Below, piece by piece: positions 1 through 64,000 of a stretch of 64,000 bases of DNA (its first letter is position 1; each line of letters begins with the position of its first letter). The DNA is from Antedon mediterranea (Eukaryota; Animalia; Echinodermata). The notes below the pieces were generated by a model that was not told where the DNA came from, ran no database searches, and saw only the letters and a list, made by a program, of their open reading frames with translations. The DNA is taken from positions 18,411,648-18,475,647 of the forward strand of contig NC_092673.1 in assembly GCF_964355755.1 (NCBI RefSeq), in the 5' to 3' direction. The translations under genes and the position numbers were made by a program.

Positions 1-303
1 AATAAAAAAGGATTATTAATTGTTAATAACCTGCTCCCGGCCTTTACTTACAGTACTTTACAACAAAATACTTCTGTCAGTCTTATCACATACAGTATGA
101 ATATGGGCTTAAAAGAGATCCTTTTCCAAACAAACATTTTGCACAAAAGGAAGAAAAATGTTTAGTTTAGTAAAAATGTTTGAGCAATGCAATTTCAAAA
201 AGAAATTTAATATGAAATTATTCTTTTCAAACAGTGCCGTATCTTATCTTATGACTTTTTGGAAAAAATGATTCTATTAAAGTTGCCAGTTAAAATTTGA
301 TAT

Positions 304-672
304 ACTGGTAATTAAGTGCCCACAGATGGTTCTCGAATAAATAAACTTCAGTAAATAACTGAAAATTGTCTAAGTCGCACTGTACACAAAGCAAATAAAT
401 ACAGATATGTTGGAATTTATGTAGTCAAATATAATTGTCATCCTGAGAATTACCTTAATTTTGTTTATTGCATGGTATTGTTCACCAAATTCCTGTCTTG
501 GTACATTTGATGATGGGATGGTATCGGGCTTCATGATATGATATGATTTTCATCAAGGCAAATGGTTTAAATTAAATTTGTTATCGTTAATATCTAACTT
601 AACTTAATTATGATATTGGTTTCATTGGGTGTTAAAAATCAGTACTGAAAGGATGTACCAACTTTCTCTACC
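304..672 (-). mobile_element. Degenerate fragment of the Helitron family at 1131 and 3140
   Basis: Shares GTGCCCACAGATGGTTCTCGAATA and AAAATCAGTAC(T/C)GAAAG...ACCAACTTT blocks with the two full copies; termini lost. Confidence 0.55.
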
Positions 673-798
673 ATATTCTATTTTGTTCTCATTATTATTA
701 TTATTGACCACATTATTTAGCAGTAATTCTTGCTATGGTTTGGGTTGACAAAAAAACCCCATTTTCACATAATGTCTGTTGTCAATATTATACACCAG

Positions 799-920
799 CA
801 ACATTGCGAAAGAAAGATGGTGACACTCCATTACATGCATATTTGTATATGTATTCAGTACCTACCTTAGAAATAGTAACATGTCTCACACAGCGTGGTT
901 CAGTAACATGGAAAAATAAG
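799..920 (+). CDS. Divergent ankyrin-repeat exon (TLRKKDGDTPLHAYLYMYSVPTLEIVTCLTQRGSVTWKNK)
   Basis: GDTPLH motif; homologous to the array exons. The donor reads GC instead of GT (AATAAG/gcagtg), so it is either a GC-AG exon or decayed. Confidence 0.55.
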
Positions 921-3900
921 GCAGTGTACATGAATAATAACTTACATTAAGTAATAGGCTAAAGTAAGCCCATTAACAAAAATCAAATTTTATTAAAAGA
1001 AACCAAATTAAAATAATAACTAAACAGTTATATGATTTATGATAACTGATTTAAAGTATACAGTTATCCATCATATAACATTTATCTTTTTTCTTAATGA
1101 ACAAAAACAATCTACTTGTAATTTTTTATACTAGATGGTACGCTCGCTTCGCTCGCGTACCATCTAGTTCGTGCCCACAGATGGTTCTCGAATACATAGT
1201 AATTTCAGCGTAAAAAAAATGGCGATTTCAAATGTACGTACGGCAGGACTATAAAACATTGTCGTTTACAGAAACAAATAGACACAGTGATTTATGTAGT
1301 CAACCACAATTAGCACCTAGAAACTTGTCACAAAATGAGTTCAAATTTGTTATTTGGACTCATTTAAACAAACCCAATTTTGTATCTATTAGAGTTTAGG
1401 GTTTTGTATTATATCTAACATTAGAGTTGAGCGGTGGGGATGAGGATAGGTACAAAGAGGAAAAATGTTTTAATATATTCTTTATATTAAATTATTCTTT
1501 ATATTTCTTTATTATCCACTCAGTAACGAAATATTTTTTTATAGGCCCATAAATAATATGCCACTAAATAGAGTAAAACATTTCCGATTTAATGCTTTAT
1601 TAAAACTGTCACTGTCTCATGGTCGATTGAAATACTGTAGTAAAGTACCTTTAAAGACCACTAATACGTTTATATTTTAATTATTAATTAATACAAATGT
1701 TGAGAAACAACTGACAGTATTAAAGTATTATATTATTATGTGTTTATAATCTAAAAGTAGGGGCTACCCACACTCACAGTGATAAAGTTTATTAGTATAT
1801 TTGTTTAATATTATATCTAACAGTACCAACACACTTTTGATTCAAATGGCGATCAAACGTGGTTAATACCTATTTGCAGTATTGTATAGCATTACAATAC
1901 TATTTCTGTTTATTCTCCAAGGGTCTATAAATTGACCTACTTGTGTTAAACCATGGAGGTATGCAAGTATGGTTAAACCAAATAATTTGGAATGTTCCAT
2001 TCATCGCAAATCAATACATTTGTATAAACGTATATTAAATCTATCAAAATAGTATTTTTTAAAGAAAATCGGCCTGTCTTCAACATTATGATGCTGTACT
2101 CGAGCTGTTCAACCGGTTTTCAGCCATTAAAAACAATTATCGTAGGAGGAGATAGGAAAATGCGAAGCATCCTCGCATTATCGTCTGCGGGTATTTTTCA
2201 AGACGGACATCCATTAGACAGTGTATACCACGATCGAAAAACACCCCTATTTGGGGCAAATCGTTGAACCTAAATTCGTTTTAATCGTCAATAACTAATT
2301 ATCGAACTCAATTTAATTATTAAACAGGGTTACATCAGGTGGTTAAAATCAGTACCGAAAGTACGAACCAACTTTATATACCATCGAGTAAACATTCTAG
2401 AAATAACGCGCGATTTACCAAATTTTGCCCTTACGTAAATTTATATATAGATTCAGGTGAATCAGTATAATTTTGTTTAAATATTTTTGACCGTAAAACA
2501 AATATAAATTGCTCATATGTAGCTGTAAAGATAACAATGATTGACAATGGTCTAATTAATTGTAAAGATGAAATAAAATGGGACTACATTGATTAATAAT
2601 AAAATAACAAATAAAAAAGGTTTATGTTACAAAAAATTAATAGAATCTGATTTTATTAACAAATAATTATTAATTAATAACCTGCTCCCTCTCTTACCTT
2701 ACAAAAAAATGCTTTCCTTTCCAGGATGGTAACACTCCATTACATTCATATCTGAGGATTGAATATACACAACCTACCTTAGAAATAGTGACGTGTAATG
2801 ATAATTATGATTATTTACCACAATATTTAGCAGCAATTGTTGTTGTTTGTATTGAAAAAAAAAACAAACAATTTCACATAATGTCTGTTGTCAGTATTTA
2901 TAAACTTTATTGTGATTCCTTTCCAGTATGGTAACACTCCATTACATTACTATCTGAGACATGAAGACCCTACCTTAGAAATAGTGACGCGTCTCATTCA
3001 GCATGGGGCACCAGTAGCATTGCAAAATAAGGTAATGTACAGGGATTTGCTAGTGTAATAGGCTAACATTCTATAGATATGCTGTGGTAAACCATTCTAT
3101 TTTGTTCTACTCATTTATTAATAATGATAATTATGATTACTAGATGGTACGCTCGCTTCGCTCGCGTACCATCTAGGTCGTGCCCACAGATGGTTCTCGA
3201 ATACACAGTAATTTCAGCGTAAAAAAATGCTTTTTTTAATGTACGTACTGCAGGACGATAATAGTTATTATTGTTTACAGAAACGAATAAATAGACACGA
3301 TGATTTATGTATTAAACTGAAATTAGCACACTGGGAATTACTTCCGAAAGAGAAACTTGTCACAAAATGAGTCCAAATTTGTTATTTGGACTCATTTAAA
3401 CAAACCCAATTTGTGTTTTGTGTGTAACATTAGTTTTGAGGGATGGGGAAGAGGATATGGGTACAAAGAAGAACAATGTTTTAATATATTATTTATCTAC
3501 TCAGTAACGAAATATGTTTTTCACTTTGATAGGCCTATAAATAATATACCACTTGATACAGTAACACATTTGCGATTTAATACTTTGTTAAAACTGTCAC
3601 GGTCATAGTCCATTGAAATAGCATAGTACATGTAACGATACACGTACCACTACAACGTTTATATTCTTTGTAATTATTAATTAATACAAACGTTGAGAAG
3701 CAACTGTCAGTAGTACAGTTTATTTGTATATTGTACGTTTTATATAACAGTAGGGCCTACTCACAGGCCTATAAATAATATACCACTTGATACATTAACA
3801 CATTTGCGACTTAATACTTTGTTAAAACTGTCACTGTCATAGTCCATTGAAATAGCATAGTACATGTAACGATACACGTACCACTACAACGTTTATATTC

Positions 3901-6900
3901 TTTGTAATTATTAATTAATACAAACGTTGAGAAGCAACTGTCAGTACTACAGTTTATTTGTATATTGTACGTTTTATATAACAGTAGGGCCTACTCATAG
4001 GCCTATAAATAATATACCACTTGATACAGTAACACATTTGCGACTTAATACTTTGTTAAAACTGTCACTGTTATAGTCCATTGAAATAGCATAGTACATG
4101 TAACGATACACGTACCACTACAACGTTTATATTCTTTGTAATTATTAATTAATACAAACGCTGAGAAGCAACTGTCAGTACTACAGTTTATTTGTATATT
4201 GTACGTTCTATATAACAGTAGGGCACTCACAGTAATACGTTTATTTGTACATGATTGTGTTATACATCTAACAGTACCCACACTCACATTAAATTCAATG
4301 GCGACCACAAATGTTAATACGTATTTACAGTAATGTCCAAGTATTGCAATACTTATCTATATATAGGTTTTAGGTTAATTCCCCACGGGCCAATAAATTT
4401 ACCTACAGCTGGTGGTACTTGTGTTAAAGCAAAGAGTTATTATTGGAATGTTCCATTCATCGGAAATCAATACATTTGTATAAATGTATATTAAATCTAT
4501 CAAAATAGTATGTTTTTAAGAAAATAGGTCTGTCTTCAACATTATGATGCTGTACTCGAGCTGTTCAACCGGTTTTCATCCATTAAAAACAATTATCGTA
4601 GGAGGAGATAGGAAAATGCGAAGCATCCTCGTATTATTGTATGCGGGTATTTTTCAAGATAGACATGCATTGGACAGTGTATACCACGATCGGAAAACAC
4701 CCCTATTTGGGGCAAATCGTTGAACCTAAATTCGTTTTAATCGTCAATAACTAATTATCGAACTCCATTTAATTAGTAAACAGGGTTACATCAGGTGGTT
4801 AAAATCAGTATCGAAAGTACGAACCATCTTTATATACCATCGAGTAAACATTCTAGAAGTAAGGCGCGATTTACCGAATTTTGCCCTTACGTAAATTTAT
4901 ATATAGATTTACCACAATATTTAGTAGCAATTGTTGTTGTTTGTATTGAAAAAAAAACAAACAATTTCACATAATGTCTGTTGTCAGTATTTATAAACTT
5001 TATTATGATTCCTTTCCAGTATGGTGACACTCCATTACATTCATATCTGAAACATGAAGACCCTACCTTAGAAATAGTGACTTGTCTCATTCAGCATGGG
5101 GCACCAGTAGCATTGCAAAATAAGGTAAATGTACAGGGATTTGCTAGTGTAATAGGCTAACATTCTATAGATATGCTGTGGTAAACCATTCTATTTTGTT
5201 CTACTCATTTATTAATAATGATAATTATGATTATTTACCACAATATTTAGCAGCAATTGTTGTTGTTTGTATTGAAAAAAAAAACAAACAATTTCACATA
5301 ATGTCTGTTGTCAGTATTTATAAACTTTATTGTGATTCCTTTCCAGTATGGTGACACTCCATTACATTACTATCTGAGACATGAAGACCCTACCTTAGAA
5401 ATAGTGACGTGTCTCATTCAGCATGGGGCACCAGTAGCATTGCAAAATAAGGTAATGTACAGGGATTTGCTAGTGTAATAGGCTAACATTCTATAGATAT
5501 GCTGTGGTAAACCATTCTATTTTGTTCTACTCATTTATTAATAATGATAATTATGATTATTTACCACAATATTTAGCAGCAATTGTTGTTGTTTGTATTG
5601 ACAAAAAACAAACAATTTCACATAATGTCTGTTGTCAGTATTTATAAACTTCATTATGATTCCTTTCCAGGATGGTGACACTCCATTACATTCATATCTG
5701 TGGAGTGGATATACTGCACCTACCTTAGAAATAGTGACTTGTCTCATTCAGCATGAGGCACCAGTAGCATTGCAAAATAAGGTAAATGTACAGGGATTTG
5801 CTAGTGTAATAGGCTAACATTCTATAGATATGCTGTGGTAAACCATTCTATTTTGTTCTACTCATTTATTAATAATGATAATTATGATTATTTACCACAA
5901 TATTTAGCAGCAATTGTTGTTGTTTGTATTGAAAAAAAACAAACAATTTCACATAATGTCTGTTGTCAGTATTTATAAACTTCATTATGATTCCTTTCCA
6001 GGATGGTGACACTCTATTACATTCATATCTGTGGAGTGTACGTACACCTACCTTAGAAATAGTGACGTGTTTCATTCAGCATGGGGCACCAGTAGCATTG
6101 CAAAATAAGGTAAATGTACAGGGATTTGCTAGTGTAATAGGCTAACATTGTATAGATATGCTGTGGTAAACCATTCTATTTTGTTCTACTCATTTATTAA
6201 TAATGATAATTATGATTATTTACCACAATATTTAGTAGCAATTGTTGTTGTTTGTATTGAAAAAAAACAAACAATTTCACATAATGTCTGTTGTCAGTAT
6301 TTATAAACTTCATTATGATTCCTTTCCAGGATGGTGACACTCTATTACATTCATATCTGTGGAGTGTACGTACACCTACCTTAGAAATAGTGACGTGTCT
6401 CATTCAGCATGGGACACCAGTAGCATTGCAAAATAAGGTATTGTACAGGGATTTGCTAGTGTAATAGGCTAACATTCTATAGATATGCTGTGGTAAACCA
6501 TTCTATTTTGTTCTACTCATTTATTAATAATGATAATTATGATTATTTACCACAATATTTAGCAGCAATTGTTGTTGTTTGTATTGAAAAAAAAAACAAA
6601 CAATTTCACATAATGTCTGTTGTCAGTATTTATAAACTTTATTGTGATTCCTTTCCAGTATGGTAACACTCCATTACATTACTATCTGAGACATGAAGAC
6701 CCTACCTTAGAAATAGTGACGTGTCTCATTCAGCATGGGGCACCATTAGCATTGCAAAATAAGGTAAATGTACGGGGATTTGCTGGTGTAATAGGCTAAC
6801 ATTCTATAGATATGCTGTGGTAAACCATTCTATTTTGTTCTACTCATTTATTAATAATGATAATTATGATTATTTACCACAATATTTAGTAGCAATTGTT

Positions 6901-9900
6901 GTTGTTTGTATTGACAAAAAACAAACAATTTCACATAATGTCTGTTGTCAGTATTTATAAACTTTATTATGATTCCTTTCCAGAATGGTGACACTCCATT
7001 ACATTCATATCTGAGACATGAAGACCCTACCTTAGAAATAGTGACTTGTCTCATTCAGCATGGGGTACCAGTAGCATTGCAAAATAAGGTAAATGTACAG
7101 AGATTTGCTAGTGTAATAAGCTAACATTGTATAGATCTGATGAAGTGAACCATTCAGCAGTAATTGTTGTTGTTTGTATTTACCAAAAAAAAAAACAATT
7201 TCACATAATGTCTGTTGTCAGTATTTATAAACTTCAGTATGATTCCTTTCCAGGATGGTGACACTCCATTACATATATATCTGAGGAGTAGTTTTGTTTT
7301 GATTTAGATATTCATTTATAAGTCAACTATAATTGTAATGTGTTGTTGTTGTTTTAATATTTCATTTGTATCTGGAAGTATCCAAATATTATTTGCTTTG
7401 AAAGTTTATAGTAAAACTATTTGTTGTTTTATATTATGGCTCAAACATTTTACCTACTGTTCCAAAGTAAACTTTTATTCAATTTATCTCTCTCTCTCTC
7501 TCTCCTCTCTCCTCCATCTTTCAATGTTGAAGGCGGTAGACTATAAACAGCAGCACTCAAGTTTTGGTTTGGATACAGGAGTTATAGGTGGCGCACTGTA
7601 CAAATTGATGTAATTTATTAGCAAATAGTAATTTCTATTCACGTCCTAATTTACAACCAATGTAAAAAAATAGTAAATCTACGTGTTATCACGTGATGCT
7701 CTTTCATCCAATCTCTAGATGGTAAATGTTTGAGCCATGACATGATACTGTATGTATGTGATGCGTAATTAAAGTGTGTTATATTGTATATCAATAATTT
7801 CTCAAAAACTACTAATAACTAAACCCATTTTTTTAATAGGATGGAAATACACCTGTCTCTGTTTTAGAAAGTAACAGGCGGATAGGGGACCAGAGAAAAA
7901 CTGAAATTTTAAACTTCTTTAAAAGTAAGTGAAGTTTTAATTATTAAAATTTTGGAATCAACTAGTTTTCATTACAAACGATAAAGATTTGATTTCTTGT
8001 CCCAAATGAAGAAGAATGTCCAGATAAAGAAAATTAACATTTATGATATCATTCACAGGTTCAGATGACAATAGATTAAATAATCCACTGGGATTGTAGT
8101 AAACATGGAAGTTGTGATATGTTGCAAGATGTAAAAACCTTATTTTTTATGATTTGAACATTGCAAATAAATTAGAAAAATTATTTTGCCATTACGATAA
8201 AAATACACAAAAATGCAAACTTTAAAATTCCTTTGAATTAACAATATTGAATAAATTAGGCCACACTTTTTTTTTATGGAACGTCATTTTTCACATCGAA
8301 TCAATCTCTTTATTCATCAATACATCAAAACAATTATACATAAACAAAATAAAGATGTGAAGATGAAAGGGACCTCCAAGAAACCCAAAGGGGCTTGTGA
8401 TAAAAGGCCCACTATAAGCTAGTTACAAAAAAAACATACAAAAAATAAATTAATAAAATTAATAAAAATCCTGTATAGACAAATACACGGGATGCGCATT
8501 GTTAAGGAATATTTGAACTTTACTAATTGCATATAAATGTAATCTATTTTATATATAATGGTATTATTTAAAATATGTATTCGCAATCGAGGCAAACAAT
8601 TTACGATAGGAGGAGATAAATATTGAATTTAACAAGGCCATATAGATGACTGCAGTCGCTTGCTCAAGTTAGTGTTTACCAACCGACCGACATAGTGAGT
8701 TGTAGAGTGGCGTTGCACGTGACTAAAAATCTAATTTTCTTGTTAATCCCATTTTTTGTTTCGACAATGGACTCATTTTAAAGCCTGCTTTAGAATACTA
8801 TTTCTCTGTATGTAAAATTAAACATCATGCATAATGTATTTTACCTTCGCTCCTACAATTGTATTATCTTATACCAGGAGCGGATCTAGTCATTTTTATT
8901 TGAACTTTATTAATTGCATATAAATGTAAAATGTAGATTTTTTTTTAGATTGTCGATATGGGACAAACAATTTTTTTTTTCTAAACGCCCGGAGATAGCA
9001 GCGTTTTGGTCGGTCGATTCTTGTCATATAATTATCTAAATATATGTTGATACAAAGTTTGCGATACACCGTGTATATAAGTTTTAAAAAGGACTATTGA
9101 GTTTCTCGACGTTTCAATCAATATTCGTTGATCGTCCTCAGGAGAGAGAATGCAGAAAGTCCATGAAACTGGGAATATAAGTGGAATATGGTATATAAAT
9201 ATAGTTTGGTTTTAAAGCCTGTTTTCTTGTCGATGTAACGTTACAGCGAGTTTCGTTGATTTGAGTTGAGTTTTCAAATTGTTAAAGTTGAAAAAAATAA
9301 TAACGATGATCGATCCGGATTGGTAATATTTACATGATCGTTCATAGTTCTCTTGAGCGGTAAAGTGACACGCGGACGTAAAGTGTTGCAGAACCAAGAC
9401 CGGCCACGGCAGCTGTGGTCGCGTGAAAATTGAAAAAGTTATGGGTTTTGATGCTTCAATCCAGCCTAGGGCATGTTTTCGATTATTAATCTAGGCTTTA
9501 CACTAAAGAAACATTAAATTAAATTGTTTTTATATTATAATTATTTTGACTTACACTTAAACATTGTTGTGTTTTTAAAAATTCAAGAATTGTCAGCGCG
9601 TACATATTTTTTCACAAACTGTGATGACGTGATTTGTGAACTATTTGATTGGTCAGTTGAAGTTGAACTTGGTTCAATAATTAAAGATTTTAACGATTTT
9701 TAATGTTTTTACCTCATCTTCCTGTAAAATTGTTGTATGTAAATGGGTGGCGTGTCAATGACATTTAAAAGAATATACAACCCCCTAACCCCCCCCCCCC
9801 CCCCCCAATTTTCCCCTGTGTACAACTTCCCAAGCAAATAGTATAATGCAAAGCAATACATAATATTTGAGCAGTTAACTTATTGAAAAATTGAGCTCAA

Positions 9901-12900
9901 TAATACTATAGAGTACAAACAGAATAATAGAATATTATACAGATATTGCCTGCTTAGAGGTTAAATATAAGATTTGACATCCCCGAGGGAATGTTCGAGG
10001 GAATATATATTTCCCGAAGCGCTAGTTCTCGAGAACATAATATCATTCCCAAGGGGTTGTCAAATCTTATATTTTACCGATATAAAAGGCGATATCTGTT
10101 ATATTTATAGCCAACAACAAGTTGAATATCTACTGCTGGGTTGGATGTAGCAAGGCCTCCTTTGTAATAAGCCTGCCTAGTTTGTGTTGCATTCACCTTA
10201 CCTTGCGAAGAATAATATACAGATAATTACTAATTAGTGATTCCTTGGCAATAAAATATTCACTTAGGCCTATGTCATTTAAATTAACAGTTGAATTCCA
10301 TCAATAAGCCTACATTACTGATAATAATATTATTATCAGGTAGGCCGAATAAATCATAATTCGTCTTCTTCGAGGAGCCGAATCACCGGATGTTCAGCGC
10401 GCCGTTGTATTGTGAAGATGGACAAATTATCGCGAGTTCAAGTCTCAGTAGATGACTTTTGTTTATTTATCGCCAAACGCGAGTGTTGCCACACGAAAAT
10501 TACACAGTCAATATCATCGTACTCGAGGATATATACAATTTATGATCCTGGCAGCGGTAGTCATGTTTCAACCAATCACGTGAACGTATTTACATAGGCT
10601 ATGTAATGTTATACAGATATTGCCTGCTTAGAGGTAAAATATAAGATTTAACATCCCCGAGGAATGATATTCCCTCGAACAAAATATCTTTCCCCGAGGG
10701 ATGTCAAATCTTATATTTTACCGATATAAAAGGCAATATCTGTTATATTATATATAGCCAACAACAAGTTGAATATCTGCCTAGTTAGGCGTTGCATTCA
10801 CCTTACCTTGCGAAGAATAATATACAGATAATTACTAATTAATGATTTCTTTGGCAATAAAGTATTCACTTAGACCAGGTTGTTTAAATTAACAGAAAAA
10901 TTTCCATCAATAAGCCTACATTAATTATAATAATAATAATATTATCAGGTAGGCCCAATAAATAATAATTCGTATTCTTCGAGGAGCCAAGTCGCCGGAT
11001 GTTCAATTGATCAATCACAAACGGTCTTTCTTCGCCTCTGGAGAAGGCTAATAACAAATGAGGGCGCTTTGTATGCATAGTTTAAATAGTTGATTAATTT
11101 CTTCAAGCAAGTTGCGTAGCGCTGCGGGTAAAACGTCGTCTCGTGATGATGTGGGCTAATCTTCGCGAGTTCAAGTCTTAGTAGATGACACGAAAATTAC
11201 ACAGTCAATATCATCATACTTGAGAATTTTATTTATTTTATTTTTATTTTATTCAGTTGACAACCAACAGCAATGAAACCGCCACTAACAGGTTGAATCT
11301 AAACATAATAAACTATAATAATACCCAAATAAGCAACAATAACATAAACAAAGATTGGAACATTATAGAGATTTTTAATTAACCTGCAAACAAAAATGTA
11401 ACTTACTACGCCAATAAGGTTGATGTTTATATGCCACAACTCTACAGATCACACATAGACCGATGTAATGCGAATAATGTATTTTAATAACTGTCAATAA
11501 CTCAATACAACAACATGGAAATCAAAGCAACAACGAACGAACAACGCCAGCCCATGAGGGCGCACTGGCGCTATCAATCAAAACTCCTAAATCCCTTTGA
11601 AAATTTACACGGATTTTATATGTTTAATGACAGGGACACGATAATTACTCGAAAATTACTCCGTCAATATCATCATACTCGAGGATACAGTATATACCAT
11701 TTACAATCCTTGCAGTGGTACTCATGTGATGCAGTTTCAACCAATCACGTTCACGTATTTACATACATTACACATGTAATATAAATAAATATTTAGCCTT
11801 GCCTTGGTGGTACTGTTACTAGTACTAACTAAAAAGGGAACCATACCTGAATGTGAAAGTTGACAAACTTTTATAGGCTAAAACCAATCATATATTACAC
11901 TTAAGTCCAATTATGCGCAATTGCAGTTGAGTTTTACAAGTAGTGTTAAATGCAATTCAACTTCAGTGGAAATAGAATGTACTGCACTTAAGTCAAATAT
12001 ATTGCACTTAAGTCAAATGTAGTATACTTAGTTGAATACAATTGTACTTCAATGCAATGTATTGTATCAAGGTAAATTCAAGGTATTTGTCTTAAGTTTA
12101 ACTTGGAGGTAACTGATAAAATTGCTTGCCATAGCAGTGATGCTTCATCTTTGGTTCGCAGATTGTTATACTGAATTCTATGTGTATAATGTTAATATAT
12201 GTTGTGAATTTTCAATTATGTATACAGTTCAAATATGAGTGGGATATTGTTGTTTTTGTATACTGGTCCCCCTTCCACAATACTTGACCCCTCTCAAATT
12301 TAGCATTAGATGCGCCCCTGCTTCAATAGGATCAAATCCCCCTTGTCATTCCCCCTCTCCAATGATCTGAGTCATGAATATTTTAAAGTGTTGCCAAGCT
12401 GACGTGAAATTTTATATAGTTCTTTTATAAACAAAATTATATGTAATTGTTTTGTTTTTGGTAATTTTTCAGATTTAACAAGTCCTGTTAGTGATCAATT
12501 TGAGAAACTAAAGGTTGAAAAACAGAATGGTGAGTTTAAGAATCATCATCAGAATTTACTTTTCCCTGAATTATCAAGTATTCTACTATCTTTCTAAACA
12601 GGACTGTCTGTATGTCAACCAATGCATATCTGTAGATACCTTGGCTTACTACTAGTAACAATTTCTCACTGAAAGTTCATTTATTGGGCACCAGACATTT
12701 GCAAATGCTAAGTAACTAATTGATAATATAATAATGTTGATTAAAAATCCAATAAATCCAATATGCAAAAAAAATAAATAAACAAAGCAGAAACTGTTGG
12801 CCTACACTGTAGCTATCCACAGAATAATAGAGTATTTCAAAAAAGAGTTTGAGGGGAAAAAGTGCTTAATCAATTCAATTTCTTTTATTTCATTCTTAAA

Positions 12901-15900
12901 TTTCATCCATACCAACAAACGTACAAACAGAAAAAAGAAAATTTGCAAACTCTAAGCTTAAATATATATGATATTTCTCCATCTACAATACATATGTTTG
13001 CAAACACAAGCAACAAGAATTTTACAACTATTCAACATACATTGCATGAAACCTTAGATAGATTTTTGCATATACTCATTAAGGGAAAGGACACTATGTT
13101 CAATAAACATCATACTGATGGCACTACTGATTCTAGAGACATTCAGTATATGGCGCAGAGCATTATTTTAGCATACATTAAGAGATCTAAATGTCTTAGA
13201 TGGTCACACCAAAGGGCAGCACAATAAAGATTAATACAATAAGATCTAAAGAGGCAACATAACATTATATTAGTAATTTGCGATTGAGTGAACCCCACCC
13301 TGTCTAACTCCATTAGATACTGTAAATGGAATATATATGTTGCACAGGAGAGGGGACATAACCCCACCCTGTCTAACTCCATTAGATACTGTAAATGGAA
13401 TATATATGTTGTACAGGAGAGGGGACATAACCCCACCCTGTCTAACTACATTGGATACTGTAAATGGAATATATATGTTGTACAGGAGAGGGGACATAAC
13501 CCCACCCTGTCTAACTCCATTAGATACTGTAAATGGAATATATATGTTGTACAGTAGAGGGGACATAACCCCACCCTGTCTAACTCCATTAGATACTGTA
13601 AATGGAATATATATGTTGTACAGGAGAGGGGACATAACCCCACCCTGTCTAACTCCATTAGATACTGTAAATGGAATATATATGTTGCACAGGAGAGGGG
13701 ACATAACCCCACCCTGTCTAACTCCATTAGATACTGTAAATGGAATATATATGTTGTACAGGAGAGGGGACATAACCCCACCCTGTCTAACTCCATTAGA
13801 TACTGTAAATGGAATATATATGTTGTACAGTAGAGAGGACATAACCCCACCCTGTCTAACTCCATTAGATACTGGTAAATGGAATATATATGTTGCACAG
13901 GAGAGGGGACATAACCCCACCCTGTCTAACTCCATTAGATACTGTAAATGGAATATATATGTTGCACAGGAGAGGGGACATAACCCCACCCTGTCTAACT
14001 CCATTAGATACTGTAAATGGAATATATATGTTGCACAGGAGAGGGGACATAACCCCACCCTGTCTAACTCCATTGGATACTGTAAATGGAATATATATGT
14101 TGCACAGGAGAGGGGACATAACCCCACCCTGTCTAACTCCATTAGATACTGTAAATGGAATATATATGTTGTACAGGAGAGGGGACATAACCCCACCCTG
14201 TCTAACTCCATTAGATACTGTAAATGGAATATATATGTTGTACAGTAGAGAGGACATAACCCCACCCTGTCTAACTCCATTAGATACTGTAAATGGAATA
14301 TATATGTTGTACAGGAGAGGGGACATAACCCCACCCTGTCTAACTACATTAGATACTGGTAAATGGAATATATATGTTGTACAGGAGAGGGGACATAACC
14401 CCACCCTGTCTAACTCCATTAGATACTGTAAATGGAATATATATGTTGTACAGGAGAGGGGACATAACCCCACCCTGTCTAACTCCATTAGATACTGGTA
14501 AATGGAATATATATGTTGTACAGGAGAGGGGACATAACCCCACCCTGTCTAACTCCATTAGATACTGTAAATGGAATATATATGTTGTACAGTAGAGAGG
14601 ACATAACCCCACCCTGTCTAACTCCATTAGATACTGTAAATGGAATATATATGTTGTACAGTAGAGGGGACATAACCCCACCCTGTCTAACTCCATTAGA
14701 TACTGTAAATGGAATATATATGTTGTACAGGAGAGGGGACATAACCCCACCCTGTCTAACTCCATTAGATACTGTAAATGGAATATATATGTTGTACAGT
14801 AGAGGGGACATAACCCCACCCTGTCTAACTCCATTAGATACTGGTAAATGGAATATATATGTTGTACAGTAGAGAGGACATAACCCCACCCTGTCTAACT
14901 CCATTAGATACTGTAAATGGAATATATATGTTGCACAGGAGAGGGGACATAACCCCACCCTGTCTAACTCCATTAGATACTGTAAATGGAATATATATGT
15001 TGTACAGTAGAGAGGACATAACCCCACCCTTTCTAACTCCATTAGATACTGGTAAATGGAATATATATGTTGTACAGGAGAGGGGACATAACCCCACCCT
15101 GTCTAACTCCATTAGATACTGTAAATGGAATATATATGTTGTACAGGAGAGGGGACATAACCCCACCCTGTCTAACTCCATTGGATACTGTAAATGGAAT
15201 ATATATGTTGTACAGGAGAGGGGACATAACCCCACCCTGTCTAACTCCATTAGATACTGTAAATGGAATATATATGTTGTACAGGAGAGGGGACATAACC
15301 CCACCCTGTCTAACTCCATTAGATACTGTAAATGGAATATATATGTTGTACAGTAGAGGGGACATAACCCCACCCAGTCTAACTCCATTAGATACTGTAA
15401 ATGGAATATATATGTTGTACAGGAGAGAGGACATAACCCCACCCTGTCTAACTCCATTAGATACTGTAAATGGAATATATATGTTGTACAGGAGAGGGGA
15501 CATAACCCCACCCTGTCTAACTCCATTAGATACTGTAAATGGAATATATATGTTGTACAGGAGAGGGGACATAACCCCACCCTGTCTAACTCCATTAGAT
15601 ACTGGTAAATGGAATATATATGTTGTACAGGAGAGGGGACATAACCCCACCCTGTCTAACTACATTGGATACTGTAAATGGAATATATATGTTGCACAGG
15701 AGAGGGGACATAACCCCACCCTGTCTAACTACATTGGATACTGTAAATGGAATATATATGTTGCACAGGAGAGGGGACATAACCCCACCCTGTCTAACTC
15801 CATTAGATACTGGTAAATGGAATATATATGTTGTACAGGAGAGGGGACATAACCCCACCCTGTCTAACTACATTGGATACTGTAAATGGAATATATATGT

Positions 15901-18900
15901 TGCACAGGAGAGGGGACATAACCCCACCCTGTCTAACTCCATTAGATACTGGTAAATGGAATATATATGTTGTACAGGAGAGGGGACATAACCCCACCCT
16001 GTCTAACTCCATTAGATACTGTAAATGGAATATATATGTTGTACAGGAGAGGGGACATAACCCCACCCTGTCTAACTCCATTAGATACTGTAAATGGAAT
16101 ATATATGTTGTACAGGAGAGGGGACATAACCCCACCCTGTCTAACTCCATTAGATACTGGTAAATGGAATATATATGTTGTACAGGAGAGGGGACATAAC
16201 CCCACCCTGTCTAACTACATTGGATACTGTAAATGGAATATATATGTTGCACAGGAGAGGGGACATAACCCCACCCTGTCTAACTCCATTAGATACTGGT
16301 AAATGGAATATATATGTTGTACAGGAGAGGGGACATAACCCCACCCTGTCTAACTCCATTAGATACTGTAAATGGAATATATATGTTGTACAGGAGAGGG
16401 GACATAACCCCACCCTGTCTAACTCCATTAGATACTGTAAATGGAATATATATGTTGTACAGGAGAGGGGACATAACCCCACCCTGTCTAACTCCATTAG
16501 ATACTGTAAATGGAATATATATGTTGTACAGTAGAGAGGACATAACCCCACCCTGTCTAACTCCATTAGATACTGTAAATGGAATATATATGTTGTACAG
16601 GAGAGGGGACATAACCCCACCCTGTCTAACTACATTAGATACTGGTAAATGGAATATATATGTTGTACAGGAGAGGGGACATAACCCCACCCTGTCTAAC
16701 TCCATTAGATACTGGTAAATGGAATATATATGTTGTACAGGAGAGGGGACATAACCCCACCCTGTCTAACTCCATTAGATACTGTAAATGGAATATATAT
16801 GTTGTACAGGAGAGGGGACATAACCCCACCCTGTCTAACTCCATTGGATACTGTAAATGGAATATATATGTTGCACAGGAGAGGGGACATAACCCCACCC
16901 TGTCTAACTCCATTGGATACTGTAAATGGAATATATATGTTGCACAGGAGAGGGGACATAACCCCACCCTGTCTAACTCCATTAGATACTGTAAATGGAA
17001 TATATATGTTGTACAGGAGAGGGGACATAACCCCACCCTGTCTAACTCCATTAGATACTGGTAAATGGAATATATATGTTGTACAGGAGAGGGGACATAA
17101 CCCCACCCTGTCTAACTACATTAGATACTGTAAATGGAATATATATGTTGTACAGTAGAGGGGACATAACCCCACCCTGTCTAACTCCATTAGATACTGT
17201 AAATGGAATATATATGTTGTACAGGAGAGGGGACATAACCCCACCCTGTCTAACTCCATTAGATACTGTAAATGGAATATATATGTTGTACAGGAGAGGG
17301 GACATAACCCCACCCTGTCTAACTCCATTAGATACTGGTAAATGGAATATATATGTTGTACAGGAGAGGGGACATAACCCCACCCTGTCTAACTCCATTA
17401 GATACTGTAAATGGAATATATATGTTGTACAGTAGAGAGGACATAACCCCACCCTGTCTAACTCCATTAGATACTGTAAATGGAATATATATGTTGTACA
17501 GTAGAGGGGACATAACCCCACCCTGTCTAACTCCATTAGATACTGTAAATGGAATATATATGTTGTACAGGAGAGGGGACATAACCCCACCCTGTCTAAC
17601 TCCATTAGATACTGTAAATGGAATATATATGTTGTACAGTAGAGAGGACATAACCCCACCCTTTCTAACTCCATTAGATACTGGTAAATGGAATATATAT
17701 GTTGTACAGGAGAGGGGACATAACCCCACCCTGTCTAACTCCATTAGATACTGTAAATGGAATATATATGTTGTACAGTAGAGAGGACATAACCCCACCC
17801 TGTCTAACTCCATTAGATACTGTAAATGGAATATATATGTTGTACAGGAGAGGGGACATAACCCCACCCTGTCTAACTCCATTAGATACTGTAAATGTAA
17901 TATATATGTTGTACAGGAGAGGGGACATAACCCCACCCTGTCTAACTCCATTGGATACTGTAAATGGAATATATATGTTGTACAGGAGAGGGGACATAAC
18001 CCCACCCTGTCTAACTCCATTAGATACTGTAAATGGAATATATATGTTGTACAGGAGAGGGGACATAACCCCACCCTGTCTAACTCCATTAGATACTGTA
18101 AATGGAATATATATGTTGTACAGGAGAGGGGACATAACCCCACCCTGTCTAACTCCATTAGATACTGTAAATGGAATATATATGTTGTACAGGAGAGGGG
18201 ACATAACCCCACCCTGTCTAACTCCATTAGATACTGTAAATGGAATATATATGTTGTACAGGAGAGGGGACATAACCCCACCCTGTCTAACTCCATTGGA
18301 TACTGTAAATGGAATATATATGTTGCACAGGAGAGGGGACATAACCCCACCCTGTCTAACTCCATTAGATACTGTAAATGGAATATATATGTTGTACAGG
18401 AGAGGGGACATAACCCCACCCTGTCTAACTCCATTGGATACTGTAAATGGAATATATATGTTGCACAGGAGAGGGGACATAACCCCACCCTGTCTAACTC
18501 CATTAGATACTGTAAATGGAATATATATGTTGTACAGGAGAGGGGACATAACCCCACCCTGTCTAACTCCATTAGATACTGTAAATGGAATATATATGTT
18601 GTACAGTAGAGGGGACATAACCCCACCCTGTCTAACTCCATTGGATACTGTAAATGGAATATATATGTTGTACAGTAGAGGGGACATAACCCCACCCTGT
18701 CTAACTCCATTAGATACTGTAAATGGAATATATATGTTGTACAGGAGAGGGGACATAACCCCACCCTGTCTAACTCCATTAGATACTGTAAATGGAATAT
18801 ATATGTTGTACAGGAGAGGGGACATAACCCCACCCTGTCTAACTCCATTAGATACTGTAAATGGAATATATATGTTGTACAGGAGAGGGGACATAACCCC

Positions 18901-21900
18901 ACCCTGTTTAACTCCATTAGATACTGTAAATGGAATATATATGTTGTACAGGAGAGGGGACATAACCCCACCCTGTCTAACTCCATTAGATACTGTAAAT
19001 GGAATATATATGTTGTACAGGAGAGGGGACATAACCCCACCCTGTCTAACTCCATTAGATACTGTAAATGGAATATATATGTTGTACAGGAGAGGGGACA
19101 TAACCCCACCCTGTCTAACTCCATTAGATACTGTAAATGGAATATATATGTTGTACAGGAGAGGGGACATAACCCCACCCTGTCTAACTCCATTAGATAC
19201 TGTAAATGGAATATATATGTTGTACAGGAGAGGGGACATAACCCCACCCTGTCTAACTCCATTAGATACTGTAAATGGAATATATATGTTGTACAGGAGA
19301 GGGGACATAACCCCACCCTGTCTAACTCCATTAGATACTGTAAATGGAATATATATGTTGTACAGGAGAGGGGACATAACCCCACCCTGTCTAACTCCAT
19401 TAGATACTGTAAATGGAATATATATGTTGTACAGGAGAGGGGACATAACCCCACCCTGTCTAACTCCATTAGATACTGTAAATGGAATATATATGTTGTA
19501 CAGGAGAGGGGACATAACCCCACCCTGTCTAACTCCATTAGATACTGTAAATGGAATATATATGTTGTACAGGAGAGGGGACATAACCCCACCCTGTCTA
19601 ACTCCATTAGATACTGTAAATGGAATATATATGTTGTACAGGAGAGGGGACATAACCCCACCCTGTCTAACTCCATTAGATACTGTAAATGGAATATATA
19701 TGTTGTACAGGAGAGGGGACATAACCCCACCCTGTCTAACTCCATTGGATACTGTAAATGGAATATATATGTTGTACAGTAGAGGGGACATAACCCCACC
19801 CTGTCTAACTCCATTAGATACTGTAAATGGAATATATATGTTGTACAGGAGAGGGGACATAACCCCACCCTGTCTAACTCCATTAGATACTGTAAATGGA
19901 ATATATATGTTGTACAGGAGAGGGGACATAACCCCACCCTGTCTAACTCCATTAGATACTGTAAATGGAATATATATGTTGTACAGGAGAGGGGACATAA
20001 CCCCACCCTGTCTAACTACATTAGATACTGTAAATGGAATATATATGTTGTACAGGAGAGGGGACATAACCCCACCCTGTCTAACTCCATTGGATAATGT
20101 GGATTGGAAACAGAGTTACCCCAATGTATCACAAAACTTTGTTTCTCATACCAACATTTGAGCAATTTAACAATACAAAGATTCATACCATTGTTAATGA
20201 GCTTACTATGAAGAGTCCACATTGATTGACTTGATCAAAAGCCTTACTGGCATCTAGAGAGCAGGCAAAAACTGGACTACCATTTCTATTGTAGTAGTCA
20301 ATGACATGTTTTAATACAAAGATACAAGTATCAGTCAAGTGTTTTGCTTTAAATGCAAATTGGTAGTCGCTGGATTCAAATGAGTTACCACAGTGACTGA
20401 TCAAAATAAATTTAAAAAACTTAGATAATACAGAAGCTAAAGCATAGGGGTATAATTGTTGTTATTAGTAATATCACCTGATTTACTCTTAACAATCGGC
20501 ACTAATAACTAGAATAACACATGACCATGACACAGCATATCATTAAAGCATATACTCAATAAGATATTAACCCTTTAAAGACATGGCCCGCATCCATACG
20601 GGGTAATTTACTGTCCCAGGACATGCAATCAGGCGCAGGATTGGTTAAGGCAAATAACAGAATAGGCAAATTGGTTGGTTTTTTCATTGGAAAGCAGCAA
20701 ATAAGCCTATCCTACAACACTGCTAAAAGCAGTCCCACTGTCCATTTGACCAATTCTGCGCTTTTTTAAAGACATGAGGCCCGTATATGTACGGGTTGAC
20801 TTTTTGGGGTCACTAAATTGCACTTTTTGAGCATTTGACCTTTGAACTAGGCAAAACAAAAATTTTTTGGAAGGCCAAAACATTTCACATAATAAATCCA
20901 ACAATTGCAGAAAGTTATATAGTCATAAAAATGGATTTTTTCATTTTTCCTAAACCTATTAAAAATACCTTATTTAGCCTCAGTCACTTGGGGTAGAAGA
21001 AACCTTGCGTCTTCAAATGGTTAAGTCCTTTACTAGCATATTTAATGTGTGCACAATAATAATTTATTATTATACTGTATGACACACTCATCAATGTAAA
21101 CAATTAACCATTACAGTGTGTTATATGCATAGATATGAATGCAGATGTAGAAAATGTGTAATGGAATAATAGGAATAAAGATTGTATGAAATTGTCTGTT
21201 AATCCTGGAAAGTTCAATTCAATTTCAATATTATAACATAAAAAACATAAAACTAGTTTGTTAATAAATATAATTGCATATAAATACAATGAAAAGTAGT
21301 TCAGTCATGAGGGTAGAGAGTAATGTAAGTCAGAAGATATAACATTAAATACAAAAAAGAAAAAGAAATACATGAACTAATAGTATATATTTAAAAAAAA
21401 CAAAGCCACAATTTCTATTTAAACCACTTTATCCGATCTTAACAGGTCTTATTATAATATATATATTTAATGTTCATCATATCTAGAAAGTAAAAGACTA
21501 AACATTAATTTAGAAACACAGTGTAAATATTTACAATAGAATGAGTATTGTATATTCTGTATAATATATTGTATATAATTATTAATAAGCTGGTGTAGTA
21601 TTGATACCACAGCAGAAACTGGCCACAATAAAAAATGAATGAAAATGAAATATAACTATTCTATAAATATAACCATTGAGAAATAATTTCTTCATGATAT
21701 AAATAAACACATGTGTATGATAAATCAGGTTGAAATAAAATAATTTGCATTGTGTAATGAAGACAATTGTGGCAATGGCTATTTATCAAATACCAATATC
21801 TTACATTAGATTTTTATTTTTCAGATCAAATTATGGAAGTAATTGTGGGATCTGCTGGTGAAACACTTCATCTTAAGGATGAAGACATCAAGTTGGAGAT

Positions 21901-24900
21901 ACATTCTGAAGCAATTGAAGGGGAAACAGTTAAAGTATCGCTAGAAAATTTTTCTGAGGAAACAGGCATGCCTGTACTTCATTCTCATGAATCAATAATA
22001 TCACCTATTGTTAAATGTGGACCAGAAGGCACCAGCTTCAAAAAGCCCATTTTATTGTCATTTCCACACGATGCTGTAAATGAAGAGAATTGGAAATTCA
22101 CTCTACTTGTTAAAGATCGCATTCAAGATGAATGGAAACAAATAGCATTGACAAATGATAGAAAGGACGTTCATTTTACTTTAAACAACGGTCGATGTTA
22201 TGTAACTTTAAAACATTTCTGTTTTTATACACTAATGGGTCATCTAAGGAATTTGTTTGGTAAGAAAAAAATGTTGTTAGGAGTTTTTGGAAAGATGCTT
22301 TCAAATGATGATTATCAACTTCTAACAAGATTTTGTAAGCCATCAGATAAAAAGGTAATTGCTATAATTTGTTTTTAAACTGTATTTGAATAATGTACTA
22401 ATAAATTGGATAATTTAATACCTCAATAAATTCCTGCTATTTGATTGGATGATTGTGGGTCACATGGTGTGCAATAGTACATAAATAATCAATGTTTATA
22501 AGTGTAATGGTAGAAACAATGAGATGATTGATGAAAGGTTATGATTCAAAGCCGAGTTGAACATAACATTTCATTATTCACCAAATGCCATTATTTGTAC
22601 AATTACACGAATCTAAAACATGCATCTATATATTAATGCTACTAAATTAGTTTCATAATTTTACGTATCTCCCTCGAAAGCGCTGAATGGTATATGCTCA
22701 TATTTGACTGATGTTTCTTGATGAGATGCACACGATAGGCTATAACTCTTTCCTCAACTTGAAGCAAAAAGTAACAGTAATTTGAGAGCCATGTTTCATG
22801 AGTTGTTACATCACGTATCAACTATGCAACCTCCTCTGTTGTGTAACGTAATGGTTGGATCTACAAATACTATGCAGAGCCACCAAATTACAGTGTTTAG
22901 TCTCGACAGCCGGCCAACCGTATCAACTGATTGCGTTTAATTAATCACACTTATTCGTGGAACATAATAAATTTTGTAAATCATGGCTACCTTGGTGATT
23001 AAAACACTTTGGTCAATGATATTTTTAGTATATTCAAGTTTGAATTCATGAAATGTGTAAATAATAATTATCACCGCTTAATGGCAAAAATCGAAACTAG
23101 ACAGGCCTAATCCAACCCCCACCAAAATTCATCAGTGGCAGGAATTCGTTCACCTAAGTACCATTTTGAGAGAGATAGTGCTCTTAATATTAAAAAAAAC
23201 CTTAAGTAACTGTTCTATTAAACCTGATATTGCTCATTTAAAAAAATAAATGAAACCTTTACTACTTCAAATCAAGAGATTGGTGATTTGTTTAATAAGC
23301 CTTTTCAATCAGTTTTAATCCAGGAAAAATGTAACAACATCTCAAAACCAAGATTGAAAATATTAAATTTCAGTGTTCAATATCTCCAATCCTGAGGGCC
23401 CATTACACACAAGGTCACTTATATATTTACGAATTGACAACATTTTTTTATGCAAGAGTGATAAAACTCTGGAACAAACTTCCCTCAAATGGTTTCATGC
23501 ACTACGTTCCATATTTTTAAGAACACCTCTGCAAAGAGTGAAGTTACTGTTACTTTTCAGTTGATTAACATTACTGTACTTACAGTTAAAATTATTTTAA
23601 AAATTAAGGTATTGATAAATCATGTAATTGAATTGATCTGTTAATAATTATAAAATATGCTGTGAAGAAGTGATGATTGCCATGTACACTTCCCTCAAAT
23701 AATTAAGAGACAAAAAAAACTACAAATATATCTGTATATTACTACTATAAGTATATACATATTTCAGATGATTGAAGAAGACCACATAAAAATTGGTGAG
23801 CAGCCTTTAATAGTACCTGAAAATATACTTGTCATGTATAAGGACATGAAAATCACTGTAGCATTATCAAATCAGGAATGGAAAGTTCAGAAGGATGAAG
23901 AAGTAAGAATATTTTTTTTATAATTTTATAATTTTATGAATAATCATAATATTTTTAGTACTGAAAGTTGCCATGGTAAAGAATATGCATTAAATTTGCA
24001 GTAATACGACATAACTTGATCATTAATAACCAAAAATCCATTGCTATCCAATTAAGCATACTGGTCCATGATACTAAGTTCTTGGAATACAAAATTGTGA
24101 TTAGTTCTTTGGAGGATACACACACATTTTTTTAGATTTCTTATTGAGAGAAAAAATGAAAGCATTACCAGTATAAAAAAAATATTTAAAAAAATATATA
24201 TAAATAAATAGTATAATATTTATTCACCACAGCAATCAATTTAACTACAATGCCTTATAATATAATATAATAGTAATAATAATTTAATATAATATAATTT
24301 ATCTTAGCATGACTTCATTGTTTCCCTAGAATGTCAAGGCGGAAAACCTATGGCGTACAGGACCATCCAAGAAATTTCTTTTAAGAAGAAGTAATTCTTC
24401 AGCAAAAGTCCTAAAGGCAACAGTATTACTTTCACAAGAGTCAAATGATATTGATCCAGTGGAAGTGAATTGTAAGTATATAAAATGCTAACAGTAAGTC
24501 TAAATTTAGAAAGATGATTGTAATAAATAAAATGTAGTATTCAAATACGGTAATCAGACATTAACCATCCATGACAATAACCACCCATTATTGACTGTAC
24601 CATAGTTAGAATATGGGTTGGAAACAATGTAACGCCCGTATTCTTAAACCGGACTTTAGTCGTAGTTCGAAGTTCGACTTGAAAAAGTCGTAGTTCGAGC
24701 TATTACTTCAAATTCGATTCAAAAACGAAGTAGTCGAAGTTTGCAGTTCGACTTAATGAAGTCGAGCTTTTAGTCGAGTTGCACACGTCTGGGTAACAAA
24801 GGCTATACATTGGCCAATGACAAGAGAGTATTTGAGGAGCAGAAGAAATTTTGCGCATTGATATTACTTTCCATTTCTTACAACACTTTTTACGCATCAG

Positions 24901-27900
24901 GACTATATATATGAAAAATAATTTTAATCGTTAATTATTAGAACAAGATCAGTATTAATTTAACAGTGAAGTATATTTGATTAACAACAAATAAAATCTT
25001 CAAAATATATTTAGGAACCACGGCGGTACGGTAACTTTTATATTAGGCCCCCAACAAAGTATGATCGCGACGAACCACGCACTTCATAGCGTGACAAGAA
25101 AGCGCTAGGCCCCCTAAACATTCCATCGCGTGGTGAATTGCCGCATCTCCCATTGTCGCTATGGCGTGACGTAGCTCAAGTCGGACTTGCGTGAAGAAAA
25201 TAATGTAATTTGTATACAGTTCTAAATAAAGATGATTTTCATTATTATAACTTATACCAATGTATATTTAATTAAGCTAATATAAATATAGATATTTCAT
25301 TCTTCAATATCTGGCCAATATAACAACTCAATGACTGTTACGTTTTTTATAAACATCGTTTAAAAACCATTTAGTCGACCATTTAGCCTGCCCCCTTCAG
25401 GACTAAAAAAATCGATCAAAATCCGTCTCGATTTAGTCGAGGTTAGCCTGAATTAGTCGGCGATTTAGTTGAAGTTCGGTTTATGAATTAAAATGACGTC
25501 ATTTTTTTAGTTTTAGCTCGAACTACGACTAAAGTCCAGTTTAAGAATACGGGCGTAAGTGTTGGCTTGTTTTTTATCTAGCACTACAATACACTTTGGT
25601 TACATTGCTATAAATCCTAAAACACCTTAATTCTTCCTATATCAAACGGAATATTCTTATTCCGAATATCGGTTGGGTAGTTTTTTTTTCTCATTCTCTC
25701 AGATTTCCTCATTGAAATTTTTTTTTTTTATTATTTAATTTCCAGGATAATATCACTGGTCGAGTTTTTCTATACATATATATAAATCTGGTTTCTTTTT
25801 TTATTGAAATAATAATTATATATTTTATTTGTTATAGGTAATGTTGAGACATCAAGACCAAATCTAGGTATGTTATAATTTTAATTATGGTAATGATGTA
25901 GATTAAGTCTGTTTTCACCTTGACTAAAAGAACAGCATGAGCCAATACGTCTGAGGCAGATAATAGATGCAGCGGCTGCCATAATGGTCAGCCTCTGTGT
26001 TGATTTCAAATGCCTGATGGAACCCCAGCTTCATATATACAGCACTGATATTCCTAGATGGTCTCCCATCCAAGCTCCAACCAGGTCCAACATTGCTTAC
26101 CTTAACTGATCAGACAAGAAAACCAGTGTTTCAACATGACAAGGTCATATTATATGTAGTGAACAAACATTACCAGACTACAATTTTAGAATTTAATTAA
26201 TTACAATATAGGTTAAATTCCGGCCAATGTGAAAAGTTTTATGGTAAGTTCCGGCAAAGTTGCAGGCATCTATAACTACTAACTGCTAGCACGCCTATGA
26301 GAAAAGGACTTTTAAACCACGATACTTTATAGCAAATATATTTACTGTAATTTTTAGCTAATTTGTTTCATCTCATGCCAGTACAGGTGTTTCTTCTGGT
26401 ATTGGTGTGTCTTCTGGTACAGGTGTGTCTTCTGGTGCAGGTGTGTCTTCAGGTGCAGGTGTGTCTTCAGGTGCAGGTGTGTTTTCTGGTGCAGGCACAT
26501 CTTCTGGTGCAGGTGTGTCTTCCGGTGTAGGTGTGTCTTCAGGTGCAGGTGTGTCTTCTGGTGCAGGTGTGTCTTCAGGTGCAGGTGTGTCTTCAGGTGC
26601 AGGTGTGTCTTCCAGTACAGGTGTGTTGTCTGGTGCAGGTGCATGGAACCGAGGTATTAGGCAAGGTAATAATACTCTTTAGTAGTACTTAGAAAATATA
26701 TATAATAAATTTAGGTTTTTTTAATACAGATACAATGCAAAGTTTTCACCGGAAATGCCGTCTTGAATATGTGACCTACTATTCCCTCCTATTCTACTCA
26801 CAGACTAGAATCGTCATGGTCAATAAAAAAAATAACATCGTTGTATTGTCACGATATTATTGCTCTTACTGACCATGACGTCATTTGATTGCACGTGTGA
26901 AAGTATTATTTTCATCAAAGGCAGCATATATGGTTATCCTATAGTTCTAGTATTAAAACTTTTTAGATTTTCTTTGTTTTATGTATGAAAAATGCATATT
27001 TATTCATGTGTAAATCAGGCCCGTAGCCAGAATGCATCAGAGGGGGGGTTTTCTTGACCCCAATTATATTGCGAGCGCAGCAAGCCACTGTAGGCTGGGG
27101 GCCGGCAAGGGGGCCAGGGGCCTTGGAAGCTTTGGCTCTCAGAGCAATTTCGGTTGTTTTAATCAGCTTACAGAGACATCGGACACTATATTCGATCGAT
27201 TTAAACATAGTCAATAGAAGTAAAATGACCAAAAAATCTGCTATAATTGATAATTAATTGCACGATTTTGGAAGTGGGGCCTTTGTTTTTCAACAGTGGT
27301 GGCGCCAGCCTTATACTTAGGCGGGGGGCCTAAAATGTACGTTTCACTGTAGGCTCGCCTACTGTAGCCTACATTATTAAACAAAAACATGCCATTTTCG
27401 TTTAGCCAACATCTTATTATAGCTAAGTTATTACATTTCCAATGTCCTGTATGTCATGAACTCCTCATTGTACATCGAAAGTCCAGATGGTATGCACGCA
27501 TGTTATATAAATAAACTTATTTCCCCGACGGAAAAGGGTCTACGCTTGCGGACGCATTCCCCTCCAAATAAAAGGCAAAAAGAGCCAGTTTTTTAGGCCT
27601 AGGCCTGATATTTTTTAAGTATTTAAGTGTATTTTGAAGACCTGCAGCTCCAGTTTTCAAACTTTTCTTAGCTCAGCCCCAATTATAGAGCTGGTCATTC
27701 TTATTTCGAAGTACAATACAGTCAGTGCATTGTCTGGGGACCTAGAACTCTTTTAAAAAATTTTTTTATAACTCCGTCCCAACCATGGTAGTGCTGGTTC
27801 TGGAGACTTACCGGTATATATTTTGTATAATAAGTCCAATTTCCGGAACCTAGCAACTCTAGCTCCAACCCAACCATGGTTGGCTGGTCCTGTAGACCTA

Positions 27901-30900
27901 TAATTTCGTTTCTTATTTCAATGTTTTGCCGGAACCTAGCAGCTCTATTTTTCACAATTTCCTTATCTCCACCATCCATGGCGGGCTAGTCCTATAGACT
28001 TATAATTTTGTTTCACTTATCAATAGGGGCCTCTTTCCAGGGACCTGACAGTTTTATTTTTCACAATTTTCTTAGCAGCTCAACCCTAATGGTAGGGCTG
28101 GTCCATACTTATATATTTTGTTTCTTTTTTCGAAATACTATAATCCAATTTCCAGATTCCTAACAACTCTATTTTTCTAAATGTTCTTAGCTCCATCCCA
28201 ACCAAATCAAAATTGTTTAACCGATCAGCCCATGGGTGTTAGTTTCGCGCATTTACATTTTTCGCACCCCCAGACAGTCTCTGTCTCTGCGATTAACGAT
28301 ATACTTCTTGGCCCGTGGGTAGGTTTTGCGTTCGCGTATATTTTCTATTTAATAGGCATATTGAACTTCATTTTTAAAATTGAAAGAATGTATTTACACA
28401 GTCATCGCAACGGACTTCATGCAATGTGTTTTTCACACAGTATTTTATTTATGTACCATAAAAAATGGAACAAGTTGGATACCCTAAATCTTATTAAAAC
28501 GGCCTCAAATTACGCTATAACGCGTTGCTCCCGGGGGGCGGCCATTTTAATGTAACTATTCATATCTTGCTTTATTTTAAAATTTTACATAATTTAATTT
28601 AATTTAAATGAAAAATTGATTTAATTTCCATCATTGTTTATATACTATACAAGTTGATAATGTATTGATTATTTTATTAGGTGATCATTTTTAGGTGATC
28701 ATAGAATAAAATGATCACCTATTGTTATTGTACAAAATCTTTTATTTATTAAACTGATTATGTATAGGCAATGGTGGAAAGAAAGAGAATGAGATTACAT
28801 CATCAGGTCAACAATGTGAACCATCGTCAAGTCAACAATGTGAACCATCGTCAAGGCAACAACAGAAACCATCATCAAGTCAGCAACGGAGATCATCATC
28901 ATTTCAACAACGGACAATATTGTTCAGTCAAGAACAGAGACTATCATCAAGGAGTCAGCAATGTGAACGAAGTGAAGGTAAGTTACTCATAACATTTTAT
29001 AGAATGGGTAGGGAGAAAAACATAAGAAAGGGTAAAATGAAAGATTATAATAGGATTATTGTGATGATGATCGAAGATGATAATGACAAGGAAGTGATGG
29101 ATAATATGATAGATAGTATTTATTGTCATTTTAACAACATTAAAATATAATTAGGCATATGAAAACAATAACAAAATATATATCAGAAGAATGAGCAATC
29201 TGCGATTTTTGCTTTGGTAATTTGTATCACTAACAGCATGCCTGGATGCATGGATGTATACAGAAAGAAAACTTGATTTAAATAGATCATGTCACATTAA
29301 ATAGAATTATGATAATATAATTACTTTAAAATACATATTATTAATAGGCTACAATGTTAAATTTAATTAATATTTATATTTTCTACAAGAAACAACACCT
29401 AACTGTTCATGAACACGCGCCAACAACAACATGCCCGGTTGTTGATGCGAACTGTCTATTCGACAGTTTTTTACTAAATAAATTGCATAAAATGAACAAT
29501 TAAATATCCAAATAGCATGATATTGCCATGTAGTTTTATAACTTTTTTTACCATAAAACCTCTTCTGGTTGTCCGGGCTTACTGTAGATTAGTATGCAAA
29601 AGTCCCAACGTAAACGGCGCCCTACCGCATAGAAAACATTACTGTTGCAGGGAAAACTGTGGATTGCTCATTCTTCTGATATATATTCTTTGATACAATA
29701 CATAAGCGTCGTAACCAGTGATAGTCTAAGGAGATCTTACAAACTTGCTGTTAAATACATGAATTGAATTATAAACAAATGATTGTCGGCAGCTTGTCAT
29801 AAACACAAAAATATGTTGAGGAAGAATAAATTAATAGTGGGTTGTATTTGGACAACTGATTATAGATATAGACAATTTATACTGTAATCTTTGTTTAATC
29901 TGTCAATTTAATAATACATTATTATTTCTATGATTATTATAAATATACTACTGAATTTATTACATAATATACAAATAATGAATGTTTATGAGTGTAATGG
30001 TACAAATAATGGCACGAGGTGAATGATGAAAGGTTATATTTCAACGAGGCGATGAGCCGAGTTGAAATATAACCTTTCATCATTCACCAAGTGCCATTAT
30101 TTGTACCATTACACGAATACAAAACATTCATTATTTGTTTTATATAACATCTAAATAAATTCTAGTTATTTGAATCAAATAAAAGGTAGCCCTAGCCAAA
30201 GTTTACTACATTTCATTCACACACATTGATTAAAAACAGTAACATTTTGTTTTAAATAATTTTATATTAAATGTTATATTTATATGGATTTCGTAAACAC
30301 ACCTACTTTTGTGTTAATTATGTCAACAAACGACCAAACAATCCTAGGCCTAGCAAGGCTAAAACGCCTAGGCTAGGCCTAGCCTAATACTAGCATGGCC
30401 TAGGCTAGACCTAGTAGCCTAGTACTAGCTTGGCTGAAAGGCAAAACTTCGACAGACAATTGGAACTTATCTAAGCTAATTATGGTTTTTCCAACAATTC
30501 CACGTCCTGTAGGGATGTCCCCATTAATTAATCAAAATCCTAAAAACGATCTAAAGCTAATTTAAATGCCTTTTTGAATGAAATTAGTACATAATGTCCA
30601 AATCGTACACAAATATCTGCTGCTGTTGCATATCTCGCGGTGGTGTTTACAAATGAAACTCAGACCAGACGACAGGTGGCGCTGTTGTATTTCACAGTAC
30701 ATAGCCATATCATAGGATAATTTGTGTACTAGATTTTTTTTCATCCGCGAGACGTTTTTTTTTTCGTACACAAAAATGTTTCAAAAAGTACTATTTAACG
30801 ATCGTTGAATAGTGCGTACTATTGCACGCCATGTGACCCACATTCGTCCAATCAAATGACAGGAATTTATTTAGGTGTTATATAATATTTGATATTTGCT

Positions 30901-32720
30901 TCTCTTCAACTGTGTAGCTCTCTCGAAGGGTGACTTTAAACAGTTGATTGCAGACTTTGCAAAATGGTTTGATGACCATGGACTCCTCAACAGCCTAAAA
31001 GTTCTTTTCTTAGAATGGTTAGGTGTTGAAGTATTGAAAAGGGTTACAAGTACAAGAGAACTATTAGATCATTTAATCAATTCTGATCTATTGAATCAAC
31101 AACATCTTGCTGTCCTGTATGACACAATAAAAGTAACTGGACAATTTGACTTTCAGTCATCTGTCACAAAAAAGCTTTCTTCTTTCAAGAATATCAAAAA
31201 GTGTAAGGTAGTGTCACTACACACAGTCAATCTTTTTGATTGGGGAAAATCCCTCAGTGATCAGGATATAAAGGATCTTGACATACAATACAACTACCCT
31301 TTCCTTAAGAAGTATGCAGACGGTTGGAGTTTGACTTTGGATTTTGAAGCTCGAGGGTTGTTGGAAAGACAGAATCAAATCAGTTAAGAAAATAGACTTT
31401 TAGCTTTAACTTGCGATGTAATATGCTTGAACTCTTGGTTTAATTACCCACCATATTGTACAGTAGATAGCATCTGATGATCTTGTAGGTATGGAAGGCA
31501 ACAATCCACTGGCAAAAACCACTTTACAAATGTCTTCATGGCCTCTTTGAGATAGCCCTGTTAAATTGAATTTTGAATAATTTCAACTATATTATTACAG
31601 AACCCCTATTAAGGGGACACCTTTGCGACCCAAACAGTTGTTCCCTTAATAGGGGTTTTTGGGGAGAAGAATTGACAATTTAGCAGCCCACTTTTCACCA
31701 ATGAAAACTGTCCAGCCAGAGAAAGTATCATAATTTTTATCATAATCATTATGATATCCATTTTTTGATATACAGTAAATGAATAAGTTTGGTATTTTTT
31801 TTGTAATGGGGAAGAAAATTGTTGTTCCCTTAATAGTAATAAAAAAAACATTTTGCACTATCAAACATGTCCCTGTCCGCTTAGTATTTCATGAGAAAGT
31901 GTCCCCTAAACATATAATATTTCCCCTTGTTTCATGAGAAAGTGTCCTCTAAACATATAATATTTCTCCTTGTTTCATGAGAAAGTGTCCTCTAAACATA
32001 TAATATTTCCCCTTGTTTCATGAGAAAGTGTCCCCTTAATATGGCTGTGTCCCCTTAATAGGGGTGTGTTCCAAAGGAGGGGTTCTACTGTATAAAGATT
32101 TTATGTTATAATATTTCAGTGTAATAAACGGTACATGCTTCAATAGTATGCATAATAATAACATGTTTTTTTGTTTTTTTAAAATTAAAGTACTATCCAA
32201 GAGTAACTATCGAAAACTACTTGTGGAAGTGTCATCATGGTGGAAAGAACATAAGAAGATCAATTTACTGAAATTCATCCTTTTAATGTTCGAACAAGTT
32301 ACTCTAACCGACATAGAGAGAGAAGATGATCCAGTCAAACTCTTTGAGTTACTTGGAGCTCCTGGAATAATTAGCCCGTCAAATGTGGATGTTCTACTTG
32401 AAGCTGTTGTAATCGGAGGAATGGGGGGTGTGGACGAGGAAAAGATCAAGCAATTGATACCAAGCTTTCCTGGATTCAGTCAAATAAAAATTCCTGACTT
32501 CTGGGATAAGTGTCAAAAGTTGATCGGATTTGGACGTAAGATAGGTATTGATGAGCAAACCAACATTGGACATGTGTGTGGAGTGAAAAGTAAACCTAAT
32601 GATGTTTGGGCTTTGATGTTTGAACTTGAAAGGCAACGACTTTTCACTGAAGAAAGGACAAAATTCATTCAACTGCTAAAAGACATTGACCTGGATAGAC
32701 ATGCAGCATTATTAGAATAG
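799..32720 (+). CDS. Gene A (multi-exon, probably 5'-incomplete): ankyrin-repeat array - ZU5 - UPA - low-complexity linkers - tandem DED
   Basis: Phase-consistent GT-AG exon chain: ANK exons (phase 0-0) 2927-3031, 5020-5124, 5347-5451, 5671-5781, 6002-6109, 6330-6437, 6659-6763, 6984-7088; capping ANK 7840-7924 (0-1); 12473-12529 (1-1); ZU5 21825-22354 (1-0); 23768-23902 (0-0); 24330-24471 (0-1); 25838-25867, 26387-26665 and 28768-28977 (all 1-1); terminal DED exon 30918-31387 or 32191-32720 (both phase 1). No in-frame stops seen in the internal exons. Confidence 0.75.
1131..2451 (-). mobile_element. Non-autonomous Helitron
   Basis: On the minus strand it begins TC(TATATA) and ends CTAG, sits between A and T, and has a terminal hairpin CTAGATGGTACGC/GCGTACCATCTAG (1131-1167). 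A second copy lies at 3140-4907. Confidence 0.8.
2725..2796 (+). pseudogene. Truncated ankyrin exon (DGNTPLHSYLRIEYTQPTLEIVTC)
   Basis: Intact acceptor TTTCCAG. A deletion joins mid-exon ACGTGT to intron sequence AATGATAATTATG. Confidence 0.7.
2927..3031 (+). CDS. Ankyrin-repeat exon YGNTPLHYYLRHEDPTLEIVTRLIQHGAPVALQNK
   Basis: Bounded by ag and gt, 105 nt, phase 0-0, matches the ANK consensus. Confidence 0.8.
3140..4907 (-). mobile_element. Non-autonomous Helitron with an internal ~234-bp triplication, inserted in an array intron
   Basis: TC...CTAG termini on the minus strand and a terminal hairpin. The empty site TTATGATTA/TTTACCAC is visible in neighbouring array units, showing an A^T insertion without a TSD. 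Internal repeats start at ~3531, 3765 and 3999. Confidence 0.9.
5020..5124 (+). CDS. Ankyrin-repeat exon YGDTPLHSYLKHEDPTLEIVTCLIQHGAPVALQNK
   Basis: ag/gt, 105 nt, phase 0-0. Confidence 0.8.
5347..5451 (+). CDS. Ankyrin-repeat exon YGDTPLHYYLRHEDPTLEIVTCLIQHGAPVALQNK
   Basis: ag/gt, 105 nt, phase 0-0. Confidence 0.8.
5671..5781 (+). CDS. Ankyrin-repeat exon DGDTPLHSYLWSGYTAPTLEIVTCLIQHEAPVALQNK
   Basis: ag/gt, 111 nt, phase 0-0. Confidence 0.8.
6002..6109 (+). CDS. Ankyrin-repeat exon DGDTLLHSYLWSVRTPTLEIVTCFIQHGAPVALQNK
   Basis: ag/gt, 108 nt, phase 0-0. Confidence 0.8.
6330..6437 (+). CDS. Ankyrin-repeat exon DGDTLLHSYLWSVRTPTLEIVTCLIQHGTPVALQNK
   Basis: ag/gt, 108 nt, phase 0-0. Confidence 0.8.
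6659..6763 (+). CDS. Ankyrin-repeat exon YGNTPLHYYLRHEDPTLEIVTCLIQHGAPLALQNK
   Basis: ag/gt, 105 nt, phase 0-0. Confidence 0.8.
6984..7088 (+). CDS. Ankyrin-repeat exon NGDTPLHSYLRHEDPTLEIVTCLIQHGVPVALQNK
   Basis: ag/gt, 105 nt, phase 0-0. Confidence 0.8.
7254..7290 (+). pseudogene. Truncated ankyrin exon (DGDTPLHIYLRS)
   Basis: Intact acceptor; homology to the array unit stops after ~37 nt. Confidence 0.65.
7840..7924 (+). CDS. C-terminal capping ankyrin exon DGNTPVSVLESNRRIGDQRKTEILNFFK
   Basis: tag/GATGGAAATACACCT ... AAAA/gtaagt; GNTP motif; phase 0-1. Confidence 0.75.
8645..8730 (-). mobile_element. Short interspersed repeat end, Helentron/HINE-like; related copies at ~33917-34015 and ~42818-42895
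   Basis: TTTAGTC(A/G)CGTGCAACGC(C/G)ACTCT...CTCACTATGT followed by (GGTC/GGTT)n in three places. Confidence 0.5.
9100..9150 (-). ncRNA. Minimal type-I hammerhead-ribozyme-like motif (Penelope-associated type)
   Basis: Minus strand reads TCTC-CTGAGGA-C-GATCAA-CGAATA-TTGATT-GAAAC-GTC-GAGA: CUGANGA core, stem II, GAAA, GUC cleavage triplet and a short stem I. Confidence 0.5.
9932..11785. mobile_element. Two tandem copies (~9932-10605 and ~10610-11785) of a palindrome-bearing interspersed repeat; third copy at ~55330-56895
   Basis: Shared ACAGATATTGCCTGCTTAGAGG start, internal hairpin TATAAGATTTGACATCCCC...GGGGTTGTCAAATCTTATA, and CAACCAATCA...GTATTTACATA end. Confidence 0.75.
12473..12529 (+). 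CDS. Gene A linker exon (LTSPVSDQFEKLKVEKQN)
   Basis: tttttcag acceptor and G/gtgagt donor; 57 nt, phase 1-1; joins the ANK cap to ZU5 in frame. Confidence 0.65.
13291..20094. repeat. 69-bp minisatellite, about 98 copies (length divided by 69), derived from the LINE RT 'QG' motif
   Basis: Unit ACTGTAAATGGAATATATATGTTGTACAGGAGAGGGGACATAACCCCACCCTGTCTAACTCCATTAGAT; the minus strand translates as PFTVSNGVRQGGVMSPLLYNIYI. Confidence 0.97.
20571..21020. mobile_element. piggyBac-like MITE inserted in the LINE remnant
   Basis: TTAA on both sides; imperfect TIRs CCCTTTAAAGAC / GTCTTCAAATGG. Removing it restores the LINE frame AHIKYASKGLNILLSICFN. Confidence 0.8.
21825..22354 (+). CDS. Gene A ZU5 domain exon, running into UPA
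   Basis: ISPIVKCGPEGTSFKKPILLSFPH and VTLKHFCFYTL match the ZU5 signature of UNC5/PIDD/ankyrin proteins; tcag and AAG/gtaatt boundaries. Confidence 0.85.
23768..24471 (+). CDS. Gene A UPA-like exons 23768-23902 and 24330-24471
   Basis: In frame after ZU5 with canonical splice sites; beta-rich sequence (MKITVALSNQEWKV; ENLWRTGPSKKFLL; ATVLLSQ). The UPA call rests on position and pattern. Confidence 0.65.
24633..25555. mobile_element. PIF/Harbinger-like MITE
   Basis: ~38-bp TIR CGCCCGTATTCTTAAAC(C/T)GGACTTTAGTCGTAGTTCGA at both ends; 3-bp TAA target duplication. Confidence 0.85.
26036..26149 (-). pseudogene. 5S rRNA-derived sequence (pseudogene or head of a 5S-SINE)
   Basis: TACAGCAC..TATTCCTAGATGGTCTCCCATCCAAG..AACCAGG..TGCTTA..GATCAGAC is a diverged reverse complement of eukaryotic 5S rRNA. 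Confidence 0.8.
26387..26665 (+). CDS. Gene A linker exon made of an 18-bp coding minisatellite (GVSSGA)n
   Basis: cag acceptor and CAAG/gtaata donor; 279 nt, phase 1-1, open frame. Confidence 0.65.
28768..28977 (+). CDS. Gene A Ser/Gln-rich linker exon (24-bp repeats, SSSQQCEP)
   Basis: tag acceptor and GAAG/gtaagt donor; 210 nt, phase 1-1, open frame. Confidence 0.7.
29971..30885. mobile_element. Interspersed repeat with a long hairpin (29971-30138); copies at ~60852-61580, partial copies at ~22410-22630 and ~51735-51795
   Basis: Inverted repeat ACAAATAATGAATGTTT...GGTACAAATAATGGCAC...GTGCCATTATTTGTACC...CATTCATTATTTGT, (AGGCCT/AGCCT)-rich middle and CCAATCAAATGACAGG end shared between copies. 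Confidence 0.8.
30918..31387 (+). CDS. Tandem DED-like terminal exon 1 of gene A (second DED looks truncated)
   Basis: tag acceptor, phase 1; FKQLIADFAKWF...LKVLFLEWL...ELLDHLINSDLLNQQHLAVLYDTI follows the DED helix pattern; stop at 31385-31387. Confidence 0.65.
31598..32090. mobile_element. Tc1/mariner-pogo-like MITE with an internal 43-bp tandem repeat
   Basis: TA/CAG(TAG)AACCCC...GGGGTTCTACTG/TA termini; internal TTTCATGAGAAAGTGTCC units at 31887-32036. Confidence 0.65.
32191..32720 (+). CDS. Tandem DED-like terminal exon 2 of gene A
   Basis: aag acceptor, phase 1; YRKLLVEVS...LKFIL...LFELL..PGIISPSNVDVLLE and WALMFELERQRL...LLKDIDLDRHAALLE match DED patterns. Confidence 0.7.
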
Positions 32721-34149
32721 ACATATTGAATAGAAATTGAAAAAAGACTAATACAGTTTAGGAACTTAAGAGGTTTTTCATTGAACTTAGGTGACAATTC
32801 AATGTTAAGACATTATAAACATATATATGTAGACAACTATGTTTATTCCAAGTATGTTTTAACAACAGAAATATGGAAATCATCAGCGATTCATAGTACT
32901 TTGTTATGTTTTTTACAAACATACCTTGCATAAAGCTACTGCTAAAAAATAGAAAATCATTTTTAAAAGGGTTGACAGGGGAAGAAACAAAACAGAAAAT
33001 GTGAACTGAAACAATATATAAACAAGAGCAATCGGATTACATATGTACCTCCGGATAGGACTGACCTCCAAAATTAAAAATGATTGAGCCCGTTTTAAAA
33101 TTTCTATAAATATTTGTAATATGATGTTATATAAAAATTAGATAGTTTTCCTCCTCAATTTATTAGCGTGCCATTTTAGATATCCTGGATCTGTTTGGCT
33201 CACCACCTTTGACCTTTTCCATGAATTGACAGAGCAGCTGCATAGTTTGGGAGTTTGGTTTATTTTATTATCATGGAATAGAACTTCTCTGCTATTTTGT
33301 ATACATTTTCATTACGGTGATTTTATATTATACCATATTTTAACTTCTTTGCTATTTTGTATACATTTTCATTACGGTGATAATATTATACCATATTATA
33401 ACATAAAATGTGAATAAGATTTTTTTGTATAAAGGAAATGTAATAATAAATTTTATATTTTGATTAATTTGATTTATTGTTGGTGTGTAAAACAAAATAA
33501 AGAATTATTTGTGTGTTAAAAAAAATACTATAGAAATCAAATACTGGAATGTTTTTACTCTGAAACATAGTGATATAAAACATAGTGATATAAAACAAAA
33601 CTTTCTCTGATTTTGCATACTTTGGGCAGCTTTATGTAAACAGTCAGTGAATGCTATTTTTTGCTGCGCAGTGGGACATGTAACAGTTTTCAGTTAATAT
33701 TTAATACAGTAGTAAAAAATAAGTTTAAAAATAAAAGCAATACTGGATAGGGCACTTTACGAAATAAAAGACGCTAAAGAAAAATTTTGCTGTGTGAATA
33801 TTAATCGAGGGTGCACCAGAAAGTGACAACGTGCATGAGAGAATACGTCTTGATGCACCGTCGTCTGTCTGTTTCCATTTGTTTGCAGAATTTTTGTGAA
33901 GCCACAGACAACATGTTTAGTCTAGTCGCGTACGTGCAACGCGACTCTGTAGCTCACTATGTTGGTCGGTCGGTCGGTAAACATTAACTTGAATTTGAGC
34001 ACGCGACTGCAGCCATGTTTAGGCCTATAGATATTCCGAGATGCTTTTTGCGGGAAACATTTCTGATCTACCCGCCTTACTATGCCTTTTTGGGTGCTAT
34101 TAGTGACCACACTTTCACAGAACTTACAATAAGAATTTTTCAGTTGTTT

Positions 34150-34398
34150 CAAGATATGTTCGTTTTCCTACTAGCAGCCAACCGCCTGTCATCGATATCT
34201 GGCAACCCCCATGATAAAGCTGAGCATCTCGATGATCAGCCAAGCCGCTTGATTAAAGACTTCGCACCTGTCTGAGTATACCTATCAGTAAAATTGTTAA
34301 CAATTCACTTAATGAACTTCCTAATTTGTGGAAAAAGGCGAATGTACCCAAGGTTAAGATTGTTGCTTCGTTGAATGATCTTCGGCCAATCTCACTGA
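34150..34398 (+). mobile_element. Small CR1/L2-like LINE RT fragment
   Basis: Translates to SRLIKDFAP...NLWKKANVPKVKIVASLNDLRPISL. Confidence 0.65.
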
Positions 34399-36259
34399 GA
34401 TGAAACTATTTTACTATAAAAATCCATAATATCTTTCATGATTTCTTAACAAAATAGATCTCTCATTCACGTAAATTTCTGCCGCCACATATTTTGGATT
34501 GCTTTTAATTTTTTTTAAATGGGCCTATTCAATTATCAAATCAAGTAGTATATTAACCGGTGAAGAAGTACAGCCTATAACCAATCAACACAACAAATCG
34601 TAACATAATAATAATAAGCCACAGAAAAAGAAGCCAAGGCAAATTTCATATTTCAATGAATAGATTGTATCATAGGCTATAACAATAGTAATAGGTTACA
34701 AATACAAATTGTTACGGTGTAAGCATGGAGTAAAGAATATCTAGCTTGTCTTGAAAAATTAGTGAAACAGTGTGGTGATGTGAGATTCCGTTTTTCGAAC
34801 TTTTTTTCTGTTGTTGGTCAATTTATTCAGTTTTCTATTTTCATTTTCACACTTGCATAGAGACTACTTGTATTTTGCGCTATATAAATTTAAAACCATT
34901 ATATTGAATAAACAGTAGCCAAAACATGGTATTTTGGTAAATCTAATCCAGCAGAAGTACTGAATTATGTTTTTTTCAGCCTTTTATAGTAATTTTACCG
35001 ACTTTTAAACAATTTTGACTTAAAATCATGTCATACGAGCACTTCGAATTGGACAATTCGCGTCGTTTTTATGAAAAAGTACAAAAATGCGTCAAAATTA
35101 TGCCTTTTTTTTAACAGTCATAGTTTCTAAACTACATGGTGCAGTTTATTTTTATTACATATTCTGGAAGTAGATGCGTTGTGACGTCATCGTATGGCCA
35201 CTTGAATATAAAATATAGGATTTTTGTCATAGCTCATCACATTTAATAGAGCGCATCTCCACTTATCCGTATTCCATTTCCCCCCATTTTTTTATATTGT
35301 CTAGGTCAATCAATTATCTTTCGCATGATTTACCATTTTTTAAATTGTGATGACGTCATCTTGTTCACAAAAAAATTGTAAAAATTGGATGAAAAGGCGG
35401 GTCCCGTTATTTTCACATATTCTGCACTGTATGTAGTACGTATAAAATATATAGTGACGTATACTGTATATACTTAGACGTGACACACAATAGAGAGCAC
35501 ACTAACATTTTTTCAATGGCTTAATTGTTTTTCTTTGGGCAATAATTATTCTAACGTATGATGTGCACATGGTGTTTGCGCGGCGGATAACCTAACTCGT
35601 CTATTTTTAGTGCTGCAACTGCAATATTTTAAAATAAACCTTGAATATAAATAATAATAATTAACTACAAGAAAGGCTGGTTTTTATTTTTTAAAATTAT
35701 TTTATTATTTATTATTTTACTGTGTTTGTTTTCAATTTCTGTAAATAAATAATAAATAAATTATATTAAATTAAATAAAGACACCTTGATTATATATCTT
35801 TTCAAGAGGATTTTATGGAAACAAACATACTTTTTTTTTTTCCTTTTTTTCTTGTTTACATTCTACATTATTTTTTAAAAATTGTATAAAATATGTTTGC
35901 TGGCGATTTGATGTTGGAAAAAAGCCACTGCAATCCATTTATCCATCCAACATTGTCATATTGTAGTAACACGGTATGTACGTATAAGGTAATCCGGAGT
36001 TTTCACCACTTATTTTTACCAACTAGACAATCAAGCTGTAACAATGTTATGAACACCTTTGTATTTCCTTTTTACTTTAATTGAAGACGGTTTAATCTAT
36101 CACTAGGCCTATATTTATAATTGACTGAATTACAATTATACTTTTGATGGTGATCCTTGAAATGCTTATCTCTGAACACTGTGTACCTACCTATTCATTA
36201 CTTAATCCACATAAGTTGTAATAAGTGTTATTTGTTTTTGTGTTTGTGTTTGTTGCACA

Positions 36260-38999
36260 TTGCATTGGCCTATGATTAATTGTAATACATGTTTTAAACA
36301 AATTCATAGCCAGCAGCCCAAAACTCTCTGTTCACTGTGTAAAATGTACTATCATAATAGATGTATTTATCCGAACCTTGATATAAAAGAAAACTGGTTT
36401 TGCTTTAATTGTACTGGAGAGATATTACCTTTTAACCATTTTGTAGATGACAATGAATTTAAATTTGCTTTGTATTGTTTTGATAACACAATTGACTACA
36501 ATAAAATGTTAAGCTTGAAACTTAACCCGTTCTTGTATGAAGACGCTATCCACTCTGCTATCCACCACGACAACTTAAATATGTCAAATACCGATTATAA
36601 CACTAGCTGTAAATACCTATGTGATTTAACCTGTAAAATAGAGTATCCCAGTGACAATTTTTCTATTTTGCACTTGAACACACGTAGTTTTAACCAGAAT
36701 CAGGAAGGTATAATGCATTTTCTTTCAAATCTTAAACATAATTTCACTATCATTGCCCTCTCTGAAACGTGGTTTAATGTTGAACAAAGTAATTTAATAC
36801 ATATTGAGGATTATACGCTGGTTAACACCCCACGTCGTGACAGAAGAAGTGGAGGAGTGGCTTTATATATTCATAATTCTATTTCTTTTAAAACCCGAGC
36901 AGATCTAAATTTAATTAAAAATAACCTAACTAATAACGATCATTCTGAATCGATATTTGTGGAAATCATTAATCCTGACTCTAAAAATATAATTGTTGGA
37001 AATGTGTACCGCGCACACAGGACAGACACAGACTTATTTATTTCAGATCTTAATGATACCTTATTAAAAGTAACAGAAGAGAACAAGAAATGCTATGTAT
37101 CCGGGGACTTTAATTTTGATTTACTTTGTGTTAATATGAATAAAACAATTAATGACTTTTTAAATATGTTCTACATGAACAATATGTTTCCCCTTATTGA
37201 TAGACCAACACGAATAACGCATAGATCAGCCACTCTTCTTGACAATATCTTTACTAATGTAATCACACATCCTATCCAATCTGGTGTGTTTATATGGGAT
37301 GTTACAGACCATTACCCTGTTTTTCAAATCACAAATTCCCTGAAAGTTAAACACAAAAGTAATATTGGATACACACAATCACGGTCATTTAAACAACAAA
37401 ATATATATCGCTTCATAGACACGATACAAACAACTGAATGGAACAATGTACTTCAAGAACAATCGCCTGAAATAGCATATAATATATTTTCAGACAAGAT
37501 TACAAACACATACAATACATGTTTTCCTATACAATCTAAGCACAAAAAATCTAAATATAATCGCATTCCTCGAAATCCATGGATTACTAAAACCATTATA
37601 AAATCTATAAATCGTAAAAATAAGCTCTATAAAAAGTATATTTCATCGCCAACCTTCACAAATAAAAATAAATTTACTCGCTATCGTAATATACTTACCT
37701 CAATACTCAGAAACGCAAAGTAGTTTCTGATAAAAATATTAAACAACTCATTACGACAGTAAATCAAGAACTAAATAAAGTTTCCTCCTGGCTTAAATCT
37801 AATAAATTATCACTTAATATACTTAAAACAAATTACATTATGTTTAAAAATAAGCATAGTAGACGACAATATCACAATATTCAAATTATGATTGACAATA
37901 CTACTATTTCACAGTCTCTAATACTAAATTTTTAGGTGTAATTATAGATGAAGCACTAACATGGTTTAATCACACAGAATATATATCCAACATTATTTCT
38001 AAATATACTGGCATTTTATTTAGACTAAAACATGCTCTCGCACCGAATATTTTATTTTCTTTATATCGCACATTAGTTCTCCCATACTTATATTATTGTA
38101 ATCTTATTTGGGCAGATGCAAACAACTGCAATTTGAAAACCATTCATTTAAAACAAAAGAAAATAATTAGACTCTGTACAAACTCATCCTGGCTGGCCCA
38201 TACTGCACCCTTATTTTTAAAATTAAAAACTTTAACAATCTATGATATTCATAAATTACAAAAAGCAAATTTTATGTTTAATTTTGTTAATAATAATCTA
38301 CCAAGTAATTTCAATACTTTTTGGGCTAGGGTAAAAGAAACACATTTTCATAATACAAGAACATTAAATGATTTGCGTCCGCATAATTTCAGAACAGACC
38401 TGGGAATGAATACCATTAAACGGCAAGGACCTATATTGTGGAATGATATAAGCAATTTTATTAAGAACCAATGTACCTTAAGTTTATTTAAGAAGAAATT
38501 TATTCACAGTTTATTATCAACGTATCAGTAATATTATGTTATATTATTTAATTAGTAGAGTAACATTATTTAAGTTTACTTAAACAACATACATATATAT
38601 GTGTGTGTATGTAAATCTATTACATTTTTTATCTAAAAGATGATATTCAGATTTTATTACCATGTACTAGTAAAAATAAAAATAACTATATGTAATCTTC
38701 ATGTTAACCTTCTTCAAAAGTAAGTTAAAAATTATCATTTTATGATCAAAAAGAAATATACTATCTAATTTTCTCCTTTATATAAATATATTATTTTATC
38801 CAAGGGGTTGCAAACACAAGTGTTCACATGTCTTGTTATGTATTGCACCTTTGTCTTGTCTTTATGTTGTCTGTAATGTCACTGCACTAACGGGTGACCG
38901 GCTAACAAGCTTCGCTCTTACGGTTATCCATCCATATAAGTTGTTTATCTTATGTTCATAAATTGAAATGGAAAATAAACTGAAACTGAAACTGAAACT
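36260..38999 (+). mobile_element. CR1/L2-group LINE ORF2 (PHD finger plus APE endonuclease), RT core deleted, 3' end intact
   Basis: Cys/His PHD pattern; HLNTRS, ALSETW, GGVALY, SGDFN, LDNIF and TDHYPV endonuclease motifs; PWITK. It then jumps to the post-YADD region (ELNKVSSWLKSNKLSLN, KFLGVIIDE, HTAPLFLKLK). The 3' tail is AATAAA(CTGAAA)3. Confidence 0.9.
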
Positions 39000-41900
39000 T
39001 ATCCTTTTGTAAATGTTACAATAAATACTTGTAAAGAACCAATTAACAACATTTTATGTCAAGTGCAGAGCAGAACCAATAGTTTTTTATGGCTGGATGT
39101 TATTTTTTGTATTGATCATCAACACTGATAAAATCAGTGATGATAAATGTTCAAAATCTACAAATTATATACTGTACATGAATTTTTCCCAAAAAATAAA
39201 ATCATATTCACACCCAATTTATGAAAATAATAATGATTTATATTGCAATGTTAATTGTGAATGTGTTACAAGAGGATTATCTGTTATATAATTGGTATGT
39301 CATTAAAAATATGGTCGGGGGTAAAAGCTAGACCAGTTTTGGCTATATTGGTGGCCAAAACGAGTCCACCACTGCCAAAATCGGTCCACGTTTTTCTTCT
39401 ATCAATTTTATTTAAATTACTAGACTTACGACATGTTTTTTTTTTTTTTTGGCTGGAAAAATATCTAGTTATCTGATAAATACTACAAACAAATTTATTT
39501 TTTCTCTGCCTGGCACACATGGACATGAACATTATTATCAGCTAGATTTTATTTTTAATAAACAATAGATACAGTAGATACTAATACAGGTCCTTTATTT
39601 TCTCAGCCTAATCAATATTGGTATAATTGCTTTATAATTAATGTAAGCCTTCTTTTAAACTGTTTTGAAAGATACTGTACATTATAACCAGTTTTGCGCA
39701 CCATATATTTGTAAGCCTGGACCATATTTGGCAGCCAAAAACAGTCTTAATAACCAGACTGATTTAATCAAGACCAAACCAGTTTTGCTGGTCAAAATTG
39801 TTCCGTCCCGACAGGTTTTGGCAGCCATTGATCCCACAGATCAATGTTGGCATTAAATACCCATTATAGTCATGTTCTTTGGACAAATTAGCTCATGGTT
39901 TTCAAGATATACTTATCACTCCAGATGTGTGTAATAATAAATGTATATTTAATTTGTTGTTATGATTGTGCATTTTTTATCTGTATAATTATTAGATGGC
40001 AATGGTGCTTATATTCAAAATCACCAGTTATTTTTATAGCATTAATCATGTGAAAATAAATATGTAAGTGTGCTGAACTAAGGCTACTGTCAGATCTGCT
40101 GTTATGTGCTCCTGTATATAACACCTTCAGTTTCCAGTAACCTTTGGACCATAAAATACAGGTACACTTTTGTTTGTCATTTAACATTAATATTTACAAT
40201 ACAATTTAGGAAACAACCTCCTAAGAGGAATTTGGATGGGTTCAGAAATGGTAACTTGTAATAGGTGAATACATAATATAATTTAGTAAATAAATAATAT
40301 GTTGGTATTAAATGGTGTGTGCTTAGCTTTTGTTAACTGTGTGTAGGGCCTATTGCTCTTATTGATTGTAGAATCAACTTGACTGGAAAATGTCCAGATG
40401 TTTGTATGTTAATATGAAAAACTCACAGTGTATAATTCTATTAAATAGGGTGACATGCAAGATTGATTGGCAAGTGATGTGACACAGAGAACTCAGCAAA
40501 AAGGGTGTTGGCACTTTGCATAACAATAAACACCTCCTAGGCTGGTAGCGTCCTTTGATGTCTGTTCAGTCAGACTGGAGCAGGCAATGAAGGATCATTT
40601 CCATGTATAACCTAGAAGGGTAATTTTATGTTTACCAACAATTCTGTTGTTCAGATTCTGTTGTAGTGTGAGTTTTTATATTATTTAATTTGGCTTATAG
40701 AATTACACCAGTACAATATACTGTAATACTTTGTTGTTGGTGGTAGAGATGGGATTTTTACCATTTTTTTCAGAGAAATTGTTTGTATTTTAAGTAACTA
40801 ATTTGGTACTACTTTATGCTACTAAGTGTGTCTGTGCCATTTGATTGGCTGACTTCATACTACAATCCATGCATTACCAATTTAAATGACTAAGGTAATA
40901 TTGCACTATTAACTTTTTAAAAACATTTTGAGAATTTAGGGTGAACTAAGCTCGTAAATGTGAATTTTCTTAAAGCCTATTCAACTAGGCGCTGCCTCAT
41001 TGAATAGAACAGTAATTTTTATAACACTCATGAAACTAAATAAAAACAAATAAGTAAATTTAATATGCAACTGTTGGCAAAACTGTGCTGTCTGTCATGC
41101 AAATTAATAGACGATGGCATCATCCATCTGCTAAAAACTCGCTAATGTACATTGGTTATACTCTATGCAAGCTTTAGTTGTGTTCTTGATTGACTACAGT
41201 GTACTTTTTTTTTTATTCAATTTATTACACAGAGGCACCTCACAAGGTGGAACCACCTTAGCATCAAGGCGCCTCAGACAACAAATACAACATTTTAAAA
41301 CAAAAAACTAACCGAAACATCAATCAAATCTTTCAGAATTAACAAGAAATTGTTGTACATAATAAAACAATAAAGCAATAAAGCATTTGCACAATTCGAA
41401 AGAAGATCTGATCCAAAAACAAAAATTTCACTTCAAAATTTAAAATTATACGTTAAAGAAAAATCCTTGGCTAAGATATCCTCAATGTGTACTTTGTTTG
41501 CATTTGTTGGAAAATTTATTGAATTGAAAAGTAGAGAGTTATTGCAAACATTTCCTTTCAAAACCATGACAAATGCATCCTTTTATTTTCTCACCCTGTT
41601 ATTGTGTGATTCAATGGAATTGTTTTTATTGTTTGTTTTATTGCAAGCTTTCTTGATTTGTATTCATCATAAATGTTTGTGTTTCACCAATTTGTTTGTG
41701 TTTTTAAAAACTAGGGCAGTTTTTGTATTGTCATTTTCAGGTCAATGATTCGTACCATAAAATAATAGTACAAATTCTGTTTAACAGAAACATTTGAAAG
41801 TCAATGTAAAACCTGTGATTGTTATGCATTATTTATATATGATATTATTGTAGTCAATGCGGTAAAATGCAGTTTGGAAGGCATATAGTCAAGTAAAAAA

Positions 41901-43436
41901 TCACCCTCACTGTGGCATAAGCTTGTAGGCTACCCTAATGAAATTCACACAGTATGTTCAGAATATTTTTGAAAGATCATTTCTTGATTTTGCGTTGTGC
42001 CAAATCTGGGATTGAGCGAGAAAATGAGAGTTTTATACAAAATTTTTACCTACAGTACCTCATGTCGTAATTTGTTTACTGCGAATGCGACGAAGTATGA
42101 CCGAAATTACGATACACCATTCGTTCGTTTCTATTTCACATTGCATCACACTTGATAAGTTGTTACAGATTAATTCAAAGTATTAAATAAAAGATGCAAA
42201 GCCTGGAATAGAGCTTTAAGCCTGGTTTCACCAGAACAAAATAAACTAATAATTCTATCAAATACAAATAAACAATGCTTAATCTTAACTTAAGATCAGA
42301 AAAATATATTTTAAAAAAAATGTATACAATTACGCTACCGTTAGCGCCCGTAAACAAATATATTAATAAAGCTATGAAACCTATGGTAATTAACTGTTTA
42401 TAGCATAAATTTAAGTATAGTTTACAATAAAATATAATATAATGAAATACATAACATATAAAGATATCCAAATATAAACTATAAAATTTACAGATACGTG
42501 TTTAAAAATGTCGAAATAAAAATTTTATTTATTTATTTATTCAGGTATATAAAAAACTTTACAAAAAGCAGAACAAGTCTGAAATTATTGTAGTACATAT
42601 AACAGCTAAACATTACAGAAAAAACAGATCCGTAAAATGAAGTATGCCCTCATTCGTCATACTTTTATCAAACTTGTGAATTTTTAGTTATAATACGGAA
42701 CACATACAATTTGTTAGTTATTGCCTCTTTTCTATTTTATATCCATTTTTTTAATCATAGAAAATAATGTTTTTCTATCTTCTAACACATCCAACATCTA
42801 GTATACCATTATGATGGATTTTAGTTGCGTGCAACAGCTCACTATGTAGGTTGGTTGGTTGGTAAACCCTAACTTGAGCACGCGTCTGCAGCCATGTACT
42901 GTATATGGCCTTGTTTAGTGGCATACTGCATATGACCTGTAATGATCTCCTGGTCTGGTTTTATTCTGAACATTCTTTTTTCTTCAACAGCATTATTGCC
43001 TGGATATCAGAGTGCATTGCATATTTTAAACTATCATTCAGAAAATATTTTCTGATTCAGACAAATCCCAAACTTTCGGTGGTACGCTCTTAATGTTTGA
43101 AAAAGTAAAGGTAGCATCTATCATAGAAGCAAAATGGATTATGCTCATTTAAATTATGGTTTTCTTCTTACTGTAATTGACATTGACCAATCTCGAATAC
43201 AGGAATATAAACACAGGTACATGAATTAAATGTCCACTACCCACAATAGAAGTGGAAAATAACCTTAGTAAATACTATTCTGACAAATAACTTTAGTTTA
43301 AAAGAATTCTGCCTACTTACAAATTCATAAACATGTTTAATGATTCTTCCTCTTTGGTTATATTATGTTACACAAAAACATGGAAATTAATCTAATGCAA
43401 TTTATTCTTTACAGATGACAGCGTAAATAAAGTGAA

Positions 43437-46400
43437 ATGGCAGATTCACAAGGTAATGCTCAGATGATTATAAAATTCAAATCAAAATCAGACTTCCATT
43501 CATAAAATTAATGATATAGAATTCTATTAAGTCGGTTTTATAGTCTTGGTACTAAAGAAGAAATGAGTATTATAAAATAGTTGACGATTTAATTGATAAT
43601 TGATAAATAATTTTGAAAATTAAAGGAGTAACAAAATACAAAATTGGCTACCAAATAAATGTCATTCTTAGGTCATTGAATATTAATGATAGGATAATCT
43701 TGAAGATCATTGCATTCACCATTTTAGCCTAATTTGGTACATTTTTTATTATTTTAATTAATAAAAGAAAATAAAACAAATCTATTTAAATCAGTGCATA
43801 TAACCTATAATTCGTCATAGTGACGAACTAAATCTGGTTTTATTTGAGTTACTGAAAAATATACTTTGAAATCTTATTTAATCAGTTGAAAATGATCCAT
43901 CTGCTATTGTTGCTCGTGGTACAGATGTTAAGAAAGCATACAATGAAGCCTTGACAGGGGGATCCGTCAAAGTCAATCTTGGAACGTTTAAAGTGATTGG
44001 ACAGGAAGGAGTAGGTAAAACATGCCTCATAAAAGCCTTACTTGGAAAGGAGTAAGTACTATTTAAGTACAGGAAAATTAACATAAAGAAAGTTAACTAA
44101 AGAATACAAACTAGCCATTTTCTTTCATTTCACAGGAGAAGATCTTGGATATTTTAAATGGAACATATAATATTGATAGTCTGTCATGTCATGATATCAA
44201 AAAGTTCATAATTTTATCTTAACTGTTAAAAGGGGGAGTGCACACCCCTAGTCCCTCCCCCTTGTTTCTGCACCTGTTTCAATAAACCACTTGTATTAAA
44301 GTGTCACAATTTGAATACTGATTTCAAATAATAATAATACAGTAATAATATTTATTCGGCAAAAGTTCTTAAAAGTACGTTTTACATTTCATCTTGCCAG
44401 GAGCAAGTAATTGGCATGAGCCCAAGCCGAAAACTGCTGTTACTCCATCAATGATTTTCACTTCAGATTTAACACCAAACATGATGTTACAGATGGAATA
44501 GCACTGATAAGAACTGTAAGCACAAAATGGACAGAAGATTATGACGATAGTGGTAAACATGAATATATTTACATTATTATTATCATTATAAACACTGACA
44601 GCATAAGTGAATAAAGATCTCACAGTAAAACAGTATACTACTTATTGAAACATAAATTGAAAATAGTTTTGGATATTAATTTGCATATTAGCATTAGATT
44701 AACCTGAATAATGTACATAGAGACTGATTGTCAACCATCTAATTTTTTAAATTTCATTTCTTATGCATACTTTGTTACATTGATTGGTGAATGAACAAAA
44801 TTGGTGAAATGTTTTAAATATTATAGATATTTATTAATATTTAACTATTAAAAATCTATTGTCCCTAATTCCCAAAAAAATAAAAATTTTGAAAAAAAGC
44901 GGGTCATTTTGAAGTACTTTCACCAAAAATTAGTCGAAAAAAAAATCATTTAACTGAAATACAGACGGTTTTTTGTTCAAAAAATAACTTTGACTTCCAG
45001 TCAAAGTTTTTGATCAAAACATATCTCATTATGCAACGCGCTTGTTTGGCTACTCTGTATGCATAATCATAAAACTTCCTCGCGATCTGTGTGAAAACAC
45101 CTTCTCAACCGTGACAAGTTGTAAACAATCCTAATTAGCATCATGCATAATGCATACTCATGGTTTGAAATCTTTGTTTCGCTGGCGACGATTTTCCAGA
45201 CTAAATGTAATCAAATAAATTCACCTGTTAATTACGTAAACTTGTTGTTTTTGGCTCGAATTTTCGACTTGAAGTGAATAACTTTAATATTACTTTGATA
45301 TGGCCAATTTAAATTTAGAATATTTTGATTTGTGTTTCAAGGGACAATACATCTTTAATAAAACCAATATGATTATATTTTTCTACAGGTAATCCTTCAA
45401 AACAGTATACAAAAATGGTCGCTGATAAACTGAGAGAAATGGTAAGTTCATTTAAATAGTGCCTAGATGACAATTCTAATACTGCTAAATTATATAAGTC
45501 TTAAACCAAACAGCATTGAATGATTAGAATTATGTAGACAATGCTTAATATCTTGTTTTTTTCTTGTGCCAGGTTGACAAGGAATCTCTAGCAGAAGGTA
45601 GGCCTATGGAATTCCTTTAAATTTAGTTTCTTGTCAATAATACTTGAAGATAAGAATATCTAAGAATTTTAATGTATTAATGTTATGCTGCTGCACAACT
45701 TGTTTTAAACATTTGCAGTTCTAAGAGACATAAATTAACGTTTTTATATTAGCTGAGTTTGAGTAAAGTTTAATTCCCTTGCTGGTAAAGTTCTCGTTTC
45801 AGTTTAGCCTTATAATTCCTGTGATTTAATGTTCTGCTCTAATAGACAATTTTGTTTTGTAATAATAAAACTTTCAGTTACTATTATAATTTGTATTACT
45901 GTATTTTGTAACTAGAATAATACCAATTATTTACAAAAATTATAATTTTTCTCATAAGTTATTGACAATGCACAACCATTTAGAATAATCTGATATTTAA
46001 AAAATGTATTTTCCCAATCTAAAGTAGCTAAAGAAACATAAAAACTCCATTGTGGTTATTTAATCAATTAACCAATCTGTATAACACTTTTATAAATCTA
46101 CTATGACACTGATATTGACTTTAATGATAAAAATAAAATATTGATTACTACTACAAAAATGACAACAACAGTGATGATAATGAATACAACAATGATAATG
46201 AGATCAATGGAAATGATTAGAATGATAACTGATGAGCAATGATGATAATAATAATGATGATAATATTAATGATGCTATACATTTTAAGTGTTGAGTGTGA
46301 CCAAAATAAATATTTCACTGCAGGTACTGAAGCTATTCCATTTGATACAGAACAGCAGTTAGATAAAGATGTAATTCAGGCTATTGAGGAAAATAAGGAG

Positions 46401-49400
46401 GAAACCTTGAAAGACACGTTTAACATCTGGGATCATGGGGGACAATTGATGTACCATGGTCTACAGCGTGTAAGTTATGATTGTATTTGCTTTGAATAAA
46501 GTCCATAGACATATAGTATTCTTCTATTCTTCAATATAATAACAACATTGATTATTTACACAGTGCTCAAATAAAGGTTGTAAGTCCATAGACATTTTAT
46601 TCTTCTATTCTTCAATATAATAACAACATTGATTATTTACACAGTGCTTAAATAAAGGTTGTAAGTCCATAGACATTTTATTCTTCTATTCTTCAATATA
46701 ATAACAACATTGATTATTTACACAGTGCTCAAATAAAGGTTGTAAGTCCATAGACATTTTATTCTTCTATTCTTCAATATAATAACAACATTGATTATTT
46801 ACACAGTGCTTAAAAACTTATTTTACAATTTGTTAAAAATATTTATTTAATACACTATTAATTTTTAATAGAGAACAATTACACTTGACAAAAAGATCTC
46901 AATGTTTGAGTATTGACGTTTTATCTGAGAAACTTCCTTTTAGGGACCAATTACAGAGGGAAATAATATTTGTACATATTTCTTTTTTCCTAGATGTTCA
47001 TGACATCGGAAGCCCTTTATATCGTAGTGTTTGATCTCAGTGTGAACCTTCAGGATCGTGCTATCTTCAGTGCTTCAAATGGAGTAAGTATTTAAAGACA
47101 ATGTAAGGTAAAGGTATTTGTGATTAAAAAATACCTACCAGATGAGTGAGACGATTAAGAAAAACATATAATAATTATTTTATTTTAATCAAATAAAGAT
47201 ATAAAGTGTAGTGTCTTTTTTTTCCAGGTTAAACGTGAAAATCATTGTACCAATCTCCAGTTCATATTATCTTACATCCAGACAGTTGATTCTCATAGTC
47301 GTATTGTGAGAAAAAACAAAGAAAAGGGAGTTCACGAACCAACTATCCTTATTGTGGGTACACATAAGGGTAAGCTTGGTAAGACTGAAGAAGAACAAAA
47401 TGTTGAGGTTAATACTTCCATTATTAAAATTAATCAATCAATTTCTGTTCTAAAAGCTAATGTAAAGTAACTATGACTACTAGAATACTGTATCGAATAC
47501 ATTTTTATCAGAAATTCTCATATGAATGTATTTAATACAATAGTCTTGTAGTCTGTGAAGTATTTATATATCATTTAAAAAACATGTTTTCATTTTTTTA
47601 AATTGTTTACAACCAGGCAAAGAAGGCCTTTAAACAGATTCGAGATGCACTTAAACATAAAGTGTATGAAAAACATGTCTACCACCAATATTTTGCCATT
47701 GAAAACAGCCAACCAACTACAGATAAGAGCTTTAGTGATCTCAAACAAGTTATTGATACACTTATGAAAGCATTAGAACAGCCTTTTCCTTTAAAGTGGA
47801 TGCGTTTTCGATGTGATCTACATGATCTAAGGAGGAAAAAACATTTTTCTTTGTGTCCAGTTAAAGAGGTGAGTTTAATCATCATTTGACTCGTTGACTG
47901 AGGTAAATTTAATTGGCATCATTCCTGAGTGTTTTGTTTTCAGATTAGAAATATGTTGGAAATAATAATATTTAAAAAAGTATAAACAAAAAACTCCACT
48001 CACTATTATATATTACTATATATATATAACTACTATATAATAATAGGGACCACAGTGGAAATAAGTTGCTTTTTGTACTTTTCTGTGTTTTTATCCTTGT
48101 TTGATCCACTTGATCAACAAAATGAATAAATAAAATATTAAAATTATTTAAAATTGAAAACTGATTTTTAAAATGGTTTTTGTCATTCATTCATTCAGTT
48201 TGTCATATAGAGATAGCAATATTTTTGTCATATTTTACATCTTGCTCTAAATCTAAATGGTAAAATAAATGTTAATGTGATAATCCTATCCATGCTGGTA
48301 TGGTTTCCTATCTGAAAAAATCATAAGAGCATCACATCGGCCTAGTATTTTTTATGGAATATTTGTCGCAAGATTGACAAGGCATTCTGTGAGAAAAATC
48401 GCAGTATACGTTTCCCCCATCCTGAGAGTGACATTTTCCTTCAGATCCAACATTATGCAGTAAATGTTATCAATTAAACAAACAAATTTCTTTTGTACTT
48501 CAAACCATTTCAGGCTGTAAAGGACAAAACTAATATTATAAATGTATACCTACCTATGGTTTCATATTTCTTATATTTTATTTGTATCTGAATAGTAAAC
48601 AATTTCTTTCTTTAGCTCAAAATGCTGGCAAGTAAGAATGGTATTGCAGATGAAAAACAACAATCCTTTCTTCTTAACTTTTTGTACGATCTTGGTGAAA
48701 TTGTTTACAGGCCTGACAGCAAATTATTGAAAGATAAAGCGGTGTTGGATCCGATGCGGCTAGTGGAAATTGTCACTGCTTTTGTAACAGTCATTCCACC
48801 AGAATTTCAAGTAAGTAGGTTCATAAAAATGTTAATTCAGTGTTCCTTGGGGAATTAATAGAGGTATATGTGAATTTCTATAGGCACTGTAGTATCAAAA
48901 GCAATGTCTGACAGTTACATTTAGTGGTAAATTGTATATTAGATGTGTAATGGACTAAACTATGTCATTTCATCTCTAAGTATTTATCCATATTCTGGTA
49001 TTTTTTCTCAACATAATTTCTGCATCCCCTTCAGATTCTAACACAAAATTATAAGTATGCCTAGTTAGTGGTGTTTTTTTTAGCTTCCTATGTTTAGGAT
49101 GGCTTTTGATAATCTTGACAAAGGCATACTGGAGGAAGACTTATTGCGTGAATTATGGAAAGAGCGTAAAGTTGACGAAGGAAAGAATTTTGAGTTCCTT
49201 GTCGCACTGATGATTCAATTAGGTTTCATTTGCAAGAAAGAGACCACCAGCAGCCATGTGACATCTACAGTAGGTTTTGTTAAATTATCTTTTCTAACAT
49301 GTTTTGCATTTAATATTATGTATAAAAAATGGTTTTTAGTATGATAAACACACTCATTTCATTAGTGAAATTTTACATAAAATTTAAAAACATTTTTAGG

Positions 49401-51420
49401 ATTCGTACATATTTTGATTTAACTTTCTGCTGAAGATGTTTTAAACATGTACAGGAAATGATCTTTTTTTCATTAAAAGAAATCTAAATGGCATTTTTAC
49501 AAATCAACAATTTCAGGGATCTGTTGGAAAGCGATCATTCTTTGTGCCACTACGCCTTGCTTTCAAGACAGAAACTGAAGTGAAATCAATGCCTGATGAT
49601 CTACATTCTATCAGTATCTATTACGACTTTAAGGGATATCTGCCAGATGTATTGTTTCCATATATGATTATTGATTTCCTCAAAAAATTTCAAAAGGAAG
49701 GCGTTGACCCAATACTGTCATATAACCATGCTGCACTTTACTTCAACAAAGATCATCATCTGACCATATCTCTTGTCAAATTTGCTACTAAGGAGAATGA
49801 GAGAAAGTTTTTGTTAAAGGTACTGTGTTGTACAATCTCTTGTGAATTTTCAATAAATATTTAAACCAACTTATTTTGAATTGATAGAAGTTGATTAGTC
49901 AAACACAAAACAATGCTGAAACCCGCTGCAAATTATCATTTAGTTTGTAACACTTATTACAATTGCCTGTATTATCCTAATCTTTCTTTTACTTATTTTT
50001 GTTGTTAAATATTAAGTCAGAATTTACTCTACATGTGCATAATAATTCAAATGCAGATATCAAAATATCAACTACTGTACTTTCTTTTTTTCCAGGTGAC
50101 TATTAAAAGAATAAATGCTTTTAATGAAACTAATGAGGAACCTTCATCTGAAGCATGTAGAGAGGTATGTTATCATATTATTTGATAAACCATGAGCACT
50201 ATCTAAGATTGTTTATAGATAATAATTTTTACTAAATATTTATAATTAAAGTTTAAAAATTATTTTGGGGCAGTGTAATCAAAATAGTGGTTAACAATTA
50301 TTTTCATTAAATAAAATTTCTTTTGAACAACCAAAAATAGTATAAGCGAACTTACAGTACGTTTCGAAACTTGAGTTGAGAATGAAACCTGATAGGTTTC
50401 GAAACGTACTGTAAGTTCGCTTATACTATTTTTGGTTGTTCAAAAGAAATTTTATTTAATACCTATTCCACGACCAGATGAAATTCTTCCAAAATTATTT
50501 TCATTATCAGTCAATTTCAATGTATTTGACCTTATAATTCTGTAAATTTGTAATTTCAATAATAGAAAAACACATGATGCTTAGATGACACAAGTCTCCC
50601 CAACATTTCCAACTATCAAAGAAAATATCAAAAAGATATCTTTTCACACATAAAATCGAAGATATTAAAACCATTTTAACTTTTTTTTTAAACTATAATA
50701 TTGTAAATGTGAGTGAATAAATGTGTGCAGCGGATTCAAAAGGTAATCAAGTTTTTGTTATTGATTGTGTCTTAATTTGGTATTTGTAGTTGGATTTATT
50801 TATGTGATTGGAAAACAATATTCAATGTATATTTTTAGGTTTTGTTAACAATCCAGAAGTCATTTGAACCTTCTCAAGATGGTGGTAGAAGAGGGATTAA
50901 ATTTGAGAGATGCATACTTTGTGGTGTATGTAGTGATACATCAGAAAAGAAGCACATTCAAAATCTTGAAAATTTCCAGTATGTGAAGTTGCCATGCTTC
51001 AAAACTGGCAAGTCTGTTACGATGGATGTTAAACGTTACAAGCGGCTATTTGGAGGTAAAAAACATAAACATAAGGATACAAAGTATATCTTTTTAAAGA
51101 CTAACACTATTTTGTTTATATTTAAATGAATTCTATGAATAGGATTGGTACAGTATTATAGTTTATTACTATTTATCTTAAATCCTGTTGAACCAAACTT
51201 TTAGAACATAATATTGTGGCTACTGTAAATAACTATAAAAACAGTACTATGGGTAGATTTAGACTTCCAAGGAGTGAGTGGCTTATATTGATTAATTATC
51301 TCCTATACAGTACCATGTTGACTGTATGATAAAAGTCTCGTGGTTAGTGTTCAATTTTACTTTTTCACAGACGTCCAAGATGATAGAGAGTTACTGCAAT
51401 CTGTCAATATTCTTAAATAA
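43437..51420 (+). CDS. Roco-family ROC-COR module 1 (677 aa if ended by exon 51371-51420)
   Basis: Exons 43437-43452 (ATG, MADSQ), 43886-44051 (P-loop GQEGVGKT), 44467-44552 (switch I TDGI), 45389-45441, 45573-45597, 46324-46469 (WDHGGQ), 46994-47083 (LYIVVFDL), 47228-47407 (IVGTHK), 47617-47868 (PLKWMRF), 48616-48810 (LNFLYDLGEIVY...VLDP), 49084-49269, 49517-49819, 50096-50164, 50839-51055, 51371-51420 (stop). All phases are consistent. Confidence 0.88.
44852..45354. mobile_element. TTAA-flanked MITE (Kolobok-like termini)
   Basis: TTAA/AAATCTATTGTCCCT ... AGGGACAATACATCT/TTAA. Confidence 0.7.
46498..46812. repeat. ~81-bp minisatellite, about 4 copies
   Basis: TAAGTCCATAGACAT units start at 46498, 46581, 46662 and 46743. 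Confidence 0.95.
50310..50492. mobile_element. Short fold-back insertion, Penelope-like
   Basis: Perfect 65-bp inverted repeat (50306-50370 / 50396-50460), a GACCAGATGAAATTCTTC tail, and a 14-bp direct repeat AATTATTTTCATTA on both sides. Confidence 0.65.
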
Positions 51421-52108
51421 AAGGCTTGACCTGTAATCTGATTGGCAAACACTAGACTTTATTGTTTTCATAATCTAGCAATCATTATTATTCAGATCTA
51501 AAAAATTAACAATTCAGTTATCATATTAAAATAATATATTGTTATCAACTAAAAAAATAGCCACTGATCCCATAGTTTTACAACTCGTTTTGCAATGCAG
51601 ATCTGTTTATTTCTTGAAATGTTGTGTAGAATATCGGTTATATTTTGTTTTAAAAACCTAGTACTTTTGGATTATTGTACCTTACTTTCTTCCACCTTCT
51701 TAGACTGTACACAAGGCCGTGATTATGAAAATGAAATTATTTGTACCATTCCACGAATATAAAACATTCATTATTGGTTTTATATAACATCTAAGTAGAC
51801 ATGCATTTCATGTAAATTGTCATCTTAATAGGAGTGTCCACTGAGTAGGGGTTGGCCGTAGTGGTAAAACATATATTGCCTCTGTTGTGCAGGAAAGTGT
51901 CTGCTTACCAAAAGAGGGGCTCTGCTATTATACATTAAATGAATTCTTGCTGGATTAATTGCCATTTGAAGTCATTGCATTAATTGATTTAAACAAATTT
52001 TAATTTATAGATAATTATTTATCACAAAAGAAAACAGTTATTGATTTTTTATTTCTTAGCCTTATATGGCATGGTTGGTTTTTATATAATAAAATTATAT
52101 TTTATCAG

Positions 52109-55100
52109 ATGAGAATATTCCATCTGCTATTACTGCTCATGGTACAGATGTTCAGGAAGTGTACACTAAGGCATTGACTGAGGGATCTGTCAAAATCAAT
52201 CTTGGAATGCTTAAAGTGATTGGGCAGGAAGGAGTAGGTAAAACATGCCTCATAAATGCTGGTCTTGGAAACAAGTAAGTACTAGTTAAAGGACAGTGAA
52301 ATGAACTATGAAATATGTGAGTTAACTATTAAAGAAATATGATTCATTTTAAAAACCAATTCCCTAATATTGCAGCCTTAAAAGTAACTCAAGTTCACTA
52401 ATGGTTTCAAATAATTTTCACTTCAAATTTAACTCCAAGCATAATGTTTACAGCACTTAAAAGTGACCCAAGTTCTTTATTGGTTTCAAATGATTTTCAC
52501 TTCAGATTTAACCCCAAACATGATGTGACAGATGGCATAGCAGTGATAAGAACTGTAAGCACAACATGGACAGAAGATTATGACGATAGTGGTAAACATA
52601 AATTAATTTAGCTTTTCATCCCTCTTGCAGTGAATTATGATAAACTATTGAAAGATAATTGGAGATCAATACCACTACTGACATACAGTAGTATATTATT
52701 GGATACTATGTTAATGTTGATATGAACAGTCGTGTAACTGGCTGATTTCTGCATGATTTTTTTTTTTTTACTTATTAAATATTGTTACTCCTGATCTTTT
52801 CTGATGCAAAACATTTGATGGTTTGCTACTTTCAGGATTGTATTTCATGCAATTAACATTATCAAGTAGTTTGAAAGTGGTAACCTAATAATCAAATATT
52901 ATTCACTTAAATCAACACAAGGACCTACAGAAAAAATAACTTTGTTTGTTATTTTCAGGTGATCCCTCAAAACAGTTTACGAAATTTGTCGCTGACAAAA
53001 TGAGAACAATGAAAACTGAAAAGGTATGTCAACAACATTTTATTTAAAACATTAAAATAATACAAAGAGCATTTATACTTCTTTTATTTTGGGAAAGATA
53101 TCAATCTAGTCCACTGGACTTACTTACTAACGTAAGTTCAGTGAACTAGATTGATATCCTTCCAAATAAAAATTACACTACCTGGATGAGAATATTCATA
53201 TCCGCATTTATACTATTATTACTAGCCTAAACTGAGGGGTTTGTTTTCTTAATGTAAATCAATGATTCTTTAACAAGCAAATCAAAAATAATGTGGTTTG
53301 GAAAGTAAATGTATTTTCTATTTAGGTAAAAATATAAAGAATATTTAAATCAATATCGCTCATCGGCGATGAGCTATGCTCGACGCGATTATGAGATCAT
53401 GTTTCGAATATGAGCACTGTTTCAATAATTTAACAGTATGATTTATAAAGAATATTTAACTATTTATAAGGTTTGTTTTCATTATATGAGTTAGGTTGTC
53501 CAGAAACCACCTAAAGATGATGATGAGTCTGGAAATATTGAGGGCCATGATGATGATATTAATGACAAACACACCAGTAGGAAAGACAACCACAGCAAAA
53601 ATGATGATCATGACAACCATAGCAAAGATGATGATCATGACAACCACAGCAAAGATGATGATCATGACAACCACAGCAAAGATGATGATCATGACAACCA
53701 CAGCAAAGATGATGATCATGGCAACCACAGCAAAGATGATGATCATGACAAACAGAGCAAAGATGATGATCATGACAACCACAGCAAACAGAGCAGTGAT
53801 AATGATCATGACAAACAGAGCAGTCATGGTAATGATTATTTTTTGTAACTTTTAAAATTCTGTTTTTTTAAACAATAGTATTAAGAATTATGTAATATTA
53901 ATGATGAACCTTTTTAATGACTGTAACATAACATGTGCAATCCTGAGATTTGATCCCATTCACAATATAGTGGAGTTTATACTGTACCGTGATCGTACCA
54001 TTTTACAACAATTAAATTGGAAGGTAATACTGTATCTGCTATATTAATTAATTATTTGCAGTTATAAATTAATTGTTGTTTTTCTAATAGAAATATTTTC
54101 AAACTTGACTAAAGAACTTTTAGACATTTTATTGTATATTTATATGATTAAATGTGAGTAAAATAATTTAAAAACTACTATATAATTTATAAAGATAATG
54201 ACTAAAACAATGACAACTCAAACATTGACTATAATGATTATGTATACAAAAACAATGATGAGAATGATTGTTATGAGTATATATATTGTTGACAATTACA
54301 ATGATGATGATGACAATGATTATGACAAAAACTACAACATTCATGATAAAGAAGATGAAACTACAACATTGATAATGATGATAATAATGATGAAAACTAC
54401 AACATTGATAATAATGAAGATGAAAACTACAACATTGATTATAATAACAAACAATAACAACAACAATGATGAATTTTTAATGACTATATAATGATGATAG
54501 TGATGATAACTATGATAATGAGATTACTACAATGGTGCTTTTTGGAGTATTACAAAAAAAAATCTGTTTTAACTACAGGTACTGACATTCAATTTGATAC
54601 AGACCGGCAGTTAGATAAAGATGTGATCAAGAAAGTTAAGGAAAATAAGGAAGAGACATTGAAAGAAACATTCAACATCTATGATCATGGTGGACAATTG
54701 ATATACCATGGTATTCATCGTGTAAGTTATTTTAAGTGATGTTTTATTGGGGAGGTGTTTATTCAAATAAATACCATCCTAATTGGTATAATTAATACAT
54801 TATTTTAGTTTAAACATCTTTTGAAACTAACTTCCGTGATACAGTGGGCCGTTTTGGCCTAAGACGGAAAGAAGTTTTAGACGGCTTTCAACATGGGAAG
54901 AAGTATATCCTATGGTCCTAATGAGACACAGATATTGAAAAGTTATACAGACCTGCCAGCTTATTAAACAACTCGGCTATTGGGATTCACTTGATTTTAA
55001 ACAAAAGGTCTTATCATCAGTTCTCCTGATGTAATTTTATATACTATTCCCCACAATATACTCCAATGCTTTATGAATATATTTAACTACTATACTTTCA

Positions 55101-58100
55101 CACCCGCGGTCCGAAAATAAACAAAAAACTAAAATGGGTAACGGCCAACTTAGTTACAAGATGTTGACTCACCTTGAACCCGGAACTAACTTTACCACCG
55201 ACACTTAAAAATCTACCGATGCAACCAAACATTTCGTTTTAAAACCCTCCATGATATCTTCCTAAGAGAGAAATATGGAGCAATATCGTATAGGCCTGCT
55301 AAAATGTTGTAGAATATACCTATCGCAGTACACATATATTGACTGCTTAGAGGTTAAAGACCCCTTCCCTGCAATTTTGGACGTTTTTTGGAAAATAATA
55401 CATATATATCACTTTAAAAACATTAAACCATGTCATTTCTTGTCTTAAATGTACGTTTTATGGTAAATTATGATAAAAAGTGAGAAACAATGCACTACCT
55501 AAGTAGCTCGCGGCGATCGACCTCTCGTGGACGGTCTTAGGCCTAGCCTAGCAGCTAGCTAGGCTTAGTTTTGTAGGCCTAGCTGGTAAACATCGGTAAC
55601 GTACGAACATCGTACGCGAGCTATATACCTAGCCTGACGTTGTATAGTTGCTGCATTAATTGTCTTTCTATTTTTGCCAGACTCCGTTGATACAAATTGG
55701 GGAAAACCCGGTATTTTCGCTGAAAAGTTAGGAGTCTTTCATTTGTTTTGGCCTCACGATCGATCGAAAAGTGGGCGAATTACAGGTGAAAAACAAAAAT
55801 ATCAATCCGCGCGCAATGCATTTTGGGATTTATAGCGGGCCGCTATAATTATTAGAATCGACTTATTTTTCACATTTTTAACCATTTAAAGACGAAAAAA
55901 GTTATCGCAATAGGACCATATAGTATTATTTTTACATTAAATATAGTTTGTGATCTTAAATTAGATCTAAAAAACGTAGGGAATGGGGCTTTAAATATAA
56001 GATTTGACATCCCCGAGGGAATGATATTATGTTCGAGCATGGAGAAATTTCGAGGGAATATATATTTCCCGAAGCGCCAGCTGAGGGAAATATATAATTC
56101 TCGAGAACTTAATATCATTCCCGAGGGGATGTCTAATCTTATATTTTACCGATATAAAAGGCGATATCTGTTATATTACATAGCCAACAACAAGTAGAAT
56201 ATCTGCTGGGTCGGGTAGCTAGGCTAGGCCTCCTTTTTGTATTGTATGTAAACAGGCTGCCCATTCACCTTACATTTCGAAGAATAATATACAGATAATT
56301 ACTAATTAATGATTCCTTGGCAACAAAATATTCACTAGCCTAGGTCGTTTAAATAATAACATAATAATTTCCATCAATACATTATAATAATATTATCAGG
56401 TAGGCCGAATAAATAATAATTCGTCTTCTTCGATCGAGCCGAATCACCTGCCAGATGTTCAGTGCGTCGCGCGCATACCGGTTACTATTGTGAGTATTAA
56501 CCAATCACAAACAGTCTTTCATCACATCTAGGGAGGATTAATAACAAATGAGGGCGCTATGTATGCATAGTTTAAATAGTTTAGTTGATTAATTTCTTCC
56601 AGCAAGTTCTGTGGCGGAGCGCATGAAGCGTTGTCTTGTGATGGAGGGACAATTTCATCGCGAGTACAAGATCCAGTAGATGACTTTTGTTTATTTACGA
56701 AAATTACACAGTCAATATCATCGTACTCGAGAATTTATATGATTAATGACAGGGAAACGATAATTACGCGAAAATTACTCAGTCAATATCATCGTTCTTG
56801 AGTATATATACGATTTACGATCCTCGCAGCGTTAGTCATGTGATGCAGTTTCAACCAATCAAGTTTGCGTATTTACATAGATGTAATATATAATAATAGT
56901 CTTTATTTATGTTAGGGACCACTACCGAATAAATGGTACTTGTTCATAGGCCTTTAAGAATATTAATAAAATATTTGAATAACAAGCACATTATTTTTTC
57001 CAGATCTTCGTAACATCAGAAGCACTTTACATCGTAGTGTTTGATCTCAGTGTGAACCTTGAAGATCGTGCTATCGTCATTGATTCTAATGGCGTAAGTA
57101 TTGTAAGACTAATTAAGGTATTGTAGTAGTTGTGCTGGAACAAGAAAACAATTTTATTTTTGTTTTTTTGATATTTTTTGGTTTTTTTTTCAGAAAAAGC
57201 GTCAACATCATTGGACCAACCTCCAGTTCATATTATCTTACATCCAGACAGTTTATTCTCATAGTCGTATTGTGGAAGAAGACAAGAAGAATGAAGTTCA
57301 CAAACCAACTATCCTTATTGTGGGTACACATAAGGGTAAGCTTGGTAAGACTGAAGAAGAACAAAATGATGAGGTAGTACTAAATATATTTCTATAGCTA
57401 CAGTACCTTAAAAATAACCATAATCAAAAACATATTACTGCTCCAAAAACACCTTATTAACCAACTTCATATAGACATATAGTATCAATCAATCAATTTT
57501 TAAATATTTTAAATAAATGACAATATATGACTACAGTAATATGCTCATTACATAATATATTTTTTCTACATATTTATAAACTATTTACAACCAGGCAAAT
57601 ATCATTTTTGAGAAGGTTCAAGATGCACTTAGAGGGAAACTGTATGAAGAACATATATATCAATATTTTTCCATTGAAAACAGCCGAGAAACAACAGATA
57701 AAAGCTTTAGTGATCTCAAAGAGGTTATTGATGATCTTATGAAAGCTTTAGAAAAAGATAAACCTTTAAAGTGGATGCGTTTTCGATGTGACCTTCATGA
57801 CCTCAGGACGAAAACACATTTTTCTTTGTGTCCTTTAGAAGAGGTAAACTTTATTTTGTAACCACATTAATAATCTTACTTTGAGCATTAGAACTTAATT
57901 AATACTTTCATTAACCATATTTTGCCAAATCAGAGGAACTCCACACCCAAATGTATAGAAAACTCGGATTTCAAAATCTGAGTTTACTACAGTAGTTTCA
58001 TTCTGACCACTGAAATGGACCGATCCATTATTAATCGGGGGGATTAAAAAAATACTTTATACCTTACGTTGGTAAATGTATCTCTACCATGCTATAAAAA

Positions 58101-61100
58101 CTGAATATGATTTCCTATTTAATAATTATGTTTTAAAAATCTAATATTATAACCATTATTTCTAGCTCAAAATACTGGCAACTAAGAATGGTATTGAAAA
58201 AGAACAATCAATCCTTAACTTCCTGTATGATCTTGGTGAAATTGTTTACATGCATGACAACAAATTATTAAGAGATAAAGCGGTGTTAGATCCGATGCAG
58301 CTGGTTGAAATTGTTACTGCTTTTGTAACAGTCCTTCCACCAAAGTTTCCAGTAAGTACAGTAGGTAGGCCCATGTATATTCCAAATTGTAAATATGTGT
58401 TTCTGCTGTCACCCCTATGAAAGTTCGGTGCAGTTCCTTGTTCCTTGTGAAAAAATTGTTTTTGATCATAGAGGTACTTCTTTTTTTGGTTTAGAAGCCC
58501 ATTTTTAAGAAAGCTTTTGTTAAACTTGACAAGGGCATACTGGAAGAAAAGTTGTTGCGAAAATTGTGGAAAAAGCGTAAAGTTGACAAAGGAAATAATT
58601 TTGAGTTCCTTGTAGCACTGATGATTCAATTAGGTTTCATTTGTGAGAGAAAGACAACCAGCAGCCAAGATGTGGCAAGTACATCTACAGTAGGTTTTGT
58701 TGAGTTATATTTTATAACATATTTTGCATACAAGATTGTGTAATTTAATGGTGAAATTTTACATCAAATTTCAAAATATTTGTAGGGTTATGACATTTTG
58801 GTTAAACTTTCAGCTGAAGATGTTTAACATGTACAGGTAATGATCTTAATTTTCTTAATCTAAATGGCATTTTATAAATCAATAATTTCAGGAATCTGTT
58901 GAAAAGCGATCATTTTATGTTCCACTACGCCTTGCTTTCAAGACAGCAAGTGAAGTGACAGAAACGCCTGATGAATTTCCAGCTATCAGTATCTATTACG
59001 ACTTTAAGGGATATCTGCCAGATGTATTGTTTCCATATATGATTATTGATTTCCTCAACAAATTTCAAAAGAAAGGTGTTGATCCAATACTCTTGTATAA
59101 TCATGCTGAACTTTACTTCGACCAAGATCATCATGTGACCTTATCTCTTGTCAAATTTGTGACTATGGAAGATGAAAGAAAGTTCTTGTTAAAGGTACTG
59201 TATCATATAATTTGTTGTGAACAAGTCATAATTTAATCTAAACATAAACTCAAATTCAAATATCACATCACTTTTCTTCTTTTTTTTCAGGTGACTATTA
59301 AAAAAACTCCTGCTTGTAATGAAACAAGTAAGGATGAACCCTCTTCTGACGTTTGTAAAGAGGTTTGTTATTTCATATATTCAAGGGGGATCCAAGGGTT
59401 TCCCACAGGGTCAGGAACCCCCCCCCCCCCTTCCAATGTTCAAAGTGCCCTTTTTTAGAGTTTCAATATTTTATTTGTGTGACATGTTTGTGTGTTTGTT
59501 AGTATTCACAGCGGCAAAACAATAAAAGAAATTTCCCAAGATGTGAGCTTCATTGCTGGACGGCCCTAAAAAATTGTTGTTGAAATAAATAAAATCAAAT
59601 AGAAATTTCCGATTGCTGATCAGAAGCAGCATGATACCTCTAGTAAACTGTCTAGTTTCACATACTACAGAGGGCCACACACCACATTGTGGGGAATATG
59701 CCTATTAAGTCTAATACTTGAGACGATCTCTTAAATTCAATTGCATTACTTACGCTCTGTTACGCATGCGTATTTGTGAGAATAACTTGCACGTGAAACC
59801 ATTATAAATAAGATTAAAAATAGTAGCGAAAGATATGATTTATGTAACAAAAAACAAAAACAATTTTTTGGGGGCCTTATTAGCGTTTAGAATAATCATA
59901 TCGGAAGTACCTGTATCAGGGCTTGCCCTGACGTTCGCATTGAACGCAAAAAATGTTATATATTGGGTGAAGGTGGAAAGAATGGGATCGTTTTGCTTTT
60001 TGCTAGCGCGCTCAGTGGAATGTCATTTCCGGCAAACTAAAGGTGCCATATATCATGAATTTTTCCAGCCATCTAGGGGTATCTTTAAACAAAATTCCCT
60101 TCACCACATCTGACTATTAAGGGGGAGTGGGGGTGGGGGCTTATGGTTCAAATACTCATTCTCGGAAGTGCCCTTTCCTTCTGGGAACCGAAAATGTCTA
60201 GATCCGCCCCAGATATCAGAATTGAAAACTATTAATTATTGCTAAGATCTATTATTTATAAACTTTATTGATTTCGGTCAACATTATTAATTAATTATTA
60301 TACCAAATCATTACCTCAATGCTTGCAATTGAAACTTTAATGAAGTATTTTTTGGTTAGGTGCCAAATCTTTGGATTTATAACATTTGAGGCATGTCATA
60401 TTTTGAAAGTGATAATTCAGATTTTTATTTTAGATTTTTATCTCTTTTTTTTATTTCTTATTGGTTTAATTTTCCCTTTTCTTGTATTGTGAAACTTTTG
60501 TGTTTTTATTGTCATATTGTATTTGTAGGTTTTGTTAACGATCCAGAAGTCATTTGAACCTACTAAAGATGGTGGTAGAAGAGGGATTCAGTATGAGAGA
60601 TGCATACTTTGTGATGTATGTAGTGATACATCAGAAAAGAAACACATTCAAAATCTTGAAAATTTCCAGGACGAGAAGTTGACATGCACCAAAACTGGCA
60701 AGTCTGTTACGATGGATGTTACACGTTACCAGCGGCTATTTGGAGGTAAGAGTAATATAGATACAAATTTATTTTCATTTATTTATTTGACCAAAAAACA
60801 ACAAATGAATGAACAATATGATTATTACATAATGTAATTACAGAAAAATATACAAATAATGAATGTTTATGAGTGTAATGGTACAAATAATGGCATGAGG
60901 TAAATGATGAAAGGATATATTTTAACGAGGCGAAGTCGAGTTGATATATATATATAACCTTTCATCAATCACCAAATTCCATTATTTGTACCATTACAAA
61001 AATATAAAACATTCATTATTTGTTTTATAACATCTAAATAGAATCCTGTCATTTGAATCAAATAAAAAGTAAGCCTAGCCTAATGCCTACATTTGATTCA

Positions 61101-64000
61101 CATTGATTAAAACAGTAACATTTGTTTTTTTATAATATATTAAATATTAAATATTATATTTATATGGATTTATAAACACACCTACTGTATTCTTAATTAT
61201 GTCAACAAACAACCAAACAATCCTAGGCATAGAAAGGCTAAAACGCCTAGACTAGGCCTAGCCTAATACTAACAGGCCTAGGCCTACTCTTACTCTAGCT
61301 AGGCTGAAAGGCAGCAGACACTTCGACAGGCAACTGGAACTCATCTAGGCTAATTATGTTTTTTCCAATGATTCCACATCTTGTAGAGATGTTCCCATTA
61401 ATTGATCAAAATTCTACAAACAATCTAAAGCTAATTTAAATGCCTTTTTGATCCAAATGCAAATTATTTTTTTTTGTACACGAAAAAAAGTACTATTAAA
61501 CAATCATTTTAATAGTGCCTACTATTGCACTCCATGTGACCAACAATCAACCAATCAAATGACAGGGATTTATTTACATTGTTACAACATGGTTTTATTA
61601 GCTGTGATATCTTCATTCCTCAGTAGTAGCACTATCAGAATCATTATTGATAATCTATACGTTGTTACAACATGCTGCTATTAGCTATGATATCTTCATT
61701 CCTCTTACCAGTAGTAGCACTATCAGAATCAGTATAGATAATCTATACATGCTACTATTAGCTGTGATATCTTCATTCCTCTTACCAGTAGTAGTACTAT
61801 CAGAATCATTATTGACAATCTATACATTGTTACAACATGCTGCTATTAGCTGTGATATCTTCATTCCTCTTACCATAGTAGTACTATCAGAATCATTATA
61901 GGTAATCTATACATTGTTACAACATGCTACTATTAGCTGTGATATCTTCATTCCTCTACCAGTAGTAGTACTATCAGAATCATTATTGACAATCTATACA
62001 TTGTTACAACATGCTACTATTAGCTGTGATATCTTCATTACTCTTACCAGTAGTAGTACTATCAGAATCATTATTGATAATCTATACATTGTTACAACAT
62101 GATGCTATTAGCTGTGTTATCTTCATTCCTCTACCAGTAGTAGTACTATCAGAATCATTATTGACAATCTATACATTGTTACAACATGCTACTATTAGCT
62201 GTGATATCTTCATTACTCTTACCAGTAGTAGTACTATCAGAATCATTATTGACAATCTATACATTGTTACAACATGCTACTATTAGCTGTGATATCTTCA
62301 TTCCTCTACCAGTAGTAGTACTATCAGAATCATTATTGATAATCTATACATTGTTACAACATGCTGCTATTAGCTGTGCTATCTTCATTCCTCTACCAGT
62401 AGTAGTACTATCAGAATCATTATTGATAATCTATACATTGTTACAACATGCTGCTATTAGCTGTGATATCTTCATTACTCTTACCAATAGTAGTACTATC
62501 AGAATCATTATTGATAATCTATACATGCTACTATTAGCTGTGATATCTTCATTCCTCTTACCAGTAGTAGTACTATCAGAATCATTATTGATAATCTATA
62601 CATTGTTACAACATGCTGCTATTAGCTGTGATATCTTCATTCCTCTTACCAGTAGTAGTACTATCAGAATCATTATTGATAATCTATACATTGTTACAAC
62701 ATGATGCTATTAGCTGTGATATCTTCATTCCTCTTAACAGTAGTAGTACTATCAGAATCATTATTGATAATCTATACACTGTTACAACATGCTGCTATTA
62801 GCTGTGATATCTTCATTCCTCTTACCAGTAGTAGTACTATCAGAATCATTATTGATAATAGCTGTGACATCTTGTAAAGTGGATAAATATTTTTATTTTA
62901 TTTGCAGACGAAAGTGGGCCAAAAGAAAGGAAAGGAAGAAAAACGGATCAAGGTAATTGATTGAAATATGTTGGAAAATAAGAGAGAGAAAATAAAACAA
63001 ATTGAATATTTACAGCATCTCAAACTGGTTTTGGTCAGAATTGGGGGAAACAATAATGATATATATCTCTTGGTATCTTTATTTTATTTTATTCCAATCC
63101 AAAAAAGCTGAATTGGAGATTTTTTCCAAAGGCTAAATTTTTACAAATTATAAATTTCACATACTTTTTCAAATAAATATTATAAATTTTAAACAGTTTA
63201 AGAATTACACATAAAACAAGAAGAAAAAAAAACATTTAAAGTCATTATTATTTAAGAATTAAGCAGACAAGTGAGATATAGAAGAAGCGGTCATTTATTA
63301 TATCTGGATAATGAGACACCAAATTGTCCATATGCATTTTATCATATTTTAACTTTTAATCGCTTTTTAAAGATTTTGTGCAATAATGTATGTGTTCTAT
63401 ATTTTAATTTTTTGTTTATATTATATATTATATATATCGGTTTTTTATCGTACTAATATTTGCCAATCTTTAAGAAGAATTTCTATTGTTATGTTATTAT
63501 GATAATGGACAAATGAAGCTTTTCAATATTTCATTAATTTTTCATTTGCAGGAAATACAATGGCAGATTCTGAAACTTTGAACAGTTTCCAAGACCTAAA
63601 AGGTGGTCTCAGTGGGTACTTTGATGGTGAAAGATACCATTGGCTGAGGTTCCTACTATTTGATCAATTGGATGTCGGGGACCTTACAAATAAAGATTTC
63701 AATGGACATGACTTACTCAATACACTTGAAGACAAAGGTTTCATCTCACCAACCAATGTTAACTTGCTGTTAGAGATTACAAATACATCTGAAATCCAAC
63801 AGGCCAAAGATCTTGTATCAAAGTATATGAGAGACAACAACATTCAGGATAGACATACTGGTAAAGCTAAGTTGTCACCTTACAGAAAGCGACTGTTTAA
63901 GGCCCTGAAACAAGTTGACCGAGATGCATTACGTAATGTTACTGCTTACTATGACTTGACAAAATATAACTTCTCCAATGTATGGGATGCAGTTCTCTAT
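52109..64000 (+). CDS. Roco-family ROC-COR module 2 followed by a linker and tandem DED (3'-incomplete)
   Basis: Exons 52109-52274 (GQEGVGKT), 52506-52591, 52959-53023, 53495-53828 (His/Asp repeat), 54579-54721 (YDHGGQ), 57004-57093, 57194-57373, 57595-57843, 58166-58351, 58495-58689, 58892-59194, 59291-59362, 60529-60745, 62908-62952, 63552 to beyond 64000 (DED). Intron positions match module 1; no frameshifts or stops seen. Confidence 0.88.
53080..53203. mobile_element. Short fold-back insertion, Penelope-like
   Basis: Inverted repeat (GATATCAATCTAGT...ACTAGATTGATATC), an ACTACCTGGATGAGAATATTCA tail, and an 11-bp direct repeat GCATTTATACT on both sides. Confidence 0.65.
53495..53828 (+). 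CDS. His/Asp-rich exon inside ROC 2 with a 27-bp repeat (DNHSKDDDH)n
   Basis: tag/GTT ... CATG/gtaatg; 334 nt, phase 0-1, the same phases as the 25-nt equivalent exon 45573-45597. Confidence 0.75.
55330..56895. mobile_element. Copy of the 9932-11785 repeat family carrying a nested MITE
   Basis: Extensive identity to 9932-10605 and 10610-11785. Confidence 0.8.
55358..55990. mobile_element. TTAA-flanked MITE (Kolobok-like) nested in the repeat
   Basis: TTAA/AGACCCCTTCCCT ... AGGGAATGGGGCT/TTAA. The empty site CTTAGAGGTTAAATATAAG is seen at ~9953. Confidence 0.8.
60852..61580. mobile_element. Second copy of the long-hairpin repeat at 29971-30885, same orientation
   Basis: Colinear identity, with an internal deletion near 61460. 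Confidence 0.8.
61596..62870. repeat. ~89-bp minisatellite, about 14-15 copies
   Basis: Unit TATTAGCTGTGATATCTTCATTCCTCTTACCAGTAGTAGTACTATCAGAATCATTATTGATAATCTATACATTGTTACAACATGCTGC. Confidence 0.95.
63552..64000 (+). CDS. Tandem DED exon, runs off the window
   Basis: cag acceptor, phase 1; WLRFLLFDQL...DLLNTLEDKGFISPTNVNLLLEI...LSPYRKRLF resembles caspase-8/cFLIP-type tandem DEDs. Confidence 0.8.

Follow-up and report, generated by a model that had tools for sequence, protein, structure and literature searches.

The window, by which we mean the whole 64,000-nt stretch of Antedon mediterranea DNA analysed here, opens with a group of ANK exons. A six-frame motif scan finds 12 ANK-like units between 819 and 7843, on the + strand only. 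Eight are intact exons of 105-111 nt each with AG/GT borders and phase 0/0, and six of the eight reach the Pfam Ank gathering score singly. One of them (2927..3031, 35 aa, AG..GTAATG, phase 0/0) scores 30.6 bits, and seven form an array at 5020..7088 in which every exon encodes a single repeat and the tandem unit measures 327 bp (TRF period 327, 6.9 copies): 5020-5124, 5347-5451, 5671-5781, 6002-6109, 6330-6437, 6659-6763 and 6984-7088, five of which are at or above the Pfam cut-off. The array units share 98.4% identity in their introns and 91.1% in their exons. The last, capping ANK exon (7840..7924) carries a phase-1 donor (A/GTAAGT) and is 75% identical to residues 76-103 of the paralog P0010, in which it is spliced onward. 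This exon brings the splice-competent ANK exons of the joined chain to nine, all on the + strand within 2927-7924. The degenerate or truncated units comprise 816..920, with neither AG acceptor nor GT donor (15.2 bits with Pfam Ank, short of the cut-off), a truncated exon copy at 2725..2794 that runs into intron-like sequence, and a unit at 7254..7304 that stops after 17 codons. The N-terminal cap exon known from paralogs was not found in the window; therefore the 5' end is either missing or upstream of base 1.

Further downstream on the same strand, the ZU5 exon (21825..22354), which includes the start of UPA, matches the Pfam ZU5 model with E 7.5e-17 and 61.8 bits (cut-off 21) and is 59-77% identical to eight Antedon paralogs; the closest relatives of the gene are all feather-star (crinoid) genes. 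A profile built from this exon together with three paralogs matches the solved ZU5-UPA structure of UNC5B over chain residues 13-274 with E 7.1e-18, in keeping with the single ZU5 and UPA-like region proposed by the sequence-only reading. The rest of UPA is encoded by 23768..23902 and 24330..24471, both aligned by tblastn to the UPA parts of paralogs, and the latter ends in a phase-1 donor (T/GTAAGT). One spliced RNA-like X1 contig, at a depth of 4.1, carries the splice from 23902 to 24330. An S/Q-rich linker exon follows at 28768..28977 (phase 1/1), and its end, read across the predicted join to the tandem DED (tDED), gives CERSE(A)LSKGDF as against CEQSEALSNGDF in P0012, whose linker/tDED junction is the same as that of P0001.

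Two terminal exons then follow on the + strand, exon a (30918..31387, stop 31385-31387) and exon b (32191..32720, stop 32718-32720). Since both end in a stop, they are paralogous alternative ends rather than consecutive exons. The two C-terminal exons had been expected to model as death folds, and they do: according to the AF2 models, each forms a complete caspase-8-type tDED fold. Exon a is modelled with pLDDT 88.9 and pTM 0.84; its Foldseek matches among the rows listed down to rank 50 are all DED proteins, with tandem DEDs down to rank 49, and VIA aligns it to the caspase-8 tDED with Z 14.3 (rmsd 2.9, 146 residues), 34 of its 37 VIA rows being DED proteins and the next row having Z 4.7. A 1-nt frameshift relative to paralogs shortens this exon by about one helix, whichever frame is read, and the DNA runs agree with the sequence. 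Exon b reaches pLDDT 94.0, and 161-162 of its residues align to residues 1-176 of the caspase-8 tDED at Z 15.1, with no DD or CARD row exceeding Z 6.5; its nearest ESM clusters are DED. The Pfam DED model scores the two exons at 24.9 and 22.4 bits, below its cut-off of 35.9. DEDs do stand in the place of the death domain of PIDD, UNC5 and ankyrins, after ZU5-UPA and flexible linkers, although the tandem arises within each exon and not, as had been thought, from two exons in series. By profile similarity, the window gene is part of a large crinoid tDED family of 242 representatives, including the caspase-8-like P0032 (E 4e-65) and the cFLIP-like P0145.

Between the ANK and ZU5 exons lies a 57-nt linker exon (12473..12529, +, phase 1/1) with no ATG in its extended frame, which consequently needs an upstream coding exon if it is coding. 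Over 24 aa it shares 62.5% identity with the linker that precedes ZU5 in P0006, and it also resembles the one that follows ANK in P0010. The putative intron from this linker to ZU5 contains a 69-bp satellite of 98.5 copies (13291..20100). The phases downstream are 1/0 for the ZU5 exon, 0/0 for 23768-23902, 0/1 for 24330-24471, 1/1 for the S/Q exon and 1 for both terminal acceptors. All core exons are open and have intact splice sites, and joining the whole chain by script gives 826 or 846 codons up to the terminal stop, with no stop in between, so that the phase-consistent exon chain of the sequence-only reading is confirmed. However, phase 1 is found at every module border in the cluster, among them those of the Roc exons near 43.9 and 52.1 kb, of the last COR exons and of the exon at 63551. 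Matching phases are therefore a family trait and weak evidence for any single join.

That the ANK array belongs to the same protein as ZU5 is a prediction to which we give about an even chance. In paralog P0010 the counterpart of the last ANK exon is spliced to a linker homologous to that at 12473, and P0006 places a linker of the 12473 type directly 5' of ZU5; hence homology supports ANK to linker and linker to ZU5, each separately. The ANK donor (GTAAGT) and both sites of the linker exon are strong splice signals. Of the junctions 7924 to 12473, 12529 to 21825, 24471 to 28768, and 28977 to 30918 or 32191, none was seen in RNA, including those that the sequence-only reading had named.

The main alternative, which we consider quite possible if somewhat short of an even chance, is that the ANK part ends after 7840-7924 and that an independent ZU5-UPA-tDED gene begins at the in-frame ATG 21833. 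This ATG lies at a conserved Met, present at the same position in P0005 and P0006, and is a possible separate start. In that case the ANK part would either encode ANK repeats alone, its 3' UTR reaching about 8.6 kb, or form the 5' portion of a Roc-COR gene, and the linker exon would be a relic, an exon of the 5' UTR or a piece of the ANK/Roc transcript. RNA-like coverage indeed continues past the donor over 7925..8628 (+), an alternative 3' end or retained intron with many AATAAA signals, in X1 contigs 7895-8049, 8020-8132, 8106-8522 and 8534-8628 at depths of 20.6-25.9, while the intron bin 7324-7535 has a depth of 0. As these contigs pass through 7924 and the read-through frame stops two codons on (TGA 7930-7932), an ANK-only end exists or is possible. 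ANK-only models are annotated in Antedon (P0009, P0011), the same ANK type is joined to Roc(-COR) in the annotated relatives P0010, P0067 and P0060, and further downstream the window contains two Roc-COR units that lack their own 5' exons. ANK and ZU5 occur together in none of the eight ZU5 relatives, three ANK relatives and 150 tDED representatives examined, and ZU5 was detected at E<=1e-6 in none of the 146 new tDED representatives. Against two genes, the last ANK exon retains a consensus phase-1 donor that is used in its paralog, and the linker exon between ANK and ZU5 is intact, conserved, phase 1/1 and devoid of an ATG. The first phase-1 acceptor past the linker is that of the ZU5 exon, whereas the Roc exons are 31 kb further. 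From X1 depth bins, the ANK exon is estimated to be covered several times more deeply than the read-through. The first read-through contig begins exactly 30 nt ahead of the donor, one letter too few to count as a bridging record; such a start would be compatible with a k=31 graph that branches where the exon ends. The proposal of an ANK array in the same protein thus keeps the homology of P0010 and P0006 in its favor, set against the run-through to 8628 and the lack of any examined relative with both domains.

The ZU5-UPA border contains a predicted autoproteolysis site, H-F-C at 22214..22222 (+), with the cut expected between F and C. It was located by alignment to UNC5B, where it coincides with Q-L677-G; F corresponds to chain residue 137, i.e. 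Leu-677, with the chain numbering anchored on Cys-663 and Cys-670. PMC3210808 equates UNC5b Leu-677 with CARD8 Phe-296, the residue preceding the scissile bond. Ten complete copies of the ZU5 family have HFC (4), HFS (4), HFT (1) or SFT (1) at this position. Because [H/S]-F-[S/T/C] is thus present in all complete copies, with a Ser, Thr or Cys nucleophile always kept, self-cleavage resembling that of CARD8 and PIDD is predicted, and ZU5-UPA-tDED is likely, judging from the motif, to be a self-cleaving sensor that frees UPA-tDED. P0003 begins with a truncated ZU5 fragment in which I-F-N stands in place of the motif.

It is also conceivable, but in our view rather unlikely, that the protein is a non-cleaving scaffold, its tDED shut against ZU5 as in the ZU5-UPA-DD supramodule of UNC5B and ankyrin and released by a ligand or a change of shape. 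UNC5B is the nearest solved relative by sequence and has Q-L-G at the motif, and the module matches Pfam ZU5 with no FIIND among the matches listed. A restriction of the third residue to nucleophiles in 10 of 10 copies is, however, hard to explain by structure alone. Still less probable is that the locus, within a gene cluster of rapid turnover, is a duplicate undergoing decay, with low transcription and no working protein. The frameshift-truncated exon a, the three degenerate ANK units, the transposon-rich introns with their 6.8-kb satellite, the depth of just 4.1 of the spliced contig and the fact that no protein in the collection exceeds 77% identity to the ZU5 exon would all agree with decay; yet no core exon has lost its open frame or its splice sites, exon b is a complete tDED, exon a lacks only about one helix in either frame, and correct splicing was seen once.

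RefSeq already holds uncharacterised Antedon mediterranea models with the same ZU5-UPA (59-64% identity) and the same tDED module per model: P0001, P0008, P0004 and P0007. P0001 (ZU5-UPA-ZU5-UPA-linker-tDED) follows the order of the window with two ZU5-UPA units, P0004 adds Roc-COR and P0007 has its tDED at the N-terminus; all four were predicted automatically within a tandem cluster, and some may be chimeric or partial. The order ZU5-UPA-linker-tDED is backed by these paralogs together with the spliced RNA-like contig. ZU5-UPA and tDED thus occur together in one model, as in the architecture proposed earlier, but none of the four models has ANK. The crinoid ANK-Roc-COR-tDED protein P0067 and the partial models P0010 and P0060 share the peculiar ANK type, the capping repeat and the C-terminal tDED, and P0010 also has the homolog of the linker exon after its ANK array; their core is Roc-COR, whereas that of the window is ZU5-UPA. 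No description of a ZU5-UPA-tDED arrangement was found in the literature searched, in line with the sequence-only reading, for which the ANK-ZU5-UPA-DED arrangement is not known from any characterised protein.

Among known systems, CARD8 and the C-terminal part of NLRP1 (FIIND, i.e. ZU5-like and UPA, then CARD) resemble the window in having ZU5, UPA, a flexible linker and a C-terminal filament-forming death fold, with [S/H]-F-nucleophile at the same structural position. CARD8 autocleavage also requires His and Glu residues. The window differs in its tDED output instead of CARD, its canonical UNC5-type ZU5, its Cys nucleophile and a cleavage that is only predicted here. PIDD1 (LRR-ZU5-ZU5-UPA-DD) likewise has an upstream repeat array, comparable if the ANK join holds, an HF/S-type site behind ZU5, and a death fold after UPA, but two ZU5 instead of one, LRR instead of ANK and DD instead of tDED; with tDED in place of DD, the expected partner would be caspase-8-like rather than RAIDD/caspase-2. 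Ankyrins (ANK24-ZU5-ZU5-UPA-DD) and UNC5B/UNC5CL (ZU5-UPA-DD) share the order of ANK, in the ankyrins, then ZU5-UPA and a death fold. By contrast, the ANK array of the window is short and lineage-specific, each exon encoding one repeat, there is one ZU5, and the C-terminus is a tDED; the cleavage motif is absent from UNC5B. As in caspase-8, cFLIP and viral FLIP, two rigidly packed DEDs make up the fold of each terminal exon, at 12-16% identity to human caspase-8; the tDED is C-terminal on ZU5-UPA in the window and an N-terminal prodomain before the (pseudo)caspase in caspase-8 and cFLIP.

We tentatively favor, with confidence evenly divided for the scheme as a whole, a ZU5-UPA-linker-tDED gene whose N-terminus would be the upstream ANK array, spliced through 12473-12529. 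One of the two stop-bearing tDED exons would form the C-terminus after ZU5-UPA and the S/Q linker. The protein would probably cut itself at H-F/C on the ZU5/UPA border, and the freed UPA-tDED piece would seed caspase-8-type DED filaments, with caspase-8-like enzymes recruited after cleavage. Presumably UPA would assist tDED polymerisation, just as, according to PMC11874512, it promotes the formation of CARD filaments by NLRP1 and CARD8, and an immune or cell-death role may be supposed. If this scheme is true, the design of the crinoid protein would parallel those of CARD8/NLRP1 (ZU5/UPA-CARD) and PIDD1 (ZU5/UPA-DD), with tDED as its output.

Homology indicates that the ZU5, UPA, linker and tandem DED (tDED) exons of the window belong to a single gene. 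On the forward strand, a ZU5 exon (21825-22354) is followed by two UPA exons (23768-23902 and 24330-24471), an S/Q-rich linker exon (28768-28977) and two paralogous terminal exons, a (30918-31387) and b (32191-32720), each of which starts with (A/V)LSK after a phase-1 acceptor and ends in a stop codon. The RefSeq model P0001 is composed of ZU5-UPA-ZU5-UPA-linker-tDED, P0008 also carries ZU5-UPA ahead of a tDED, and the linker/tDED junction is the same in P0012 (CEQSEALSNGDF) and, as predicted, in the window (CERSE(A)LSKGDF). A sequence-only reading of the same DNA had extended the chain upstream, through a 57-nt linker exon (12473-12529, +, phase 1/1), to an array of ANK exons; spliced in silico, the whole chain does exist as an open frame of 826 or 846 codons. 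All module borders examined in the cluster are phase 1, including those of the first Roc exons (~43.9 and 52.1 kb), the last COR exons and the exon at 63551. Since phase 1 is a family-wide property, a phase match is weak evidence for any single join.

Among the contigs listed for the sequencing run X1, one with a depth of 4.1 joins 23902 to 24330, so X1 holds spliced RNA and one intron is confirmed. X1 was treated as RNA-like from this contig together with some empty intron bins, no run being recorded as RNA. The contigs used are Logan contigs, and the runs found contain the ZU5 exon only in part. The relatives' gene models are automatic and some are partial; P0010, for example, opens with the intron-derived MIPFQ. 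The named protein relatives retrieved are all from feather stars, Antedon mediterranea or Anneissia japonica, and the highest identity of any retrieved protein to the window ZU5 exon is 77%. The window itself is AT-rich (G+C ~30%), with eukaryotic exon-intron structure. Between the UPA and S/Q exons lies an 18-bp microsatellite (26384-26641, 14.3 copies), several of whose frames are open (plus strand, GVSSGA; minus strand, PAPEDT). An open frame of this repeat (26362-26682, GVSSGA...) was considered as a further linker exon and provisionally rejected, as its AG/GT borders arise from the repeat unit itself and no paralog has a similar linker; we treat the region as intronic.

The ZU5 assignment is well above the Pfam threshold (PF00791, E 7.5e-17, 61.8 bits against a cut-off of 21), and tblastn with eight ZU5 paralogs as queries found this one ZU5 exon in the window; the two-ZU5 layout of ankyrins and PIDD1 is not seen. 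Pfam UPA gave a sub-threshold match in the ZU5 paralog P0005 only (23.1 against 27 bits). Against the UNC5B cytoplasmic structure (3g5b), the paralog P0002 alone matches across ZU5 and UPA (E 3.8e-15), and a profile built from the window ZU5 exon and three paralogs matches chain residues 13-274, i.e. ZU5 and most of UPA (E 7.1e-18). The exons at 23768-23902 and 24330-24471 align to the UPA parts of the paralogs. What had been called a UPA-like region from sequence is thus homologous to UPA, through the 3g5b profile match and the paralog alignment.

At the C-terminal end of the ZU5 part, the window encodes H-F-C (22214-22222) in the place of the FIIND motif [S/H]-F-S, in which the scissile bond precedes the S. 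The family sequence N-H-F-S (H-F-C in the window) is aligned onto Q136-L137-G138 of the 405-residue UNC5B chain. L137 corresponds to Leu-677, because Cys123 and Cys130 of the chain correspond to Cys-663 and Cys-670, the UNC5B disulphide named by D'Osualdo et al. (PMC3210808). That paper describes Leu-677 of UNC5b as the counterpart of CARD8 Phe-296, the residue preceding the scissile bond, and states that such cleavages begin with attack by Ser, Thr or Cys (PMC3210808). When the window was compared with nine copies from eight paralogs, the triplet in these ten complete ZU5 copies was HFC in four, HFS in four, HFT in one and SFT in one, and the third residue was a nucleophile (S, T or C) in all ten; the sole exception, I-F-N, belongs to the truncated fragment that opens model P0003. 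Because the motif occupies the CARD8-equivalent position and the nucleophile is kept in every complete copy, self-cleavage is predicted between F and C (22217-22222). By analogy with CARD8, NLRP1 and PIDD1, the cut would yield two pieces, the N-terminal one with ZU5 at its end and the C-terminal one made up of UPA, linker and tDED. Ser-to-Cys mutants of PIDD are reportedly still cleaved, which we did not use as evidence.

Sequence searches left the terminal exons below threshold: Pfam DED scored exons a and b at 24.9 and 22.4 bits (cut-off 35.9), and phmmer with both exons against PDB sequences returned no match at E<=10. Structure prediction settles the assignment. The model of exon a, from an 11-row alignment, has a pLDDT of 88.9 and a pTM of 0.84; the Foldseek rows listed for it down to rank 50 are all DED proteins, namely tandem DEDs of caspase-8, cFLIP and viral FLIPs to rank 49 and then a FADD DED. 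VIA-align places 146 of its residues onto caspase-8 residues 2-159/162 (Z 14.3, rmsd 2.9 Å), and 34 of the 37 rows listed are DED proteins, the next score being Z 4.7. The model of exon b (29-row alignment; pLDDT 94.0, pTM 0.89) matches caspase-8 tDED residues 1-176 over 161-162 residues with Z 15.1, against Z <=6.5 for death-domain and CARD chains (NLRP1 CARD, Z 5.0). Its neighbours in an ESM Atlas look-up, taken as a lead only, are DED clusters. Each terminal exon is therefore, as modelled, one whole tDED.

Structure prediction had been named in the sequence-only reading as the check on its death folds, and both C-terminal exons do model as tandem DEDs. The proposed replacement of a death domain by DEDs likewise holds, as a C-terminal death domain was not found and the caspase-8 tDED is by far the better match to exon b. 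The arrangement of the DEDs has to be revised: the fold is as proposed in both exons, but each has its own stop and is a complete tDED, and the two are therefore alternative ends rather than DED-DED in series. Splicing of exon a to exon b into a tDED-tDED was not adopted, because the phase-1 GT just before the stop of exon a (A/GTTAAG) is a poor donor and is unsupported. Also ruled out was TRADD-N as the second half of the module (a lead from PMC8195603), both models being all-helical tandem DEDs. Neither a caspase nor a pseudo-caspase domain follows the tDED, since stop codons close both exons.

Relative to the paralogs, exon a has a 1-nt frameshift near its end, beyond which the +1 frame still resembles their last helix. 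Owing to this frameshift, exon a lacks the final helix, and its model stops at caspase-8 residue 159/162. The frameshift is not an assembly error, because DNA-run contigs over 31110-31575 show no differences. DED filament contacts use a charge triad (E/D-RxDL) and a hydrophobic FL patch; the RxDL motif was not obvious by eye in A1, the family alignment of the tDED module. Over 32389-33200 and beyond, a 1296-nt X1 contig (depth 124) is ~96% identical to exon b and the DNA that follows it, with 32 differences and 5 gaps, and most likely comes from a close, expressed paralog of exon b, or from a divergent allele of it, with a long 3' UTR.

The A1 profile retrieved 242 representative proteins at E<=0.001, 129 of them at E<=1e-30. 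A Pfam scan (E<=1e-6) covered 146 of the best 150 representatives, the other four having been scanned earlier. Partner domains among the 146 were NACHT in 23, Roc and/or COR in 15, TIR in five, caspase in two, ANK in two and ZU5 in none, with a RIG-I-like helicase, a Rel-homology domain, a protein kinase, UCH, ubiquitin and a fibrinogen domain in one representative each; 28 reached the Pfam DED cut-off. All of ten sampled representatives are crinoid (seven from Anneissia japonica, three from Antedon mediterranea), and their names include caspase-8-like, CASP8-and-FADD-like regulator and DDX58-like. Across P0017-P0162 the crinoid tDED is thus found on NLRs (one with five copies), a RIG-I-like helicase, a Rel-homology protein, TIR proteins, a MAP3K-like kinase, and with UCH, ubiquitin and fibrinogen domains. 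This suggests that the tDED is a general innate-immune adaptor of crinoids. The same profile retrieves the Anneissia caspase-8-like protein P0032 (E 4e-65) and the cFLIP-like P0145 (E 3.9e-30). Since the crinoid caspase-8-like protein has a prodomain related to the window tDED, homotypic recruitment of that caspase is the natural predicted output.

Further downstream, two tandem Roc-COR units (43885-51075 and 52108-60744, +) share homology with P0004, P0010 and P0014. Each starts with an exon that has a phase-1 acceptor but lacks an ATG, and ends with a COR exon that has a phase-1 donor (LFG G/GTAA..); neither an ANK exon nor any other 5' exon belonging to them was seen upstream in the window. 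At 63551-64000 (+) lies an exon of a second DED-like type, which we call module B; it shares 88% identity with P0012 residues 152-300, scores 22.1 bits with Pfam DED (below the cut-off), has a phase-1 acceptor and continues past the window end. Two long open frames (502 and 211 aa; 36215-38531, +), which lie after the tDED exons and before the Roc units, look like a non-LTR retrotransposon with endonuclease and RT-like parts. A 6.8-kb satellite at 13291-20100 (69-bp unit, 98.5 copies, 97% identity) contains a reverse-transcriptase-like motif (..SNGVRQGGVMSPLLYNIYI..) in a minus-strand frame, which suggests that it expanded from a piece of a retrotransposon.

Between 819 and 7843, a six-frame scan of the window detected 12 ANK-like units, all of them on the plus strand. 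Eight form intact exons, each encoding one repeat in 105-111 nt, flanked by AG and GT and in phase 0/0; three are degenerate or truncated, and a ninth exon (7840-7924) is a capping one with a consensus phase-1 donor (A/GTAAGT). Six of the eight intact exons pass the Pfam Ank cut-off of 21.1 bits singly (22.3-30.6), the other two scoring 14.7-14.8. Seven form a 327-bp tandem array, in which (5020-7088) the introns are pairwise 98.4% identical (minimum 97.3%) and the exons 91.1% (minimum 85.7%; pS 0.089, pN 0.101). The exon differences are concentrated at codons 8-16 (SYLKHEDP, SYLWSGYTAP, SYLWSVRTP), and it looks as if introns have been homogenised while exon types stay distinct. The 2-kb gap between the ANK exons 2927-3031 and 5020-5124 contains a 234-bp tandem repeat (3531-4232, three copies, 97% identity). 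The paralogs have an N-terminal ANK cap exon (MERKHL...), for which no counterpart was found in the window.

Whether this array belongs to the ZU5 gene is, in our judgement, about evenly balanced. In favor of the join, the P0010 homolog of the capping ANK exon (75% over 28 residues) is spliced to DLPSTVDEQF..., a homolog of the window linker (N)LTSPVSDQF..., and P0006 has that linker type immediately before ZU5. The linker exon has good splice sites and an open frame without ATG; if it is coding, a coding exon with a phase-1 donor must precede it, and the last ANK exon is the only such exon seen in the window. The ZU5 exon is, in turn, the next phase-1 acceptor downstream of the linker. On the other hand, X1 contigs cross the ANK donor from 7895 to 8628 at a depth of 20.6-25.9, whereas the upstream intron bin 7324-7535 has a depth of 0, and the frame stops two codons past the donor, so an ANK-only end exists or is at least possible; P0009 and P0011 are ANK-only models in Antedon. 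The conserved in-frame ATG at 21833 in the ZU5 exon also counts against the join, as does the annotated partner of this ANK type, which is Roc-COR (P0010, P0060 and P0067, the last being ANK(9)-Roc-COR-linker-tDED). ANK and ZU5 occur together in none of the eight ZU5 relatives and none of the three ANK relatives, and, by Pfam at E<=1e-6, ZU5 is absent from all 146 new tDED representatives. Among the related proteins examined, the architecture of the sequence-only reading is thus matched in its ZU5-UPA with tDED (P0001, P0008), but not in its combination of ANK with ZU5.

Two details of the coverage lean weakly toward splicing, although paralogs could also cause them: the read-through contig begins exactly 30 nt upstream of the donor, which fits a branch in a k=31 assembly graph, and depth-bin arithmetic puts ANK exon depth several-fold above the read-through. 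X1 gives no cover on the linker exon bin (12412-12623), a result to which we gave no weight either way. Roc exons with phase-1 acceptors also lie at ~43.9 and 52.1 kb in the window. One could imagine a single ANK array spliced to alternative phase-1 cassettes, ZU5/UPA-tDED or Roc-COR-tDED. The former would be a constitutively self-cleaved, DED-type counterpart of CARD8 and NLRP1, triggered by loss of the N-terminal piece, with UPA-tDED directly nucleating caspase-8 filaments. We consider this alternative-cassette reading unlikely; if true, it would amount to a "DED inflammasome/apoptosome", of which we know no example in model animals.

For the ZU5-UPA-linker-tDED gene itself, we envisage that the protein folds and is likely cut between HF and C, the pieces remaining associated, as they do in CARD8 and PIDD. 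UPA-tDED may then be released when a signal reaches the N-terminal piece, which would carry the ANK array if the fusion holds. UPA would promote tDED polymerisation, as described for the CARDs of NLRP1 and CARD8 (PMC11874512), and the tDED filament could recruit and activate a caspase-8-like enzyme.

In design, the gene would work like CARD8, NLRP1 and PIDD1, its function being predicted from sequence and models. It falls outside those families, since it lacks a CARD and a death domain and its single ZU5 is of the UNC5 type. The FIIND proteins NLRP1 and CARD8 end in a CARD, whereas the window gene ends in a tDED; this end piece shares its fold class with caspase-8/-10, cFLIP and vFLIP, but forms the C-terminus without a caspase. 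Uncharacterised RefSeq models that combine ZU5-UPA with a tDED of the window type already exist. Full-text literature searches found no paper on ZU5-UPA with a tandem DED or on a crinoid DED family, in agreement with the earlier remark that no characterised protein of this arrangement was known. Kaur et al. 2021 (PMC8195603) mention marine-invertebrate DED+TRADD-N proteins that are lineage-specific and carry a fusion to "the UPA-Zu5 module", and related architectures may be present in the source data of that paper.

The tDED module would be the common adaptor of a large crinoid repertoire comprising NACHT-LRR, RIG-I-like helicase, TIR, Roc-COR, Rel-homology, MAP3K-like kinase, caspase and cFLIP proteins among annotated relatives, and the uniform phase-1 module borders of the window cluster show how such combinations can be shuffled with the reading frame intact. 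UPA-linked death folds are known with death domains (PIDD1, UNC5, ankyrin) and with CARDs (NLRP1, CARD8); a UPA-linked tDED with a conserved self-cleavage motif would supply the missing DED version. Such a protein would connect a ZU5-type sensor directly with caspase-8-type enzymes and dispense with FADD and ASC. Much of the innate-immune wiring of crinoids seems to be built on tDEDs, in the role that CARD and PYD have in vertebrates.

Follow-up and report, generated by a model that had tools for sequence, protein, structure and literature searches.

Exon-level shuffling of protein repeats is already documented in brown algal candidate immune receptors, and sensors built from high-identity ankyrin (ANK) repeats are documented in fungi, where repeat-number polymorphism and positive selection have been shown in Podospora (PMC4986451; PMC13449251). 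These studies, with PMC3341825, are the precedents for reading the locus described here as a repeat-shuffled sensor. Our literature searches found nothing relevant on one-repeat-per-exon ankyrin genes. Nor did they turn up a crinoid family of the ANK-ROCO or ANK-ZU5-DED type; crinoid immunity has been little studied for a class of deuterostomes.

We analyzed 64,000 nucleotides of the crinoid Antedon mediterranea (NC_092673.1, 18,411,648-18,475,647, forward strand), hereafter the window, whose own numbering is used throughout. It contains eight intact exons that each encode a single ANK repeat. The array, its capping exon and the three broken copies that flank it (816, 2725 and 7254) are as follows.

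816-920, + strand: degenerate copy of the ANK exon with loop YMYSV, lacking a pyrimidine tract and ending in a GC donor
2725-2796, + strand: truncated ANK exon with loop RIEYTQ, which has lost its 3' half and donor and is fused to the intron palindrome
2927-3031, + strand: intact ANK exon 1, 105 nt, phase 0-0, loop RHED
3139-4909, no strand assigned: interspersed element of ~1.77 kb that interrupts the AT palindrome of a standard intron
4907-7155, + strand: tandem array of exon-plus-intron units (TRF: period 327, 6.9 copies, 94% matches)
5020-5124, + strand: intact ANK exon 2, 105 nt, loop KHED
5347-5451, + strand: intact ANK exon 3, 105 nt, loop RHED
5671-5781, + strand: intact ANK exon 4, 111 nt, loop WSGYTA
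6002-6109, + strand: intact ANK exon 5, 108 nt, loop WSVRT
6330-6437, + strand: intact ANK exon 6, 108 nt, loop WSVRT
6659-6763, + strand: intact ANK exon 7, 105 nt, loop RHED
6984-7088, + strand: intact ANK exon 8, 105 nt, loop RHED
7254-7289, + strand: truncated ANK exon, first 12 codons, matching donor absent
7840-7924, + strand: phase 0-1 exon that caps the ANK domain at its C-terminus, 21/28 identical to relative P0011

The intact exons (105, 105, 105, 111, 108, 108, 105 and 105 nt, 5' to 3') have TTTCCAG acceptors and GT donors, are phase 0-0 in 8/8 cases and are all distinct in sequence. Seven of the eight sit in units of 324-331 bp whose introns are about 98-99% alike, and the introns from exon 5020 to exon 6984 measure 219-222 nt each. 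This confirms the anatomy given in the initial annotation, namely eight intact phase 0-0 one-repeat exons in ~330-bp units with near-identical introns. The intron after exon 2927 is 1,988 nt long because of the inserted element, which has a hairpin at its start and contains a 234 bp x3 tandem; a second copy lies at 1129-2453, a stretch that had also been considered as a segmental duplication. TRF reported further satellites near the array. Repeats of the array are on average 81% identical (range 69-94%) over 284 aa, the criteria in use for high-identity repeats being 85% over 100 aa (PMC4986451) or a Psim of 0.7 (PMC13449251). Pfam Ank matched all three exons tested, two of them above the curated cut-off. 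A reading of 7840-7924 as a full ANK repeat was rejected in favour of a capping exon of phase 0-1. The degenerate 816-920 copy shares 77% nucleotide identity with exon 5020 and is probably excluded from the spliced message, and read-through from the truncated exon 2725-2796 is out of frame with exon 2927. No ANK repeat exon was found on the minus strand of the window. A start exon and an N-cap exon are absent from the window, where tblastn with six N-termini of relatives gave no match. The array is likely part of one feather-star gene.

Divergence between units is uneven, as the initial annotation had expected of exon against intron. Pairwise diversity is 0.087 in the first 30 nt of the exon and 0.032 in the last 63 nt, against 0.018 in the upstream and 0.011 in the downstream intron (seven units). 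The loop cannot be aligned between classes, which lie 6-12 edits apart. Between adjacent units 6330 and 6659, a pair chosen after inspection, 8 edits fall in the 15 nt of the loop and 6 in 220 nt of intron (Fisher p 8e-8). The recombination among units that had been proposed is supported by the four-gamete test, in which 15 of 55 informative site pairs are incompatible. The prediction of dN/dS above 1 finds no support outside the loop, where pN is 0.050 and pS 0.049, so that positive selection is not demonstrated. Nor is the scaffold fully fixed, the last 21 codons carrying six singleton replacements and one synonymous change; these replacements suggest weak purifying selection on the array copies.

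Equal pN and pS, together with singleton replacements at conserved ANK positions, would also be expected if the exon-intron unit were spreading in a near-neutral, minisatellite-like manner through a dispensable or decaying paralog in which old loop classes are tolerated. The three broken copies, the element insertion, the missing start exon and the other satellites close by fit this reading. We nevertheless hold it unlikely: frame and splice sites are intact in all eight intact exons, the loop stays divergent amid homogenised flanking DNA, and in most of the 11 relative models variation within the gene falls at these positions too. Moreover, family members are spliced, and among 12 of 14 rows of read-derived loop inserts, five of the six inserts listed keep the frame, with 4-11 aa.

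The variety within the array is modest, with four distinct loops in three classes: RHED in four intact exons, KHED in one, WSVRT in two and WSGYTA in one. Two further variants that the initial annotation had counted, RIEYTQ and YMYSV, occur only in broken copies. RIEYTQ and the I after TPLH derive from the truncated copies (2725, 7254), whereas YMYSV and the A after TPLH come from the degenerate copy 816-920, outside the range 2700-7924 then assigned to the array; the pooling of broken with intact exons had made the in-array diversity too high. The proposed match to the positions randomised in DARPins (designed ankyrin libraries) holds in part. The array shares with DARPins the fold and a fixed scaffold, and four of the six randomised positions (3, 5, 13 and 14) vary in the window. 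In contrast to them it is natural, positions 2 and 33 are fixed, and framework positions 7 and 10 vary. Its main variable element is a length-variable loop, an insertion of 3-11 residues in place of a short helix turn, for which the DARPin module of 33 residues offers no equivalent. Insertions at a helix turn are perhaps merely tolerated, a point against the view that the loops are selected.

Within genes the most variable positions are 13, 14, 3 and 10, on the concave face by repeat numbering. Position 13 varies within 10 of 11 relative models, and the recurrence of the pattern in these 11 models supports the earlier claim that variation clusters at binding-face positions. DARPin-randomised positions score 0.40 and other positions 0.17 (p 0.06, 12 genes), a tally that supersedes a first pass on four genes (p 0.002). 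In the predicted model of relative P0010 (pLDDT 86.7) the variable segment lies between two helices, and the top Foldseek rows for this model are DARPins; the ANK identity of the repeats is given by the Pfam Ank match and by the helix-turn-helix stack in the model.

All close relatives are unnamed A. mediterranea gene models, here compared as proteins from automated predictions. Eleven proteins, all from this species, score at least 32 bits per repeat, the next best scoring 22.9, and 8/8 matches of the ZU5 search are also A. mediterranea models. Family models are spread over at least five different contigs, and a further homolog search returned no additional family member and no other crinoid. 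The gene that carries the array thus likely belongs to a crinoid multigene family. Exons measure 105-126 nt, the length varying through the loop, and 40 repeats from 12 genes contain 33 distinct loops of 3-9 residues; this tally dropped seven unparsed repeats, and it omitted P0015, P0043 and P0138 because they nearly duplicate other models or are isoforms. Scaffold distance is 0.14 within genes (75 pairs) versus 0.44 between genes (705 pairs), and on these distances the scaffold is homogenised gene by gene. A scan of 17 ORFs of the window and of 17 proteins detected no NACHT or NB-ARC STAND domain.

Eleven sequencing runs are listed, none with RNA on record, and four of them were compared. Run X5, classed as RNA by a tool's guess, is the only one of the four in which an exon end is joined back to an exon start (three contigs), and it also contains a loose end that continues into a cap exon. 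Transcription of the exons, assumed in the initial annotation, is thus seen for the family, as ANK-to-ANK and ANK-to-cap splicing in a probable RNA run, and not for the locus itself; the contigs of X5 do not match the reference exactly (the record that spans the exon departs from it at 13 letters) and are therefore evidence for the family. Contig depth, not taken here as a measure of expression or copy number, rises over exons in X5, whereas in DNA runs it rises over the unit. The short, near-identical units and the numerous related contigs in the DNA runs are also what one would see if the assembly had collapsed or over-expanded repeat copies. Such an artefact is extremely improbable, as all eight exons differ and an independent A. 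mediterranea assembly yields proteins with the same repeat pattern and up to eight repeats.

Because splice sites are near-identical and any donor joins any later acceptor in frame, diversity could instead arise within the individual, by regulated exon skipping or somatic recombination, giving a cell-level repertoire like that of Dscam or VLR. Splice variants of brown algal ROCO LRR exons are reported in PMC11378527, and a 22-nt AT palindrome, present in every standard intron, coincides with deletion and insertion breakpoints. However, this palindrome was spotted post hoc and is equalled by 39 of 1000 shuffles, introns of ~220 nt permit inclusion of all exons, no docking or selector element was seen, and eight exons with three loop classes make a small repertoire. 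The contigs are too short to phase near-identical exons. We consider this origin very unlikely. Decidedly unlikely too is an extended version, a natural DARPin library of intracellular ANK receptors whose CDR-like loops of 3-11 residues are recombined between units and paralogs, re-sorted within the individual by exon skipping or somatic recombination, and connected through phase-1 linkers to alternative ROC-COR-DED or ZU5-UPA-DED outputs; if true, it would be an anticipatory ankyrin-based receptor system in a non-vertebrate deuterostome. With such short units in a multigene family, the choice between germline and within-individual diversification can be tested by long reads.

Downstream of the capping exon the following features were identified.

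12473-12529, + strand: linker exon, phase 1-1, 12/17 identical to the linker before ZU5 in relative P0006
21825-22354, + strand: ZU5 exon (Pfam E 7.5e-17)
23768-23902 and 24330-24471, + strand: two UPA-like exons, matching relatives
25838-25867, 26387-26653 (optional) and 28768-28977, + strand: low-complexity linker exons
30918-31387, + strand: terminal exon, tandem DED-like (Pfam below cut-off plus structural match)
32191-32720, + strand: second possible terminal exon, DED-like, same phase as 30918-31387

The nearest open gene model in the window reads ANK-cap-ZU5-UPA-tandem DED; between exon 2927 and a DED-like exon the frame stays open for 836 or 856 aa, and from this open frame we infer that the ANK module is joined to ZU5-UPA-DED. 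Of the death-fold output that had been proposed, a DED-like exon downstream of the array in one open frame is supported, whereas the splice from this ANK module to ZU5-DED is a prediction. The ZU5 exon has UNC5B as its best PDB match. Relative P0005 matches UPA below cut-off, and the window exons match relatives in that region. The best structural matches of the DED-like exon are the DEDs of caspase-8 and FADD (Z 8.5, rmsd 2.9, 69 aligned; Z 7.7, rmsd 4.6, 136 aligned), obtained with a weak model, for which pLDDT is 57, the Foldseek E exceeds 0.1 and Pfam stays below its cut-off; a PDB sequence search with this exon gave 0 matches and Foldseek none at E <=0.001. A C-terminal death domain was not found, the best matches being DEDs, though of the death fold.

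Two ROC-COR genes lie further downstream (43.4-51.4 kb and 52.1-60.7 kb), 36 kb from the array. In 10 of 14 relative models ANK is joined to a ROC GTPase, the other four are ANK-only and none joins ANK to ZU5, so the diversified module may be wired to ROC-COR or stand alone, ZU5-UPA-DED being a separate gene or an alternative output. Accordant with this, P0011, the closest cap match, continues into a ROC of the same clade as those of the window, and in both window genes an AG stands before the first ROC exon, likewise in phase 1. Yet ZU5 comes first and in frame, with no start exon found in between, and the window linker matches the one directly before ZU5 in P0006, which itself begins with the post-cap linker of P0011 (27/39 identical). 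The first ROC gene, moreover, has an apparent ATG exon of its own at ~43,440. Wiring to ROC-COR or to nothing further is quite unlikely on this balance.

What is demonstrated is the anatomy of exons and splice sites, the mosaic make-up of the units, the divergence of the loop in homogenised DNA and the recurrence of this pattern in relatives. We think it probable that the eight exons form the sensor end of an intracellular crinoid receptor, shuffled in the germline, with predicted ZU5-UPA-tandem DED signalling. Since the units are phase 0-0 and their introns near-identical, misaligned crossovers would add, delete or recombine whole repeats with the frame intact. Unequal crossover and gene conversion in the germline would thus diversify the array; conversion would homogenise intron and scaffold, while selection would preserve differences among the in-frame loops that lie between helices 1 and 2 and among the residues at positions 3 and 10. 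Loops may also be donated by broken exons and by paralogs. The repeat stack would recognise a ligand that evolves fast, and a FADD or caspase-8-like partner would be brought in by the tandem DED, a ROC-COR GTPase presumably acting as the switch in most relatives. By analogy, the putative sensor family may have an immune or cell-death role.

Several known systems resemble this design. The predicted order ANK, ZU5, UPA and death fold is that of the ankyrin, UNC5 and PIDD proteins, but the crinoid protein has one ZU5, a tandem DED replaces the death domain, and its repeats are near-identical and young, in a lineage-specific expansion; it is no ankyrin orthologue. In sessile marine invertebrates, lineage-specific expansions based on DED, immune or apoptotic in nature, likewise shuffle DED, ANK, ZU5-UPA and NTPase domains, but in the accessible text of PMC8195603 they are defined by TRADD-N and crinoid ANK-ROCO genes are not mentioned. 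Fungal high-identity ANK NLRs (Dyrka 2014, PMC4986451; PMC13449251) share near-identical repeats under concerted evolution, variable inner-helix and beta-turn sites and a death-type effector; the crinoid proteins lack NACHT or NB-ARC, each repeat has its own exon and variation is mainly in loop length. The parallel with the LRR-ROCO genes of Ectocarpus, drawn in the initial annotation, is real and closer than claimed, because most relatives are ANK-ROC proteins. As in the brown algal genes, every symmetric exon of the crinoid array encodes one repeat, the introns harbour inactivated repeat exons and the repeat region recombines; ROC-COR follows downstream in most family members, and the immune role is a proposed one. 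The crinoid system differs in that the repeats are ANK rather than LRR or TPR and lie N-terminal in an animal protein with a DED, exons vary through the loop instead of being fixed at 72 nt, whole exon-intron units are homogenised, inverted exons were not found and the present locus leads first to ZU5-UPA-DED. The best reading, by analogy, is a germline repeat-shuffled intracellular sensor like the brown algal LRR-ROCO proteins and the fungal ANK NLRs, with the length-variable loop as what best distinguishes it from both. If true, an animal lineage has converged on the algal and fungal repeat-shuffling design, with a loop that widens the binding face past what DARPin libraries randomise.

Eight intact exons encoding one ankyrin (ANK) repeat apiece were described in the initial annotation, and this description holds: all eight are phase 0-0 with canonical splice sites, Pfam Ank was matched in all three of the array exons tested, and the array is a real feature. 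Introns are likewise in register with the repeats in vertebrate ankyrin genes. Seven of the eight intact exons form a tandem array with a period of 327 and introns of 219-222 nt, and the first is separated from them by a 1.77 kb insertion. The same region holds three broken ANK exon copies and a capping exon:

Broken and capping exons of the ANK array (window positions)
Starts at 816: broken ANK exon copy
Starts at 2725: broken ANK exon copy
Starts at 7254: broken ANK exon copy
7840-7924: capping exon

Diversity among the units runs at 0.011-0.018 for introns; within the exon it is 0.087 over the initial 10 codons and 0.032 over the final 21. The loop, a length-variable stretch separating the two helices of the repeat, falls into classes too unlike to be aligned with one another. 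Four different loops, belonging to three classes, occur in the intact exons; these four account for the part of the initial list of variable loops and residues that stands, the remaining entries coming from broken copies. Between adjacent units 6330 and 6659, a pair picked after inspection, we counted 8 edits in 15 loop nt versus 6 in 220 intron nt. The loop is thus an island of divergence amid homogenised DNA. All four gametes were present in 15 of the 55 informative site pairs, indicating that the units are mosaics. Outside the loop, 11 out of 12 codon variants alter the residue. The intact exons nevertheless give no replacement excess there, with pN (0.050) equal to pS (0.049), and six of the scaffold changes are singletons. 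Positive selection is therefore not demonstrated, and young copies under relaxed constraint are a possible explanation.

With phase-0 units and near-identical introns, unequal crossover could gain or drop entire repeats, or recombine them, without disturbing the frame; conversion would homogenise intron and scaffold and selection would likely preserve distinct loops. Broken exons may serve as loop donors, as proposed for Ectocarpus (PMC3341825). A 22-nt AT palindrome is found in every standard intron (5540-5561 and the equivalent place in other units); the breakpoint of the deletion in copy 2725 falls in it, as does the element insertion, and the shortened intron upstream of 7254 lacks it. Since 39 of 1000 shuffles match this palindrome, its role is only a lead. 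Three copies of one interspersed element (3139-4909, 1129-2453 and about 300-700), two beginning with a 37-nt hairpin, all lie in the ANK region.

The tally of variability across the family covers 12 genes and their 40 parsed repeats, a further 7 having been dropped by the parser. The loops of these repeats, 3-9 residues long, comprise 33 distinct sequences. Scaffold distance over this set is 0.14 within genes and 0.44 between genes, which indicates concerted evolution of the scaffold. In DARPin numbering, the positions most variable within genes are 13 (0.78), 14 (0.65), 3 (0.57) and 10 (0.47); position 5 reaches 0.28, and positions 2 and 33 are almost fixed. The positions randomised in DARPin libraries are 2, 3, 5, 13, 14 and 33; the residue at position 10 is able to touch the target (PMC8248824). 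Variability is 0.40 at the randomised positions versus 0.17 at the others, with p 0.06 over 12 genes and p 0.002 in a four-gene first pass. The predicted structure of P0010, an automated model of a relative, matches DARPins; in it the variable segment lies between the first and second helices, with a nine-residue loop modelled less confidently. Going by known ANK geometry, the loop would stand out at the edge of the concave face, which is the binding face of ANK (PMC8229355).

When the window exons are joined by splice site, the reading frame stays open for 836 or 856 residues. It encodes eight ANK repeats and a cap, then a linker, ZU5 and a UPA-like segment, and after a low-complexity linker it ends in either of two DED-like terminal exons. 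Start and N-cap exons are absent from the 64-kb window. The ZU5 identity is secure, and in this gene the cap would be spliced to ZU5. The DED assignment comes from a Pfam match below threshold and a weak structural model (pLDDT 57) whose top matches are the caspase-8 and FADD DEDs. Judged from domain content, the predicted protein would bind a ligand and signal through its DED. The two DED-like terminal exons (30918-31387 and 32191-32720) are both open with identical phase, making alternative C-termini possible; 18-bp repeats at 26387-26653 encode a G/S/V/A-rich linker in a possible optional phase 1-1 exon, and an additional DED-like exon begins near 63553. The linker-to-ZU5 intron contains a 69-bp unit repeated 98.5 times with 97% matches (13291-20100), whose minus-strand translation is a motif known from LINE reverse transcriptase; an RT-like ORF (20183-20461) adjoins it, making the array a retroelement-derived minisatellite of 6.8 kb. 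LINE remnants, an endonuclease ORF (Pfam Exo_endo_phos) and an ORF downstream, lie at 36215-38531, and 12.8 copies of an 88-bp unit form a tandem array at 61747-62859.

All eight matches of the ZU5 exon search (among 245 candidates) were Antedon mediterranea models, at 53-77% identity, which makes a feather star the probable source of the window. Of 7,989 candidates scored with a repeat profile, 21 proteins matched, eight of them from A. mediterranea, and a full HMMER search added four. At a per-repeat score of at least 32 bits, 11 proteins were retained, all in the family, the next score being 22.9. Among 14 relative models, ROC follows ANK in 10 (two are isoforms of one gene), four are ANK-only and none joins ZU5 to ANK. 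The ZU5-DED model P0006 begins with the linker that follows the cap in the ANK-ROC model P0011, and the window linker exon matches the linker preceding ZU5 in P0006. On this linker evidence, the ANK module may be placed on either output, ROC or ZU5. In the A. mediterranea models P0001-P0008 and P0017, segments of ZU5-UPA, DED, ROC-COR and transmembrane-like type are combined in many different orders, with some present twice; these models are a lineage-specific domain-shuffled family. The window also holds two tandem ROC-COR genes without ANK (43400-51400 and 52100-60750), which belong to the clade of the ROC that comes after ANK in P0011 and of P0017's second ROC-COR.

We compared one unit and the cap exon with contigs of 4 sequencing runs (among 11) at 80% likeness. 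Two features were peculiar to X5 among these, a run from a different sample than the window and RNA according to the tool's guess: an exon end joined back to an exon start (in 3 contigs, with the intervening letters not given), and a donor-side loose end that continues into a cap exon. This joint and loose end show repeat-to-repeat and repeat-to-cap splicing in family members; the X5 contigs speak for the family and cannot be assigned to the window locus. Further loops were seen in runs of two organisms, five of the six inserts listed keeping the frame (4, 6, 10, 4 and 11 residues). Compared by hand, two of these inserts are also present in A. mediterranea models: RTVN in P0015/P0017 and RSLY in P0012. 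Overall, we somewhat favour a sensor diversified in the germline; diversification within the individual seems very improbable.

No description of this crinoid family was found in the literature covered, main texts drawn mostly from outside subscription journals, and a listing elsewhere is possible. In its workings the array resembles two known groups, brown algal LRR-ROCO genes (PMC3341825, PMC11378527) and the high-identity ANK NLRs of fungi (PMC4986451, PMC13449251), but it has neither LRR nor a STAND domain and belongs to neither group. High-identity-repeat NLRs are also noted in animals (PMC13449251), ANK-ROCO proteins occur in oomycetes and Gonium (PMC11378527), sessile marine animals have DED-based shuffled expansions (PMC8195603), and repeat expansion bounded by exons is a general phenomenon (PMC1553488). 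The overall design has precedents, and the crinoid form is a variant of it.

Follow-up and report, generated by a model that had tools for sequence, protein, structure and literature searches.

The 64,000-nt stretch of Antedon mediterranea DNA analysed here (the window; contig NC_092673.1, positions 18,411,648 to 18,475,647 of the forward strand) appears to carry a pair of neighbouring Roco genes that lack a kinase and belong to a large crinoid family assembled from phase-1 exon cassettes, rather than one gene spanning both ROC-COR modules; we assign this reading a probability of about 0.58. The first gene (gene A) would start at the ATG at 43437 and encode a 651-residue kinase-less ROC-COR protein, likely ending in a 16-residue terminal exon (51371-51420) with an AATAAA hexamer over the stop codon. 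In the second (gene B), the second ROC-COR block would lead through a linker exon (62908-62952) into a DED exon beginning at 63552, and the product would be of ROC-COR-DED type, as in the RefSeq models XP_071948758 and XP_071948757. A single protein holding both modules, which the original prediction had proposed, is the weaker reading.

By reading the junctions directly and rebuilding the locus exon by exon, we found two intact ROC-COR exon blocks arranged head to tail on the forward strand, at 43886-51055 (module 1) and 52109-60745 (module 2), as originally predicted. Both frames are open and the splice sites are canonical throughout, with GT-AG at every intron (27/27 acceptors AG, all donors GT) and phase 1 at the start and end of both blocks. 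Module 1 is preceded by a 38-nt start exon (43415-43452) that follows an acceptor AG at 43413-14, reads MADSQ from the ATG at 43437 and ends in a donor (AAG/GTAATG) leaving phase 1 in the MADSQ frame; its homologue in the RefSeq model P0026 is read in a different frame, with 15/17 residues identical. The module 1 block has 11 exons (43886-44051, 44467-44552, 46324-46469, 46994-47083, 47228-47407, 47617-47868, 48616-48810, 49084-49269, 49517-49819, 50096-50164 and 50839-51055), the last of which ends in phase 1 at 51055 (GGAG/GTAAAA). The module 2 block has 13 (52109-52274, 52506-52591, 52959-53023, 53495-53828, 54579-54721, 57004-57093, 57194-57373, 57595-57843, 58166-58351, 58495-58689, 58892-59194, 59291-59362 and 60529-60745), opening with the phase-1 acceptor ttatcAG/AT and closing in phase 1. 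Two module 2 exons, 52959-53023 and 53495-53828, are missing from module 1; the latter is a variable, acidic and His-rich insert exon with a 27-nt coding repeat (DDDHDNHSK, 7.6 copies, 53585-53788), and resembling inserts are also present in P0014 and P0021. The two modules are identical at 477 of 625 aligned residues (76%), with a dS of 0.28 (NG86), and both contain the P-loop GQEGVGKT and a DHGG motif. DNA homology extends over 43869-51059 and 52092-60749 and ceases at the outer exon edges. The introns that flank the units are mosaic in make-up, combining tandem repeats with pieces of other units.

The assignment of these blocks to the Roco family draws on domain searches with the window exons and with their closest RefSeq relatives, P0017 (XP_071948791; 88% identical to module 1 over 542 columns) and P0006 (XP_071947619; 85% identical to module 2 over 538 columns). 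Single window exons gave no Pfam Roc match at E up to 0.01, and two of them matched COR-A below its cut-off of 35.3 bits (48616-48858, 30.9 bits; 58166-58420, 25.5 bits). In the relatives, Roc scored 51.6 bits for P0006 and 26.3 bits for P0017 (cut-off 27), and COR-A scored 47.4 and 49.3 bits, respectively, both above the cut-off. The COR-A scores of the window exons and of these close relatives place COR directly after Roc in the modules. COR-B matched weakly (18.9 bits) in P0014 (XP_071947615) alone, and COR-B-mediated dimerisation of the window proteins is assumed here by analogy. A PDB search with a family profile including P0017 and P0006 matched the Roc domains of the M. barkeri and C. 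tepidum Roco proteins and of LRRK2 (4wnr, 3dpu, 6hlu and LRRK2 Roc chains); DED chains were absent from its matches up to E = 1. The G4 motif for guanine specificity is [NT]KxD, or THxD in LRRK2; both modules read GTHKGK at this place and thus lack the Asp. Of the 24 retrieved relatives in which the G4 stretch is present, 23 read THKG or THKA (THKA in P0005 and two others), and the exception is the first unit of P0014 (CLVATHMDKLSG), in which we read by eye a canonical THMD. Look-alikes of P0014 in the ESM Atlas form clusters of 292-1171 aa with Pfam Roc and COR-A, and come mostly from molluscs, sponges and bacteria. Neither a kinase nor a death domain was matched among the window ORFs scanned with Pfam or matched by tblastn; the claim that the window has no kinase therefore held, and the layout is not of the DAPK1 type.

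Module 1 has a terminal coding exon at 51371-51420, which the original prediction had named and which we recovered with a phase-1 acceptor, the peptide DVQDDRELLQSVNILK and a TAA stop at 51418-20. The peptide equals the C-terminus of P0017 at 16/16 residues, and no counterpart of the exon was found downstream of module 2. An AATAAA hexamer (51416-51421), seen on reading the sequence, overlaps the stop codon and is a putative polyadenylation signal of a module 1 transcript. The 688-nt spacer that follows (51421-52108) contains a fragment of a dispersed repeat (51729-51799), copies of which lie at 22583-22625, 30096-30157 and 60981-61042. Enumeration of candidates in the spacer gave no ATG exon with a good phase-1 donor, and tblastn gave no match there to the 5' exons of any paralogue at E up to 5, in agreement with the original observation that no start exon for module 2 lies between the modules. 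The acceptor at 52109 scores best of 50 AG sites scored in 51080-52124 and probably receives some upstream exon; the nearest known phase-1 donor is that of module 1 at 51055. An in-frame ATG ahead of the P-loop (52207-52209; M-LKVIGQEGVGKT) is a possible start if module 2 is transcribed alone, and this Met is the start of the RefSeq models P0006, P0039 and P0022. Since it is kept in 13 of 15 first exons of the family, it is not by itself diagnostic of an own start; module 1 has T at that position. Of the three models, P0006 and P0039 lie near module 2, and none of the three begins in an upstream ROC-COR. The original prediction had named two tandem paralogues as the scenario that would refute its reading; we favour that scenario, with the terminal exon shared with P0017 on its side and the failure to find a first exon for module 2 against it.

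A 320-nt contig of sequencing run X1, a run guessed to be RNA (share 0.09), aligns to 52109-52271 with 9 mismatches; the match starts exactly where the exon does, and roughly 100 additional letters on the 5' side of the contig remain unplaced. If X1 is RNA, this suggests that the equivalent acceptor is used in a near-identical copy. Contig joints at 46375-54635, 47843-57820 and 48665-58214 look like switches between paralogous modules, not splicing. Across 44001-61126, the 15 listed joints of short Logan contigs do not include 51055-52109, which carries no weight given a further 437 joints outside that list.

The best-surviving alternative, which we consider unlikely, is one ROC-COR-ROC-COR-linker-DED protein of more than 1560 residues, in which the terminal exon is skipped, 51055 is joined to 52109, the COR domains pair within the chain and the short ROC-COR form is an alternative 3' isoform. 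The join stays in frame (RLFG-D-ENIPS), so the modules are indeed frame-compatible at 51055/52109 and the junction reads FGDENIPS as had been stated, and the joined reading continues for 1562 codons without a stop to the window end, with canonical sites. A strong acceptor on a module without an identifiable start exon also speaks for fusion, as does the retention of the P-loop and DxxG in both modules with a dN/dS of 0.46. However, phase compatibility is universal in the family. Phase 1 was seen at each of the cassette boundaries checked in the window (43452, 43886, 51055, 51371, 52109, 60745, 62908, 62952, 63552, 30917 and 32190), and the in-frame fit of neighbours therefore carries no weight. 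In addition, the conserved terminal exon and the AATAAA sit between the modules that would have to be joined.

Phylogeny argues against fusion as well. Module 1 pairs with P0017 (100/99 support), whereas module 2 forms a clade with P0002 (XP_071948758) and P0006 (99/99 support) in a tree with P0030, a kinase-ROC-COR-DD paralogue, as the outgroup row. A clade of modules 1 and 2 was rejected (delta lnL 113.9, AU p 4.6e-66) in a post hoc test chosen after an initial tree. Judged from this tree, the modules are of different paralogue lineages and are no local duplicate pair, and their nearest RefSeq counterparts are separate models with a single ROC-COR. P0002, P0006 and P0011 (XP_071948757) are ROC-COR-DED models, in P0002 and P0011 with the order ROC-COR-linker-DED. 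With different lineages and with P0017 ending in the exon corresponding to 51371-51420, the step from modules that can splice to one ROC-COR-ROC-COR protein was not borne out. No retrieved RefSeq model is 100% identical to the window, and the best exon match is 95%; relative to these models, the window would therefore represent another locus, haplotype or sister species. The order of the RefSeq accession numbers proved uninformative about synteny.

The end of the last COR exon of the family is present in 23 RefSeq models, none of which (0/23) goes on into a ROC exon. Sorted by motif and by eye, with Pfam run on 10 of the 23, they continue into a MADSE-type DED module (12), another DED-like pair (3), a death domain (2), a TM tail (3), the short terminal exon (1) or short unclassified tails (2). 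The family-type first ROC exon (17 occurrences) follows a kinase, Ank, DD, DED or a DED-like pair, linker exons or a short start of its own, or has nothing ahead of it; an upstream ROC-COR occurs there once only, in P0014. In this 1681-aa model, a ROC-COR unit preceded by Ank is linked to a ROC-COR resembling that of module 2, at the acceptor equivalent to 52109 (HLLS/TNENIPSAIT), and Pfam finds two COR-A stretches; its layout with two ROC-COR units via the same kind of junction counts in favour of a fused protein. On the other hand, its first unit belongs to another, divergent type of ROC-COR, and two neighbouring genes may have been merged in the model. RefSeq models are computed predictions, and P0005, P0026 and P0017 are clearly partial or merged, so RefSeq gene boundaries are weak evidence either way. 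Because XP_071947615 carries two ROC-COR units, we keep the pseudo-dimer idea as a minority reading. We consider it unlikely that the crinoid array makes ROC-COR-ROC-COR-DED chains of ~1,700 residues, with XP_071947615 as a second example, and that these turn the dimer-dependent GTPase cycle of Roco proteins into an intramolecular, asymmetric, kinase-free switch with a death-fold output; an isoform fused at 51055-52109 is likewise unlikely.

Downstream, module 2 does run in frame towards a DED exon, but not directly as had been predicted: a 45-nt linker exon (62908-62952; phase 1-1, DESGPKERKGRKTDQ), missed before, lies between the two and is 75-87% identical to the linkers of P0002, P0004 and P0005. 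The DED exon (63552-64000) has a phase-1 acceptor, and its frame is still open where the window ends; beyond it, a TM tail like those of P0001 and P0002 may follow. A run from ROC-COR into a DED-bearing exon is seen in at least 12 RefSeq models of A. mediterranea paralogues, and the window exon shares 93% identity with the C-terminal part of P0002, whose layout is ROC-COR-linker-DED. Of the tandem DEDs originally described, the first half alone shows DED similarity in Pfam (PF01335, 22.1 bits, E 1.8e-4, below the cut-off of 35.9). Comparison of the two halves by hhalign detected no similarity (probability 0.3%), and the second half, which is helical, drew no Pfam match, so that a tandem DED is at most a candidate here. 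Sub-threshold but consistent hits came from paralogues with this type of exon, at 35.6 bits (P0012) and 26.1 bits (P0003), and a different DED-like pair in P0020 exceeded the cut-off with 45.5 bits. The AlphaFold predictions were poor (pLDDT 58 for the window DED exon and 47 for P0001), and a Foldseek search of the PDB with the pLDDT-58 model gave nothing at E up to 0.001.

Two further explanations concern the missing start of module 2, and both are improbable. First, one promoter may serve mutually exclusive cassettes, with the exon 43415-43452 spliced either to module 1 (to 51420) or to 52109, giving MADSQ-D-ENIPS followed by module 2 and DED. Both sites involved, the 43452 donor and the 52109 acceptor, are in phase 1 and join in frame, and the arrangement would account for the lack of a separate start exon in module 2; if true, it would yield two single-ROC-COR isoforms with different outputs. 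It nevertheless requires an 8.7-kb skip past 12 good exons, and the pattern is absent from the retrieved RefSeq models. Second, and with equally poor prospects, module 2 may be a start-less remnant of unequal crossing-over that is open but not expressed, with the DED exon forming a separate small gene. An in-frame ATG at 63560 (MADSETL) could start a separate product, and P0001 (XP_071949161), a 309-aa model that is the closest match to the DED exon (95%), starts at exactly this Met; the mosaic structure of the flanking introns also fits such an origin. Against this stand the intactness of module 2 in 13/13 exons, in the linker exon and at every splice site, the conservation of that linker exon, and a strong acceptor that precedes the ATG of the DED exon by 8 nt in the right phase.

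Another gene of the array lies upstream on the same strand (21836-32720), with a ZU5 exon (21836-22360; Pfam 62.1 bits), UPA-like exons at about 23756-24473 and two DED-like exons, A (30917-31375) and B (32190-32720), which scored 24.9 and 23.1 bits for DED, both below threshold. The last exon, B, is closed by a stop at 32720, which is also how P0019 ends, and module 1 is therefore not a continuation of this ZU5/DED-like gene, a possibility that we ruled out.

Returning to the preferred reading of two adjacent genes, the 5' end of gene B may lie at the Met at 52207 or in an upstream exon that went unrecognised, or may be supplied by occasional splicing from the exon ending at 51055. Each product would act as a Roco-type switch under GTP control, and the output of gene B would likely be a death-fold adaptor that recruits other DED proteins, which would make gene B the ROC-COR counterpart of the DED-NACHT and DD-NACHT sensors known from other marine invertebrates. 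LRRK2, DAPK1 and CtRoco have been studied as dimer-dependent GTPase switches. If confirmed, the family would offer comparative material on kinase-free ROC-COR signalling, and a fused isoform, if it exists, would provide a natural single-chain 'dimer' for tests of the Roco dimer cycle. Our literature search did not find the ROC-COR-DED combination in print.

The closest known counterparts are P0017, P0002, P0006 and P0011, which belong to the same family, use the same exon cassettes and are 85-88% identical to the window over the ROC-COR core; they are automatic, partly truncated models annotated as 'uncharacterized protein'. XP_071947615 resembles the locus as the sole retrieved model with two ROC-COR units, the second of which is module-2-like (89% in the first exon, with the DDDHDNHSK insert), and differs in its first unit, which is preceded by Ank, strongly divergent and equipped with a THMD G4, and in its C-terminal TM tail in place of DED. 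The proteins share the Roc and COR-A core with CtRoco and the prokaryotic LRR-Roc-COR proteins, MFHAS1 and LRRK2, but the window genes have neither LRR nor kinase. DAPK1 (kinase-Ank-ROC-COR-death domain) represents a metazoan Roco group with a death-fold output, and in the excerpted text of its source the known Roco groups have one RocCOR unit each, the DAPK1 death domain being the only death-fold output described (PMC6337361). Module 2 is similar in that ROC-COR is followed by a death-fold adaptor domain; however, the window has no kinase, the domain is DED-like and not DD, G4 reads THKG, and Ank repeats belong to other members of the array. A DAPK-like kinase-ROC-COR-DD paralogue is present in A. 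mediterranea (P0030), outside the clade of the window modules.

Beyond the Roco proteins, the crinoid family may be compared with the sensors of other invertebrates. DED-NACHT and DD-NACHT sensors are described in amphioxus and sea urchin (PMC2575513), and Aplysia and sea anemones have ROC-COR fused with TIR or with death domains (PMC9334734, PMC5094078). As far as the excerpts of these sources go, the likeness consists in lineage-specific expansion, an NTPase switch coupled to death-fold or TIR adaptors, and domain shuffling; the same excerpts describe neither ROC-COR-DED proteins nor crinoid genes. The crinoid family, located on one chromosome, couples kinase-less ROC-COR to ZU5-UPA and DED-like modules, to Ank arrays and to TM tails, and its packing in phase-1 cassettes bears the genomic marks of a rapidly shuffled repertoire for innate immunity or cell death, with a Roco GTPase in the position that NACHT occupies in other invertebrates. 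Brown-algal ROCO genes, for which exon shuffling and alternative splicing have been reported and an immune repertoire proposed (PMC11378527), likewise form a family diversified by exon-level cassettes; according to the excerpted part of that work, single LRR exons are shuffled there, whereas in the crinoid the exchanged pieces are whole ROC-COR blocks together with death-fold or TM exons.

We read four critical junctions of this AT-rich (~31% GC), intron-bearing window directly, and then reassembled both ROC-COR modules one exon at a time. Module 1 (43886-51055, forward strand) comprises eleven ROC-COR exons behind a 38-nt start exon (43415-43452) with an ATG at 43437, and module 2 (52109-60745, same strand) comprises thirteen exons; all donors and 27 of 27 acceptors in the rebuilt modules are canonical. 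The two intact tandem modules of the original prediction were thus confirmed in detail, and the coordinate at which it began, 43437, is exactly the ATG of the start exon. The two modules agree at 477 of 625 aligned residues (dN/dS 0.46, dS 0.28), and their DNA homology (72-93%) ends a few bases from the outer exon edges. The predicted in-frame join also holds: the exon ending at 51055 and the exon starting at 52109 are both in phase 1, the junction reads ..RLFG-D-ENIPS.. (FGDENIPS), and the joined frame runs for 1562 stop-free codons up to the window end. Phase 1 was found at every cassette boundary checked, namely the start-exon donor, both ends of both ROC-COR blocks, the acceptor of the terminal exon behind module 1, both ends of the linker exon behind module 2, the DED-exon acceptor and the acceptors of two upstream DED-like exons; any neighbouring cassettes would therefore join in frame, and the fit between the two modules is not meaningful.

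All protein relatives that we found are RefSeq models of Antedon mediterranea, nearly all on one 36.19-Mb contig; none reaches 100% identity with the window, the highest value being 95% for an exon and 85-88% for the ROC-COR cores, so that the window would be a further locus, a different haplotype or DNA of a sister species. In a maximum-likelihood tree of the ROC-COR core (15 rows: the two modules, 12 RefSeq units and, as outgroup, the kinase-ROC-COR-DD model P0030; a motif filter omitted models without a complete core, such as P0018), module 1 pairs with P0017 (XP_071948791; support 100/99, 88% identity), and module 2 groups with P0002 (XP_071948758) and P0006 (XP_071947619; support 99/99, 85% identity). 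Constraining the two modules together was 113.9 lnL worse (AU p 4.6e-66, a post hoc value because the test was run after a similar earlier tree had been seen). Since the modules fall in separate clades, they did not arise by a recent local duplication within a single gene; they are two members of the family, and each has a counterpart of its own in Antedon mediterranea. These counterparts carry the same ends as the window. First, the C-terminus of P0017, ..KRLFG-DVQDDRELLQSVNILK, is identical in 16 of 16 residues to the terminal exon 51371-51420, whose stop codon is overlapped by an AATAAA. Second, linkers lead into the DED module in P0002 and P0006. Within the window, the terminal exon has no further copy behind module 2, and module 1 is followed by neither a linker nor a DED exon. 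We favour, at a probability of roughly 0.58, two adjacent kinase-less Roco genes, one encoding ROC-COR with a short tail and the other ROC-COR-linker-DED.

The linker exon of the second gene (62908-62952, forward strand, 45 nt, phase 1-1) separates module 2 from the DED exon (63552-64000, open at the window end), and P0002, P0004 and P0005 have matching linkers. The expectation that module 2 continues into tandem DEDs stood in that the DED exon can be reached, the route going via this linker. The second DED gained no support: Pfam DED matches only the first half of what the exon encodes, below threshold (22.1 bits), the two halves have no mutual resemblance (hhalign probability 0.3%), and the structure prediction was too poor to inform on a second domain. 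In the closest relatives, P0001 (XP_071949161, 309 aa) and P0002, low-complexity sequence comes after the DED module, and the chain closes with a hydrophobic C-terminal helix resembling a tail anchor, which in the AlphaFold model of P0001 covers residues 275-308 (block-mean pLDDT ~79-87 across residues 281-309). By analogy, the DED gene may end in a membrane anchor beyond the window end.

The 40 RefSeq models retrieved are automatic, some visibly partial or merged (P0005, P0026 and P0017, which starts in an intron), and serve as guides, not proof. Their cassette kit comprises ROC-COR, a MADSE-type DED module, a second DED-like pair, death domain, kinase, Ank repeats, ZU5-UPA, short linkers, TM tails and one 16-residue terminal exon. 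The end of the family's last COR exon is present in 23 models, whose continuations we sorted by eye and motif (Pfam on 10 of the 23): a MADSE-type DED follows in 12, the other DED-like pair in three, a TM tail in three, a death domain in two, a short unclassified tail in two and the terminal exon in one (P0017), while a ROC exon follows directly in none. Upstream of the family-type first ROC exon (17 occurrences) lie kinase, Ank, DD, DED, DED-like pair, linker exons or short own starts, and the proteins P0006, P0039 and P0022 begin at a Met immediately before the P-loop. The only occurrence with an upstream ROC-COR is P0014 (XP_071947615, 1681 aa; two COR-A and four Roc stretches by Pfam), in which an Ank-preceded, highly divergent ROC-COR ending ..HLLS is joined to TNENIPSAIT.. 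of a module-2-like unit with a TM tail.

P0014, where the annotation pipeline judged a similar join plausible elsewhere, lends some weight to a fused isoform encoding a single double ROC-COR-DED protein, a reading that we consider unlikely; the claim of one double-module protein is unproven. Also in its favour, the 688-nt spacer between the units, which holds a dispersed-repeat fragment, has no recognisable in-frame start exon for module 2, as had been noted; it matches none of the paralogues' 5' exons at E up to 5, and none of its candidate ATG mini-exons carries a good phase-1 donor. Furthermore, the acceptor at 52109 is intact and scores highest of the 50 AG sites in 51080-52124, which spans the gap between the modules, a rough ranking because the scoring matrix was built from only 25 other sites. 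Module 2 could alternatively start at ATG 52207, as in three RefSeq models, although a Met stands there in 13 of 15 family first exons whatever the context and is therefore not diagnostic. It could also be entered by a splice from the start exon at 43452, likewise in frame, which gives cassette choice from one promoter a slim chance. That module 2 is a start-less relic seems comparably improbable.

The intron downstream of module 2 (60847-61576) shares 81-85% identity with the sequence (29966-30873) that precedes DED-like exon A (30917-31375) of the neighbouring gene, and an 88-bp tandem repeat (61747-62859, 12.8 copies) comes next; such intron mosaicism is an expected trace of unequal recombination between cassettes, and the likeness points to cassette-level recombination in the array. 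The upstream ZU5-UPA-DED-like gene (forward strand) has its stop at 32720, ending as the RefSeq model P0019 does. Further upstream on the same strand lies a tandem array (4907-7155, also 792-3031; 6.9 copies of 327 bp, 94% matches). Each of its units contains an ankyrin-repeat exon (24.6 bits for Pfam Ank on 5023-5124) resembling the P0014 N-terminus, and the array represents an Ank expansion at the exon level. A 69-bp satellite (13291-20100, 98.5 copies, 97% matches), open in several frames on both strands with local GC up to 0.40, adjoins a reverse-transcriptase fragment (20186-20461, reverse strand, 19.7 bits, below cut-off), and the gap before module 1 contains a LINE-like element (36215-38531, forward strand) whose ORF is of the endonuclease/exonuclease/phosphatase type (26.6 bits). 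The 38-nt exon 43415-43452 is read in two frames, from ATG 43437 for module 1 and, in its P0026 homologue, as ..DDSVNKVKWQIHK after a DED tail, from where the frame runs wrongly through the next ROC exon until a stop. Transcripts that read through from unit to unit, or a merge in the annotation, might account for this reading.

The G4 motif of Roco GTPases is THxD or NKxD. Both modules have THKG instead (..VGTHKGK.., ~47354-47371 and ~57320-57337, in exons 47228-47407 and 57194-57373), and THKG or THKA is present in 23 of the 24 retrieved relatives holding this stretch, P0030 included; only the divergent first unit of P0014 departs from this, with THMD. As the base-specifying Asp is absent, the nucleotide preference of these Roc domains may differ from the usual one. 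The insert in module 2's Roc domain includes a coding tandem repeat with a 27-nt unit (53585-53788, 7.6 copies) that is translated as DDDHDNHSK repeats, an acidic, His-rich loop of variable length; P0014 and P0021 have longer arrays of a similar kind, and module 1 has none. At 52373-52526, a 79-bp stretch covering the acceptor region and the very beginning of the second exon of module 2 is duplicated (two copies, 85% matches), and P0021 starts within the equivalent stretch.

In the available text of a Roco review, every group described has one RocCOR unit, and the DAPK1 death domain is the sole death-fold output (PMC6337361). A phrase search of the literature for two, second, duplicated or double ROC-COR returned a sole match, which concerns LRRK2 dimers, and searches of the accessible text for Roco or COR together with a death effector domain, and together with sea urchin, amphioxus and Nematostella, returned no ROC-COR-DED combination. 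In the excerpts available, Aplysia and sea anemones have ROC-COR fusions with TIR, death domains or kinase (PMC9334734, PMC5094078), DED-NACHT occurs in amphioxus (PMC2575513), and brown algae have exon-shuffled ROCO genes (PMC11378527); as far as these excerpts go, all are related to the crinoid ROC-COR-DED arrangement but different from it.
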